Of a DNA stretch of 64,000 bases, positions 1 to 64,000 are shown in pieces; positions within the stretch are counted from its first letter, which is position 1, and each line of letters begins with the position of its first letter. The translations under genes and the position numbers were made by a program. The stretch is from Leucoraja ocellata (lineage: Eukaryota). The notes beneath the pieces were generated by a model that saw only the letters and a program-made list of their open reading frames with translations, searched no databases and was not told the DNA's origin. The stretch is taken from the NCBI GenBank assembly GCA_036785375.1, contig JAWMAR010001182.1, positions 62,001 through 126,000 on the forward strand. The letters run 5' to 3'.

Positions 1-398
1 TTCTGAAAATGACCCGTTCACTCCTACTCTTTGCTTCCTGCCTGTCAATCAATTTTCTATCCATGTCAACACCCTATCCCCAATACCATGTGCTCTAATT
101 TTAGTCACCAGTCTCCCGTGCGGCACCTTATCCAAGGCTTTCTGAAAGTCTAGATACTCTACATCCAATGGATCCCCTCCAACCATTTAACTTGTCGCAA
201 CCTCAAAAAATTCCCGAAGATTAGTCAAGCGTGATTTCCCTCTTCATAAATCCATGTAGACTTGGACTAATCCTTTTGCTATCCAAATTCCCCATTATTA
301 CCTCTTTATTAATTGACTCCAGTATCTTATCTACCACCGAAGTCAGGCTAACTGGCCTGTAAGTCTCCGTTTACTCTCTCGCTCCTTTCTTGAAAAGT
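1..398 (-). mobile_element. CR1 LINE RT fragment (degenerate)
   Basis: Reverse complement matches the PLFKKG..HGF..DFQKAFDKV region of the CR1 copies at 5548-7551 and 51171-52930. Confidence 0.75.
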
Positions 399-402
399 GG
401 GA

Positions 403-887
403 TGAGGAAGACATAAATAATTTGCCGGAATTATCAGGGGACCGGGGGTCAAATAAGATGGAGGAGCGGAGCGAAATGCATGTTAGTCGGGAAGTGGTGT
501 GAGGTAAATTGAATGGATTAAAGGCCGATAAATCCCCAGGGCGAGATAGGCGGCATCGTAGAGTACTAAAGGATGTAGCCCCAGAAACAGTGGATGCATT
601 CGTGATCATTTTTCAAAATTCTTCAGATTTTGGAGTAGTTCCTGAGGATTGGAGGGTAGCTAATGTAACCCCAATTTTTAAGAAGGGAGAGAGAAAACGG
701 GGAATTACAGACAAGTCAGTCTAACATCGGTAGTGGGGAAATGCTAGAGTCAGTTATTAAAGATGCGATAGCAGCACATTTGGAAAGTGGTGAAATCATT
801 GGACAGTCAGCATGGATTTATGAAAGGTAAATCATGTCTGACGAATCTCAGTGCATTTTTCGAAGATGTAACTAATAGAGTGGATAA
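403..887 (+). mobile_element. CR1 LINE ORF2 fragment, cut by gap
   Basis: ORFs KSPG..PEDWRVANVTPIFKKG and QHGFMKGKSCLTNL. Confidence 0.85.
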
Positions 888-1087
888 NNNNNNNNNNNNN
901 NNNNNNNNNNNNNNNNNNNNNNNNNNNNNNNNNNNNNNNNNNNNNNNNNNNNNNNNNNNNNNNNNNNNNNNNNNNNNNNNNNNNNNNNNNNNNNNNNNNN
1001 NNNNNNNNNNNNNNNNNNNNNNNNNNNNNNNNNNNNNNNNNNNNNNNNNNNNNNNNNNNNNNNNNNNNNNNNNNNNNNNNNNNNNNN
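888..1087. other. Assembly gap
   Basis: Run of N. Confidence 1.
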
Positions 1088-1834
1088 TATTTGGTTGTTC
1101 TCAGGGTACCTACGAAGATGCTCTAGACATGAGAAGAAAGCTTTCTACCAAAATGTGAACTGATAACGAAAGTAATTTCGGGACAAAATGTATGTCTCTT
1201 CTGCTGCTTGTGCCAATTTTGATATTCATGGCAATCAGTGTCCATTTGTAATGAGGCGCCACCTTCCTCAGATATATTTTCATAACTTGGTTTACCAACA
1301 AACCCTCCATCCGTTGAATTCAGCCGCCACGTCTTCAGTTCTCAGTGCCAATAATTCCACCATTCAGGTCCTCGACGGTTTCACCTCAACAGACGTTTCT
1401 TCTTTAAAACCATTTCTGAATGTTCATGTAAGTACCCCGGCCACAAATCAGCTTGAGACAATGATCATAAAATAATCCTTCCTTATTTGCTCATGGGGGC
1501 TTTCGGTTTTCAGCATAGGCTGTGGGCCGAGCATCGACAATGTGTCCAGAATTTAACTTTCGTGACCCACGCAACAAAATTACATGGCATTTTGCACAGA
1601 TTTAGATAAAATATAATTGGGAAGGAAGTCATATCTCGTCAGTGCCAAAAGTTACACATTAATTAGCTAAACTAATTAGAAAAGGAGATATAAAAAGTAA
1701 GCGCCATCTCGTGTCCAATGTCCATAATACACGATGGGAGCAAAAATTCCGTGCTGCTGTCTATTTGAACCATATATTATTATACCATAAATATATGACT
1801 TGTGACTGTTTTCCTATAACATTATGTATCATTA

Positions 1835-2109
1835 TCTATTATATATTAAAAGTCTGTGGCTGCCGCCGTCTGGCGTCCGTCCGGCTGCCTTTCTGCCTTT
1901 TGATTCGTTCCCTCGTGTGATTTCACAATGTCCAATGCCGAAATCTGTCCCGTTTCCTCCTCCTCCTCTACCCTCCCTCCACTCTCCTCCGCCCCTCCCC
2001 CCACCTGTGTGTTTGGGGGGTGGCTAATGTGAATGTGCTGCCGCAGCCCCCCCCCCCCCCCGCACATGCCGTTGGGTAAACAGACCCAACGGGTCTGCAC
2101 TTGGTCTAG
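1835..2109 (+). mobile_element. Non-autonomous Helitron-like element
   Basis: A|TCTATTATATATTAAAA 5' end; 3' hairpin CAGACCC-AAC-GGGTCTG (2081-2097), then CTAG|T at 2106-2110; no TSD. Confidence 0.75.
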
Positions 2110-2970
2110 TTATATATTAAAACTCTGTGGCTGCCGCTGTCGGTCGTCCGTCCGGCTGCCTGTCTGCCTTTTGATTCGTTCCATCGTGTGATGTCACAAT
2201 GCCCAATGCTCACAGATGTCCAATCGGAATGGATGTATTTACATATGCCTTTGCACTAGCCCCAGCCCCAGCCCCTGGTGAACGTTCCGTCGTGTGATGT
2301 CACAATGCCCAATGCCCAGAGACATTCTTGCCATAGAGGGAGTACAGAGAAGGTTAACCAGACTGATTCCTGGGATATCAGGACTTTCATATGAAGAAGA
2401 CTGGATAGACTCGGTTTGTACTCGCTAGAATTTAGAAGATTGAGGGGGGTCTTGTAGAATCTTATGTTTCTATGTTTCCCTCTCCTCACCCCTCCCCCTC
2501 TCACAGCCATCCCTCTCTCCCCAACCCCTTCACACTCTACCCCACCCCTTTCCCTCTCCCCCGCCCCCTTCCCTCTACCCCTCTGTCCCTCTTCCACCAC
2601 TCCCCCTAACCCTCCCTCCCCACTCTTCCACTTCTCTCCCCCCTTCCCCCTCCACTCTCCATCCCATTCTTTCCCCTCTCTCCCCCCACCCCTCTCCCCT
2701 CCATCCCTCCTCCCCTCCCTCCTCACCCCCCCCCTCCCCCACATCTCTCTCCCCATCTCCCTCTCTCACCCCCTACCCCGCTCTCATTTCCCTCCTAAAT
2801 CTGTCCTGTTTTTTCCTCCTCCTCTCCCCTCCCTCCCCTCTTCTCACCCCCTCCCCCCACGTGTGTGTTTGGGGGGTGGTTAGTGTGAGTGTGATGCCGC
2901 AGCCCCCCGCCCCCCACCCCCCGCAAACGCCGTTGTGGAAACAGACCCAACGGGTCTCCACTTGGTCTAG
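2110..2970 (+). mobile_element. Second Helitron-like copy with an internal CR1 fragment (~2320-2480) and a C/T-rich tract
   Basis: Repeats the 5' sequence TTATATATTAAAACTCTGTGGCTGCCG; ends AGACCCAACGGGTCT...CTAG|T at 2967-2971. Confidence 0.7.
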
Positions 2971-3479
2971 TATTATATCAAAATAATATAATGAATATAA
3001 TTGTGGGTAGGTATTTTGAATGAGACTGCCGCAAAGGTCCGGTCCTGAACGAGTCCAATTAATTGATGAGGGCAGTTCTTGTGGGTTCCCCCGTTTACTG
3101 AACCGCACTGACTGCCAGTGTGTAGAGTGGAAGGTCACGGCCATTGTGGGACTGGGGCAGTGCCAGACGGGGGGAAGGCTAAGGCGTCTTCCACTGACAG
3201 GAAATGCGTAAACCTAACCCTAACTCGCCCCCTTACACACCTGTCCACGGCTGGAGCTGGAGCCGCTTTGGGACCGGCTGCGGGCTTCGTACTCGTGCCC
3301 CCGCACCGCGTCCACCTCGGCCAGCACGCCCTTCCGGATCATCATGGTGATGACGGTGGGGAGCAGCACTGCCCTGCACGCCGCCCGTGCCGCCTTCAGC
3401 ATGCCCCCTCCGTCAGTCCGCCCGCTCGCTCGCTGGAATGCCGACCTAACGACAGCCCGACTGATCACTCGCACCAACA

Positions 3480-3750
3480 CACGGCCGTCCGAACACTCAC
3501 CGGCCGTCCGAACACCCACCGGCCGTCCTAACACCCACCGGCAGTCCGACCACTTTGAGCACCCACCGGCGGCGCGGCGGCCCGGCGGTCTGACAGCTCG
3601 ACCGATCCTCCACAGCATCCATCGGCCTACCGACAGCCCGATCGACAGACTGAGCGACTGACCAACTGACCGACGAAGTGACTGACTGAATAACCGACTC
3701 CCTGACCAACTGACTGAGCAACAGACCGGCTAACTGACTGACTGAATCTG
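3480..3750. repeat. GC-rich minisatellite (19-nt CGGCCGTCCGAACACYCAC x~3.5) plus degenerate (GACT)n tract
   Basis: Tandem units at ~3482-3555; GACT/GACC repeats at ~3645-3750. Confidence 0.7.
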
Positions 3751-4882
3751 ATCCTTATCCTAACCCTAGCTCTACATTTGTTATTTATCATTTGTATTTA
3801 ACATTTCGCATCATAACTTTATAAAGATAAATCAATTGTAAAACAACATGATCAGCAAGGTTAGCATTACCTTTATTCATTGGAAACCTTGCTATTGTTA
3901 GGAGGCAGCCATGATCCCAGGATCCTCGCTGACAAGCGACCATAAAACAAAGCGCGTCAATTTGCGTCCGACCTCAATGTCAAACGTGCATTGATTGGAC
4001 AATTACTACTCGGAAAACTGGAGGTTTTTCTCATATTTTATTTTAATGTGCAGCTTTTCATTTTGACGAATTCCAGGTATGATTTACATAGTATTTTTAC
4101 ACAATCTGGTAGTTCCATGAGTTGGGTCATGAAAGTGAACGAAAAGGCTCCTCGGCCCACAGCCTAGCTAACGCATTAACTTTGCAGCAGAGACATTTAA
4201 AGCGAAATGTGCGATGTTCATGCAAAGAACAGTAAGTACTGTAGCCATATATATTGAAAATGATATCGCAGGAAGTGATATACGCATTAAATGTGTTTGC
4301 GTGGAATGTCATAATTCTGGGATCTTTCTGACATTCATCACCCACTCACTCTGCGGCCGTGAAGCCGATGCGATGGGTGAATATGATAACATGGACGGCA
4401 TCAGCAACATTGCTCAAAATGAATATGAGTTCTGCGCGGTTTCATCATGAACAGCGGGTATGGGGGACGGGGGACGGGGGGGGGGGGGGGGGGGGGGGAG
4501 ATGAATGGAGAGGCAGTGAATGGGGTGTTTTATGGGCTCGAGTGCTTCTCGGAATCAATGTACCATTTGACAATGCACTTTTTTTCATTCAGTTAGTTTA
4601 GTTTTTCGCCACGTGAAAGCAGGTACAATGAAACGCTTGTGTTGCGTGCTGACCAGTCGGCATAAAGGCAAGACGTGATTACGATCGCGCTATTTACAGT
4701 GTACAGATAGATGATATGGGAATTATGTTTAGTGCAATGTAAAGCCAGCAAAGACTGATCATGGATAGTCCGATTTCAGGTATACATTAGGATACGAGCG
4801 GTTTAAAAACGCACGACTGCTCTTTCAAATATTCGTTGAATATTCTGCTTAACAATAAGCCTTCGACAATTAATGGGTTAGA

Positions 4883-5116
4883 TAATAATAATAACAATAA
4901 TAATAACAATAATAATAATCTTATTTATATAGCACATTTTTAGTCAACTTGCATTGACCCCAAAGTGCTTCACATAATTACATTACATTTACACACAGGC
5001 AAAGGTGGGTGAAGTGTCTTGCCCCAAGGACACAACGACAGTATGCACTCCAAGCAGGATTCGAAGCGGCTACCTTCCGGTCGCCAGCCGAACACTTAGC
5101 CCATTGCGCCATCTGT
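4883..5116 (-). mobile_element. tRNA-derived SINE with L2-like tail and (ATT)n end
   Basis: A box TGGCGCAATGG (5111-5101), B-box-like GCTTCGAATCC (5067-5057), GTGTCCTTGGGGCAAGACACTT core, tail GTGAAGCACTTTGG...GTGCTATATAAAT, then (ATT)n. Confidence 0.75.
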
Positions 5117-5547
5117 CGTAGATGTCAGTTGTCGTTGCGACATATACGAAGCGCTGTAGTTACGCGATCGTGCACTTGAGAGGCCCACCTCTCAGCATTA
5201 AGCAAGAGGCTTTGATATCTGATTTCTGCTAAATCGGCACATACTTCATATTAATCAAATATTTAAACGTTTTTAAGAGATCAAATCCGAATATTTATAT
5301 GTTTCGAGTGTGGAGCTGAACATCTGCAGTTGGAACGTTACTAGAGAGTATTCTGAGGTATGCGATATACATTAATTTCGATGGGCAAGGTCAGATTAGG
5401 GATAACCAGCAGGGTGTTGTACGTGGGAGGTCGTGTCTCACAAATCTGATTGGGTTTTTTGAAGATTGACCAAAATGATGAAAGGGTCGTAGATGTTGTA
5501 AAAAATGGACTTCAGCAATAACTCGACATGGCTGCGCTTGGGAGTTT

Positions 5548-7551
5548 CAAAGCAAAGGATGATGCGTACAAATTAGTCGGAAAAAGCAGCATACCGGAGG
5601 ACTGGGAGAAATTCAAAGACCAGCAGAGGAGGACAAATGGCTTAGTTAGGAAAGGGAAAATAGATTATGAAAGAAAACTGGCAGAGAACATAAAAACTGA
5701 CTGCAAAAGTTTTTATAGATATGTGAAAAGAAAGAGATTAGTTAAAACAAATGTAGGTCCCTTGCAGTCAGAAACAGGTGAGTTGATCATGGGGAACAAG
5801 GATATGGCGGACCAATTGAATAACTACTTTGGTTCCGTCTTCACTAAGGAAGACATAAATAATTTGCCGGAAATAGCAGGGGACCGCGGGTCAAAGGAGT
5901 TGGAGGAATTGAGTGAAATCCAGGTTAGCCGGGAAGTGGTGTTGGGTAAATTGAACGGATTAAAGGCCGATAAATCCCCAGGGCCAGATAGGCTGCATCC
6001 CAGAGTACTTAAGGACGTAGCTCCAGAAATAGTGGATGCATTAGTAATAATCTTTCAAAACTCTTTAGATTCTGGTGTAGTTTCTGAAGATTGGCGGGTA
6101 GCAAACGTAACCCCACTTTTTAAGAAGGGAGGGAGAGATAAAATGGGGAATTACAGACCAGTTAGTCTAACATCGGTAGTGGGGAAACTGCTAGAGTCAG
6201 TTATTAAAGATGGGATAGCAGCACATTTGGAAAGTGGTGAAATCATTGGACAAAGCCATCATGGATTTACGAAAGGTAAATCATGTCTGACGAATCTTAT
6301 AGAGTTTTTCGAGGACGTAACTAGTAGCGTGGATAGGGGAGAACCAGTGGATGTGGTGTAACTGGACTTCCAGAAGGCTTTCGACAAGGTCCCACATAAG
6401 AGATTAGTATACAAACTTAAAGCACAAGGCATTGGGGGTTCAGTATTGATGTGGATAGAGAACTGGCTGGCAAACAGGAAGCAAAGAGTAGGAGTAAACG
6501 GGTCCTTTCCACAATGGCAGGCAGTGACTAGTGGGGTACCGCAAGGCTCAGTGCTGGGACCCCAGCTATTTACAACATATATTAATGATCTGGATGAGGG
6601 AATTGAAGGCAATATCTCCAAGTTTGCGGATGACACTAAGCTGGCGGCCGGTGTTAGCTGTGAGGAGGATGCTAGGAGACTGCAAGGTGACTTGGATAGG
6701 CTGGGTGAGTGGGCACATGTTTGGCAGATGCAGTATAATGTGGATAAATGTGAGGTTATCCATTTTGGTGGCAAAAATAGGAAAGCAGACTATTATCTAA
6801 ATGGTGGCCGATTGGGAAAGGGGGAGATGCAGCGAGACCTGGGTGTTATGGTACACCAGTCATTGAAGGTAGGCATGCAGCTGCAGCAGGCAGTAAAGAA
6901 AGCGAATGGTATGTGAGCTTTCATTGCAAAAGGATTTGAGTATAGGAGCAGGGAGGTTCTACTGCAGTTGTACAGGGTCTTGGTGAGACCACACCTGCAG
7001 TATTGCCTACAGTGTTGGTCTCCAAATCTGAGGAAGGTCATTATTGCCATAGAGGGAGTGCAGAGACGGTTCATCAGATTGATTCATGGGATGTCAGGAC
7101 TGTCTTATGAAGAAAGACTGGATAGACTTGGTTTATACTCTCTAGAATTTAGGAGATTGAGAGGGGATCTTATAGAAACTTACAAAATTCTTAAGGGGTT
7201 GGACAGGCTAGATGCAGGAAGATTGTTCCCGATGTTAGGGGAGTCCAGGACAAGGGGTCACAGCTTAAGGATAAGGGAGAAATCCTTTAAAACCGAGATG
7301 AGAAGAACTTTTTTCACACAGAGAGTGGTGAATCTCTGGAACTCTCTGCCACAGAGGGTAGTTGAGGCCAGTTCATTGGCTATATTTAAGAGGGAGTTAG
7401 ATGTGGCCCTTTTGGCTAAGGGGATCAGGGGATATGGAGAGAAGGCAGGTACGGGATACTGAGTTGGGTGATCAGCCATGATCATATTGAATGGCGGTGC
7501 AGGCTCGAAGGGCCGAATGGCCTACTCCTGCACCTAATTTCTATTTCTATG
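5548..7551 (+). mobile_element. 5'-truncated CR1 LINE (family A), RT with in-frame stops at 6359 and 6914
   Basis: ORFs 5528-6361, 6446-6916 and 6968-7462 carry [25 protein letters not shown]; 3' UTR ends in TTCTAT repeats. Confidence 0.95.
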
Positions 7552-7597
7552 ATGCTCTGGAATGTTATACCGCATGGGATCCAACGAGGGAAATTAG

Positions 7598-7788
7598 NNN
7601 NNNNNNNNNNNNNNNNNNNNNNNNNNNNNNNNNNNNNNNNNNNNNNNNNNNNNNNNNNNNNNNNNNNNNNNNNNNNNNNNNNNNNNNNNNNNNNNNNNNN
7701 NNNNNNNNNNNNNNNNNNNNNNNNNNNNNNNNNNNNNNNNNNNNNNNNNNNNNNNNNNNNNNNNNNNNNNNNNNNNNNNNNNNNNNNN
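7598..7788. other. Assembly gap
   Basis: Run of N. Confidence 1.
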
Positions 7789-8159
7789 TGAAATAAAACT
7801 CAGAAACTCGTTGCGTCAAAGCCAAATACAGGTGTTAAGTAAATGTTCCTCTGCCAACCACGCCCACATTTGTCGAAAGATACACCGAGAAAGCCGAGTT
7901 GACGGAATTTTATTTCACAACTTCCTTCCCCTAAGATATAAACTTTGTTCTGTTTCCACTAAATTTCAACAGTTACTTCCAACAATGTGACAATAATATT
8001 ACAAACCATGAAGCGCAATTGACCCGCCCATTTTTTTATTCTAATGTAGACTGAAAATATCCTTTCCTTTATGAACCCTTCGCAAAATTGTATTTGTCTT
8101 GAATATTAATTGAAACGTTGTCTAATTATTTTGAAAGGATATTGAATAGTTGTCATAAG

Positions 8160-9430
8160 TCAGTCCCGCCATCCCGGGAGTTAAGATGGTGAACATAAGC
8201 TGCACTCCCTCAATAGCAAGAATGCCCTTCCTCAAATAAAGAGACCAAAACTGCGGTCTCACCAGGATCGCTTTGCTCCTTTACACACATCCTCTCGCTA
8301 TGAAAGCCAACATGCCATTAGCTTTCTTCATTGCCTGTTATACCTGCATGCTTACTTTCAGTGATTAATGTACAAGGACACCACTGTCTCGTTAACACTC
8401 CCCTTTTCCAAATCTGACACCATTCAGATAATAATCTGCCTTCTTGTTCTTGCCACCAATGTGCATAAACTCACATTTATCCACATTATACTGCATCTTA
8501 TTTGCATCTGCCCACGCACCGAACCAAGTCACCAGGCAGCACCATCGCATTCTCCTCGCAGCTTTCACTGCCACCCAGCTTTGTGTCATCCGCAAACATG
8601 GAGATGTTGCATTTAATTCCTTCGTCTAAATCGTTAATATATATTGTAAATAACTGGCGTCCCACGACTTAGCCTTACGGCACCCGACGGGTCACTGCAT
8701 GCCATTCTGAAAAGGCCCGTTATTTCCTGCTCCTTGCGTCCTGCCTGCCAACCAGTTATTTATGCGTGTCAATAACCTACCCCCAGTACAATGTGCTGTA
8801 ATTTTGCACACTAATCGCCTGTGGTGGACCTTGTCAAAGCTTTTTTGAAAGTCCAGTTACACCACACCCACTGGTTCTCCCTTAACCATGCTACTTGTTA
8901 CATCCTCAAAAATCCCGAAGATTTGTCAAGCATGATTTCCCTTTCATAAATCAATGATAACTCTGAACTATCCTGTCACTGCTATCCAAATGCGGTTCTG
9001 TTACATCTTTAATAATCGGCTCAAGCATCCTTCCCTCTACCAATGGCAACCAAACTGGTCTATAGTTCCCAGTTTTCTCTCTTCCTCCTTTATTAAAAAA
9101 AAGTGGGATTAGATTAGCTACCCTCCAGTCTGCAGGAACTAATTCAGAGTCAAAAGAACTGATCACCAATGCAAGCACGATTTCTCGGCCCACCTCCGTG
9201 GGTACTCTGGGATGCAGACCATCTGTCTTCAGTCCCAACATTTTACCCAACACCATTTCATGACTAATGTGAATTTCCTTCAGTTCCTCAGACATGATAG
9301 ATTCTCGGTCCTCCAATATTTATGGGAGATTGTTTATGCCTTCCTTGGTAAGTACTTGTTAAACTGGTCTGCAATTCCTTGTTTCCCATTATAAATTCAC
9401 CTGTAATTCTGACTGTAAGGGACCTACATT
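8160..9430 (-). mobile_element. Old CR1 LINE fragment
   Basis: Minus-strand ORFs GLHPRV..VPADWRVAN..GNYRPV and MQYNVDKCE..KKADYYLNG. Confidence 0.85.
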
Positions 9431-9738
9431 TATTGCATCAGCTGACATGATATATCCACTAATATTAATATTTCAAGCCATGAATTTGCACTTGATACAT
9501 CGTTAGAGAGGCATAGAGTGATACCTACGGTAACAGCGCTTTGGGCCCTTGTTCGTGCCGACCAAGATGCCCCTAGTGTCATTTCCCCGCGTCTGTATCA
9601 TACGCCTTCCGTATCCATATACCTGTCCACATGTGTTTTCAATAAAGTACCTGTCATAGTACCTGCCACAACTACTCCCTCTGGCTGCACGTTCCATACA
9701 CCGGTCACTCCCTGTGCGAAAAAGTGTGTATGCAGTGC

Positions 9739-10015
9739 AAAGGACCTGTCCCACGAGCATGCGGCTCCAAGCGGCAAGCGCGACCTAACGTGGTCGCTTG
9801 AGCCGTACGACCCCGCATGGCCGGTCCCACTTCGATCGCCGGAGGCGTATGGAGTTGTGCGGAGCTAGTCCTGACATCGCGCGGGGCTCCGAAAAACTGA
9901 CCGTGTTCAAAAATTCCGCGCGGCTGCCGGTCCGCTGCCGCCTCGACGTCGTGTCACTGACTCGACCTCCGCGCGGCTCACGCTTCTGGTTTGGTCGCGC
10001 TTGCCGGATGACACC
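9739..10015. mobile_element. GC-rich MITE-like fragment
   Basis: Begins AAAGGACCTGTCCCAC, similar to the GCCCCTGTCCCACT termini at ~34006, ~48931 and ~55945(-); no matching second TIR seen. Confidence 0.35.
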
Positions 10016-11719
10016 AGGACTTTATGCCAAGATCTAAGAACAACAAATCACCTTCCGCCGGGGCAAGGCGCAAATTTCTGCACATAACATCCGAGTCTAC
10101 ATCTCTACTAAATCTCTCATCCTCGTCATTTGGAACACAATTGGGCATTTCGACGACTGTCTTGATTATATTGTCTCTCGTGAAAACGTTCAAAACTTGA
10201 AATGTCAAATGACAACATCGTTCGGTCCAGAGAAATAAAATATCCTGACCTATACAGTCTCTCTCAGGATTGAACCACCACACCAGTCCAGGCAAAAACT
10301 TTGTCATTAATACGCTGCCACCCCCAGTTTAATTGTATCATCGCTAACATATTGCGATCTGAACAACATTGCACGTGCGGCCTCGTCAACGTCCCAGACC
10401 AGGTGGTTAAACTCCACTTATATCCAACTGCGTGCGACTCCTGCCGTGAAATAAGCCCACACCTCCAGCTGGCTGAGGGAAAAAAATCTTACCATCCACA
10501 TTCAAATTTACTCGCATTGGTTGTAAGCAAATAGTTCATGAACAAGATGGAGAAAGGGCCCTGTTTCTGTGCTGTGTAACATGCAACTACCACTTACAGT
10601 GAGAGTTGGTTCAATATACCTGCCCCTCCCGTGAGGGGAAGTTGGCGCTGCGTGCCCTTTAAATATTTACTTATTGTAGAGACCTATACCTTAGGAACAA
10701 AATATAATACTTCAATTGATCACCTTGTCATATTTTAATTCTCCATAATTCCTCCTGTTTTGTTCGCTGCAGAGGGAAAAAGATTCTGCATCATCCAGTC
10801 CATCTCACAATTCGCTCTGTCCAATATTAGTGTGAGGAGAGTTGCATACTCCCTAGTTTAAATGGATCCTTAATTAATTATTTCGAAAATTAATATCCCT
10901 GTTCCTGTGCTGTACTGCTTTGTGAAGATTTCTTTTCCTTTGAATTTCTTAGTTTGAGTGCAGCAAACATGACACTTGTTTTTAGGTCAAGACTTTCTTC
11001 AAAATTATCTATCCCAAAACATGTACCGCCGGTCAGAGTCTCCTTAGCGGATTCAATCGGTTCTATCATCTTGCACATCAACATTCTTGATATCTCCAAC
11101 GGATCTATGCATTGAGAAGATTTCGCCCTAATATCTGGAGTAACATCAAAAGCTGGTCACCTCTATGTTTTATGAATTAACACATTTCTTTAAAGATAAC
11201 CTGTTGATCAAGAATATTTCTAGCCGCTGTTTATTTCCAGTGAGTTGTCACGTTACACATTATATTCGCCTATCCTTTACTTCATGCGGTGCCAACAGTT
11301 GAAAGGCATTAATGCTGCTGTTGTATCTGAATGTATACGATGTCTTCTGGAAGGTTCCCTGTGATTTACATCATTTAGACCCTGCCCTAAAATAATAATC
11401 ATTCCTTTTGAAAGATCAAATTATTAATGGGTACATGTTAAATGAATGGAACGGTGTCTGGAAAATGCATTACAAATGCTACAAATGAAATACTGTGTTG
11501 CATCGCAGCATGTGTAGACAAATACTACATGACATGAATTTTGCTGCATCTGTGTGCCACGCGTTAACATTTAAAAATAGAATGTGCAGTCGGATTTTAC
11601 AGTTCCTTTGTTCTGTTGGTGCTGAGCTGGTGCCTGAGTAGGGAGCGGTCGCATAATGAGTTTGATCGCTTTGCATCACATGGGAGCAAACTATTTGTTC
11701 ATCGGTCCAAAATAAATGT

Positions 11720-11770
11720 CCGCGGGGAGGTGAACGCACGCAGTACTTCACTTTTTTCCAGGAATATAAA
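11720..11770 (+). promoter_or_regulatory. Putative GPCR core promoter (GC-rich box + TATAAA ~80 nt before the ATG); TATAAA also at 24749, 40668 and 63131-63136(-)
   Basis: CCGCGGGGAGG followed by GAATATAAAT at the same spacing in all four copies. Confidence 0.45.
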
Positions 11771-11845
11771 TACAGCGCTGTTTGACTTCTCACTTTGACT
11801 TCTCTAAGTTTTGCACTGCATAACTGCGGACGGCTTGAAGGAATA

Positions 11846-14220
11846 ATGAGTTGGAAGTGGCACTTGGAAGTTGAATATTACTATTATCCAATTCTGGCAG
11901 CAATCGGAGTACCCGGTAGGTGAAGGGAAAGCAGTAAGAGGGACTGAGACGTGAGATGATATGTTGATAAAAACAATGTTAAAGGTAAAGTGTAAATAGT
12001 GTGCGAAACACGGGAATGCTAGACTGCATTCTTCAGGTTAGGGCGGTATTAACTAGAAAATGTTTGTTTAAGAAATTACTGCAGTTGCTGGAGAAATCGA
12101 ATCTAGACAAAAATGCTGGAGAATTAGACAGCGGGTGAAGCGGCATCTATGAAGCGAAGGAATAGGTGACGTTTCGGGTCGAGACTGATCAGTCTGAAAA
12201 AGGGTCTCGACCCGAAACGTCACCTATTCCTTTATTAATCTACATGATCGTTGGTCGTTCATTGGATCTGGCACAGGTTAATTCTCTTCAGATTCAGGTT
12301 TAGGTGCATTGTTGTCATGTCTCTCCGGGAGCTGCAAAAAGCTTTGGTTTGCAAGAAATCCAAATTAGATCAAATAATATTAAATAACAGTACAAACAAT
12401 TCAATCTCAGTAACAGGTAGTGTAAGAGGTGAAATCGGAGTGCAGAGCGTAGTTCAAGTTTGGGAGCGCACTGCAGCGTATCACTTCCACAAAGCCCAAT
12501 GTCCGCAAGGGGATAGAGGTGAAACGGCAATGCCCTGGCATATGGAAGAGCGGCTCAGAAGCCTGACAACAGAGGGGAAAGAGCTGTTCTGGAGTCTGGT
12601 GGAGCGAGCTTTAAGCCTTCTCCATTTTCTGCCCGACGGAGCAGGAAGTAGAAGGAATGCGCGGGGTGAGACATGTCTCCGTTTCCAAAAGATTGTGAAG
12701 TGCAAACGCAGTCAACAGTGCGGAGTCCATTACGTGATATGGACCCGGCGTCTTCCAGAACCCTGTGCAATTTATTCTTTATGTGGCATAGATGGCCCCA
12801 CAACACGCTTTGTGCGGCACCGTTGTTGAGTATTATTGTGGAAGGGTGTTACCACTAATTCTCGCGGTTTATTCTTTAGGAAGTTGAGTATCCATTCGCA
12901 AGCTGGTGTGTTGAGCGCTGGGCTCTGGAGTTTATCAATGGGTTTGGATGGGAGTAGTGTTGAAGGCAAATTCTCCAGCGGAGAAATGGGAATCTTACTT
13001 TCGACTCCTTTGTTGCCCGGCTGTTCCCGGGAAGGGTTTAGGTCCAGGACGATGTCGTCTGATGCGGACAAGTTGCTGCAATATGCAGTCTGCGGTGCAT
13101 CACGGGTGGCTGGGAGACAGCTCACGCTACCTGCGTAGACCGCTGCTAACTAATCCGCACAGCTCCTTGGCAAGCACACAGGTTTGCATGTGGGCAGTTT
13201 TTTTCGAACAAATAAGCAAAGTTTGACCCCCGCCTCCAAATTTGCATCGCGTGTCCATTACATGTAACGGGTTTCCTCTTTTCTACATCCCCAGTGAACT
13301 TGCTGGCGATTGTGATCCTGTCGCGCAGAAATTGTGGTCTCTCCAAATGCACCACTCGGTACCTGGTGGCCATGGCGACTGTGGACCTCTCGGTGATCGT
13401 CTGCGAAGTGATATTACATCGGATTGCCGACCTTTACTGGGTGAACACATTCCTCTTAAACAATACTGTGTGCAGGTCCATTATGTTCCTCGCTCCCGCG
13501 GCCGTTGCCTGTTCTGTTTGGCTCACGGTCGCTTTCACATTTGATCGCTTTGTGGCCATTTCCACTCAGAATCTGAGAACCAGATACTGCACTGAGAGAA
13601 CCGCGGTGGTGGTTATAGTGACCCTAACTGCGTTCTTCTGTTTACAGAACGTCCCCTGGCCGTTTGCGTACATTTATTATCTCAGGGATCAGCAGGGTAC
13701 ACTGTGGGGTTGCCGAGTACGATATCAGTTTTATAGCCTATCCTTGTGGATAACATTTTCCTGGACTCAACAGCTGCTAGTCCCAGTCATTCCATTTTGT
13801 TTGATTATGATGATGAACGTGCTCACAGTCAGACGCATTTTAGTGGCCAGTCGTGTCCGCAGAAAACTCCGCGATCTCAGTGGTGAGGACCCCGAGATCG
13901 CAAACCGCAGACGGTCCGTAATTTTACTCCTTGCAATCTCCAGCAGTTTTATGCTGCTCTGGGGCACAAATGTAGTATATTTCGTTTTCTATCGAATTAC
14001 GAATGCATTTATGTTCAGGGGGTTGATGAACCGATTTGCAACATTTGAACAAACTGGAATACTGCTACAACTGTTGAACACCTGCACAAACACGCTCATT
14101 TACACCGTGACCCAGAGGAGGTTCAGAGAGCAGCTGTTCCAGGTACTCATATACCCCTTCACCCTAACTGTATGTTTAATAAAATCGAGAAACCGGTGTA
14201 AAATAACATTACATTACTAA
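11846..14220 (+). CDS. Class A (rhodopsin-like) GPCR, GPR139/GPR142-like, copy 1; exon1 11846-11915, exon2 13295-14220; 331 aa
   Basis: Exon1 reads MSWKWHLEVEYYYYPILAAIGVP+G followed by a GTAGGT donor. A pyrimidine-rich CCCAG acceptor at 13294 gives the phase-1 join G|TG (Val) into NLLAIVILS. Seven hydrophobic segments, TM2 AMATVD, TM3 TFDRFVAI, Cys at the top of TM3 and in ECL2 (WGC), TM7 NTLIY. Family call from memory of similar proteins. Confidence 0.9.
12157..12232 (+). repeat. Penelope-like-element-derived hairpin in GPCR1 intron (hammerhead core mutated: CTGAAAA)
   Basis: 29-bp inverted arms AAGGAATAGGTGACGTTTCGGGTCGAGAC / GTCTCGACCCGAAACGTCACCTATTCCTT. Confidence 0.7.
12290..13140 (-). 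mobile_element. Decayed Rex1/Babar-like LINE remnant in the GPCR intron (shared by all four copies)
   Basis: Minus-strand reading PSGRKWRRLKARSTRLQNSSFPSVVRLL resembles the Rex1 C-terminus also seen at 46445-46879; TCAGA-type tail at ~12290. Confidence 0.5.
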
Positions 14221-14637
14221 TCCCACCGTGAGTCAGTGCAGAAACTAGGTAATGAAGGAGTTTTGTCTGAAAGCTTTCCGCATCAATTTTCAAAAACATA
14301 GCTGAGAAATATATTCTGAACGCGTCCCCTGCACTGGAATGTACATTTGGCCATCTATTTAACATGCAACACGGGCGCGTTGTTCAAAGTGCCCAGTGGG
14401 AAGGGCGGCCACATGGAACGAGTGCTATGTTGTACTGGAGCAGACCTCCAATGAATCCGGAATTGAGCCTCGCCGTTAACTGTCTCCACATTCCTTTGAA
14501 TCCAGCGGCAACGTCTCCAGCACGCAATGAAAACAGACATAGAGTTATGGTCCTAAACATTGCATGCTCCATTACTCTACAATTCTTTGAGCCGTTCCAT
14601 GGTTACGTATGTAAATGCCCGGTGCACCAATGTGTTT

Positions 14638-14643
14638 AATAAA
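14638..14643 (+). terminator. Putative GPCR polyadenylation signal AATAAA (also 27629, 43490, 59896-59901 on -)
   Basis: AATAAA ~420-435 nt after the stop codon in all four copies. Confidence 0.4.
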
Positions 14644-14904
14644 ATTCTTGTTGCAACATTTACGATAGTGAGAGTTCCATTTTATATTTGTTTCTCGCAC
14701 TGAATGTAATGCCTCATTGCTTCTTACAGAGGCCTTCGGCTTTCAGTACAATTAGTAATTCTGCACCTGATGCAGCCAAAGGTAGTCGGTGCCGTTCAAA
14801 CAAGTTGGCATTACTAACTATACTTTTAATGGAAGCAGAGTGTCACAAGCTAGTGTCCAGTAGAGGGCTGTAAGGTGAGTAAGTACAATTCTTCCTGCAA
14901 CATT

Positions 14905-15415
14905 TCAATTCAATTCAGTTCAATTCAACTTTATTGTCATTGCACAGATACAAGTACGGGTACAACGAAATGCAGTTTAGCGTCAGTCCGTGGTAATAGT
15001 GCAACATAGAAATAAAAATTCAGAATAAGCAAACAATGTGGACGGAGAGACTGGAGAAATCTATCGGCGGGACTCCGAGTTCAGCAATGTGATAGTGTTC
15101 TTGTAGAAGCTGTTCCTCATCCTACTGGTACGAGACCCGAGGCTCCTGTACCGCCTACCTCATGGGAGGTGGGCAAACAGTCCATGGTTAGGGTGGGAGG
15201 GTTCTTTGATGAACTTCCCGGCCCGTCTCAGACACCGTTTTCGGTGCAGGGCATCCATGGCAGGGAGCGGGGCACCGATGATGTACTGAGCGGTTTTCAC
15301 CACCCGTTGTAGTGCCTTCCTGTCCGCTACGGTGCAACTGCTGTACCATACCGTGAAGCAGGTGGTCAGGATGCTTTCGATAGTACAGCGGTAAAAGTTG
15401 GTCAGGATCTGACCA
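14905..15415 (-). mobile_element. Rex1/Babar-like LINE 3' fragment with (TTGAA)n tail
   Basis: Minus strand reads ILTNFYRCTIESILTTCFTVWYSSC..DRKALQRVVK; TTCAA repeats at ~14905-14930. Confidence 0.7.
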
Positions 15416-18400
15416 ACTTTACATTACGTTAATGAGAGTTCCATGTTATATTTGTTTCTCGCACTGAATGTAATGCCTCGTCGCATCTTACAGAGGCTTT
15501 CGGTTTTCAGTACAATTAGTATTTCAGTATCAGATGCAGCCAAATGTAGTGAGTGGGTGTTATTCATACAAGTTGGCATTACTAATTATATTTTTAATGC
15601 AAGCAATGAGTAACAAGGGAGTGTCCAGTAGAGGGCGGTAAAGTGAGTAAGTTCACCTGTGTGGTAAAGAGATGCTGAATCGATTTGCATTAATGTCCCA
15701 CCTCCATTGATACAGCGCCGACGCTGGAACTCTGCCTATTGGAGATTCGAGTGAGTGCTCACAGTCGGATTTATCTCCTCCCGCAGGGCAAGGAAATGTG
15801 AGAAATGCATTAATTTATTTTCTTCACCGATGGCGGCTGAGATTTGTATAGCTCCAAATTTGAGTTGAGTTTTCTCTCTCCAAATCCTCCGCTCCCGACG
15901 CGGTAACGATTACATTTTTACATATTCTGATTGGCATTGTCCCTCCCGAGGCCGAAAATACCTTCGCTGAACATGTTATGCTTTATTTCTCGACATTACT
16001 GCTTTAAGTAAAAAAAAAAATCAAAAGACTGAATTGAAAACGACTAGCTTCAACTGATGACGTCACAATGGCTCGGCTAGCAGTGATCAGCTTCACTTAC
16101 GTTCGGGAACGGCTTGAGTTGGGGGACCACGCCTCCTGTGGGGCTACGGGTAGGGAACGGGTGCGTTGGGGGAGCAGCCCCTATCGTAGCCTCCCATAAC
16201 GTTATATACTTCAACCAGATCTTCCTGCAATCTCCGACATTCCAGAGGGAAAGAATCCAAATATGACCAATCTCTCCCTGCACCGCTAATCCAGCCACCA
16301 TTCCGGTAAATGAGCAACTGCGACTCCAAAACACGCTGTTCTTATTAAAGGTGTCCATCTTGCATAGTTGGCAAATACATTCACTAATGGCTGTATTACT
16401 GGTCACCAATTAGTACAGCGTGCTAGTTTAGTTAGTTTACATTAGTTCATGATAGGTGTCTACAGGGTAGACTGTCCAAACTTTGATTTTCCCAACGGTC
16501 GGTTCTACCCGGGATGGCTGGTCTGGCAGATGTTGAAATAATGGAGTGACTGGGCTTGTATATATTGGAATTATTGAGGGTTTGGACACGCTCGATGCAG
16601 GAAACATGTTCCCGATGTTGGGAGAAGTCCAGAACCAGGTCCACGGTTTAATAATAAGGGGTAAGCCATTTAAATGGAGATACCGAAACAAATTTTCACA
16701 CATAGTACTGAGTCTGTGGAGGCCGGTTCTCTGGATACTGTCAAGAGAGAGCTAGATAGGTCTTTTAAAGATAGTGGTGTCAGGGGGAAAGGGGAGAAGA
16801 CAGGAACGGGGTACTGATTGTGGATGATCAACCTTGATCACATTGAATGGCGGTGGTGGCTCGAAGGGCGAATGGCCTACTCCTGCACTTATTGTCTATT
16901 GAAATGAAACTTATCAGCTAATTTCCAACTGTTCATATCTGCAGGACCTTCTCTCTCTGCTTCCAGACCCATAAACTAATTTATTGCACAAACACATGTG
17001 TTACTTTTTAAGCTAGGGTGCTCAACATTTGCAAGTAAATTAACAGGCACAACACAGGGTAATGTGCAGGAATGTTTCGTGGAACACCTCCGCTAAATTC
17101 GCATAAAACTGCATGATCTCCCGCTTGCTAAATAGCCTACAACTTATTCTTAAACTGTGGTCCCTAGGCCTGGACCCTCTCAACATCGGGAACATGGTTC
17201 CTGCCTCCAACCTGTCCAATCCTTTAATAATCTTTTATGTTTCAAAAAGACCCCCTCTCATCCTACTAAATTCCAGTGTATACAAGACCAGCCGCTCCAT
17301 TATATCCGCATATGATAGTCCCGCCGTCCCGGGAATTAACCTCGTGAACCTACGGTGCACTCCTTCAATAGCAAGAATGTCGTTCCTCAAATCTGGAGAC
17401 CAAAAATGCACACAATACTCGTGGTGTGGCCTCACTAGGGCCCTGTACAACTGCAGAATGGCCTCTTTACTCCAATACCCAATTCCTCTTGTTATGAAGG
17501 CCAACGTGCAGTTAGATTTCTTCACTGTCTGCTGTACCCGCATGCTTATTTTCAGTGAGTGATGAACAAGGACACCAAGTGATACCCATCACCTTCTCAA
17601 GTGCAAAAGTTTCCCTCCCGTTCCTGTTAAATATTTCCCCTCTCACCTTTAACCCAATTCCTCTGGTTCTTGATTCTCCAACTCTGGGTAAAGGACAAGA
17701 TACAAGATACATTTATTTGTCACATGTACCAGTGTGTGGTCAACATACAACCATACAATAAAATAAAGAACACAACACACGATAGAGGCCAACATAAAAC
17801 ATCCCCACACAGCAGAATAAAGTTTCCCACTGTGATTCACGTGTGATTCACGTTGTCCAATCCGCTAATGACTTCATACACTCTGCCTCGTGCGCCCAAG
17901 GAACATAGGCTCAAGATATCGGAGATCCGCTGTGGACACAGGCCCTTCGTCCCACACAATCTGCGCTTACCATCGATCACCCCATACAGTAGCACTGTAC
18001 TACAAGCTGGAAACAATTTACTATTTATAGACATTAAAAATAAACTAGATTCTCTCTCTAGTGGAATCATCCTCTCCACGTCCATTCTATGCAAACCTTT
18101 CACGATTCGGTAAGTTTCAATGTGGTCCCCCCCTGATGCTTCCAGTCTCCAGCGAGTACAGGCTCAGTGTCTTCAAACGATCAACATATTTTAACTGCCT
18201 CATTCTTGAAATCGTTGTTGTAAACGTCCTCTGGACCCTCTCCGCAGCTGGCTCATCCTTCCTCAGATATGGTACCCACAATTGGTCACAATACTCAAAG
18301 GCGACCTGACCAGCGCCTTTGTAGTGCCTCAGTATTACATACCTGGTGTTGTATTCTTTCCCGATGGAAGTAAATGCTAGCATTGCGTTTGCCTTCTTTG

Positions 18401-19898
18401 CTACCAATTCGATTTGCAAATTACCTGGTTTGGGAATCCTGCACTAGCCCTCTCATGTCCCTTTGCACCTTCGATTTCTTGATTCTCTCCCCATTTTTTG
18501 AAATATTCTACGCCTTCTACCAAAATGCTGACTCCACACTTTGTTACTCAATATTCCATCTGCCACTTCTCTACCCACTCTCCCAACCTATCCAAGTCCT
18601 TATGTAAAGACCCAGTTTTCTCTCCACCACCTGTGTATGGAGCATGCTGCCGGTGAAGGTAGTTGAGGCAGGTACTGTCGCAACGTTTAAGAAATATTGC
18701 GACAGGGACATGGATAAGATATGTTAACAGGAATATGGGCCAATCGTAGGCAGGTGGGGGTGTGCAGATGGGGTACATTTTTGATCGTGGGCAGGTTGGG
18801 CCGGGAGACTATTTTTCACGCTGTATGACACTAGATCTCTATGCCAAGATCGAAGGACAACAAGTCATGTTGAGCGTGGCCCCTTGGACAAGAGTGACCA
18901 TAATATGGTTGAGTTCTTCATTATGATGGAGAGTGACATTTTCAATTTAGAAACAAGGATTCTGAAGTTAAAGCAAAGTAACTTTGAGGGTATGAGACGT
19001 GAATTGGCCAAGGTTGATTGGCATTTGATTCTTAAAGGGTTGACGGTGGATATGCAATGGAAGGCATTTAAAGACTGCATGGATGAACTACAACAATTGT
19101 TCATCCCAGTTTGGCAAAATAATAAATCAGGGAAGGTAGTGCATCCGTGGATAACAAGGGAAATCAGGATAGTATCAAAACAAAAGATGAAGCGTACAAA
19201 TTAGCAAGAAAATGCAGCCTACCAGAGGACTGGGAGAAATTTTCGAGTCCAGCAGAGGAGGAGAAAGGGCTTAATTAGGAAATGGAACATAGATTACTGG
19301 CAGGCAACATAAAAACGGACTGCAAATGTGTATATAGATATGTGAAGAGAAAACGATTAGTTAAAACAATTGTAGGTCATTTGCAGTCAGAAACAGGTGA
19401 ATTGATCATAGGGAACAAGGACATGGCAGACCAATTGAATAACTACATTGGTTCTGTCTTCAGTAAGGAAGACATAAATAATCTGCCGGAAATAGTAGGG
19501 GACCGCGGGATAAGTGAGATTGGGGAACTGAGTGAAATCCAGGTTAGCCGAAAGCGGTGTGAGGTAAATTGAATGGATTAAAGGCTGATAAACCCCCAGG
19601 GCCAGATAGGCCGCATCCCAGAGTACTTAAGGAAGTAGCCACAGAAATAGTGGATGCATTAGTGATCATTTTTAAAAACTCCTTAGATTCTGGAGTGGTT
19701 CCTGTGGATTGCGGGTAGCTAATTTAACCCCACTTTAAAAAAAGTAGGGAGAGAGAAAACTGGGAATTACAGACCAGTTAATCTAGCATCGGTAGTGGGG
19801 AAACTGCTAGAGTCTGTTATTAAAGATGGGATAGCAGCACATTTGGAAAGTGGTGAAATCATTGGAGAAAGTCAGCATGGATTTACGAAAGGCAAATC

Positions 19899-20626
19899 CA
19901 GTTGAGCAGAGGGATCTGGGAATAACCGTGCATAGTTCCTTGAAGATGGAATATCATATAGATAGGATGGTAAAGAAAGCTTTCGGTATGCTATACTTTA
20001 TAAATCAGAGCATTGAGTATAGAAGCTGGGATGTAATGTTAAAATTGTACAAGGGATTGGTGAGACCAAATCTGGAGTATGGTGTACAATTTTGGTCGCC
20101 CAATTATAGGAAAGATGTCAACAAAATAGAGAGAGTACAGAGGAGATTTACTAGAATGTTGCCTGGGTTTCAACTACTAAGTTACAGAGATAGGTTGAAT
20201 AAGTTAGGTCTTTATTCTCTGGAGCGCAGAATGTTAAGGGGGGACTTGATAGAAGTCTTTAAAATGATGAGAGGGATATACAGAGTTGATGTGGACAAGC
20301 TTTCCCCTTTGAGAATAGGGAAGATTCAAACAAGAGGACATGATTTCAGAATTAAGGGACGTAAGTTTAGGGGTAACATGAGGGGGGACTTCTTTACTCA
20401 GAGAATGGTAGCGGTGTGGAATGAGCTTCCAGTGGAAGTGGTGGAGGCAGGTTCGTTGGTATCATTTAAGAATAAATTGGATAGGCATATGGGTGAGAAG
20501 GGAATGGAGTGTTATGGTATGAGTGCAGGCAGGTGGGACTAAGGGAAAAAAAATTGTTCGGCACGGACTTGTAGGGCCGAGATGGCCTGTTTCCGTGCTG
20601 TAATTGTTATATGGTTATATGGTTAT
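19899..20626 (+). mobile_element. 5'-truncated CR1 family B insertion
   Basis: Near-identical to ~22000-22724; ends in (TTATATGG)n tail. Confidence 0.9.
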
Positions 20627-21057
20627 ATGTCTGACGAATCTTATGGAATTTAACGAGGATGTAACTAATGGAGTGGGTAAGGGAGAACCAGTGGATGTGT
20701 TATATCTGGACTTCCAGAAGGCTTTCGACAAGGTCCCACATTAGAGATTAGTATACAAACTTAAAGCACACGGTATTGGAGGTTCAGTATTGATGTGGAT
20801 AGAGAACTGGCTTGCAAACAGGAAGCAAAGAGTAGGAGTAAACGGGTCCTTTTCAGAATGGCAGGCAGTGACTAGTGGAGTGCCGCAAGGCTCGGTGCTG
20901 GGACCTCAGCTATTCACAATATATATTAATGATTTGGACGAGGGAATTGAATGCAACATCTCCAAGTTTGCGATGACACGAAGCTGGGGGGCAATTGTAG
21001 CTGTGAGGATGATGCTAAGATGCTAATGCTAATTATGCTAAGATGATGCTAATTATG

Positions 21058-22724
21058 TGAGGTAAGGGAAACTAGTAGAGTAGCTATGGATACTATGAGT
21101 TTCAAAGCAAATGAAGTACTGACACTTTTGAAAAATATAAAAGTGGATAAGTCTCCAGGTCCTGACAATATATTCCCTAGGACATTGAGGGAAGTTAGTG
21201 TAGAAATAGCCGGGGCTATGACAGAAATATTTCAAATGTCATTAGAAACGGGAATAGTCCCCGAGGATTGGCGTACTGCGCATGTTGTTCCATTGTTTAA
21301 AAAGGGTTCTAAGAGTGAACCTAGCAATTATAGACCTGTTAGTTTGACTTCAGTGGTGGGCAAATTAATGGAAAAGATACTTAGAGACAATATATATAAG
21401 CATCTAGATAAACAGGGTCTGATTAGGAACAGTCAACATGGATTTGTGCCTGGAAGGTCATGTTTGACTAATCTTCTTGAATTTTTTGAAGAGGTTACTA
21501 GGGAAATTGACGAGGGTAAAGCAGTGGATGTTGTCTATATAGACTTTAGTAAGGCCTTTGACAAGGTTCCTCATGGAAGGTTGGTTAAGAAGGTTCAACT
21601 GTTGGGTATAAATGCAGGAATAGCAAGATGGATTCAACAGTGGCTGAATGGGAGAAGCCAGAGGGTAATGGTGGATGGCTGTTTATCGGGTTGGAGGCAG
21701 GTGACTAGTGGGGTGCCTCAGGGATCTGTGTTGGGTCCTTTGTTGTTTGTCATGTACACCAATGATCTGGATGAAGGTGTGGTAAATTGGATTAGTAAGT
21801 ATGCAGATGATACCAAGATAGGGGGTGTTGTGGATAATGAAGAGGATTTCCAAAGTCTACAGAGTGATTTAGGCCATTTGGAAAAATGGGCTGAAAGATG
21901 GAAGATGGAGTTTAATGCTGATAAATGTGAGGTGCTACACCTTGGCAGGACAAATCAAAATAGGACGTACATGGTAAATGGTAGGGAATTGAAGAATACA
22001 GTTGAACAGAGGGATCTGGGTATAACCGTGCATAGTTCCTTGAAGGTGGAATCTCATATAGATAGGGTGGTAAAGAAAGCTTTTGGTATGCTAGCCTTTA
22101 TAAATCAGAGCATTGAGTATAGAAGCTGGGATGTAATGTTAAAATTGTACAAGGCATTGGTGAGACCAAATCTGGAGTATGGTGTACAATTTTGGTCGCC
22201 AAATTATAGGAAGGATGTCAACAAAATAGAGAGAGTACAGAGGAGATTTACTAGAATGTTGCCTGGGTTTCAACAACTAAGTTACAGAGATAGGTTGAAT
22301 AAGTTAGGTCTTTATTCTCTGGAGCGCAGAAGATTAAGGGGGGACCTGATAGAGGTCTTTAAAATGATGAGAGGGATAGACAGAGTTGATGTGGACAAGC
22401 TTTTCCCTTTGAGAATAGGGAAGATTCAAACAAGAGGACATGACTTCAGAATTAAGGGACAGAAGTTTAGGGGTAATATGAGGGGGAACTTCTTTATGCA
22501 GAGAGTGGTGGCGGTGTGGAATGAGCTCCCAGTGGAAGTGGTGGAGGCAGGTTCATTGGTATCATTTAAAAATGAATTGGATAGGCATATGGATGAGAAG
22601 GGAATGGAGGGTTATGGTACGAGTGCAGACAGGTGGGACTAAGGGGAAAAAAATTGTTCGGCGTGGACTTGTAGGGCCGAGATGGCCTGTTTCCGTGCTG
22701 TAATTGTTATATGGTTATATGGTT
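21058..22724 (+). mobile_element. Young CR1 family B insertion with an uninterrupted 518-aa RT ORF (21086-22642)
   Basis: [23 protein letters not shown] and YADD motifs; (TTATATGG)n tail; no endonuclease domain (5'-truncated). Confidence 0.95.
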
Positions 22725-24829
22725 AAGAGGCTGCAGGGTGACTTGGATAGGCTGGGTGAGTGGGAAAATGCATGGCAGATGCAATATAATGTGTATACAT
22801 GTGAGGTTATCCACTTTGGTGGCAAACCCAAGAAAGTAGACTATTGTCTGAATGGTAGCCGATTAGGAAAAGGGGAGATGCAACGAGACCTGGGTGTCAT
22901 GGTACACCAGTCATTTAAAGTAGACATGCAGGTGCAGCAGGCAGTGAAGAAAGCGAATGGTATGTTAGCATTCATAGAAAAATGATTTGAGTATAGGAGA
23001 CAACACCAGGAGTATTGCGTACAGTTTGTTCTCCAAATCTGAGGAAAGACATTCTTACCATAGAGGGAGTACAGAGAAGGTTCACCAGACTGACTCCTGG
23101 GATGTCAGGACTTTCATATGAAGAACGACTTGATAGACTCGGCTTGTACTCGCTACATTTTAGAAGATTGAGGGGGGGTCTTATAGAAACTTACAAAATT
23201 CTTAAGGGGTTGGACAGGCTAGATGCAGGAAGATTGTCCCCGTTGTTGGGGAAGTCCAGGACAAGGGGTGACAGTTGAACGATAAAGGGGAATTATTTTT
23301 GGTCCCAGATGAGAAAAACATTTTTTTCACACAGAGAGTGGTGAATCTCTGGAACCCTCTGCCACAGAAGGTAGTTGAGGCCAGTTCATTGGCTATATTT
23401 AAGAGGGGGTTTGATATGGCCCTTGTGGGTAAAGGGATCAGGGGGTATGGAAAAAAAGCAGGAACAGGATACTGAGTTGGATGATCAGCCATGATCATAT
23501 TGAATGGCGGTCAGCCTCGAAGGGCCGAATGGCCTACTCCTGCAACTATTTTTATGTTTCTATTTGTCTATGTTAATTGGCTTGATAAAAAAAAAGTTAA
23601 ATTATCCAACTTGGCGATATGCAGAGTACTGCCCTGCCTACTTCAAAATTCAGAAAGTTCAGTAGGTAATACTTGAACTGATCATCTTCTCATATTTTAA
23701 CCCTCCATAACTCATCATGGTTTTGTTCGCTGCAGAGGGAAAACAATTCTGCATTATCCAGTCCATCTCACAATTCACACTGCCAAATACTAGCATCATT
23801 CGTGTGAGGAGAGTTGCATCCTCCCTAGTTTAAATTGATCCGTAATTCATTATTTCGAAAAATAATATCCCTGTTCCTGTGCTGTACTGCATTGTGAAGT
23901 TCCTTTTCCTGCGAATTCCTTAGGTCGAGTGCAGCAAACATGACACTTCTTTCTTAGGTCAAATCTTTCTTCAGAATGATCTATCCCCAAACATTTACAG
24001 CCGATCAGACCCATTCAATTCGTTCTATCATCTTGCACATCAACATTCGTGATATCTCAAAAGGATTAATGCATTGAGAATATTTCGCCCTAATATCTGG
24101 AATAACACCAACAGCTGTTCACCTCTGTGTTTTATGATTTAACACATTCATTTAAAGATAGCCTGTTGATCAATAATATTTCTAGCCGCTGTTTATTTCC
24201 AGTCAGTTGTCACATTACACATTATATTCGCCTATTCTTTACTTCATGAAGTGGCAACAGTTGAAATACATTAATGCTGCTGTTGTAGCTGAATTGTATA
24301 CGATGTCGTCTAGAAGGTTCCCTGTGGTTTACATCATTTAGACCCTGCCAAAATATGATTATCTTTCCTTTTGAAAGGCAGCTCCACGGATATTGCAAGA
24401 TGAAATTATTAATGGGTGCATGTTAAATGAAGGGAACGGTTTCTGGAAAATGCATTGCAAATGCGACAAGTAATATACTGCATTACATCGCAGCATGTGT
24501 GGATAAATGCTACAATACACGAATTTTGCTGCATATGTGTGCCATGCGTTAAAATTAAAAAATAGAATGATGACTCGTATTTTACAGTTCCTTTGTTCTG
24601 TTGGTGCTCAGCTGGTGCCTGAGTAGTGAGCGGTCGCATAATGAGTTTGATCGCGTTGCATCACCTGGGAGCAAACTGTTTGTTCAACGGTCCACAATAA
24701 ATGTCCGCGGGGAGGTGAACGCACGCAGTCCTTAAGTTTTTCAAAGAATATAAATATAGCGGTGTTTGACTTCTCACTTTGACTCCTATAAGTTTTGCAC
24801 TGCATAACTGCGGACGGCTTGAAGGAAAA

Positions 24830-27196
24830 ATGAGTTGGAAGTGGCACTTGGAAGTGGAATATTATTATTATCCAATTCTGGCAGCAATCGGAGTACCCGG
24901 TAGGTGAAGGGAACGCTGTAAGTGGGACTGAGATGTGGGATGATGTGTTGATAAAGACAATGTCAAAGGTAAAGTGTAAATAGTGTGCGAAACACGGGAA
25001 TGCTAGACTGCATTCTTCAGGTTAGGGCGGTATTTGAAAATGTTTGTTTAAGAAATTACTGCAGTTGCTGGAGATAATCGAATCTAGACAAGAATGCTGG
25101 AGAATTATACAGCGGGTGAAGCGGCATCTATGAAGCGAAGGAATAGGTGACGTTTCGGGTCGAGGCTGATCAGTCTGAAGAAGGGTCTGGATCCGAAACG
25201 TTACCTATTCCTTTGTTAAGCTACTTGATCGTTGGTCGTACATTGGATCTGGCACATGTTAATTCTCTTCAGGTTTAGGTGCATTGTTGCCATGTCTCTC
25301 CGGGAGCTGCAAAAAGCTTTGGTTTGCAAGAAATCCAAATTAGATCAAATAATATTAAATAACAGTACAAACAATTCAATCTCAGTAACAGGTAGTGTAA
25401 GAGGTGAAATCGGAGTGCAGAGCGTAGTTCAAGTTTGGGAGCGCACTGCAGCGTATCACTTCCACAAAGCCCAATGTCCGCAAGGGGATAGAGGTGAAAC
25501 GGCAATGCCCTGGCATATGGAAGAGCGGCTCAGAAGCCTGACAACAGATGGGAAAGAGCTGTTCTGGAGTCTGGTGGAGCGAGCTTTAAGCCTTCTCCAT
25601 TTTCTGCCCGACGGAGCAGGAAGTAGAAGGAATGCGCGGGGTGAGACATGTCTCCGTTTCCAAAAGATTGTGAAGTGCAAACGCAGTCAACAGTGCGGAG
25701 TCCATTACGTGATATGGACCCGGCGTCTTCCAGAACCCTGTGCAATTTATTCTTTATGGGGCATAGATGGCCCTACAACAAGCTTTGTGCGGCACCGTTG
25801 TTGAGAATTATTGTGGAAGGGTGTTACCACTAATTCTATCGGTTTATTATTTAGGAAGTTGAGTATCCATTCGCAAGCTGGTGCACAGATCGCTGGGCTG
25901 TGGAGTTTATCAATGGGTTTGGATGGGAGTAGTGTTGAAGGCAAGTTCTCCAGCGGAGAAATGGGAATCTTACTTTCGACTCCTTTGTTGCCCGGCTGTT
26001 CCCGGGAAGGGTTTAGGTCCAGGACGATGGCGTCTGATGCGGACATGTTGCTGCAATATGCAGTCTGCGGTGCAACAAGTGTGGCTGGGAGACAGCTCAC
26101 GCTACCTGCGTAGACCGCTGCTAACTAATCCGCACAACTCCTTGGCAAGCACACAGGTTTGCATGTGGGCCAGTTGTTTTCGAACAAATAAGCAAAGCGT
26201 GCCTTAAATTGATCCCCGCCTCCAAATTAGCATCGTGTTTCCCTTACATGTAACTACAGTTTCCTCTTTTCTACACCCGCAGTGAACTTGCTGGCAATTG
26301 TGATCCTGTCGCGCAGAAATTGTGGTCTCTCCAAATGCACCACTCGGTACCTGGTGGCCATGGCAACTGTGGACCTCTCGGTGATCGTCTGCGAAGTGAT
26401 ATTACATCGGATTGCCGACCTTTACTGGGGGCACTCATTCCTCTTCCGCAATACTGTGTGCAGGTCCATTATGTTCCTCGCTCCCGCGGCCGTTGCCTGT
26501 TCTGTTTGGTTCACGGTCGCTTTCACATTTGATCGCTTTGTGGCCATTTCCACTCAGAATCTGAGAACCAGATACTGCACTGAGAGAAGCGCGCTGGTGG
26601 TTATAGTGACCCTAACTGCGTTCTTCTGTTTACTGAACGTCCCCTGGCCGTTTGCGTACATTTATTATTTCAGGGATCGTCAGGGTACACTGTGGGGTTG
26701 CCAAATACTATATCACTTCTACAGCCTATCCTTGTGGATAGCATTTTCCTGGACTCAACAGCTGCTGGTCCCAGTCATTCCATTTTGTTTGATTATGCTG
26801 ATGAACGTACTCACAATCAGACGCATTTTATTGGCCAGTCGTGTCCGCAGGAAACTCCGCGATCTCAGTAGTGAGGACCCCGAGATCGCAAACCGCAGAC
26901 GGTCCGTAATTTTACTCCTTGCAATCTCCAGCAGTTTTATGCTGCTCTGGGGCACAAACGTGGCATATTTCGTATCCTATCGATGTACGATTGCATTTAA
27001 GTACAGGGGGTTGAAGAACCCATTTGCAACATTTGAACAAACTGGAATTCTGCTACAATTGTTGAACACCTGCACAAACACGCTCATTTACACCGTGACC
27101 CAGAGGAGGTTCAGAGAGCATCTGCTCCAGGTACTCATGTACCCCTTCACCCTAACTGTACGTTTAATAAAATCGAGAAATCCTAGTGTAAAATAA
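24830..27196 (+). CDS. GPR139/GPR142-like GPCR copy 2; exon1 24830-24899, exon2 26283-27196; 327 aa
   Basis: Same 70-nt exon1, GT donor at 24900, CGCAG acceptor, open 7TM frame with DRF and NTLIY motifs. Confidence 0.9.
25138..25213 (+). repeat. Penelope-derived hairpin in GPCR2 intron (degenerate hammerhead-like core)
   Basis: CTGAAGAAGGGTCTGGATCCGAAACGTTA within the same inverted repeat. Confidence 0.6.
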
Positions 27197-29170
27197 CATT
27201 ACATTACTGATCCCTCCGTGAGGCAGTGCAAACACTAGGTAATGAAGGAGTTTTCTCTGAAACCATTGCGCATCAATTTTCAAAGAAATAGTTGAGAAAT
27301 AGAATCCGAACGCGTCCCCTGCACTGGAAAGCACATTTGGCCATCTATTTAACATGCGACACGGGCGCGTTGTTCAAAGTGCCCAGTGGGGAGGGCGGCC
27401 ATGTTTAACCGAGTTCTATGTTGTACTGGATCAGACCTCCAATGATTCCGGATTTGAGTCTCGCCGTTAACTGTTTGCACCTTCCTTTGAATCGAGGGGC
27501 AACGTCTCCAGTGCGCAATGAAAACAGACATAGAATTCTAGTCCTAAACATTGCATGCTCCATTACTCTACAATTCTTTGAGACGTCCCATGGTTACGTA
27601 TGTAAATGCCCAGTGCACAAATGTGTTTAATAAAATTCTTGCTGCAACATTTACGTTAATGAAAGTTCGATTTTATATTTGTTTCGCGCACTGAATGTAA
27701 TGCCTCGTTGCTTCTTCCAGAGGCTTTCGGTTTTCAGTACAATTAGTAACTCTGCATCAGATGCAGCCAAAGGTACTGGGTGCTATTCATACAAGTTGGC
27801 ATTACTAACTATATTTTTAATGCAAACGGTGTGTAACAAGGGAGTGTACAGTAGAGGGCGGTCAAGTGAGTAAGTTCACCTGTGTGGTAAAGATATGCTG
27901 AATCTATTTTCATTAATGTCCCACCTCCATTGATGCAGCGTCGACGCTGGAGCTCTGCCTATTTTAGAATCGAGGGAATGCTCAGAGAGTCGGATTTATC
28001 TCCTCCTGCAGGGCAAGGAAATGTGAGAAATCCATTAATTTATTTTCCCCACCGATGGCGGCTGAGATCTGTATAGCTCCAAATTTGAGTTGAGCACTCT
28101 CTCCCCAAATCCTCCTCTCCCGACGCGGTAACAATTACATTTTTACATATTCCGATTGACGTTTTTCCCCTCGAGTCCGAGACACATCCACTGAACATTT
28201 TATGCTTTATTTCTTGACTTATTACTGATTAAAAGTAAGTAAGAAGTTTAAAAACGTCAAAAGAATTTGACTTTAAATCGACCAGCTGCTTAGTGGCACG
28301 GCTAGCAGTGAACAGCGTCCCTGAAGATTTCATCCTATATTTCACGTTATTCGCGATTAAAACATTAAAATTGTCAACTTTCACAAGATTTTTACATATT
28401 CTGATCCACATTTATCCCCTCCAGGCAGAGAGCACCTTCGCTGAACATGAGATGCTTTGTTTTTCGGCATTACTGATTAAAGTTTAAAAAAATCAAAATA
28501 CTTTGAAAATTAAAACGGCTAGCTGCCACTGATGACGTCACGATGTCTCTGCGAGCAGTGATCATCTTCACTTACGTTCGGGAACGGCTTCTGTTGGAGG
28601 ACCACGCCTCCTGTGGGGGCTAGGGGTAGGGAACGGGTGCGTTGGGGGAGCAGACCTCATCGAAGCCTCTCATAACTTTACACACCTCAACCAGGTCTTC
28701 CTGCAATCTCCGACATTCCAGAGGGAAATAATCCAAATATGACCAATCTCTCCCTGCACCGCTAATCCAGCCACCATTCCGGTAAATCAGCAACTGCGGC
28801 TCTAAAACACGCTGATCTTAATAAATGTGTCCATTTTGCTGAATTGGCAAAGACATTCACTAACTGCTTTGCTACTGGTCACCAATTAGTACAGCGTGCT
28901 AGTTTAGTTAGTTTACATTAGTTCTTGATATGCGTGGACAGGGTAGACTGTCAGAACATTGATTTTCCCAACGGTCGGTTCTAACCGGGATGGCTGGACG
29001 AATGGAGCGACTGAGCTTGTATACACTGGAGTTTAGAAGGATGAGAGGGCATCTTATTGAAACATATAATGTTATTGAGTGTTTGGACACGCTAGAGGCA
29101 GGAAAATTGTTCCCGATGTTGGGGGAGCCCAGAACCAGGGCCACTGTTTAAGAATAAGGGGTAAGCCATT

Positions 29171-30235
29171 TAACCATATAACCATATAACCATATAACAA
29201 TTACAGCACGGAAACAGGCCATCTCGACCCGTCTAGTCCGTGCCGAACACGTATGCTGCCCTAGTCCCATATACCTGCGTTCAGACCATAACCCTCCATT
29301 CCTTTCCCGTCCCTATAACTATCCAATTTATTTTTAAATGATAAAAACGAACCTGCCTCCACCACCTTCACTGGAAGCTCATTCCACAGTGCCACCACTC
29401 TCTGAGTAAAGAAGTCCCCCCTCGTGTTACCCCTAAACTTCCGTCCCTTAATTCTCAAGTCATGTCCCCTTGTTTGAATCTTCCCTACTCTCAGTGGAAA
29501 AAGCTTATCCACGTCAACTCTCTCTATCCCTCTCATCATTTAAAGACCTCTATCAAGACCCCCCTTAACCTTCTGCGCTCCAAAGAAAAAAGCCCTAACA
29601 CTGTTCAACCTTTCTCTGTAACTTAGTTGCTGAAACCCAGGCAACATTCTATTAAATCTCCTCCGTACTCTCACTATTTTGTTGACATCCTTCCTATAAG
29701 CTTAAGGGACAGAAGTTTAGGGGTAATATGAGGGGGGACTTCTTTACGCAGAGAGTGGTGGCGGTGTGGAATGAGCTCCCAGTGGAAGTGGTGGAGGCAG
29801 GTTCATTGGTATCATTTAAAAATAAATTGGATAGGCATATGGATGAGAAGGGAATGGAGGGTTATGGTACGAGTGCAGGCAGGTGGGACTAAGGGGAAAA
29901 ATATTTGTTCGGCATGGACTTGTAGGGCCGAGATGGCCTGTTTCCGTGCTGTAATTGTTATATGGTTATATGGTTATATATATATATATATTAGGCGACC
30001 AAAATTGTACACCATACTCCAGAATTGGCCTCACCACGCCTTGTACAATTTTAACATTACATCCCAACTTCTATACTCAATGCTCTGATTTCTAAAAGCC
30101 AGCACACCAAAAGCTTTCTTTACCACCCTATCTACATGAGATTCCACTTTCAGGGAACTGTTCACAGTTATTCCCAGATCCCTCTGTTCACCTGCATTCT
30201 TCAATTCCCTACCATTTACCATGTACGTCCTATTT
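29171..30235 (-). mobile_element. CR1 family B 3' fragment, interrupted by an oppositely oriented family B 3' end (~29699-29980, +)
   Basis: (CCATATAA)n tail at 29173-29197; the paralogous copy at 44905-45680 is uninterrupted. Confidence 0.85.
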
Positions 30236-30590
30236 AGATGGAGATGCGGAAACAATTGTTCACACAGTGTAGTGAGTATGTGGTATTCTCTGCCTCAGAG
30301 GGCGGTGGGTATCGGTTCTCTGGATACTGTCAAGAGAGAGCTGGAGAGGGTTCTTAAAAATAGCGGAGTCAGGGGATATGATGAGAATGCAGGAACTGGG
30401 TACTGATTGGGGATGATCAGCCATGATCACATTGAATGGCGGTGTTGGCTCGAAGGGCCGAATGGACTACTGCTGCACCTATTGTCTATTGATAGGAAGC
30501 TAATCAGCTATTTTCCATCTCCGTCTTATCTGCAGTATCTTCTCTCTCCGCTTCCAGACCCATAAACTAATTTATTGCACAAACACATGT

Positions 30591-31363
30591 CGATAGATAG
30601 AGATAGATAGATATATGTTACTTTATTAATCCCCTTATTCAGGGGAAATTCAGATGTCCTTGCACACTAATAAAAATACAACATAGCATTCAAGAAGGTT
30701 AACATTAAAACTTAAAAACATCCCCCCACAATGATTCCCACTGGGTGAAGGCACAAAGTCCAGTCCCCATCCTCTTGTCCACCCAGAGTCGGGCCTATTG
30801 AGGCCTCCACAGTCGCCGTTACGGGGCCCGATGTTCCCGGCCGTTCTCGCCGGGTGTTGGTACTCCGGCGTCGGGAGAACCTTCAGCGGCTTGGGGTACC
30901 AGGAACGGCCGCCCTCCTACCGGAGACCACGGCTTCCAAGCCAACAGACCGAGCCGAACGGAGCCCCACACACTGGCGATCTCGGCGAGAGATCCCAGGC
31001 TCCGGTATGTAAAGTTCAGCGCCGCAGCTGGCCGGTCCACAGAACCGCGGCTGCACGATGTTAGTATCGGCGGTCGCTCCGCAACAGCGCGCCACCGCCG
31101 CGCCGCCGCCGAAGCCGAGGTTCTGGCCAGGTCCCCTCAGGAAACGTCGCTCCAGGACCCGCTGGTAGGCCGCGAGGACTGGTCGAATGTGCTGCTCGGA
31201 GGAAGGCAGCCTCTCCGACAAGGTAGGGACATGAAAAGCAGTTTCCCCCTCCCCCCCCACCGCCCCCCACACATAAAAAGATTAGCCCCCCCCCCAACTA
31301 AACACTTTAGCGTACTAAAAATAATTTAAAAAAAAGAAGTGAAAGAAAACGGACAGCTGCAGG
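30591..31363 (-). mobile_element. GC-rich non-autonomous retroelement with (TATC)n tail and 6-bp TSD ACATGT
   Basis: ACATGT at 30585-30590 and 31364-31369; empty site CACATGTGTTAC in paralogous cassettes (~16995, ~46020, ~57975). Confidence 0.75.
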
Positions 31364-31579
31364 ACATGTGTTACTTTTTAAGCTAGGGGGCTCGACTGTG
31401 GCAAGTAAATTGACAGGCACAATCCTCGGCAACAAGCAGGATCGTTTCGTTGAACACCTCCGCTCAATTCGCCTCCAACGTGTCCAATCCCTTAATAATC
31501 TATTATGTTTAAAAATATACCCTCTCATCCTACTAAATTCCAGTGTATACACGCCCAGCCACTCCATTATATTCACATA

Positions 31580-32360
31580 TTCAGATTCAGATTCAGATTC
31601 AGATTCAACTTTAATTGTCATTGTCAGTGTACAGTACAGAGACAACGAAATGCAGTTAGCATCTCCCTGGAAGAGCAACATAGAATACGATTCCAATAAA
31701 TAAATCTATTTACATGCATACAGTCATAGTGTTTTTCCTGTGGGAGGAGTGTCCGGGCGGGAGTGGTGGGTGGGGGGGTGGGGTGGTGATTGGCAGTCAC
31801 CGAGGTACATGGTTGAGTAGTGTGAGGGACCGGTGATGCGTTGGTCAATGTTCATCACCCTCTGCAGTGCTTTCCGGTCGGAGACAGAGCAGTTGCCATA
31901 CCATACTGTGATACAGTTGGTAAGGATGCTCTCGATGGTGCAGCGGTAGAAGTTCACCAGAATCTGAGGAGACAGGTGGAATTTCTTCATTCTGCTCAGG
32001 AAGAAGAGACGCCGGTGAGCCTTCTTGACCAGAGTTGAGGTATTGTGGGTCCAAGAGAGGTCATCGGAGATGGTTGACCCCCAGAAACCTGAAGCTGGAA
32101 ACACGTTCCATCTCCGTCCCGTTGATGTGGATGGGGGTGTGCGTGCCGCCCCTAGACTTCCTGAAATCTGCAATGAGCTCCTTGGTCTTCTTGGAGTTAA
32201 GTATCTAAGTAGTTGTCAGCGCACCATGCTGGTAGGAGCTGGACCTCCTCCCTATAGGCCGACTCATCGTTGTTGCTGATGAGGCCAATCACCGTTGTAT
32301 CATCTGCATACTTAATGATGCTGTTCAGTCGTAGGTGAATCTGAATCTGAATCTGAATCA
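31580..32360 (-). mobile_element. Rex1/Babar-like LINE fragment
   Basis: ORFs IIKYADDTTVIGLI and VKKAHRRLFFL..NFYRCTIESILTNCITVWYG; (ATCTGA)n tail. Confidence 0.8.
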
Positions 32361-33149
32361 GAATGACCATATTTGCTCCTATACTCAATTCCACTTGTTA
32401 TGAAGGCCAACGTGCGATTAGCTTTCTTCATTGCCTGCTGTACCTGCATGCTTACTGTCAGTGAGTGATGTACAAGGACCCCAATTGATACCCATCACCT
32501 TCTCAAGAGCAAAAGTTTCCTTCCCGTTCCAGTTAAATATTTCCCCTCTCGCCATAAAACCTAATTCCTCTGGTTCTTGATACTCCAACTCTGGGTAAAG
32601 TACAAGATACAAGATACATTTATTTGTCACATGTACCAGTTCGTACAGTGGAATATGTGGTCACCATATAACCATACAATAAAATAAAGAACACAACACA
32701 CGATAGAGTCCAACATAAAACATCCCCACACAGCAGAATCAAAGTTTCCCACTGAGATTCACGTGTGATTCACGTTGTCCAATCGATAATGATTTCATAC
32801 ACTCAGCCTCCTCCGCCGAATGAAAATAGGCTCAAGATTTCAAAGGTCCGCCGTGGACACAGGCCCTTCTTCCCACATAATCTGCGCTTACCAACGATCA
32901 CCCCATACAGTGGCACTGTACTACAAGCTGGAGACAAGTTACAATTTGCAGATATTAAAAAAATACACATTTCGAGTCTGGGAAGAATCCGGTACACCCG
33001 GAGAAAACCCAGGCAGTCATCAGAATCTGAATCGGAATCAGAATGCGGTTTATTGTCATTATTGAGTCTTTGTTGAGGACATGCTTCAATGATGTGTTGC
33101 ATTGTTTGCTGCTCACCACATGCACACCGTGAGGTTGGACTGCCATTTA

Positions 33150-33935
33150 AACATAGGTTCAAACGAAATTACGTTCCTGCAGTCATAACAACAACAAAAA
33201 AACACAATTATCTCAATTGCACACAAACATCCATCACAGTGAATCTCCAAACAACTCCTCACTGTGATGGGAGGCAAAAGTATTATCTCTTCCCTTCTCT
33301 GTTCTTAATTCTTCTTCCGCAGTCTGGAAGTCAAATTGCTGCATCGAGCTGATCGAGGCTTTTGATGTTGGAGCCCCCGGGGGGCGATGGTAAGTCCCGC
33401 GCCGCGTCGGGCGATAGAGAGTCCTGCTACTGGTCGATTTAAACCCCTCGATTCGAGCGGGAGATGTTGCCGTTGCGCAAGCTCCGAAAAGCGGTCGCCC
33501 ACCAGGGACCTGCGAGCTCCCGATGTTACCGTCCACAGGGTCTGCGGCCGGAGCCTCAGCAGCCCCGAAGTCGGGTCGCAGCCGCGCGTCGCCACAGCGC
33601 TCCGCGCTCCGACGTCGGCCCGCTCCGCAATGGTGAGTCCGCATGATGTGCGACTGGAGCCCCGGGTCGATTCCGAATGGATCCCGCCGGCTGCACGACG
33701 TTAGTCCCCAACGACAACGGAGACTCGGCAGGGAAAATGTCGAGTTCGAGTCCCCGTACAGGGAAGAGATTTAAAAGCCCCCCCCCCCCCCCACCCACAC
33801 ACCTCCCCGCGCAAACGTCCTCCCTCCACACACACAAACACAGCTAATAAACCAAAACATACACCTAACAAGTCAAAAAGAAATAAAAGACAGACCATAG
33901 GGGCCGCTGCCGCGAGGCGCCGCCATTTTGTCCAA
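33150..33935 (-). mobile_element. GC-rich non-coding repeat starting CAAAATGGCGGCG (copies at ~48060-48855 and ~56030-56800)
   Basis: Shared among cassettes; AAATGGCG/AAGATGGCG 5' motif; poly-G tract; no conserved protein motifs. Confidence 0.5.
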
Positions 33936-34988
33936 ACGGGAGAATTTAGTAAATCGTTACTGTCAGCACCGTACTCAGGATCTAAACGGGTATCTGACAG
34001 TGTAATGCCCCTGTCCCACTTAGGAATTAGTTTACCTTCCGGTGGGTCTTCAGTGTAAGGGAGCAACTCTCCAGCTACGACACTATGCCGCCTAATTTAT
34101 TCCTACACTGCTCAAACTATCCTTTCTGCGAGGTCCCTCGAGGGAGTATAGTAGAGCTATGATCTAGTGAAGGTGTTGTCATGTTGCTGTTGTGGAGGAA
34201 TTCCCAGACTATAGCGATGCAGAGAAGTAATTCAGTACCGGCTCATGGAGCAAAAACAGTAATTACTGCATTAAGGTATTTGCACATTTGTGCAGTCACC
34301 CATTTGGAAAGGCGCCAGGTGTATTCAAAGGGTTTAATTTTACTTACCTCACGGGCATATCCATCAGGGTATTTATTTTAGCAGTTGCTGTAGCTATGCA
34401 TCTGGTGTCTAGTGATATATCCAGCGACACAGATCTGGATTACTCAGCAAGGCCCAATGGTGAACTACCCATCTGCATTACTGCATTCGCCATTTGTGTT
34501 AAATAGTTTGGTTTATTGACTTCCTATTCTTCCCGCGTCCCGGACAATTTTTCTGCAATAAGTGAAGGCCAATGACCACCTGAAATTAGAAAGTCTGTCA
34601 GGGTGTTGGTGAAGTGGAATTGGTTAACGTAATTGTGACAATTCCGGGCCAGCCAATCCTCCATCCAGTGACACCCTAGTTTGTCTGATTAAAACAGAAA
34701 ATTTTGCAGTTATTAAACAGGTTATCCAAGACTGAGAGAGAGTGAAACAGAACACACGTTTCAGATCTCTGGTCACATGTTCTATCTCGCTGTCATAAGA
34801 GCTCTTGTAATTCTCTGCAGCTAGCGGCTAATGTTATGGAAACGGATTCCGGAGAAGCAGCTCGCAGTTGGAAACAATAAAACCGCCAGCACACCTGCAC
34901 ACAATGAAAGCAAACCGACAACTGAGAGAGAACAGGAAAGCAGGCACATCCTACCGCATCAGCGGAGCAGAGAGCAAGACAAAGGCGA

Positions 34989-35026
34989 TGTTTTTGTAAG
35001 GGGCTTAACTTGTTTCCATCACTGTG
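34989..35026 (-). promoter_or_regulatory. Recombination signal sequence (23-class RSS, 22-nt spacer) of V1
   Basis: CACAGTG + ATGGAAACAAGTTAAGCCCCTT (22 nt) + ACAAAAACA (1 mismatch to consensus ACAAAAACC). Confidence 0.95.
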
Positions 35027-35497
35027 CGCCACAGTGCGCAGTAATAGACTGCAGAGTCGCTGAGATCCAGCCATGAGATACTCAAGCTGGTGAACTTAGT
35101 CGCGGCATTGAGCTCAATAGAGAAACGAGTATCCGCGTATTGGGCCTTATCTTCATTGTTCCTGGTGTCTCTCCACATAGTAAACTCGGGCTGCATGCCT
35201 GGATATTTTCGGTACCAGAATAAAGTATATGCTGTCCATGTGGTACCATAGTTACAGGTTAAAGTCACCGCTTCTCCTTTTGTCTTCGTCGCCGAGGGCA
35301 GTGGCTGTGTGACAGATTCTCCGTGAATGGTGACTGTAAAATAAATATATTGAGATAGTAACAGATACCTGAGTGCCATAAAATTGCACTTCTCAAGCCA
35401 AACTCTCACTGAGGAGGGCGAGGGGAACTGAAAATATTGATCCAGAATTACCTGTCAGAAACGCTCCCCACACAACACAGATGCCGATTAAACGCAT
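35027..35497 (-). CDS. T-cell receptor alpha/delta-type V gene segment (V1), germline, apparently functional; leader exon 35497-35452, intron 35451-35334, V exon 35333-35027
   Basis: 46-nt leader MRLIGICVVWGAFLT+G|GTAATT; TTTACAG acceptor. V exon reads VTIHG-ESVTQ...VTLTCNY...LFWYRKYP...RFSIEL...LSDSAVYYCALW, with both Ig-V cysteines and the Trp. RSS directly follows. Confidence 0.92.
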
Positions 35498-36439
35498 TTT
35501 ACCCGTTCACTCTGTACTAGCTGAGTTCCAAACTTGAAGAGACACAAACAGGAGCGTTTTCTCAGTCGAAGGGCGTCTGCTGGTCTCCCTGTCACTGCCC
35601 CGTGCCCCCAGCGATGTCGTCAGAGAAGTGGGTGGGCAGCGGGGTCTCAGCCAATTGAAATACACGTAGCCGGAATCCAGCTTTCTCCCCGAGAGTAGTC
35701 GCATCCGCTGGAACAAACCTTGGTTGAGGAAGGCATATTTGTTCTGGTAACCGGTAGTGAAGGTGCGAAGCCTGAGATTGTTAAGCGTAACAATAATAAG
35801 GTGCATATTCACAAATGGAATAGATCGGGTAAACTCACAGAGTCTCTTGGCCAGATTGGGGGGGCATCGAGAAACAGAGAACATAGATTGAAGTTGAGTG
35901 GGGAGGAAGATTTAATAGAGACCAGAAGTGCAACTTTTTCATGCAAAGGGGGCGGCGCATGGAACGCGCCGGCGGAGGTAGTAGGTAAGGCAGGTAAAAT
36001 CGCAAAGTTTAAGAATAACATTGACATGTACATGAGTAGAACTGATGTTGAGGGTTATGGGCGAAACGCTTGCGGGTAGGACAGGTGTGGATGGAACATG
36101 TTGGCGGGTGTGGGCATGCTGGGCCGAAGGGTATGTTTCAACGCTGTAAGACTCTATGATGCCTTGATTCTAAAAAAAAACACCACAGTATTATCGGCAT
36201 CCGTCCAAAGGCGACAGGCAGTGGTCAGATCTACAGTCGATTCGACTGTGTCGAGAAAATGGGAGTTATTACGATGTTTTGATATTTTCATTGAGAAATG
36301 CACGTGGTTTCTATATGAAGTAAATTACACGCAAAGCCGGAAGGATGTGCAAGGAGCCAATTTCAATCCGTTTTCAGTTCCACTCCCCTCCATCTGCCAC
36401 GTGTTGACCAATGCAATTAATTCCTGAGGACCTCACCCC

Positions 36440-36705
36440 ACCGAGTCCACACCAACCATCGATGACTCGATCACTTTCGTTCCATGTTATTCCACTTTTC
36501 CATCTATTCCTCACACACTTGGTGCATGTTTACACAGGCCAATTCACCTAAAATAACCACACGTATTTTGGATACGGGAGGAAATCAGAGCACCTGGACG
36601 ATACCGACACGGTCACAGCGAGACGGGAAAACTCCACTCAGACATTACCCGAGGACAGGATTGATCCCGGATCTCTGAAGCTTTGAGGCAGCAGCTGCGC
36701 CACTG
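36440..36705 (-). mobile_element. V-SINE (HE1-like) copy; paralog at ~54480-54750
   Basis: GGGAGGAAATCAGAGCACCTGG..CACGGTCACAG..AAACTCCAC core and AGGATTGATCCC B-box-like sequence. Confidence 0.6.
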
Positions 36706-39700
36706 AACCGACAAAATGTGTGATTTGTTTTTATAAAGATTGCAGCTGGGTGATGGTTGAACTTTAACCACTGCTAGCCGGCAAAATAGGTTTGGAATTT
36801 CCATGAGTTTCAGCATTATATCGAGTGGTCTAGTGATCTGCATTCTGCCCACAGACCGCTGCTGCCTGGATTCGGTTCGTGGTCAGGGAGTAGGGCGGTT
36901 TATATCTGCCTCCAGTGGAAACATTATTAGACCGCGCATCGTTCACTCTGTGTAGTTTCAGCGTCGCCTCCACCACGTGAACAGTCAGCAGCTGATTAAC
37001 ATTAAAATAATGCACTTATGCAAAAAAAAACACAAACATTATTGCTACCAACGGCTAACAATGCCATAATCCCGACAGGATCAGGCGGCCAGGGCTTTCA
37101 GATACAAATTAATATTGAGATTCAGATTCAAACTATATCTCCAAAATCGAAGAAAATATATGCCAACAATGGCCCACAAATCATCTTTTCGAATATGCTA
37201 ACTATACAACGTGTTGTGCATCATGTAAACTACATGTAACACTTGCTCGCGGAATGGCGTGGATATCAGTGCAGTTGGGGAGGAGCAGCCATACATTGAG
37301 AAATCGTAACATTTGGCTGGGTCTTTACATGGAAATGGTTCCGCCTTCACAGACCTCGACTATGGGAAAACAACTGCGATTATTGTGAATTGTGGAATTA
37401 TAGTACGTCACGTTTTTGAATTTCAAAATATACTTTATTCGAGAAATTAATATGTCCAATACATGATCCTTACAAAACCCCATCCGACATTCACGGAGGC
37501 TAAGCATACATCCAATACTGTTTACATAAATTACACAATTTTACCTCCCACCTAATGGGTCACAAGTAACATTAGCAAATTTGCAGATGACACAAAGCTG
37601 GGTGACAGTGTGAACAGTGAGGAGGATGCGGTGAGAATGACTTTGACAGGTGTGGTCAGTGGGCAGATGCATGGCAGCAATTTAATGTGGGTAAATGTGA
37701 GGTTAGCCACTTAATTAATGTGAGGTTAGCCAAGTAATTCCACATCAATGCATTATCAACACATTCCGATGCTTTCGCCCTAATATCTGGAATAACGGCA
37801 CATGCGGTCCCCCTGTCTGTTTTATGGATTTAAAAAATCGCTCAAAATATAACTATTTGATAAAGGACATTCCTTGCTGACATTTATTCCTGGCCATTTG
37901 GCACGTTATGCGTTGTATTTTCTTATCCTTTTCCTCATGAAGTGCCAACAGGTCAAATATATTAATGCCGCTGCTGTCTACAATTGTATTCACACCAAAC
38001 TAGAAAAGGCCACGTGATTGACATCATTTAGACCGCTGCACGGGGACCATTCTCGTTTGTTTGAAGAGGAGCTCCAAGCGAAATCCAGGGATATATTATT
38101 ACTGGGTATATGTCAAGTGAATTCAACAGTGTCTGGGAAGAGCAGTAGAAAGGTTGCAAATACAATATTACATCGCAGCATGTGTTGATAAGTGATCACA
38201 AGGTCATAAGTGATAGGTGCAGAATTAGGACACTAGCCCCATCAAATCTACTCCGCCATTTAATAATGGATGGTCCATCTCCCCCCCCCACAAACACTAT
38301 TCTCCTGCCTTCTCCCCATAACCCCTCGTACTATTCAAGAATTCATCTACCTCTCCCTCAAATATATAAATTGACGTCTTCCACAGACTGGTGTGGCAAA
38401 GAACTCCACATATTCACCATCCTTTATTTAAAGACCTTCGGCTTCCTTCTCCCCCAACGGAACGTCATTCCATTTTGAGGCTATGGCCTATGGTCGTAGA
38501 CTCCACCTCCAGTGGAATCATCCTCTCCACGTCCACTATATGCAAACCGATCACTATTCGGTAAGTTTCAATTTGGACCCCCATGATGCTTCCAAACTCC
38601 CGCGAGTGTCGACAAACGCTCATCATATTTTAACCGACTCATTTGCTGGGATCGTTGTTGTCAACGTCCTCTGGACCCTCTCCGGAGCTGGCACATCTTT
38701 CCTCAGACATGGTACCCACAATTGCTCACAATACTCCAAAAGCGACCTGACCGGTGCCTGATAGTTCCTCAGTATTGCATACAGTACCTGTTTCTGTATT
38801 ATTTCCCTATTGAAATAAATGCTAGCATTGCGTTTGCATTCCCTAATACCAATTCGATTTGCAAATTACCTGGTTTGGGAATCCTGCACCAACACTCTCA
38901 AGTCCCATTGCATCTTCGATTTCTGGACTCTCTCCCCAATTTGGAAATAGTCTACTCCTGTATTCCTACTACCAAAATGCACTACTCCACACTTTGCTTC
39001 TCAATATTCCACCTACCACTTTTCTGCCTACTCCCCCAACCTATCCAAGTCCTTATGTAAAGACCCAGCTTTCTCTACACTACCTGTGTATGGAGCATGC
39101 TGCCGGAGGAGGTAGTTGAGGGAGGTACTGTCGCAACGTTTAAGAAATATTGCGACAGGGACATGGATAAGATATGTTAAGAGGATTATGGGCTACACGT
39201 AGGCAGGTGGGGTGTGCAGAATGGGTACGTTGGTCATCGTGGGCAATTTGGGCCGGAGGACTATTTTTCACGCTAGATACTTGAATTCTATGCCAAGATC
39301 GAAGAACAACAAGTCACCTTCCGCTTGTGCAAGGTACACGTTTCTGGAATTAACATCCGAGTCTTCAATCCCACGCCTCAAGCGGGCAAAGGGAAAAAAA
39401 ATCCTACCATCCACATTCAAATTTACTCGCATTGGTTGCAAGCAAATTGTTCATGAACAAGATGGAGACATTGCCCTCTTTCCGTGTTGTATAACATGCA
39501 ACGACCATTTGCAGTGAGAGTTCGTTCAATATACCCGCCCCACTCGTGATGAAAAGTTGGCACTGCGCCCTTTTAAATGTTTACCGTCTCATTTTAACGC
39601 CTGCCTCTGGTAGAGACCTATATCCGAGGAACCAAATAAAATACCTCAACTGATCTTCACCTTGTCTTATTTTAATACACCATAACTCCTCCAGGTTTTG

Positions 39701-40748
39701 TTCGCTGCAGAGGGATAAGGCTTCTGCATTAGCCAGTCCATGTCACAATTCACACTGTCCAATATTAGTACCATTTGTGTGAATAGAGTTGCATACTCCT
39801 GTGTTCATGTGCTGTACAGCTCATGAAGTTTTTTGTCTGTGAATAGCTTAGGTCGAGTGCAGCAAACATGAAACTTATTTCTTAGGTAAAGGCTTTCTTC
39901 AGAATGATCTATCCCCAAACATGTCTCCTTAACCCATTCAATTAGTTCTATCATCTTGCACATCAACATTCGTGATATCTCCAACGGAATAATGCATTGA
40001 GAAGATGTCGCCCTAATATCTGGAGTAACATCAAAAGCTGTTCACCTGTTTTATGAATTAACACATTTCTTTAAAGGTAACCTGTTGATCAAGAATATTT
40101 CCAGCCGCTGTTTATTTCCAGTCAGTTGTCACGTTACACATTATATTCGCCTATTATTTACTTAATGAAGTGCCAACAGTTGAAATACATTAATGCTGCT
40201 CTTGTATCTGAATTGTATACGATGTCGTCTAGAAGGTTCCCTGTGGTTTACATCATTTAGACCCTGCCAAAAAATGATTATCTTTCCTTTTGAAAGGCAG
40301 CTCCACGGATATTGCAAGATTAAATTATTAATGGGTGCATGTTAAATGAAGGGAACGGTGTCTGGAAAATGCATTGCAAATGCGACAAGTAATATACTGT
40401 ATTACATCGTAGCATGTGTGGATAAATGCTACAATACACGAATTTTGCTGCATCTGTGTGCCACGCGTTAAAATCTAAAAATAGAATGTTCACTCGTATT
40501 TTACAGTTCCTTAGTTCTATTGGTGCTCAACTGGTGCCTGAGTAGTGCGCGGTCGCATAATGAGTTTGATCGCTTTGCATCACCTGGGAGCAAACTATTT
40601 GTTCAACGGTCCACAATAAATGTCCGCGGGGAGGTGAACGCACGCAGTCCTTAAGTTTTTCAAAGAATATAAATATAGCGGTGTTTGACTTCTCACTTTG
40701 ACTCCTATAAGTTTTGCACTGCATAACTGCGGACGGCTTGAAGGAAAA

Positions 40749-43057
40749 ATGAGTTGGAAGTGGCACTTGGAAGTGGAATATTATTATTATCCAATTCTGG
40801 CAGCAATCGGAGTACCCGGTAGGTGAAGGGAACGCAGTAATTGGGACTGAGATGTGGGATGATGTGTTGATAAAGACAATGTCAAAGGTAAAGTGAAAAT
40901 AGTGTGCGAAACACGGGAATGCTAGACTGCATTCTTCAGGTTAGGGCGGTATTAACTAGAACATGTTTGTTTAAGAAATTACTGCAGTTGCTGGAGACAT
41001 CGAATATAGACAGAAATGCTGGATAATTATACAGCGGCTGAAGCGCCATCTATGAAGCGAAGGAATAGGTGACGTTTCGGGTCGAGACTGATCAGTCTGA
41101 AGAAGGGTCTCGACCCGAAACGTCACCTATTCCTTTGTTAAGCTACTTGATCGTTGGTCGTACATTGGATCTGGCACAGGTTAATTCTCTTCAGATTCAG
41201 GTTTAGGTGCATTGTTGTCATGTCTCTCCGGGAGCTGCAAAAAGCTTTGGTTTGCAAGAAATACAAATTAGATCAAATAATATTAAATAACAGTACAAAC
41301 AATTCAATCTCAGTAACAGGCAGTGTAAGAGCGGAAATCGGAGTGCAGAGCGTAGTTCAAGTTTGGAAGCGCACTGCAGCGTATCACTTCCACAAAGCCC
41401 AATGTCCGCAAGGGGATAGAGGTGAAACGGCAACGCCCTGGCATGTGGAAGAGCGGCTCAGAAGCCTGACAACAGAGGGGAAAGAGCTGTTCTGGAGTCT
41501 GGTGGAGCGAGCTTTAAGCCTTCTCCATTTTCTGCCCGACGGAGCAGGAAGTAGAAGGAATGAGCGGGGTGAGACATGTCTCCGTTTCCAAAAGATTGTG
41601 AAGTGCGAACGCAGTCAACAGTGCGAAGTCCATTTCGTGATATGGACCCGGCGTCTTGTGGACCAGGATTATTGTGGAAGGGTGTTACCACTAATTCTAT
41701 CGGTTTATTTTTTAGGAAGTTGAGTATCCATTCGCAAGCTGGTGTGCTGCTCGCTGGGCTGTGGATTTTATCAATGGGTTTGGATGGGAGTAGTGTTGAA
41801 GGCAAGTTCTCCAGCGGAGAAATGGGAATCTTACTTTCGACTCCTTTGTTGCCCGGCTGTTCCCGGGAAGGGTTTAGGTCCAGGACGATGTCGTCTGATG
41901 CGGACATGTTGCTGCAATATAGAGTCTGCGGTGCAACAAGTGTGGCTGGGGGACAGCTCACGCTGCCTGCGTAGACCGCTGCTAACTAATCCGCACAGCT
42001 CCTTGGCCAGCACCCAGGTTTGCATGTGGGCCAGTTGTTTTCGAACAAATAAGCAAAGCGTGCCTTAAATTGATCCCCGCCTCCAAATTAGCATCGCGTT
42101 TCCCTTACATGTAACTACAGTTTCCTCTTTTCTACACCCGCAGTGAACTTGCTGGCAATTGTGATCCTGTCGCGCAGAAATTGTGGTCTCTCCAAATGCA
42201 CCACTCGGTACCTGGTGGCCATGGCGACTGTGGACCTCTCGGTGATCGTCTGCGAAGTGATATTACATCGGATTGCCGACCTTTACTGGGCGCACTCATT
42301 CCTCTTCCACTATACTGTGTGCAGGTTCATTGTGTTCCTCGCTCCCGCGGCCGTTGTCTGTTCTGTTTGGCTCACGGTCGCTTTCACATTTGATCGCTTT
42401 GTGGCCATTTCCACTCAGACTCTGAGAACGAGATACTGCACTGAGAGAACCGCGCTGGTGGTTATAGTGACCCTAACGGCGTTCTTCTGTTTACAGAACG
42501 TCCCCTGGCCTTTTGCGTACAGTTATTATTTCAGGGATCAGCATGGTATACCGTGGGGTTGCCGAATCCGATATCACTTCTATAGCCTGCCCCCGTGGAT
42601 TGCATTTTCCTGGAGTCAACAGCTGCTAGTCCCAGTCATTCCATTTTGTTTGATTATGCTGATGAACGTGCTCACTGTCAGGCGCATTTTAGTGGCCAGT
42701 CGTGTCCGCAGAAAACTCCGCGATCTCAGTGGTGAGGACCCCGAGATCGCAAACCGCAGACGGTCCGTAATTTTACTCCTTGCAATCTCCAGCAGTTTTA
42801 TGCTGCTCTGGGGCACAAACGTGGCATATTTCGTATTCTATCGATGTACGATTGCATTGATGTCCAGGGGGTTGAAGAACCCATTTCCAACATTTGAACA
42901 AACTGGAATTCTGCTACAATTGTTGAACACCTGCACAAACACGCTCATTTACACCGTGACCCAGAGGAGGTTCAGAGAGCATTTGCTCCAGGTACTCATG
43001 TACCCCTTCAGCATAACTGTACGTTTAATAAAATCGAGAAATCCTAGTGTAAAATAA
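40749..43057 (+). CDS. GPR139/GPR142-like GPCR copy 3; exon1 40749-40818, exon2 42144-43057; 327 aa
   Basis: Same exon structure and splice sites; intact 7TM frame. Confidence 0.9.
41097..41124 (+). ncRNA. Minimal hammerhead-ribozyme-like motif (Penelope type) in GPCR3 intron
   Basis: CTGAAGA-A-GGGTC-TC-GACCC-GAAA-CGTC: CUGANGA box, stem II, GAAA box, palindromic ACGT and a GUC triplet; lies inside hairpin 41060-41135. Confidence 0.55.
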
Positions 43058-44904
43058 CATTACATTACTGATCCCTCCGTGAGTCAGTGCAAACACTAGG
43101 TAATGAAGGAGTTTTCTCTGAAATCATTCCGCATCAATTTTCAAATAAATAGTTGAGAAATAGAATCCGAACGCGTCGCCTGCACTGGAAAGCACATTTG
43201 GCCATCTATTTAACATGCGACACGGGCGCGTTGTTCAAAGTGCCCAGTGGGGAGGGCGGCCATGTTTAACCGAGTTCTATGTTGTACTGGAGCAGACCTC
43301 CAATGATTCGGGAATTGAGTCTCGCCGTTAACTGTTTCCACCTTCCTTTGAATCGAGCGGCAACGTCTCCAGCGCGCAATGAAAACAGACATAGAATTAT
43401 GGTCCTAAACATTGCATGCTCCATTACTCTACAATTCTTTGAGACGTCCCATGGTTACGTATGTAAATGCCCAGTGCACAAATGTGTTTAATAAAATTCT
43501 TGCTGCAACATTTACGTTAATGAAAGTGCGATTTTATATTTGTTTCTCGCACTGAATGTAAAGCCTCGTTGCTTCTTCCAGAGGCTTTCGGTTTTCAGTA
43601 CAATTAGTAACTCTGCACCAGATGCAGCCAAAGGTACTGGGTGCTATTCATACAAGTTGGCATTACTAACTATATTTTTAATGCAAGCAGTGTGCAATAA
43701 GCGAGTGTCCAGTAGAGGGCGGTAAAGTGAGTAAGTTCACCTGTGTGGTAAAGATATGCTGAATCTATTTACATTAATGTCCCACCTCCATTGATGCAGC
43801 GCCGATGCTGGAGCTCTGCCTATTTTAGATTCGAGGGAATGCTCAGATAGTCGGATTTATCTCCTCCTGCAGGGCAAGGAAATGTGGGAAATCCATTAAT
43901 TTATTTTCCCCACCGATGGCGGCTGAGATCTGTATAGCTCCAATTTTGAGTTGAGCACTCTCTCCCCAAATCTTCCTCTTCCGACGCGGTAACATTTACA
44001 TTTTTACATATTCCGATTGACGTTTTTCCCCTCGAGTCCGAGACACCTTCACTGAACATTTTATGCTTTATTTCTTGACTTATTACTGATTAAAAGTAAG
44101 TAAGAAGTTTAAAAACGGCAAAAGAATTTGACTTTAAATCGACCAGCTGCTTAATGGCACGGCTAGCAGTGAACAGCGTCCCTGAAGATTTCATCCTATA
44201 TTTCACGTTATTCGCGATTAAAACATTAAAATTGTCAACTTTCACAATATTGTTTACATATTCTGACCCACATTTATCCCCTCCAGGCAGAGAGCACCTT
44301 CGCTGAACATGTGATGCTTTATTTTTCGGCATTACTGATTAAGGTTTTTAAAAATCAAATTACTGTGAAAATTAAAACGGCTAGCTGCAACTGATGACGT
44401 CACGATGGCTCGGCTAGCAGTGATCAGCTTCACATTCCAGAGGGAAAGAATCCAAGTATGACCAATCTCTCCCTGCACCACTAATCCAGCCGCCATTCCG
44501 ATAAATGAGCAACTGCGGCTCTAAAACACGCTGTTCTTATTAAATGTGTCTATCTTGCTGAATTGGCAAATACATTCACTAATTGCTTTGCTACTGGTCA
44601 CCAATTAGTACAGCGTGCTAGTTTAGTTAGTTTACATTAGTTCTTGATATGCGTGGATAGGGTAGACTGTCAGAAATTTGATTTTCCCAACGGTCAGTTC
44701 TAACCGGGATGGCTGGACTGGCATATGTTGAACGAGTGGAGCGACTGAGCTTGTATACACTGGAGTTTAGAAGGATGAGAGGGCATCTTATTGAAACATA
44801 TAATGTTATTGAGTGTTTGGACACGCTAGAGGCAGGAAAATTGTTCCAGATGTTGGGGGAGCCCAGAACCAGGGTCACTGTTTAAGAATAAGGTGTAAGC
44901 CATT

Positions 44905-45680
44905 TAACCATATAACCATATAACCATATAACAATTACAGCACGGAAACAGGCCATCTCGACCCGTCTAGTCCGTGCCGAACACGTATGCTGCCCTAGTC
45001 CCATATACCTGCGCTCAGACCATAACCCTCCATTCCTTTCCCGTCCATATAACTATCCAAGTTATTTTTAAATGATAAAAACGAACCTGCCTCCACCACC
45101 TTCACTGGAAGCTCATTCCACACTGCCACCACTCTCTGAGTAAAGAAGTCCCCCCTCATGTTACCCCTAAACTTCTGTCCCTTAATTCTCAAGTCATATC
45201 CCCTTGTTTGAATCGTCCCTACTCTCAGTGGAAAAAGCTTATCCACGTCAACTCTGTCTATCCCTCTCATCATTTTAAAGACATCTATCAAGACCCCCCT
45301 TAACCTTCTGCGCTCCAAAGAATAAAGCCCTAACTTGTTCAACCTTTCTCTGTAACTAAGTTGCTGAAACCCAGGCGACATTCTAGTAAATCACCTCTGT
45401 ACTCCCTCTATTTTGTTGACATCCTTCTTATAATTAGGCGACAAAAATTGTACACCATACTCCAGAATTGGCCTCACCAATGCCTTGTACAATTTTAACA
45501 TTACATCCCAACTTCTATACTCAATGCTCTGATTTCTAAAGGCCAGCACACCAAAAGCTCTCTTCACCACCCTATCTACATGAGATTCCACTTTCAGGAA
45601 ACTGTGCACAGTTATTCCCAGATCCCCCTGTTCACCTGCATTCTTCAATTCCCTACCATTTACCTTGTACGTCCTATTTA
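44905..45680 (-). mobile_element. CR1 family B 3' fragment
   Basis: ORFs 44995-45381 and 45391-45699; (CCATATAA)n tail. Confidence 0.9.
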
Positions 45681-46235
45681 GATGTAGATGCGGAAACAAA
45701 TATTCACACCGTGTGGTGAGTATGTGGTATTCTCTGCCTCAGGGTGTCGGTTCTCTGGACACTGTCAAGAGAGAGCTGGAGAGGGTTCTTAAAAATATCG
45801 GAGTCAGGGGATATGAGGAGAATGCAGGAACGGGGTACTGATTGGGGATGATCAGCCATGATCACATTGAATGGCGGTGTTGGCTCGAAGGGCCGAATGG
45901 GCTACTGCTGCACATATTGTATATTCAAAGGAAGCTAATCAGCTATATTCCATCTCCGTCCTGTCTGCAGTATCTCCTCTCTCTGCTTCCAGGCCCATAA
46001 ACTAATTTATTGCACAAACACATGTGTTACTTTTTAAGCTAGGGGGGCTCGACTGTGGCAAGTAAATTAACAGGCACAATCCTCGGCAACGTGCAGGATC
46101 GTTTCGTTGAACACCTCCGCTCAATTCGCCTCCAACGCGTCCAATCCCTTAATAATCAATTATGTTTCAAAAATATTCCCTCTCATCCTACTAAATTCCA
46201 ATGTATACAAGCCCAGCCGCTCCATTATATTCACA

Positions 46236-47205
46236 TATTCAGATTCAGATTCAGATTTTGATTCAACTTTAATTGTCATTGTCAGTGTACAGTACAGAGA
46301 CAACGAAATGCAGTTAGCATCTCACTGGAAGAGCGACATAGAATAGTATTCCAATAAATAAATCTATTTACATACATACAGTCATGGTGTTTTTCCTGTG
46401 CGAAGAGTGTCCGGGCGGAAGGAAGGGGTGGGGGTGATTGGCAGTCACCGAGGTACATTGTTGAGTAGTGTGACAGCCGCAGGGAAGAAGCTGTTCCTGG
46501 ACCTGCTTTTCCGGCAACGGAGAGACCTGTAGCGCATCCCGGATGGTATGAGGGTAAACAGTCCATGGTTGGGGTGAGAGCAGTCCTTGGCGATGCTGAG
46601 CGCCCTTCGCAGACAACGCTTGCTTTGGACAGACTCAATGGAGGGGAGCGATGACCCGGTGATGCGTTGGGCAATTTTCACCACCCTCTGCAGTGCTTTC
46701 CGGTCGGAGACAGAGCAGTTGCCATACCATACTGTGATACAGTTGGTAAGGATGCTCTCGATGGTGCAGCGGTAGAAGTTCACCAGGATCTGAGGAGACA
46801 GATGGACCTTTTTCAGCTCCTCAGGAAGAAGAGGCGCTGGTGAGCCTTCTTGACCTGAGTTGAGGTATTGTGGGTCCAAGAGAGGTAATCGGAGATGTTG
46901 ACCCCCAGGAACCTGAAGCTGGAAACACGTTTCATCTCCGTCCCGTTGATGTGGATGGGGGTGTGCGTGCCGCCCCTAGATTTCCTGAAATCTACAATGA
47001 GCTCATTGGTCTTCTTGAAGTTAAGTATTCAGGTTGTTGTCAGCGCACCGTGCTGCTAGGAGCTGGACCTCCTCCCTATAGGCCGACTCATCGTTGTTGC
47101 TGATGAGGCCAATCACCTGTATCATCTGCATACTTGATGATGGTGTTAGTGCCATGTACAGGTGTGCAGTCATAGGTGAATCTGAATCTGAATCAGAATC
47201 AGAAT
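46236..47205 (-). mobile_element. Rex1/Babar-like LINE fragment (paralog of 31580-32360)
   Basis: ORF 46445-46879 NFYRCTIESILTNC..PSGMRYRSL..NSFFPAAV. Confidence 0.8.
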
Positions 47206-49913
47206 GAACATATTTGCTCCTATACACAATTCCACTTGTTATGCAGGCCAGCGTGCAATTAGCTTTCTTCACTGTCTGCTGTACCTGCATGATTACTTTC
47301 AGTGAGTGATGTACAAGGACTCCAATTGATACCCATCACCTTCTCAAGAGCAAATGTTTCCTTCCCGTTCCAGTGAAATATTTCCCCTCTCGCCATGAAA
47401 CCTAATTCCTCTGGTTCTTGATTCTCCAACTCTGAGTAAAGTACAAGATACAAGATACATTTATTTGTCACATGTACCAGTTGGTACAGTGGAATGTGTG
47501 GTCACCATATACCCATACAATAAAATAAAGAACACAACATACGATAGAGTCCAACATAAAACATTCCCACCCAGCATAATCAAAGTTTCCCACTGTGATT
47601 CACGTGTGATTCACGTTGTCCAATCGATAATGATTTCATACACTCAGCCTCCTCCGCCCAAGGAATATAGGCTGAAGATTTCAAAGGTCCGCCGTGGACA
47701 CAGGCCCTTCTTCCTACATAATCTGCGCTTACCAACGATCACCCCATACAGTAGCACTGTACTACAAGCTGACAAGTTACAATTTGCAGATATTAAAAAA
47801 TACGCATTTCGAGTCAGGGAAGAATCCGGAACACCCGGAGAAAACCCAGGCAGTCATCAGAATCATAATCGGAATCAGAATGCGGTTTATTGTCATTATT
47901 TATTTAGCGAATGCAAAGTCCTTTAGCCAAGCGGTTGCCTCTTGATCTGCTGTATGAAGGGTGACAAGTCCTCCTTTGAGTCTTTGTTGAGGACATGCTT
48001 CAATGACGTGTTGCATTGTTTGCTGCTCACCACATGCACATCGTGAGGTTGGACTGCCATTTAAACATAGGTTCAAACGAAATTACGTTCCTGCAGTCAT
48101 AACAACAACAACAAAAACACAATTATCTCAATTGCACACAAACATACATCACAGTGAATCTCCAAACAACTCCTCACTGTGATGGGAGGCAAAAGTATTA
48201 TCTCTTCCCTTTTCTGTTCTTTATTCTTCTTCCGCAGTCTGGCAGTCAAACTGCTGCATCGAGCTGATCGAGGCTTTTGATGTTGGAGCCCCCGGCGGGC
48301 GATGGTAAGTCCCGCGGCCGCGTCGGGCGATAGAGAGTCCTGCTACGGGTCGATTTAAACCCCTCGATTCGAGCGGGAGATGTTACCGTTGCGCAAGCTC
48401 CGAAAAGCGGTCGCCCACCAGGGACCTGCGAGCTCCCGATGTTACCGTCCACAGGGTCTGCGGCCGGAGCCTCAGCCGCCCCGAAGTCGGGTCGCAGCCG
48501 CGCGTCGCCACAGCGCTCCGCGCTCCGACGTCGGCCCGCTCCGCGATGGTGAGTCCGCAGGGTGTGCGACTGGAGCCCCAGGTCGATTCCGATTGGACCC
48601 CGCCGGCTGCACGATGTTAGTCCCCAACGACAACGGAGACTCGACAGGGAAAATGTCGAGTTCGAGTCCCCGGACAGGGAAGAGATTTAAAAGCCCCCCC
48701 CCCCCCCCCCCCCCCCACACACACACCTCCCCCCGCAAACGTCCTCCCTCCACACACACAAACACAGCTAATAAACCAAAACATACAACTAACAAGTCAA
48801 AAAGAAATAAAAGACAGACCGTAGGGGCCTCTGCCGCGAGGCGCCGCCATTTTGTCCAAACGGGAGAATTTACTAAATCGTTACTGTCAGCACCGTACTC
48901 AGGATCTAAACGGGTCTCTGACAGTGTAATGCCCCTGTCCCACTCAGGAATTAGTTTACCTTCCGGTGGGTCTTCAGTGTAAGGGAGCAACTCTCCAGCT
49001 ACGACACTATGCCGCCTAATTTATTCCTACACTGCTCAAACTATCTTTTTTGCGAAGTCACTCGAGGGAGTACAGTAGAGCTATGATCTAGTGAAGGTGT
49101 TGTCATGTTGCTGTTGTGGAGGAATTCCCAGACTATAGCGATGCAGAGAAGTAATTCAGTACCGGCTCATGGAGCAAAAACAGTAATTACTGCATTAAGG
49201 TATTTGCACATTTGTGCAGTCACCCATTGGGAAAGGCGCCAGACCTATTCAAAGTGTTTAATTTTACTTACCTCACGGGCATATCCATCAGGGTATTTAT
49301 TTTTAGCAGTTGCTGTAGCTATGCATCTGGTGTCTAGTGATATATCCAGCGACACAGATCTGGATTACTCAGCAAGGCCCAATGGTGAACTACCCATCTG
49401 CATTACTGATAATCCGCCATTTGCGGTAAATAGTTTGGTTTATTGACTTCCTATTCTTCCCGCGTCCCGGACGATTTTTCTGCAAAAAGTGAATGCCAAT
49501 GACCACCTGAAATTAGAAAGTCCGTCAGGGTGTTGGTGAAGTGGAATTGGTTAACGTAATTGTGACAATTCCGGGCCAGCCAATCCTCCATCCAGTGACA
49601 CCATAGTTTTTCCTGATTAAAACAGAACATTCTGCAGTTATTAACCAGGTTCTCCAGGACTGAGGAGAATGAAACAGAACACACGTTTCAGATCTCTGGT
49701 CACATGTTCTATCCCGCTGTCATAAGAGCTCTTGTAATTATCTGCAGCTAGCGGCTAATGTTATGGAAACGGATTCCGGAGAAGCAGCTCACAGTTGGAA
49801 CAATAAACCACCAGGGCACCTGCACACAATGAAAGCAAACCGACAACTGAGAGAGAACAGGAAAGCAGGCACATCCTACCGCATGAGCGGAGCAGAGAGC
49901 AAGACAAAGGCGA

Positions 49914-49951
49914 TGTTTTTGTAAGGGGCTTAACTTGTTTGCATCACTGTG
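49914..49951 (-). promoter_or_regulatory. RSS (heptamer-22-nonamer) of V2
   Basis: CACAGTG + ATGCAAACAAGTTAAGCCCCTT + ACAAAAACA. Confidence 0.93.
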
Positions 49952-50421
49952 CGCCACAGTGCGCAGTAATAGACTGCAGAGTCGCTGAGATCCAGCCCTG
50001 AGATACTCAAGCTGGTGACTTAGTCGCGGTATTGAGCTCAATAGAGAAACGAGTGTCAGCGTATTGGGCCTTATCTTCATTGTTGCCGGTGTCTCTCGAC
50101 ATAGTAAACTCGGGCTGCATGCCTGGATATTGTCGGTACCAGAATAAAGCATATCCAGTCCATGTGGTATCATAGTTACAGGTTAAAGTCACCGTTTCTC
50201 CTTTTGTCTTCGTCACCGAGGGCAGTGGCTGTGTGACAGATTCTCCGTGAATCGTGACTGTAAAATAAATATATTGAGATAGTAACAGACACCGGAGTAC
50301 CATAAAATTGCACTTCTCAAGCCAAAATCTCACTGAGGAGGGCGAGGGGAACTGAACATATTGATCCAGAATTACCTGTCAGAAACGCTCCCCACACAAC
50401 ACAGATGCCGAGGAAACGCAT
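49952..50421 (-). pseudogene. TCR alpha/delta-type V segment (V2) with a 1-nt deletion in FR3; leader 50421-50376, V exon 50257-49952
   Basis: Leader MRFLGICVVWGAFLT with intact splice sites. The + strand reads gctggtgacttagt (~50011-50024) versus gctggtgaacttagt in V1, so the frame shifts before the second Cys. Could be a sequencing error. Confidence 0.8.
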
Positions 50422-51044
50422 TTTGCCCGTTCACTATGTACTAGCTGAGTTCGAAACTTGAAGAGACAAAACTGGATCGTGTCTGCTGGTCTCCGGATGT
50501 TCGCTGTCACTGCCATGTGCCCCCAGTGATGGAGTCAGAGATATGGGGTGGGCAGCGGGGTATTAGCCAATTGAAATACACGTAGCCGGAATCCAGCTTT
50601 CCCCCCGAGATTATTCGCATCCGCTTGAATAAACCGTGATTGAGGAAGGCATATTTGTTCTTGTAACCGGTGGTGAAGGTGCAAAGCCTGAGATTGTTAA
50701 GCGAAACAATAATAAGGTGCATATTTACAAATGGAATAGATCGGGTAAATTCACAGAGTCTCTTGGCCAGAATAGGTGGATCGAGAAACAGAGAACATAG
50801 ATTCAAAGTGAGTGGGGAGTAGATTTAATAGAGACCTGAAGGGTAACTTTTTCATACAAAGGGGCGGCGCTAGGAGCGAGCTGCCGGAGGTAGTAGTTAA
50901 GGCAGGCACAATCGCAGAGTTTATGAAGAGCGTTGACATATACATGGATAGAACGGATGTTGAGGATATGGACGAAATGCATGCAGGTAGGATTAGTGTA
51001 GATGGAACATGTTGGCTGGTGTGGGCAATTTTGGCCGAAATGTG

Positions 51045-53352
51045 TACAGGGTCTTGGTGAGACCACACCTGGAATATTGTGTACAGTTTTGGTTTTCCTA
51101 ATCTGAGGAAAGAAATTCTTGCACAGAGAAGGTTCACCAGACTGATTCCTGGGATGTCAGGACTTTGATAGAAACATAGAAACATAGAAATTAGGTGCAG
51201 GAGTAGGCCATTCGGCCCTTCGAGCCTGCGCCGCCATTCAATATGATCATGGCTGATCATCCAACTCAGTATCCCGTACCTGCCTTCTCTCCATACCCCC
51301 CTGATCCCTTAGCCACAAGGGCCACATCTAACTCCCTCTTAAATATAGCCAATGAACTGGCCTAACTACCCTCTGTGGCAGAGAGTTCCAGAGATTCACC
51401 ACTCTCTGTGTGAAAAAAGTTCTTCTCATCTCGGTTTTAAAGGATTTCCCCTTTATCCTTAAGCTGTGACCCCTTGTCCTGGACTTCCCTAACATCGGGA
51501 ACAATCTTCCTGCATCTAGCCTGTCCAACCCCTTAAGAATTTTGTAAGTTTCTATAAGATCCCCTCTCAATCTTCTAAATTCTAGAGAGTATAAACCAAG
51601 TCTAACCAGTCTTTCTTCATAAGACAGTCCTGACATCCCAGGAATCAGTCTGGTGAACCGTCTCTGCACTCCCTCTATGGCAATAATGTCCTTCCTCAGA
51701 TTTGGAGACCAAAACTGTACGCAATACTCCAGGTGTGGTCTCACCAAGACCCTGTACAACTGCAGTAGAACCTCTCTGCTCCTATACTCAAATCCTTTTG
51801 CAATGAAAGCTAACATACCATTCGCTTTCTTTACTGCCTGCTGCACCTGCATGCCTACCTTCAATGACTGGTGTACCATGACACCCAGGTCTCGCTGCAT
51901 CTCCCCCTTTCCCAATTGGCCACCATTTAGATTATAGTCTGCTTTCCTGTTTTTGCCACCAAAATGGATAACCTCACATTTATCCACATTATACTGCATC
52001 TGCCAAGCATTTGCCCACTCACCCAGCCTATGCAAGTCACCCTGCAGTCTCCTAGCATCCTCCTCACAGCTAACACTGCCCCCCAGCTTAGTGTCATCCG
52101 CAAACTTGGAGATATTGCCTTCAATTCCCTCATCCAGATCATTAATATATATTGTAAATAGCTGGGGTCCCAGTAATGAGCCTTGGGGTACCCCACTAGT
52201 CACTGCCTGCCATTGTGAAAAGGACCCGTTTACTCCTACTCTTTGCTTCCTGTTTGCCAGCCAGTTCTCTATCCACATCAATACTGAACCCCCAATGCCT
52301 TGTGCTTTAAGTTTGTATACTAATCTCTTATGTGCGACCTTGTCGAAAGCCTTCTGGAAGTCCAGATACACCACATCCACTGGTTCTCCCCTATCCACGC
52401 TACTGGTTACATCCTCGAAAAATTCTATAAGATTCGTCAGACATGATTTACCTTTCGTAAATCCATGCTGACTTTGTCCAATGATTTCACCACTTTCCAA
52501 ATGTGCTGCTATCCCATCTTTAATAACTGACTCTAGCAGTTTCCCCACTACCGATGTTAGACTAACTGGTCTGTAATTCCCCATTTTCTCTCTACCTCCC
52601 TTCTTAAAAAGTGGGGTTACGTTTGCTACCCGCCAATCTTCAGGAACTACTCCAGAATCTAAAGAGTTTTGAAAGATTATTACTAATGCATCCACAATTT
52701 CTGGAGCTACTTCCTTAAGTACTCTGGGATGCAGTCTATCTGGCCCTGGCGATTTATCGGCCATTAATCCATTCAATTTACCCAACACCACTTCCCGGCT
52801 AACCTGGATTTCACTCAATTCCTCCAACTGCTTTGACCCGCGGTCCCCTGCTATTTCCGGCAAATTATTTATGTCATCCTTAGTGAAGACGGAACCAAAG
52901 TAGTTATTCAATTGGTCCGCCATATCCTTGATATGAAGAAAGACTGGATAGACTCGACTTGTACGCGCTAGAATTTAGAAGATTGAGGGGGGATCTTCTA
53001 GAAACTTACAAAATTCTTAAGGGGTTGGACAGATTAGATGCAGGAAACTTATTCCCGATGTTGGGGAAGTCCAGAACAAGGGGTCACAGTTTAAGGATAA
53101 GGGGGAAATCTTTTAGGACCGAGATGAGGAAAACATTTTTCACACAGAGAGTGGTGAATCTCTGGAATTCTCTGCCACAGAAGGCAGTTGAGGCCAGTTC
53201 ATTGGCTATATTCAAGAGGGAGTTAGAGGTGGCAGGTACAGGATACTGAGTTGGATGATCAGCCATGATCATATTGAATGGCGGTGCAGGCTCGAAGGGC
53301 CGAATAGCCTACTTCTGCACCTATTTTTATGTTTCTATGTTTCTATGTTTCT
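51045..53352 (+). mobile_element. CR1 family A 3' fragment (51045-51170 + 52931-53352) hosting an antisense CR1; absent from the paralogous site at ~36128
   Basis: GGACTTTGATA|TGAAGAAAGACTGG is collinear across the insertion; (TTCTATGT)n tail. Confidence 0.85.
51171..52930 (-). mobile_element. Young CR1 family A insertion with a 531-aa RT ORF (52923-51328)
   Basis: Full RT motif set with KFADD; late frameshift (RVVRPV); (TTCTATGT)n tail; TTGATA at both junctions. Confidence 0.95.
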
Positions 53353-53536
53353 AAGGGTGTGTTTCCACGCAGTAAGACTCTATGATGCCACGATTCTAAA
53401 AAGAAACACCACAGTATTAACGTCATCCGTCCAAAGGCTACGCGCAGATGTGCAGTCGCTTCGGGCGTTTGGAGAAAATGGGAATTATTACGATGTTTTG
53501 ATGTATACATTGAGAAATGCACGTGATTTCTATACG

Positions 53537-54335
53537 AGTCAAGTCAAGTCAAGTCAAGTTTATTCGTCACATACACGTACGAGATGTGAGTGAAATGAAA
53601 AGTGCTGCGGCGTGTGATGTCCATGTCATATCCTCAGAGATGTGGACTCCCAGATATTTAAAAGAGTTCACTCTATCCACAGTATCCCCATTTATGCTCA
53701 ATGGTGTGTACGTCCTCGGATGATGTGCCCTCCTAAAGTCCATGATCAGCTACTTAGTTTTTTGATGTTCATTCGGAGGCTGTTGTCCTGACCCCAGAGT
53801 GCTAGATCAGCCACCTCCTCTCGGTCGGCCTTCTCATCGTTGTCTGAGATCCGGCCCACTACCACAGTGTCATCAGCAAACTTGATTATTGATTTGGAGC
53901 TGAACCTAGCCACACAGTCATGTGTGTACAGGGAGTACAATAGGGGGCTGAGGACGCAACCCTGGGGCGATCCTGTGCTCAGGGTGAGGGACTTCGATGT
54001 ATTTCCTCCCATCTTGACTACCTGGGGCCTGGCGGTGAGAAAGTACAGGGCCCAGGCACGCAGTGGGGTGGTGAGCCCCAATTCTATTAGCTTCCCGGCC
54101 AGTCTGTTGGGGACTATCGTGTTGAAGGCTGAACTGAAGTCTATGAACAGCATCCTCACGTAACCTCCCTTCTGGCTGTCAAGATGAGAGAGGGCGGTGT
54201 GCAAAACCTGGGAGACCGCATCGTCCGTGGATCTGTTCGGACGGTATGCGAACTGTAATGGGTCCATGTTGCGAGGGAGGAAGGCGCAGATGTGTTTCTT
54301 CACCAGCTTCTCGAAACATTTCCTGACTACCGAGG
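53537..54335 (-). mobile_element. Rex1/Babar-like LINE RT fragment with (TTGAC)n tail, specific to cassette 3
   Basis: ORF 53746-54303 [44 protein letters not shown]; empty site at ~36315. Confidence 0.85.
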
Positions 54336-55676
54336 TAAATAAGTAAATACGTGAAGTAAATTACAAGCAAAGCCAGAAGGATGTGCAAGGAGCCATTTTC
54401 AATCAATGTTTTCAGTTCCACTCCCCCACATCTGCCATGTTTTGGCATATGAAATTAATTCCTGAGGACCTCATCCCACCGAGTCCACGCCGACCATCGA
54501 TGACCCGATCACTATCGTTCCGTGTCATTCCACCTTTCCATCTATTCCTTACACACTTGGTGCATGTTTACAGAGGCCAATTAACCTAAAAAAACACACG
54601 TATTGGGGATACGGGAGGAAATCAGAGCACCTGGACGATACCTACACGGTCACAGCGAGACGGGGAAATTCCACTCAATACATTACTCGAGTACAGGATT
54701 GATCCCGGGTGTCTGAAGCTTTGAGGCAGCAGCAGCTGCGCCACTGTGCCAACAAAACGTGTGATTTGTTTTTAAAAGCGTGCAGCTGGGTGATTGTTGA
54801 AATTTAACCACAGTTAGCCGGCAAAATAGGTTTGTAATTTCCATGAGTTGCAGCAGTGTATCGAGTGGCCTAGTGATCTGCATTCTGCGCACCGACCGCT
54901 GATGCCTGGATTCGGTTCGTGGTCAGGCAGTATGGCGGCATTTTTCTGTCTCCAGCGGAAACATTATTAGACCGCGCATCGTTCACTCTGTGTAGTTTCA
55001 GCGTCGCCTAAACCACGTGAACAGTCAGCAGCTCACAAACATTTAAAATAATATACTTATGCAAAATACATAAACATTATTGCTACCAACGGCTAACATT
55101 GCCATAACCCCGACTGGTTCATGCGGCCAGGGGTCTCAGATTCAAATTAATATTGAGATTCACATTCAAAATATATCTCCAAAATCGAAGAAAATATATG
55201 CCAACAATGGCCCATAAATAATATTTTCGAATATGCTAACTATACAACGTGTTGTCCATCATGGAAACAAACCAGTGGACATTGGACGATAATTGAAATG
55301 CACTCTCGCTCACCTGCTCGCGGAGTGGCTTGGATATCAGGGCAGTTGGGGAGGAGCAGCCATAAAGTGTGAAATCGCAACATTTGACTGGGTCTTTACA
55401 TGGAAACAGTTCCGCCTTCACTGACCTCGACTATGGGAAAAACAACTGGGATTATTGTAAATTGTGGGAACAGTCATAGTGCGTCAATTCTTTGGATTTC
55501 GAAATATATAGTTTATTCGAGAAATAAATATGTACAATACATGATCCTTACAAAACCCCCATCCGACATTCTCGGAGGCTAAACATACATTCAATACTGT
55601 TTACACAAATTACACAATTTTACCTCCCACCTAAGGGGTCACAAATAACATTAGCAAATGTGCAGATGACACAAAG

Positions 55677-55810
55677 NNNNNNNNNNNNNNNNNNNNNNNN
55701 NNNNNNNNNNNNNNNNNNNNNNNNNNNNNNNNNNNNNNNNNNNNNNNNNNNNNNNNNNNNNNNNNNNNNNNNNNNNNNNNNNNNNNNNNNNNNNNNNNNN
55801 NNNNNNNNNN
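55677..55810. other. Assembly gap at the orientation switch of the cassette array
   Basis: Run of N. Confidence 1.
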
Positions 55811-58800
55811 GGTCGGTAGATGCAGCTCACGCTTCGGTCGATCGAGCTCGAGGCTTTCCAGGCGAGTAACCAAAACATCTGGCGACCTCATGGAAACCTT
55901 GGGTTGCGGGCAAGGTCACCAGAGTTTTCCGTTCAAGTTTCCTAAGTGGGACAGAGGCATTACACTGTCGGAGACCCGGGTTAGAACCTGAGTACCGTGT
56001 TGTCAGTATCGATGTTGCAAGTTCTGACGATTGGACAAGATGGCGGCGCCTCGCGGCATCGGCCTCTGCTGTACGTCTGTCTTTTCCTTCTTCTTGTCTC
56101 GTTTGGTGTTTGTTTTGGTTTCGTTTTATATACTTTTTAGCTGTGTATATGTGTGTGGGGGGGGGGGGGGGGGCGTGGGGGGGGGGGGGGGCGTGGGGGG
56201 GGGGGGGCTTTTAAATCTCTTCCCTGTACGAATATTCGACCTTTTCCCTGTCAAGTCTCCGTTGTCGTTGGGGCCCAACATTGTGCAGCCGGCGGCCTCC
56301 AACCGGAATCGACCTGGGTCTCGAGTCGCGGAGCCTGCGGACTGGGACTTCGGAGCTTCGGAGTCTCCGTCTGCAGGCTCTGTGGACGGTAACAGCGGGA
56401 GCTCGCAGGTCCCTGGTAGGAGAACTATTTTCGGAGCTCCCGCAACGGTAACTTCTCCCGACCGAATCGAGAGGATTAAATCGACCCGTAGCAGGTCCTT
56501 ATATCGCCCGGCGCGGTTTCAACGGACGTTGGACTCACCGTCAACCGCTGAGGGCTCTAACATAAAAAGCCTCGATCAGCTCGATGCAGCAGTTTGACTG
56601 CTTGACTGTGGGAGAAGAATAAAGAACCTAGAACAGCGAAGTGAAAATACGTTTGCCTTCCATCACAGTGAGGGGGTGTTTGGAGAATCACTGTGATGGA
56701 TGTTTGGGTGGAATTGTGTTAATTTAGTGTATTGTTTTTTTTTTATTGTTGGTATGACTGCAGGACCTTAATTTCGTTTGAGCCTGTGTTTCAATGAAAA
56801 TAAACGGCATGCTGATTCTGACTCTGATTCCGATGACTGCCTGGTTTTCTACGGCTGCTCCGGTTTCCTCCCAGACTCGAAATACGTACATAAATATAGT
56901 TTATTTTTAATGTCTGTAAATTGTAACTATTCTCCAGCTTGTAGTAGAGTGCTGCTGTCTGGGGTGATCGTTGGTAAGCGCTGATTGTGTGGGACGAAGG
57001 GCCTGTGGCCACAGCGGATCTCTGATTTCTTGAGCCTATGTTCCTTGGGCGCAGGAGGCGGAGTGTACGAGATCATTAGCGGATCGGACAACGTGAATCA
57101 CGCGAGAATCACAGTGGGAAACTTTGATTCTGCTGTGTGGGGATATTTTATGTTGGACTCTATCGTGTGTTGTGTTCTTTATTTTATTGTATGGTTGTAT
57201 GGTGACCACACATTTCACTGTAGCAACTGGTACATGTGACAAATAAATGCATCTCGTATCGTGTCCTTTGCCCAGAGTTGGAGAATCAGGAACCAGAGGA
57301 ATTAGGTTAAAGGTGAGAGGGGAAATATTTAACAGGAACGGGAGGGAAACTTTTGCACTTGAGAAGGTGATGGGTATCACCTGGGGTCATTGTACATCAC
57401 TCACTGAAAGTAAGCATTCAGGTACAGCAGGCAGTGAAGATAGCTAATTGCACGTTGAGCTTCATAACAAGCGCAGTTGAGTATAGGAGCAAAGAGGTCC
57501 TTCTGCAGTTGTACAGGGCCCTAGTGAGACAACACCAGGAGTAATGTGTGCAGTTTTGGTCTCCAGATTTGACGAACGGCATTCTTGCTATTGAAGGAGT
57601 GCACCGTGGGTTGGGAGTGCACCCTGGGTTCACCAGGTTAATTCCCGGGATGGCGGGACTATCATATCTGGATACAATGGAGCGGCGGGGCTTGTATACA
57701 ATGGAATTTAGTAGGATGAGAGGGGATCTTTTTGAAACATAAAATATTATTAAGGGATTGGACACGTCGGAGGCAGGAACCATGTCCCCGATGTTGAGAG
57801 AGTCAAGACCTAGGGACCGCAGTTTAAGAATAGGTTGTAGGTTATTTAGCAAGCGGGAGATCATGCTGTTCTAGGCGAATTGAGCGGAGATGTTCAACGA
57901 AACGATCCTGCACGTTGCCGAGGATCGTGCCTGTTAATTTACTTGCCACAGTCGAGCCCCCTAGCTTAAAAAGTAACACATGTGTTTGTGCAATAAATTA
58001 GTTTATGGGTCTGGAAGCGGAGAGAGAAGGTCCTGTGATAGGACACAGATGGAAATTAGCTGATTAGCTTATTTTCAATAGACAATAGGTGCAGGAGTAG
58101 GCCATTCGGCCCTCCTAGCCAACACAGTCATTCAATGTGATCATCCCCAATCACTACCCCGTTCCTGCCTTCTCCTTATATCCCCTGACTCCGCTATCTT
58201 TAAGAGCCCTCTCTAGCTCGCTCTTGACATTATCCAGAGAACCGGTCTCCACCACCGTCTGAGGCAGAGAATACCACAGACTCATTACTCTCTGTGTGAA
58301 AATTTGTTGCCGCATCTCCATCTAAATGGCTTACCCCTTATTCTTAAACAGTGGCCCTGGTTCTGGACTCCCCCAACATCGGGAACATGTTTCCTGCCTC
58401 GAGCGTGTCCAAACCCTCAATGACATTATATGTTTCAATAAAATGCCCTCTCATCCTTCTAATTTCCAGTATATACAAACCCAGTCGCTCCATTATTTCA
58501 ACATATGTCAGTCCAGCCATACCGGTTAGAACCGCCCGTTGGGAAAATTAAAGTTCTGACAGTCTACCCTATCGACACCTGTCGTAAACTAACTAACGTA
58601 AACTAACTAAACTTGCACGCTGTACAAATTGGTGACCAGCAGCAAAGCCATTAGTGAATGTCTTTGCCAATTCGGAAAGATGGACACATTTACTAAGTAC
58701 AGCGTGTTTTAGAGTCGGAGTTGCTCATTTACCGGAATGGTGGCTGGATTGGCGGTGCAGGGAGAGATTGGTCATATTTGGATTCTTTCCCTCGGGAATG

Positions 58801-60332
58801 TCGGAGATTGCAGGAAGATCTGGTTGAGGTATGTAAAGTTTTGAGAGGGTCGAAAGGGTCGCTCCCCCAACGCACCCGTTCCCTACCCGTGGCCACCACA
58901 GGAGGCGTGGTCCTCCAACTCAAGCCGTTCCTGAACGTAAGTGAAGCTGATCACTGCTGGCCGAGCCATCGTGACGTCATCAGTTGAAGCTAGTAGTTTT
59001 ATATTCAATCTTTTGATTTTTATTAAAACTTTAATCAGTAATGTCGAGAAATAAAGCATAAAATGGTCAGCGAAGGTGCTCGCTGCTGGTTGGAGGAGAT
59101 AAGTGTGGATCAGGATATGTAAAAATCTTATGAAAGTTGGCCTTTTTAATGCTTTAATCGCGAATAACGTTAAATATAGGATGAAATTTTCAGGGAAGCT
59201 GATCACTGCTAGCCGAGCCTTTGCGACGTCATCAGTTGCAGCTGGTCGTTTTAAATTCAAAGTATTTTGATGATTTTAAACTTCTTACTTACTTTGAATC
59301 AGAAATTTGTCAAGAAATAAGGCATAAAATGTCCAGTGAAGGTATGTATTCACGGCCTCGAGGAGATAAACGTCAATCAGAATATGTAAAAATGTAATCG
59401 TTACCGCGTCGGGAGCGGAGGATTTGGGGAGAGAGTACTCAACTCAAATTTGGAGCTATACAAATCTCAGCCGCCATCGGTGGTGAAAATAAATTAATGG
59501 ATTTCTCACATTATCTTGCCCTGCAAGAGGAGATAAATCCGACTCTTGCCCACTCCCTCGAATCTCAAATAGGCAGAGCTCCAGCGCCGGCGCTGCATCA
59601 AAGGAGGTGGGACATTAATGCAAATCGATTTTCAGCATATCTTTACCACACAGGCGAACTTACTCACTTTACCGCCCTCTACTGGACACTCGCTGTTACA
59701 CACTGCTTGCATTAACAAAATAATTTGTAATGCCAACGTATGAATAACACCCACTACCTTTGGCTGCATCTGGTGCAGAGTTACTAATTGTACTGAAAAC
59801 CGAAAGGCTCTGTAAGAAGCAACGTGGCATTACATTCAGTGCGAGAAACAAATATAAAATGGAACTCTCATTAACATAACTGTTGCAGCAAGAATTTTAT
59901 TAAACACATTGGCGCACTGGGCATTTACATACGTAAACATGGAACGTCTCAAATAATTATAGAGTAATGGAGCATGCAATGTTTAGGACCATAACTCTAT
60001 GTCTGTTTTCATTGCGTGTTGGAGAAGTTACCGCTGGATTCAAAGGAAGGTGGAAACAGTTAACGGCGAGGCTCAATTCCTGAATCATTGGAGGTCTGTT
60101 CCAATACAACATAGCACTCGGTTCCACATGGCCGCCCTTCCCACTGGGCTCTTTGAACAATGCGCCCGTGTCGCATGTTAAAAAGATGGCCAAATGTGCA
60201 TTCCAGTGCAGGGGACGCGTTCACATTGTATTTCTAAACTATTTTTTTGAAAATTGAGGCGGACACTTTTCAGAGAACACCCTTCATTACCTAATTTTTT
60301 CACTCACTCACGGAGGGATTAGTATTGTAATG

Positions 60333-63055
60333 TTAATTTACATCTGGTGTTCTCGATTTTATTAAGCTTACAGTTAGGGTGAAGGGGTACATGAGTACCT
60401 GGAGCAGATGCTCTCTGAACCTCCTCTGGGTCACGGTGTAAATGAGCGTGTTTGTGCAGGTGTTCAACAGTTGTAGCAGAATTCCAGTTTGTTCAAATGT
60501 TGGAAATGGGTTCTTCAACCCCCTGGACATAAATGCATTCGTAATTCGATATAAAACGAAATATACCACAGTTGTGCCCCAGAGCAGCAGAAAACTGCTG
60601 GAGATTGCAAGGAGTAAAATTACGGACCGTCTGCGGTTTGCGATTTCGGGGTCCTCACTACTGAGATCGCGGAGTTTCCTGCGGACACGACTGGCCACTA
60701 AAATGCGTCTGACAGTGAGCACGTTCATTAGCATAATCAAGCAAAATGGAATGACTGGGACTAGCAGCTGTTGAGTCCAGGAAAATGCTATCCACGAGGA
60801 TAGGCTATAAAAGTGATATCTTATTAGGCAGCCCCACTGTATACCCTGCTGATCCCTGACATAATAATTGTACGCAAACGGCCAGGGGACGCTCAGTAAA
60901 CAGAATAACGCAGTTAGGGTCACTATAACCACCAGCGCGGTTCTCTCGGTGCAGTATCTGGTTCTCAGATTCTGAGTGGAAATGGCCACAAAGCGATCAA
61001 ATGTGAAAGCGACCGTGAGCCAAACAGAACAGGCAACGGCCGCGGGAGCGAGGAACATAATGGACGTGCACACAGTATTGTGGAAGAGGAATGAGTGCGC
61101 CCAGTAAAGGTCAGCAATCCGTTGTAATATCACTTCGCAGACGATCACCGAGAGGTCCACAGTCGCCATGGCCACCAGGTACCGAGTGGTGCATTTGGAG
61201 AGACCACAATTTCTGCGGGACAGGATCACAATCGCCAGCAGGTTCACTGGAAAAGAGAAAACTGTCGTTACATGTAAGGGAAACACGATGCTCATTTGGA
61301 GGCGGGGGTCAAACTTGGGTACGCTTGGCTTATTTGTTCTAAAAAAACTGGCCCACATACAAACATGGGTGCGTGCTAAGCAGCTGTGCGGATTATGTAG
61401 CAGCGGTCTACGCAGGCAGCGTGAGCTGTCTCCCAGCCACAATTGTTTCACCACAGACTGCATATTGCAGCAACATGTCCGCATCAGACGCCATCGTCCT
61501 GGACCTAAACCCTTCCTGGGAACAGCCGGGCAGCAAGGAGTCGAAAGTCAGATTCCCATTCCCAACACTACTCCCATCCAACCCATTGATAAGCTCCCGA
61601 GCCTAGCGATCAGCACACCAGCTTCTAATGTTCTAATGAACGTACCTTAATCAGTGAGAAGTAGTTATAACACCCCTTCCACAATAATTCTCTACAACGG
61701 TGCCGCATAAAGACGTCTCATCCGGTTCCCGGTTCTTCCTCCCATGCACTCACGACCCCGCGGCCAAATGCGGCTGTGACTGCTCCCACAAGCTCCCAGA
61801 TGATGACAATCTCTATGTCAGTATCAACGAGGCCAAGGAGCAAGTTATCGATATCAGGAAATGCGGTGGATCACCGGTCAGCAACAACGGTGCTGAAGTG
61901 GAAGTGATTGAGGGCGTCAAGTTCCTCGTAGTTAATATTATCAACGGTGTTTGTTGGACGACCACATCGAAGGGACAGCCAGCGGCAGACCAACACCTTT
62001 ACTGAGAAGTCTGAGGAACTTTGACCTGCCTCTGATTACTCAAACTTGCTGTGCAGATTAGCATAGAACGCATACTGTTGGGTGTATCACAGCTTGTTGT
62101 GGGGACATATATGTCCTATAAAGAGTAAATTGCGCAGGGTTCTGGAAGATGCCGTCTCCTTATTACGAAATAGACTCCGCACTGTTGACTGCGTTTGCAC
62201 TTCACAATCCCTTGGAAACGGAGACACGTCTCACCCCGCTCATTCCTTCTACTCCCTGCACCCGTCGGGCAGAAGATACAGAAGGCTTAAAGCTCGCACC
62301 ATCAGACTCCAGAACCGATTCTTTCCCTCTGTTGTCAGGCTTCTGAGCCGCTCTTCCATATGCGAGGGTATTGCCGTTTCACCTCTATCCCCTTGCGGAC
62401 ATTGGGCTTTGTGGATGTGATACGCTGCAGTGCGCTCCCAAACTGGGACTACGCTCTGCACTCCGATTTCCCCTCTTACACTACCTGTTACTGAGATTGA
62501 ATTGTTTGTACTGATATTTAATAGTATTTGATCTAATTTGGATTTCTTGCAAACCAATGCTTTTTGCAGCTCCCGGAAATACATGACAACAATGCACCTA
62601 AACCTGAATCTGAAGAGAATTAACCTGTGCCAGATCCTATGAACGACGAACGATCCAATAGCTTAACAACGGAATAGGTGACGTTTCGGGTCGAGACCCT
62701 TCTTCAGACTGATCAGTCTCGACCGGAAACGTCACCTATTCCTTCGCTTCATAGATGCCGCTTCACCCGCTGTCTAATTCTCCAGCATTTTTGTCTAGCT
62801 TCGATTTCTCCAGCAACTGCAGTAATTTCTTAAACAAACATTTTCTAGTTAATACCGCCCTAACCTGAAGAATGCAGTCTAGCATTCCCGTGTTTCGCAC
62901 ACTATTTACACTTTACCTTTAACAATGTTTTTATCAACACATCATCCCACGACTCAGTCCCACTTACTGCGTTCCCTTCACCTACCGGGTACTCCGATTG
63001 TTGCCAGAATTGGATAATAATAATATTCAACTTCCAAGTGCCGCTTCCAACCCAT
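60333..63055 (-). CDS. GPR139/GPR142-like GPCR copy 4 (inverted); exon1 63055-62986, exon2 61246-60333; 327 aa
   Basis: Exon1 reads MGWKRHLEVEYYYYPILATIGVP+G|GTAGGT; TTTCCAG acceptor; intact 7TM frame. The longer ORF-track N-terminus (from 61484) is intron read-through. Confidence 0.9.
62680..62707 (-). ncRNA. Minimal hammerhead-ribozyme-like motif in GPCR4 intron
   Basis: Reverse complement reads CTGAAGAAGGGTCTCGACCCGAAACGTC, in the sense of the GPCR4 transcript; hairpin 62671-62744. Confidence 0.55.
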
Positions 63056-64000
63056 TTTTCCTTCAAGCCGTCCGCAGTTATGCAGTGCAAAACTTATAGG
63101 AGTCAAAGTGAGAAGTCAAACAGCGCTATATTTATATTCTTAGAAAAAACTGAAGGACTGCGTGCGTTCACCTCCCCGCGGAAATGTATTGTGGACCGTT
63201 GAACAAATAGTTTGCTCCCATGTGATGCAAAGCGATCAAACTCATTATGCGACCGCTCCCTACTCAGGCACCAGCTGAGCACCAACAGAACTAAGGAACT
63301 GTAAAATACGAGTGAACATTCTATTTTTAAATGTTAACGCGTGGCACACAGATGCAGCAAAATTCGTGTCATGTATCATTTATCCACACATGCTACGATG
63401 TAATACAGTATATTACTTGTCGAATTTGCAATGCATTTTCCAGACACCGTGCCCTTCATTTAACATGCACCCATTAATAATTTCATCTTGCATTATCCGT
63501 GTAGCTGCCTTTCAAACGGAAAGATAATCATTTTTTTGGCAGGGTCTAAATGATGTAAACCACAGGGAACCTACTAGACGACATCGTATACAGTTCAGCT
63601 ACAACAGCAGCATTAATGTATTTCAACTGTTGCCACTTCATGAAGTAAAGAATAGGCGAATATAATGTGTAATGTGATAACTGACTGGAAATATACAACG
63701 GCTAGAAATATTCTTGACCAACAGATTATCTTTAAAGAAATGTGTTAATTCATAAAACACAGAGGTGAACAGCATTTGATGTTATTCCAGATATTAGGGA
63801 GAAATCTTCTCAATTCAATGATCCGTTGGAGATATCAAGAATGTTGATGTACAAGATGATTGAATCGGTTAAGGAGAATCTCACCGGCTGTAAATGTTTG
63901 GGGATAGATCATCCTGAAGAAAGTCTTGACCAAAGAAAGAAATGTCATGTTTGCTGCACTCGACCTAAGCAATTCACAGACAAAAACTTCACAGAGCAGT

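Follow-up and report, generated by a model that had tools for sequence, protein, structure and literature searches.

The window, a stretch of 64,000 nucleotides of Leucoraja ocellata DNA, contains four intact two-exon genes coding for orphan class A G-protein coupled receptors (GPCRs), whose features are collected in Table 1. Exon 1 is 70 nt long in all copies (MSWKWHLEVEYYYYPILAAIGVP in copies 1–3) and keeps its ATG and phase-1 GTAGGT donor in 4/4 copies; the phase 1, GT-AG intron that follows spans 1325–1739 nt across the four copies. The spliced proteins of copies 1, 2, 3 and 4 comprise 331, 327, 327 and 327 residues, with no internal stops. A preliminary description of this DNA had given an account of the genes without exon 1, and its limits, 13295 and 61246, mark where exon 2 begins in copy 1 (forward strand) and copy 4 (reverse strand). 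Its statement that all four frames are intact is borne out by the ORFs, splice sites and TATA boxes in 4/4 copies. A tblastn search of the window recovered only 4 exon-2 and 4 exon-1 matches, with no fifth copy or fragment; its long ORFs are the receptor copies and retrotransposon remnants, and those lying within introns matched no credible Pfam family. Pseudogenes were ruled out by the intact genes and by an omega of 0.14–0.23 in the intracellular loops (ICLs, motif definition). Copies 2 and 3 lie on a tandem duplication in which exon 2 recurs with a period of ~15.9 kb; the flanks of these two copies are 3.8–5.8% divergent, with 8–10% for the remaining pairs (non-coding columns). Since this divergence exceeds the heterozygosity of 1.6% reported for the little skate in the accessible text of PMC10115646, we ruled out an assembly artefact or alleles.

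Table 1. Coordinates of the receptor gene features in the window
Feature	Position	Strand	Details
Copy 1 TATA box	11765..11772	+	81 nt 5' of ATG
TATA boxes, other copies	24749, 40668 (+), 63136 (-)		offset to ATG equal in 4/4 copies
Copy 1 exon 1	11846..11915	+	70 nt; codes for 9 N-terminal residues plus the first half of TM1
Copy 1 intron	11916..13294	+	1379 nt, GT-AG
Copy 1 exon 2	13295..14220	+	remaining TM1 through stop; PF00001 E 1.4e-14
Copy 2 exon 1	24830..24899	+	
Copy 2 exon 2	26283..27196	+	spliced 327 aa; AlphaFold mean pLDDT 85.4
Copy 3 exon 1	40749..40818	+	
Copy 3 exon 2	42144..43057	+	spliced protein 327 aa
Copy 4 exon 2	60333..61246	-	inverted copy; spliced protein 327 aa
Copy 4 exon 1	62986..63055	-	beyond the coordinates of the preliminary description
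ECL1	copy 1 13432..13464 (+); others 26420-26452, 42281-42313, 61109-61077 (-)		residues 70-80
ECL2	copy 1 13666..13743 (+); others 26654-26731, 42515-42592, 60875-60798 (-)		residues 148-173
ECL3	copy 1 13999..14040 (+); others 26987-27028, 42848-42889, 60542-60501 (-)		residues 259-272
Tandem duplication with copies 2 and 3	23668..51039	+	23668-36128 matches 39640-51039

All four copies are assigned to class A by the PF00001 (7tm_1) profile, with scores of 54.7–70.7 bits against a curated cut-off of 30.5. The AlphaFold model has seven helices plus helix 8, which match the loop limits used here, and its second extracellular loop (ECL2) is a β-hairpin whose strands are seen in the model and which bears Cys163. 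Foldseek searches gave a TM score of ~0.7 to peptide GPCRs and did not discriminate among them. The microswitch residues, comprising N1.50, D2.50, DR3.50, W6.48, N7.49-Y7.53 and the TM3-ECL2 cysteine pair, are all present as N25, D54, C83, D107-R108, C163, W246, N289 and Y293; the NPxxY motif is spelled NTLIY in the window copies, and the disulfide cysteines are invariant in an alignment of 15 sequences. The deep pocket is mostly constant, being variable at 5/29 generic pocket positions.

The window copies belong to a chondrichthyan expansion automatically named 'probable GPR139', a label of which GPR139 itself is the source. Among solved structures, the family profile matches GPR139 best (70 bits, E 1.4e-18). 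According to the accessible text of PMC7318219, GPR139 shares the two-exon build and is conserved to 70% between human and zebrafish. However, the copy 2 protein did not match GPR139 at E 0.001, and the residues of the GPR139 agonist pocket, E108, F109, H187, R244 and N271 (E3.32, F3.33, H5.43, R6.51 and N7.38; PMC8807744), become A90, P91, Q182, N/T249 and I279 in the window when aligned by hand, W6.48 alone being kept. Furthermore, the window proteins have Cys3.25, the ECL2 cysteine and a longer hairpin, whereas GPR139 lacks these in the profile alignment. Orthology to GPR139 was rejected on the missing match of copy 2, the unmatched pocket residues and the profile score of 70 bits for GPR139 versus 227 for an amphibian gene. 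On sequence comparison the window genes thus appear to be a separate, GPR139/142-related subtype, and the contrast drawn in the preliminary description with a conserved single-copy GPR139 is a loose one, since it concerns a different subtype.

The top non-chondrichthyan entry among 10 named profile matches is the amphibian/sturgeon 'probable GPR139' (P0325 type, e.g. XP_069092602.1; 227 bits), for which GPR139 is again the top PDB match. Like the window copies, it has both cysteines and, ahead of TM6, a DPE-RRRS motif; its identity to copy 2 is ~26–27%. A midpoint-rooted tree that contains no GPR139 or GPR142 sequence places it with the expanded clade and separates it from the coelacanth type. 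Among the matches listed, it forms one cluster per species and has no amniote or teleost match. The coelacanth-type orphan (P0335 type; 203 bits), possibly one of the GPR210A/B subtypes (PMC6504862), is likewise GPR139/142-related and falls in the same wider clade. Orthology to this gene was rejected, because sharks hold their own orthologues of it (P0384, P0387 and P0391) and the expansion therefore is not the coelacanth-type gene.

The hypervariable extracellular and nearly invariant intracellular faces reported in the preliminary description proved real: 24/51 ECL residues are variable among the four copies as against 2/43 ICL residues (Fisher p 2e-6) and 34/272 non-ECL residues (p 1e-7). 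The loop strings quoted there were all found in the four copies; ICL1 is identical down to the DNA level, a single residue varies in each of ICL2 and ICL3, and TM7 shows no amino-acid change. Exactly 30 residues distinguish copies 2 and 3; 15 of them lie strictly within the loops as defined, and the count rises to 21, equal to the earlier hand count, with helix ends within 8 residues included. Variability extends to TM residues (23/192 across four copies). The extracellular N-terminus (9 residues) does not share the hypervariability, being identical in copies 1–3. Of the 10 sites with at least three residues among the four copies, 7 fall in loops and another 2 at the tops of helices. An N-glycosylation sequon is seen in ECL1 of copy 1 only. 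By loop, pN and pS are 0.148 and 0 in ECL1, 0.126 and 0.168 in ECL2, and 0.127 and 0 in ECL3.

The copies are gene-conversion mosaics with clustered informative-site patterns (p 5e-5): copies 1 and 2 differ at 1/400 intron columns and copies 2 and 3 at 2/200 columns elsewhere, and windows far upstream reach 12–16% divergence. Gene conversion had not figured in the preliminary description.

With the gene-wide dS, the fixed-site omega of the ECLs is 1.9–2.35 (p 0.0004–0.004), a range that covers two loop definitions, three trees and two codon-frequency models and is based on only four DNA sequences from a window chosen because its pattern looked striking. Omega is ~0.2 on the cytoplasmic face and ~0.5 in the helices, indicating purifying selection, and the ECL value falls to 1.5–1.8, with p up to 0.03, once the N-terminus and helix ends are counted. 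In site models, M8 was preferred to M8a (p ~0.01; 0.010) and M2a to M1a (p ~0.04; 0.042). None of 165 simulations with neutral loops and a mosaic genealogy (0/82 and 0/83) reached the observed LRT or omega, this null lacking conversion that systematically spares the loops. However, with the local dS the three loops together give an omega of 1.5–1.75 that is not significant (p 0.10–0.17). When dN of the loops is set against their own dS, as the preliminary description had proposed, the result is divided: ECL1 and ECL3, a subset selected post hoc with ~16 synonymous sites behind it, show no synonymous differences (p 0.0014), but ECL2 alone has an omega of 0.7–0.9 with ~3 times the local dS, and is not significant. 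The ECL pN is 1.4–2.0 times the aligned non-coding divergence (p 0.025–0.055), the excess over upstream flanks being only 1.44 times (p 0.055). CpG hypermutation as a cause is unsupported, with CpG transitions accounting for 5/32 variable ECL bases. Positive selection on the outer loops is thus backed by most tests, and is supported but not proven.

Among the matches listed for the family, 118/120 were named chondrichthyan proteins and 2 were without a name; the window copies nest among paralogs of sharks, rays and chimaeras. In quick trees supported by SH-aLRT only, the window copies cluster with Leucoraja erinacea P0002 (SH-aLRT 100), and the radiations are separate and species-specific. Distinct exon-2 cores number 100, 54 and 30 in three sharks, out of 107, 55 and 30 proteins, some perhaps being alleles or haplotigs; the sevengill shark accounts for at least 100 of them. 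Clustering is seen in the 4 intact paralogs within 64 kb. The loop-biased pattern recurs in these radiations, with ECL divergence above ICL divergence in 11/12 shark paralog sets, and values of 0.165 for ECLs, 0.007 for ICLs and 0.020 for TM segments in 25 sevengill-shark paralogs. Shared hotspots inside the loops were not significant across radiations (p at least 0.06 in 12/12 sets). In contrast, the single-copy relatives lack the pattern: ECL/ICL ratios are 0.60–1.87 in 8 orthologue sets (0.68–1.87 in 7 sets of the coelacanth-type gene), and 18 frog orthologues of the amphibian gene show the reverse of the shark sets, with outer loops more conserved than inner ones (ECL/ICL 0.46; ECL3 only 0.05). 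ECL divergence above that of TM segments is generic, with ECL/TM of 1.4–3.9 in 8 orthologue sets.

We read the intact genes, the mosaic genealogy, the purifying selection on the cytoplasmic face and helices, and the outer-loop amino-acid excess, all of which are observed, as signs of functional class A orphan GPCRs of the peptide type, arranged in tandem, in a family expanding by repeated local duplication with loops diversified as a sensor repertoire, an explanation that we favor at slightly better than even chances. Unequal crossing-over would generate new copies, gene conversion would homogenize and shuffle them, and selection would favor and retain new variants of the ECL1/ECL2/ECL3 lid, with the deep pocket and G-protein face fixed. 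Loop diversification may thus reflect ligand specificity under fixed G-protein coupling, with each copy recognizing its own variant within a diverse class of peptide or protein ligands and all feeding one common pathway, for which Gq would be our guess by analogy with GPR139, a receptor activated by L-Trp and L-Phe. The family could then work as an innate-immune or chemosensory sensor repertoire. Formyl peptide receptors, MRGPRs, TAARs, V1R/ORA and odorant receptors are expanded sensor GPCR repertoires with which the family can be compared. They are clustered in tandem, undergo lineage-specific birth and death as well as conversion, and show positive selection at residues that face the ligand, a feature for which the window copies give significant results with shared dS and mixed ones with local dS; the family differs from them in its GPR139/142-related ancestry and in carrying its variation on loops rather than in the pocket.

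The same data might arise, though we consider it unlikely, if constraint on the loops were relaxed so that they drift neutrally (omega ~1) while conversion homogenizes the remaining gene and intron; conversion would lower the gene-wide dS baseline and make omega seem above 1. The evident conversion, with its clustered site patterns and near-identical stretches, agrees with this, as do the high dS of ECL2 alongside its high dN, a far-upstream divergence near the loop pN of 0.13, and the non-significance of the joint loops under the local rate. Yet changes in ECL1 and ECL3 are exclusively nonsynonymous, the loop pN between copies 2 and 3 is 0.133 as against 0.038–0.058 over 6.6 kb of flank, and no mosaic null, in the absence of loop-sparing conversion, matched the observed value. 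It would also be hard without selection for three patches of 33–78 bp to have dodged conversion in several lineages.

Selection might instead act through escape, with one conserved endogenous ligand in a constant pocket and the loops diversifying as the docking site of a pathogen protein, as pathogen proteins dock on the loops of some chemokine receptors. Given that the deep pocket is mostly invariant (non-loop pocket positions variable at 4/28 versus 24/51 loop positions, p 0.004), escape fits as well as new ligands do, and the ECL1 sequon confined to copy 1 points the same way; nevertheless, escape by itself would not require dozens of intact paralogs, and pocket-level residues, e.g. positions 65, 69, 87 and 276, vary between species-level radiations, and we regard this account as quite improbable. 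We give still less credence to co-diversification with an expanding peptide family of the animal itself that would signal in reproduction or social behavior. Invertebrate receptors of the FMRFamide and sex-peptide types belong to the wider clade, the ESM Atlas neighbors include 'FMRFamide receptor-like' and Srw-bearing invertebrate clusters, the fold resembles that of peptide receptors, and the radiations are species-specific; but the window's long ORFs include no candidate peptide gene, and we know of no such expanded peptide family in sharks.

Expanded GPCR clusters that diversify chiefly in their loops are an already known kind of pattern, and it is the family itself that is the notable part. 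We found no description of this expansion or its expression in the open-access literature covered by our search; GPR139 terms do not occur in PMC11979771, PMC8455134 or PMC10115646 (main texts), nor in 12 of the 24 supplements of PMC8455134. Returning to the sensor repertoire, we tentatively propose, at somewhat less than even chances, that cartilaginous fishes have an undescribed set of GPR139/142-related receptors, numbering from tens to over 100, with loops under positive selection, which would serve as lineage-specific chemosensory or innate-immune sensors and would derive from a gene of which amphibians keep a single copy with conserved loops. One shark has at least 100 distinct members, masked by the automatic label, whereas the accessible text of the whale shark genome paper (PMC8455134) describes cartilaginous fishes as relatively poor in GPCRs and odorant receptors. 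Near-identical paralogs whose differences lie mainly in the three loops offer natural chimeras with which to deorphanize both the family and its single-copy amphibian relative. If the family is a sensor repertoire, it would be a candidate explanation for the way in which sharks and rays survey diverse chemicals or microbes.

Four ORFs in the window matched the Pfam 7tm_1 model above its curated cut-off, and all belong to two-exon class A receptor genes (copies 1–4). Among the remaining five ORFs scanned, three matched RVT_1 and two the ALKBH8_N model, and these look like retrotransposon remnants. An alignment of the repeat units revealed that a first exon of 70 nt, its GTAGGT donor and a TATAAATA box at -81 nt from the ATG are conserved in all four copies. 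No internal stop interrupts any of the spliced proteins, which bears out the intact frames claimed in the preliminary description. Copies 1–3 lie on the plus strand and copy 4 is inverted; copies 2 and 3 are carried by a tandem duplication with a period of ~15.9 kb, and a search for a fifth receptor copy within the window found none. An isolated relic, with no coding exon nearby, is possibly a decayed older receptor copy or a repeat. Among named proteins, the closest comes from Leucoraja erinacea (85% identity), which points to a skate as the host. In public relatives (P0005, P0002, P0015, P0025 and others) the annotated N-termini are often absent or implausible, probably because gene predictors skip the 70-nt first exon.

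By their sequence character, we take the two open reverse-transcriptase frames to be CR1-type LINEs, and the identity of a further copy to one of them suggests recent LINE activity. Such repeats could have seeded the unequal crossing-over that built the array. The intronic inverted repeat is probably a small transposon-derived element. Copy 4 carries 80 private intron changes and the other copies 14–27.

Receptor exons, repeats and other features of the window
Feature	Position	Strand	Remarks
Copy 1, exon 2	13295-14220	+	spliced protein 331 aa
Copy 2, exon 2	26283-27196	+	spliced protein 327 aa
Copy 3, exon 2	42144-43057	+	spliced protein 327 aa
Copy 4, exon 2	60333-61246	-	spliced protein 327 aa
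Distinct C-terminal tail, copy 1	14180-14220		4 residues longer: RCKITLHY vs PSVK or PDVN
Relic of receptor-unit upstream region	37762-38194		66-69% identical; matches 11110-11521
Open reverse-transcriptase frame, 529 aa	21053-22642	+	PF00078
Open reverse-transcriptase frame, 548 aa	51328-52974	-	PF00078
Further reverse-transcriptase copy	5797-7551		96.6% identical to 51328-52974
Perfect inverted repeat, 29 nt, spacer 18 nt	12157-12232		intron; counterparts in introns of copies 2-4
Insertion of ~376 nt, copy 4 only	62087-61713	-	intron; adjoins ~67-nt deletion in copy 3

Loop boundaries were set from class A landmarks and hydropathy, and then compared with an AlphaFold model built for exon 2 of copy 2 (pLDDT 85.4). 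Across the four copies 24 of 51 residues vary in the extracellular loops (ECLs), as against 2 of 43 in the intracellular loops (ICLs; p 2e-6) and 23 of 192 in the transmembrane helices (TMs), so that the contrast originally drawn between hypervariable outer and near-invariant inner loops is real and not due to chance. Within the helices, variable residues are more frequent in the outer than in the inner thirds (13/61 vs 4/61, p 0.034); TM7 has no amino-acid changes and ICL1 is identical throughout. The tandem pair, copies 2 and 3, differs at 30 residues, 15 of them in loops, or 21 if helix ends are counted as well, reproducing the earlier hand count of about 21 of 30. Of 29 pocket positions, assigned by generic numbering rather than by measurement on the model, only five are variable. 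Residue 258, at the top of TM6, is an additional extracellular-facing cysteine in copies 2 and 3 (codon TGT vs ATT); it falls within a tract grouping copies 1 and 4 against 2 and 3, and a cysteine is also found at this position in Amblyraja P0003 and P0004. In ECL1, an N-glycosylation sequon (residue 79) is unique to copy 1.

Nei-Gojobori estimates gave an ECL dN of 0.144 against a gene-wide dS of 0.081, with an ICL dN of 0.012. Using our own Goldman-Yang type codon model, with a synonymous rate shared along the gene, omega was 1.9–2.35 for the loops, ~0.5 for helices and tails and 0.14–0.43 for the ICLs. A loop omega of 1 was rejected in 12 of 12 runs under two strict loop definitions (one-sided p 0.0004–0.004), and in 6 of 6 under a broad one adding the N-terminus and helix ends (omega 1.5–1.8, p 0.006–0.03). 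Site models on two trees concurred (M8 vs M8a, p 0.010–0.012; M2a vs M1a, p 0.035–0.042). Null simulations, in which the loops evolved neutrally on mosaic trees and rates varied as in the non-coding alignment, never attained the observed statistic (0/82 and 0/83 runs). CpG transitions account for 5 of the 32 variable loop bases. Loop pN was higher than the divergence of aligned non-coding DNA by a factor of 1.99 for the intron (resampling p 0.030), 1.44 for upstream sequence (p 0.055) and 1.39 for downstream sequence (p 0.025).

The 72 informative sites split 49/14/9 over the three trees and are clustered (p 5e-5), and near-identical tracts link different copy pairs, indicating that the copies are mosaics. 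Gene conversion can depress gene-wide dS, and relaxed loops combined with such conversion could thus mimic selection, an explanation we regard as unlikely. When the loops were given their own synonymous rate, the three ECLs together had an omega of 1.5–1.75 (p 0.10–0.17); ECL1 and ECL3, a subset picked post hoc, had zero synonymous differences and remained significant (p 0.0014), and ECL2 had an omega of 0.7–0.9 with a ~3x synonymous rate. ECL2 therefore appears to predate the remainder of the gene; it may have been spared homogenisation or introduced from a less closely related paralog, and either would fit selection for difference without proving it. The diversifying selection proposed earlier is supported by the shared-rate models, site models, simulations and the local rates of ECL1 and ECL3, but not by the local rates of the combined loops or ECL2. 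The outer loops are likely under positive selection, although four sequences do not settle the question.

The array combines duplication, conversion, a conserved cytoplasmic face and loop diversification. Clusters of GPCRs under positive selection are already known, among them FPR, MRGPR, TAAR and V1R. Like peptide receptors, the window proteins have a TM3-ECL2 cysteine pair and an ECL2 hairpin. The loops might form a variable lid selecting among peptide or protein ligands, which would then occupy the same pocket and signal through the same G protein in every copy; we give such a sensor repertoire slightly better than even chances. Loop change as escape from a pathogen binder appears improbable, and co-evolution with endogenous peptides more so. 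That the family as a whole is a sensory or immune repertoire is a tentative suggestion.

Among solved structures, GPR139 matched the family profile best (70 bits). Identity with GPR139 was nevertheless rejected, since copy 2 alone as query did not match it and the pocket residues E3.32, F3.33, H5.43, R6.51 and N7.38, given in the accessible text of PMC8807744, are all replaced in the window proteins, as hand-mapped through the profile alignment. GPR139 itself has two exons and is strongly conserved (PMC7318219, in part). The available portion of PMC6504862, where sharks go unmentioned, adds GPR210A/B of coelacanth, gar and fishes as further subtypes of GPR139/142; that of PMC5207463 gives an 'Orphan 139-like' group as unclear.

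A profile search for control relatives, with 10 of 150 matches named, included two non-chondrichthyan genes among the matches named: an amphibian/sturgeon gene (P0325 type) and a coelacanth-type gene (P0335 type) that has its own shark orthologues. Two coelacanth-type orthologues (P0387, P0485) carry a TMEM183A isoform annotation, hinting at linkage to that gene. In a quick tree of 62 rows, midpoint-rooted and without true GPR139/GPR142, the chondrichthyan expansion (SH-aLRT 93) clusters with the amphibian/sturgeon gene, for which 18 frog orthologues gave divergences of 0.123 (ECL), 0.269 (ICL), 0.143 (TM) and 0.05 (ECL3). The ECL/ICL ratio was 0.60–1.87 in eight named orthologue sets and 10.7, 16.2 and 2.8 in three paralog sets, so that the excess of ECL over ICL divergence is a trait of the expanded paralogs and not of the fold; ECL/TM is less distinctive (1.4–3.9 in orthologue sets).

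The window genes belong to a large receptor family of cartilaginous fishes. Of 820 matches in a protein search, 120 were listed; 118 of these were named proteins from sharks, rays or chimaeras, almost all of them titled 'probable G-protein coupled receptor 139'. Paralogs were sampled from these and from 20 chosen clusters (10 nearest the window, 10 many-membered). Distinct exon-2 cores numbered at least 100 in Heptranchias (107 proteins), 54 in Pristiophorus (55) and 30 in Heterodontus (30), these being sampling lower bounds that leave out four unnamed records and possibly include alleles or haplotigs. A quick tree of 90 rows resolved the window's subfamily into species-specific radiations, and variable loop positions showed no significant coincidence between radiations. 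ECL divergence was above that of the ICLs in 11 of 12 shark paralog sets and above that of the TMs in 10; within the window's subfamily, the 25 Heptranchias members gave 0.165 (ECL), 0.007 (ICL) and 0.020 (TM). We found no published account of this family in the literature covered, mostly open-access articles and part of the genome-paper supplements, and GPR139 is absent from the main text, as far as accessible, of the shark and skate genome papers PMC11979771, PMC8455134 and PMC10115646. The accessible part of PMC8455134 describes cartilaginous fishes as relatively poor in GPCRs, a statement of paucity that the 'probable GPR139' family qualifies.
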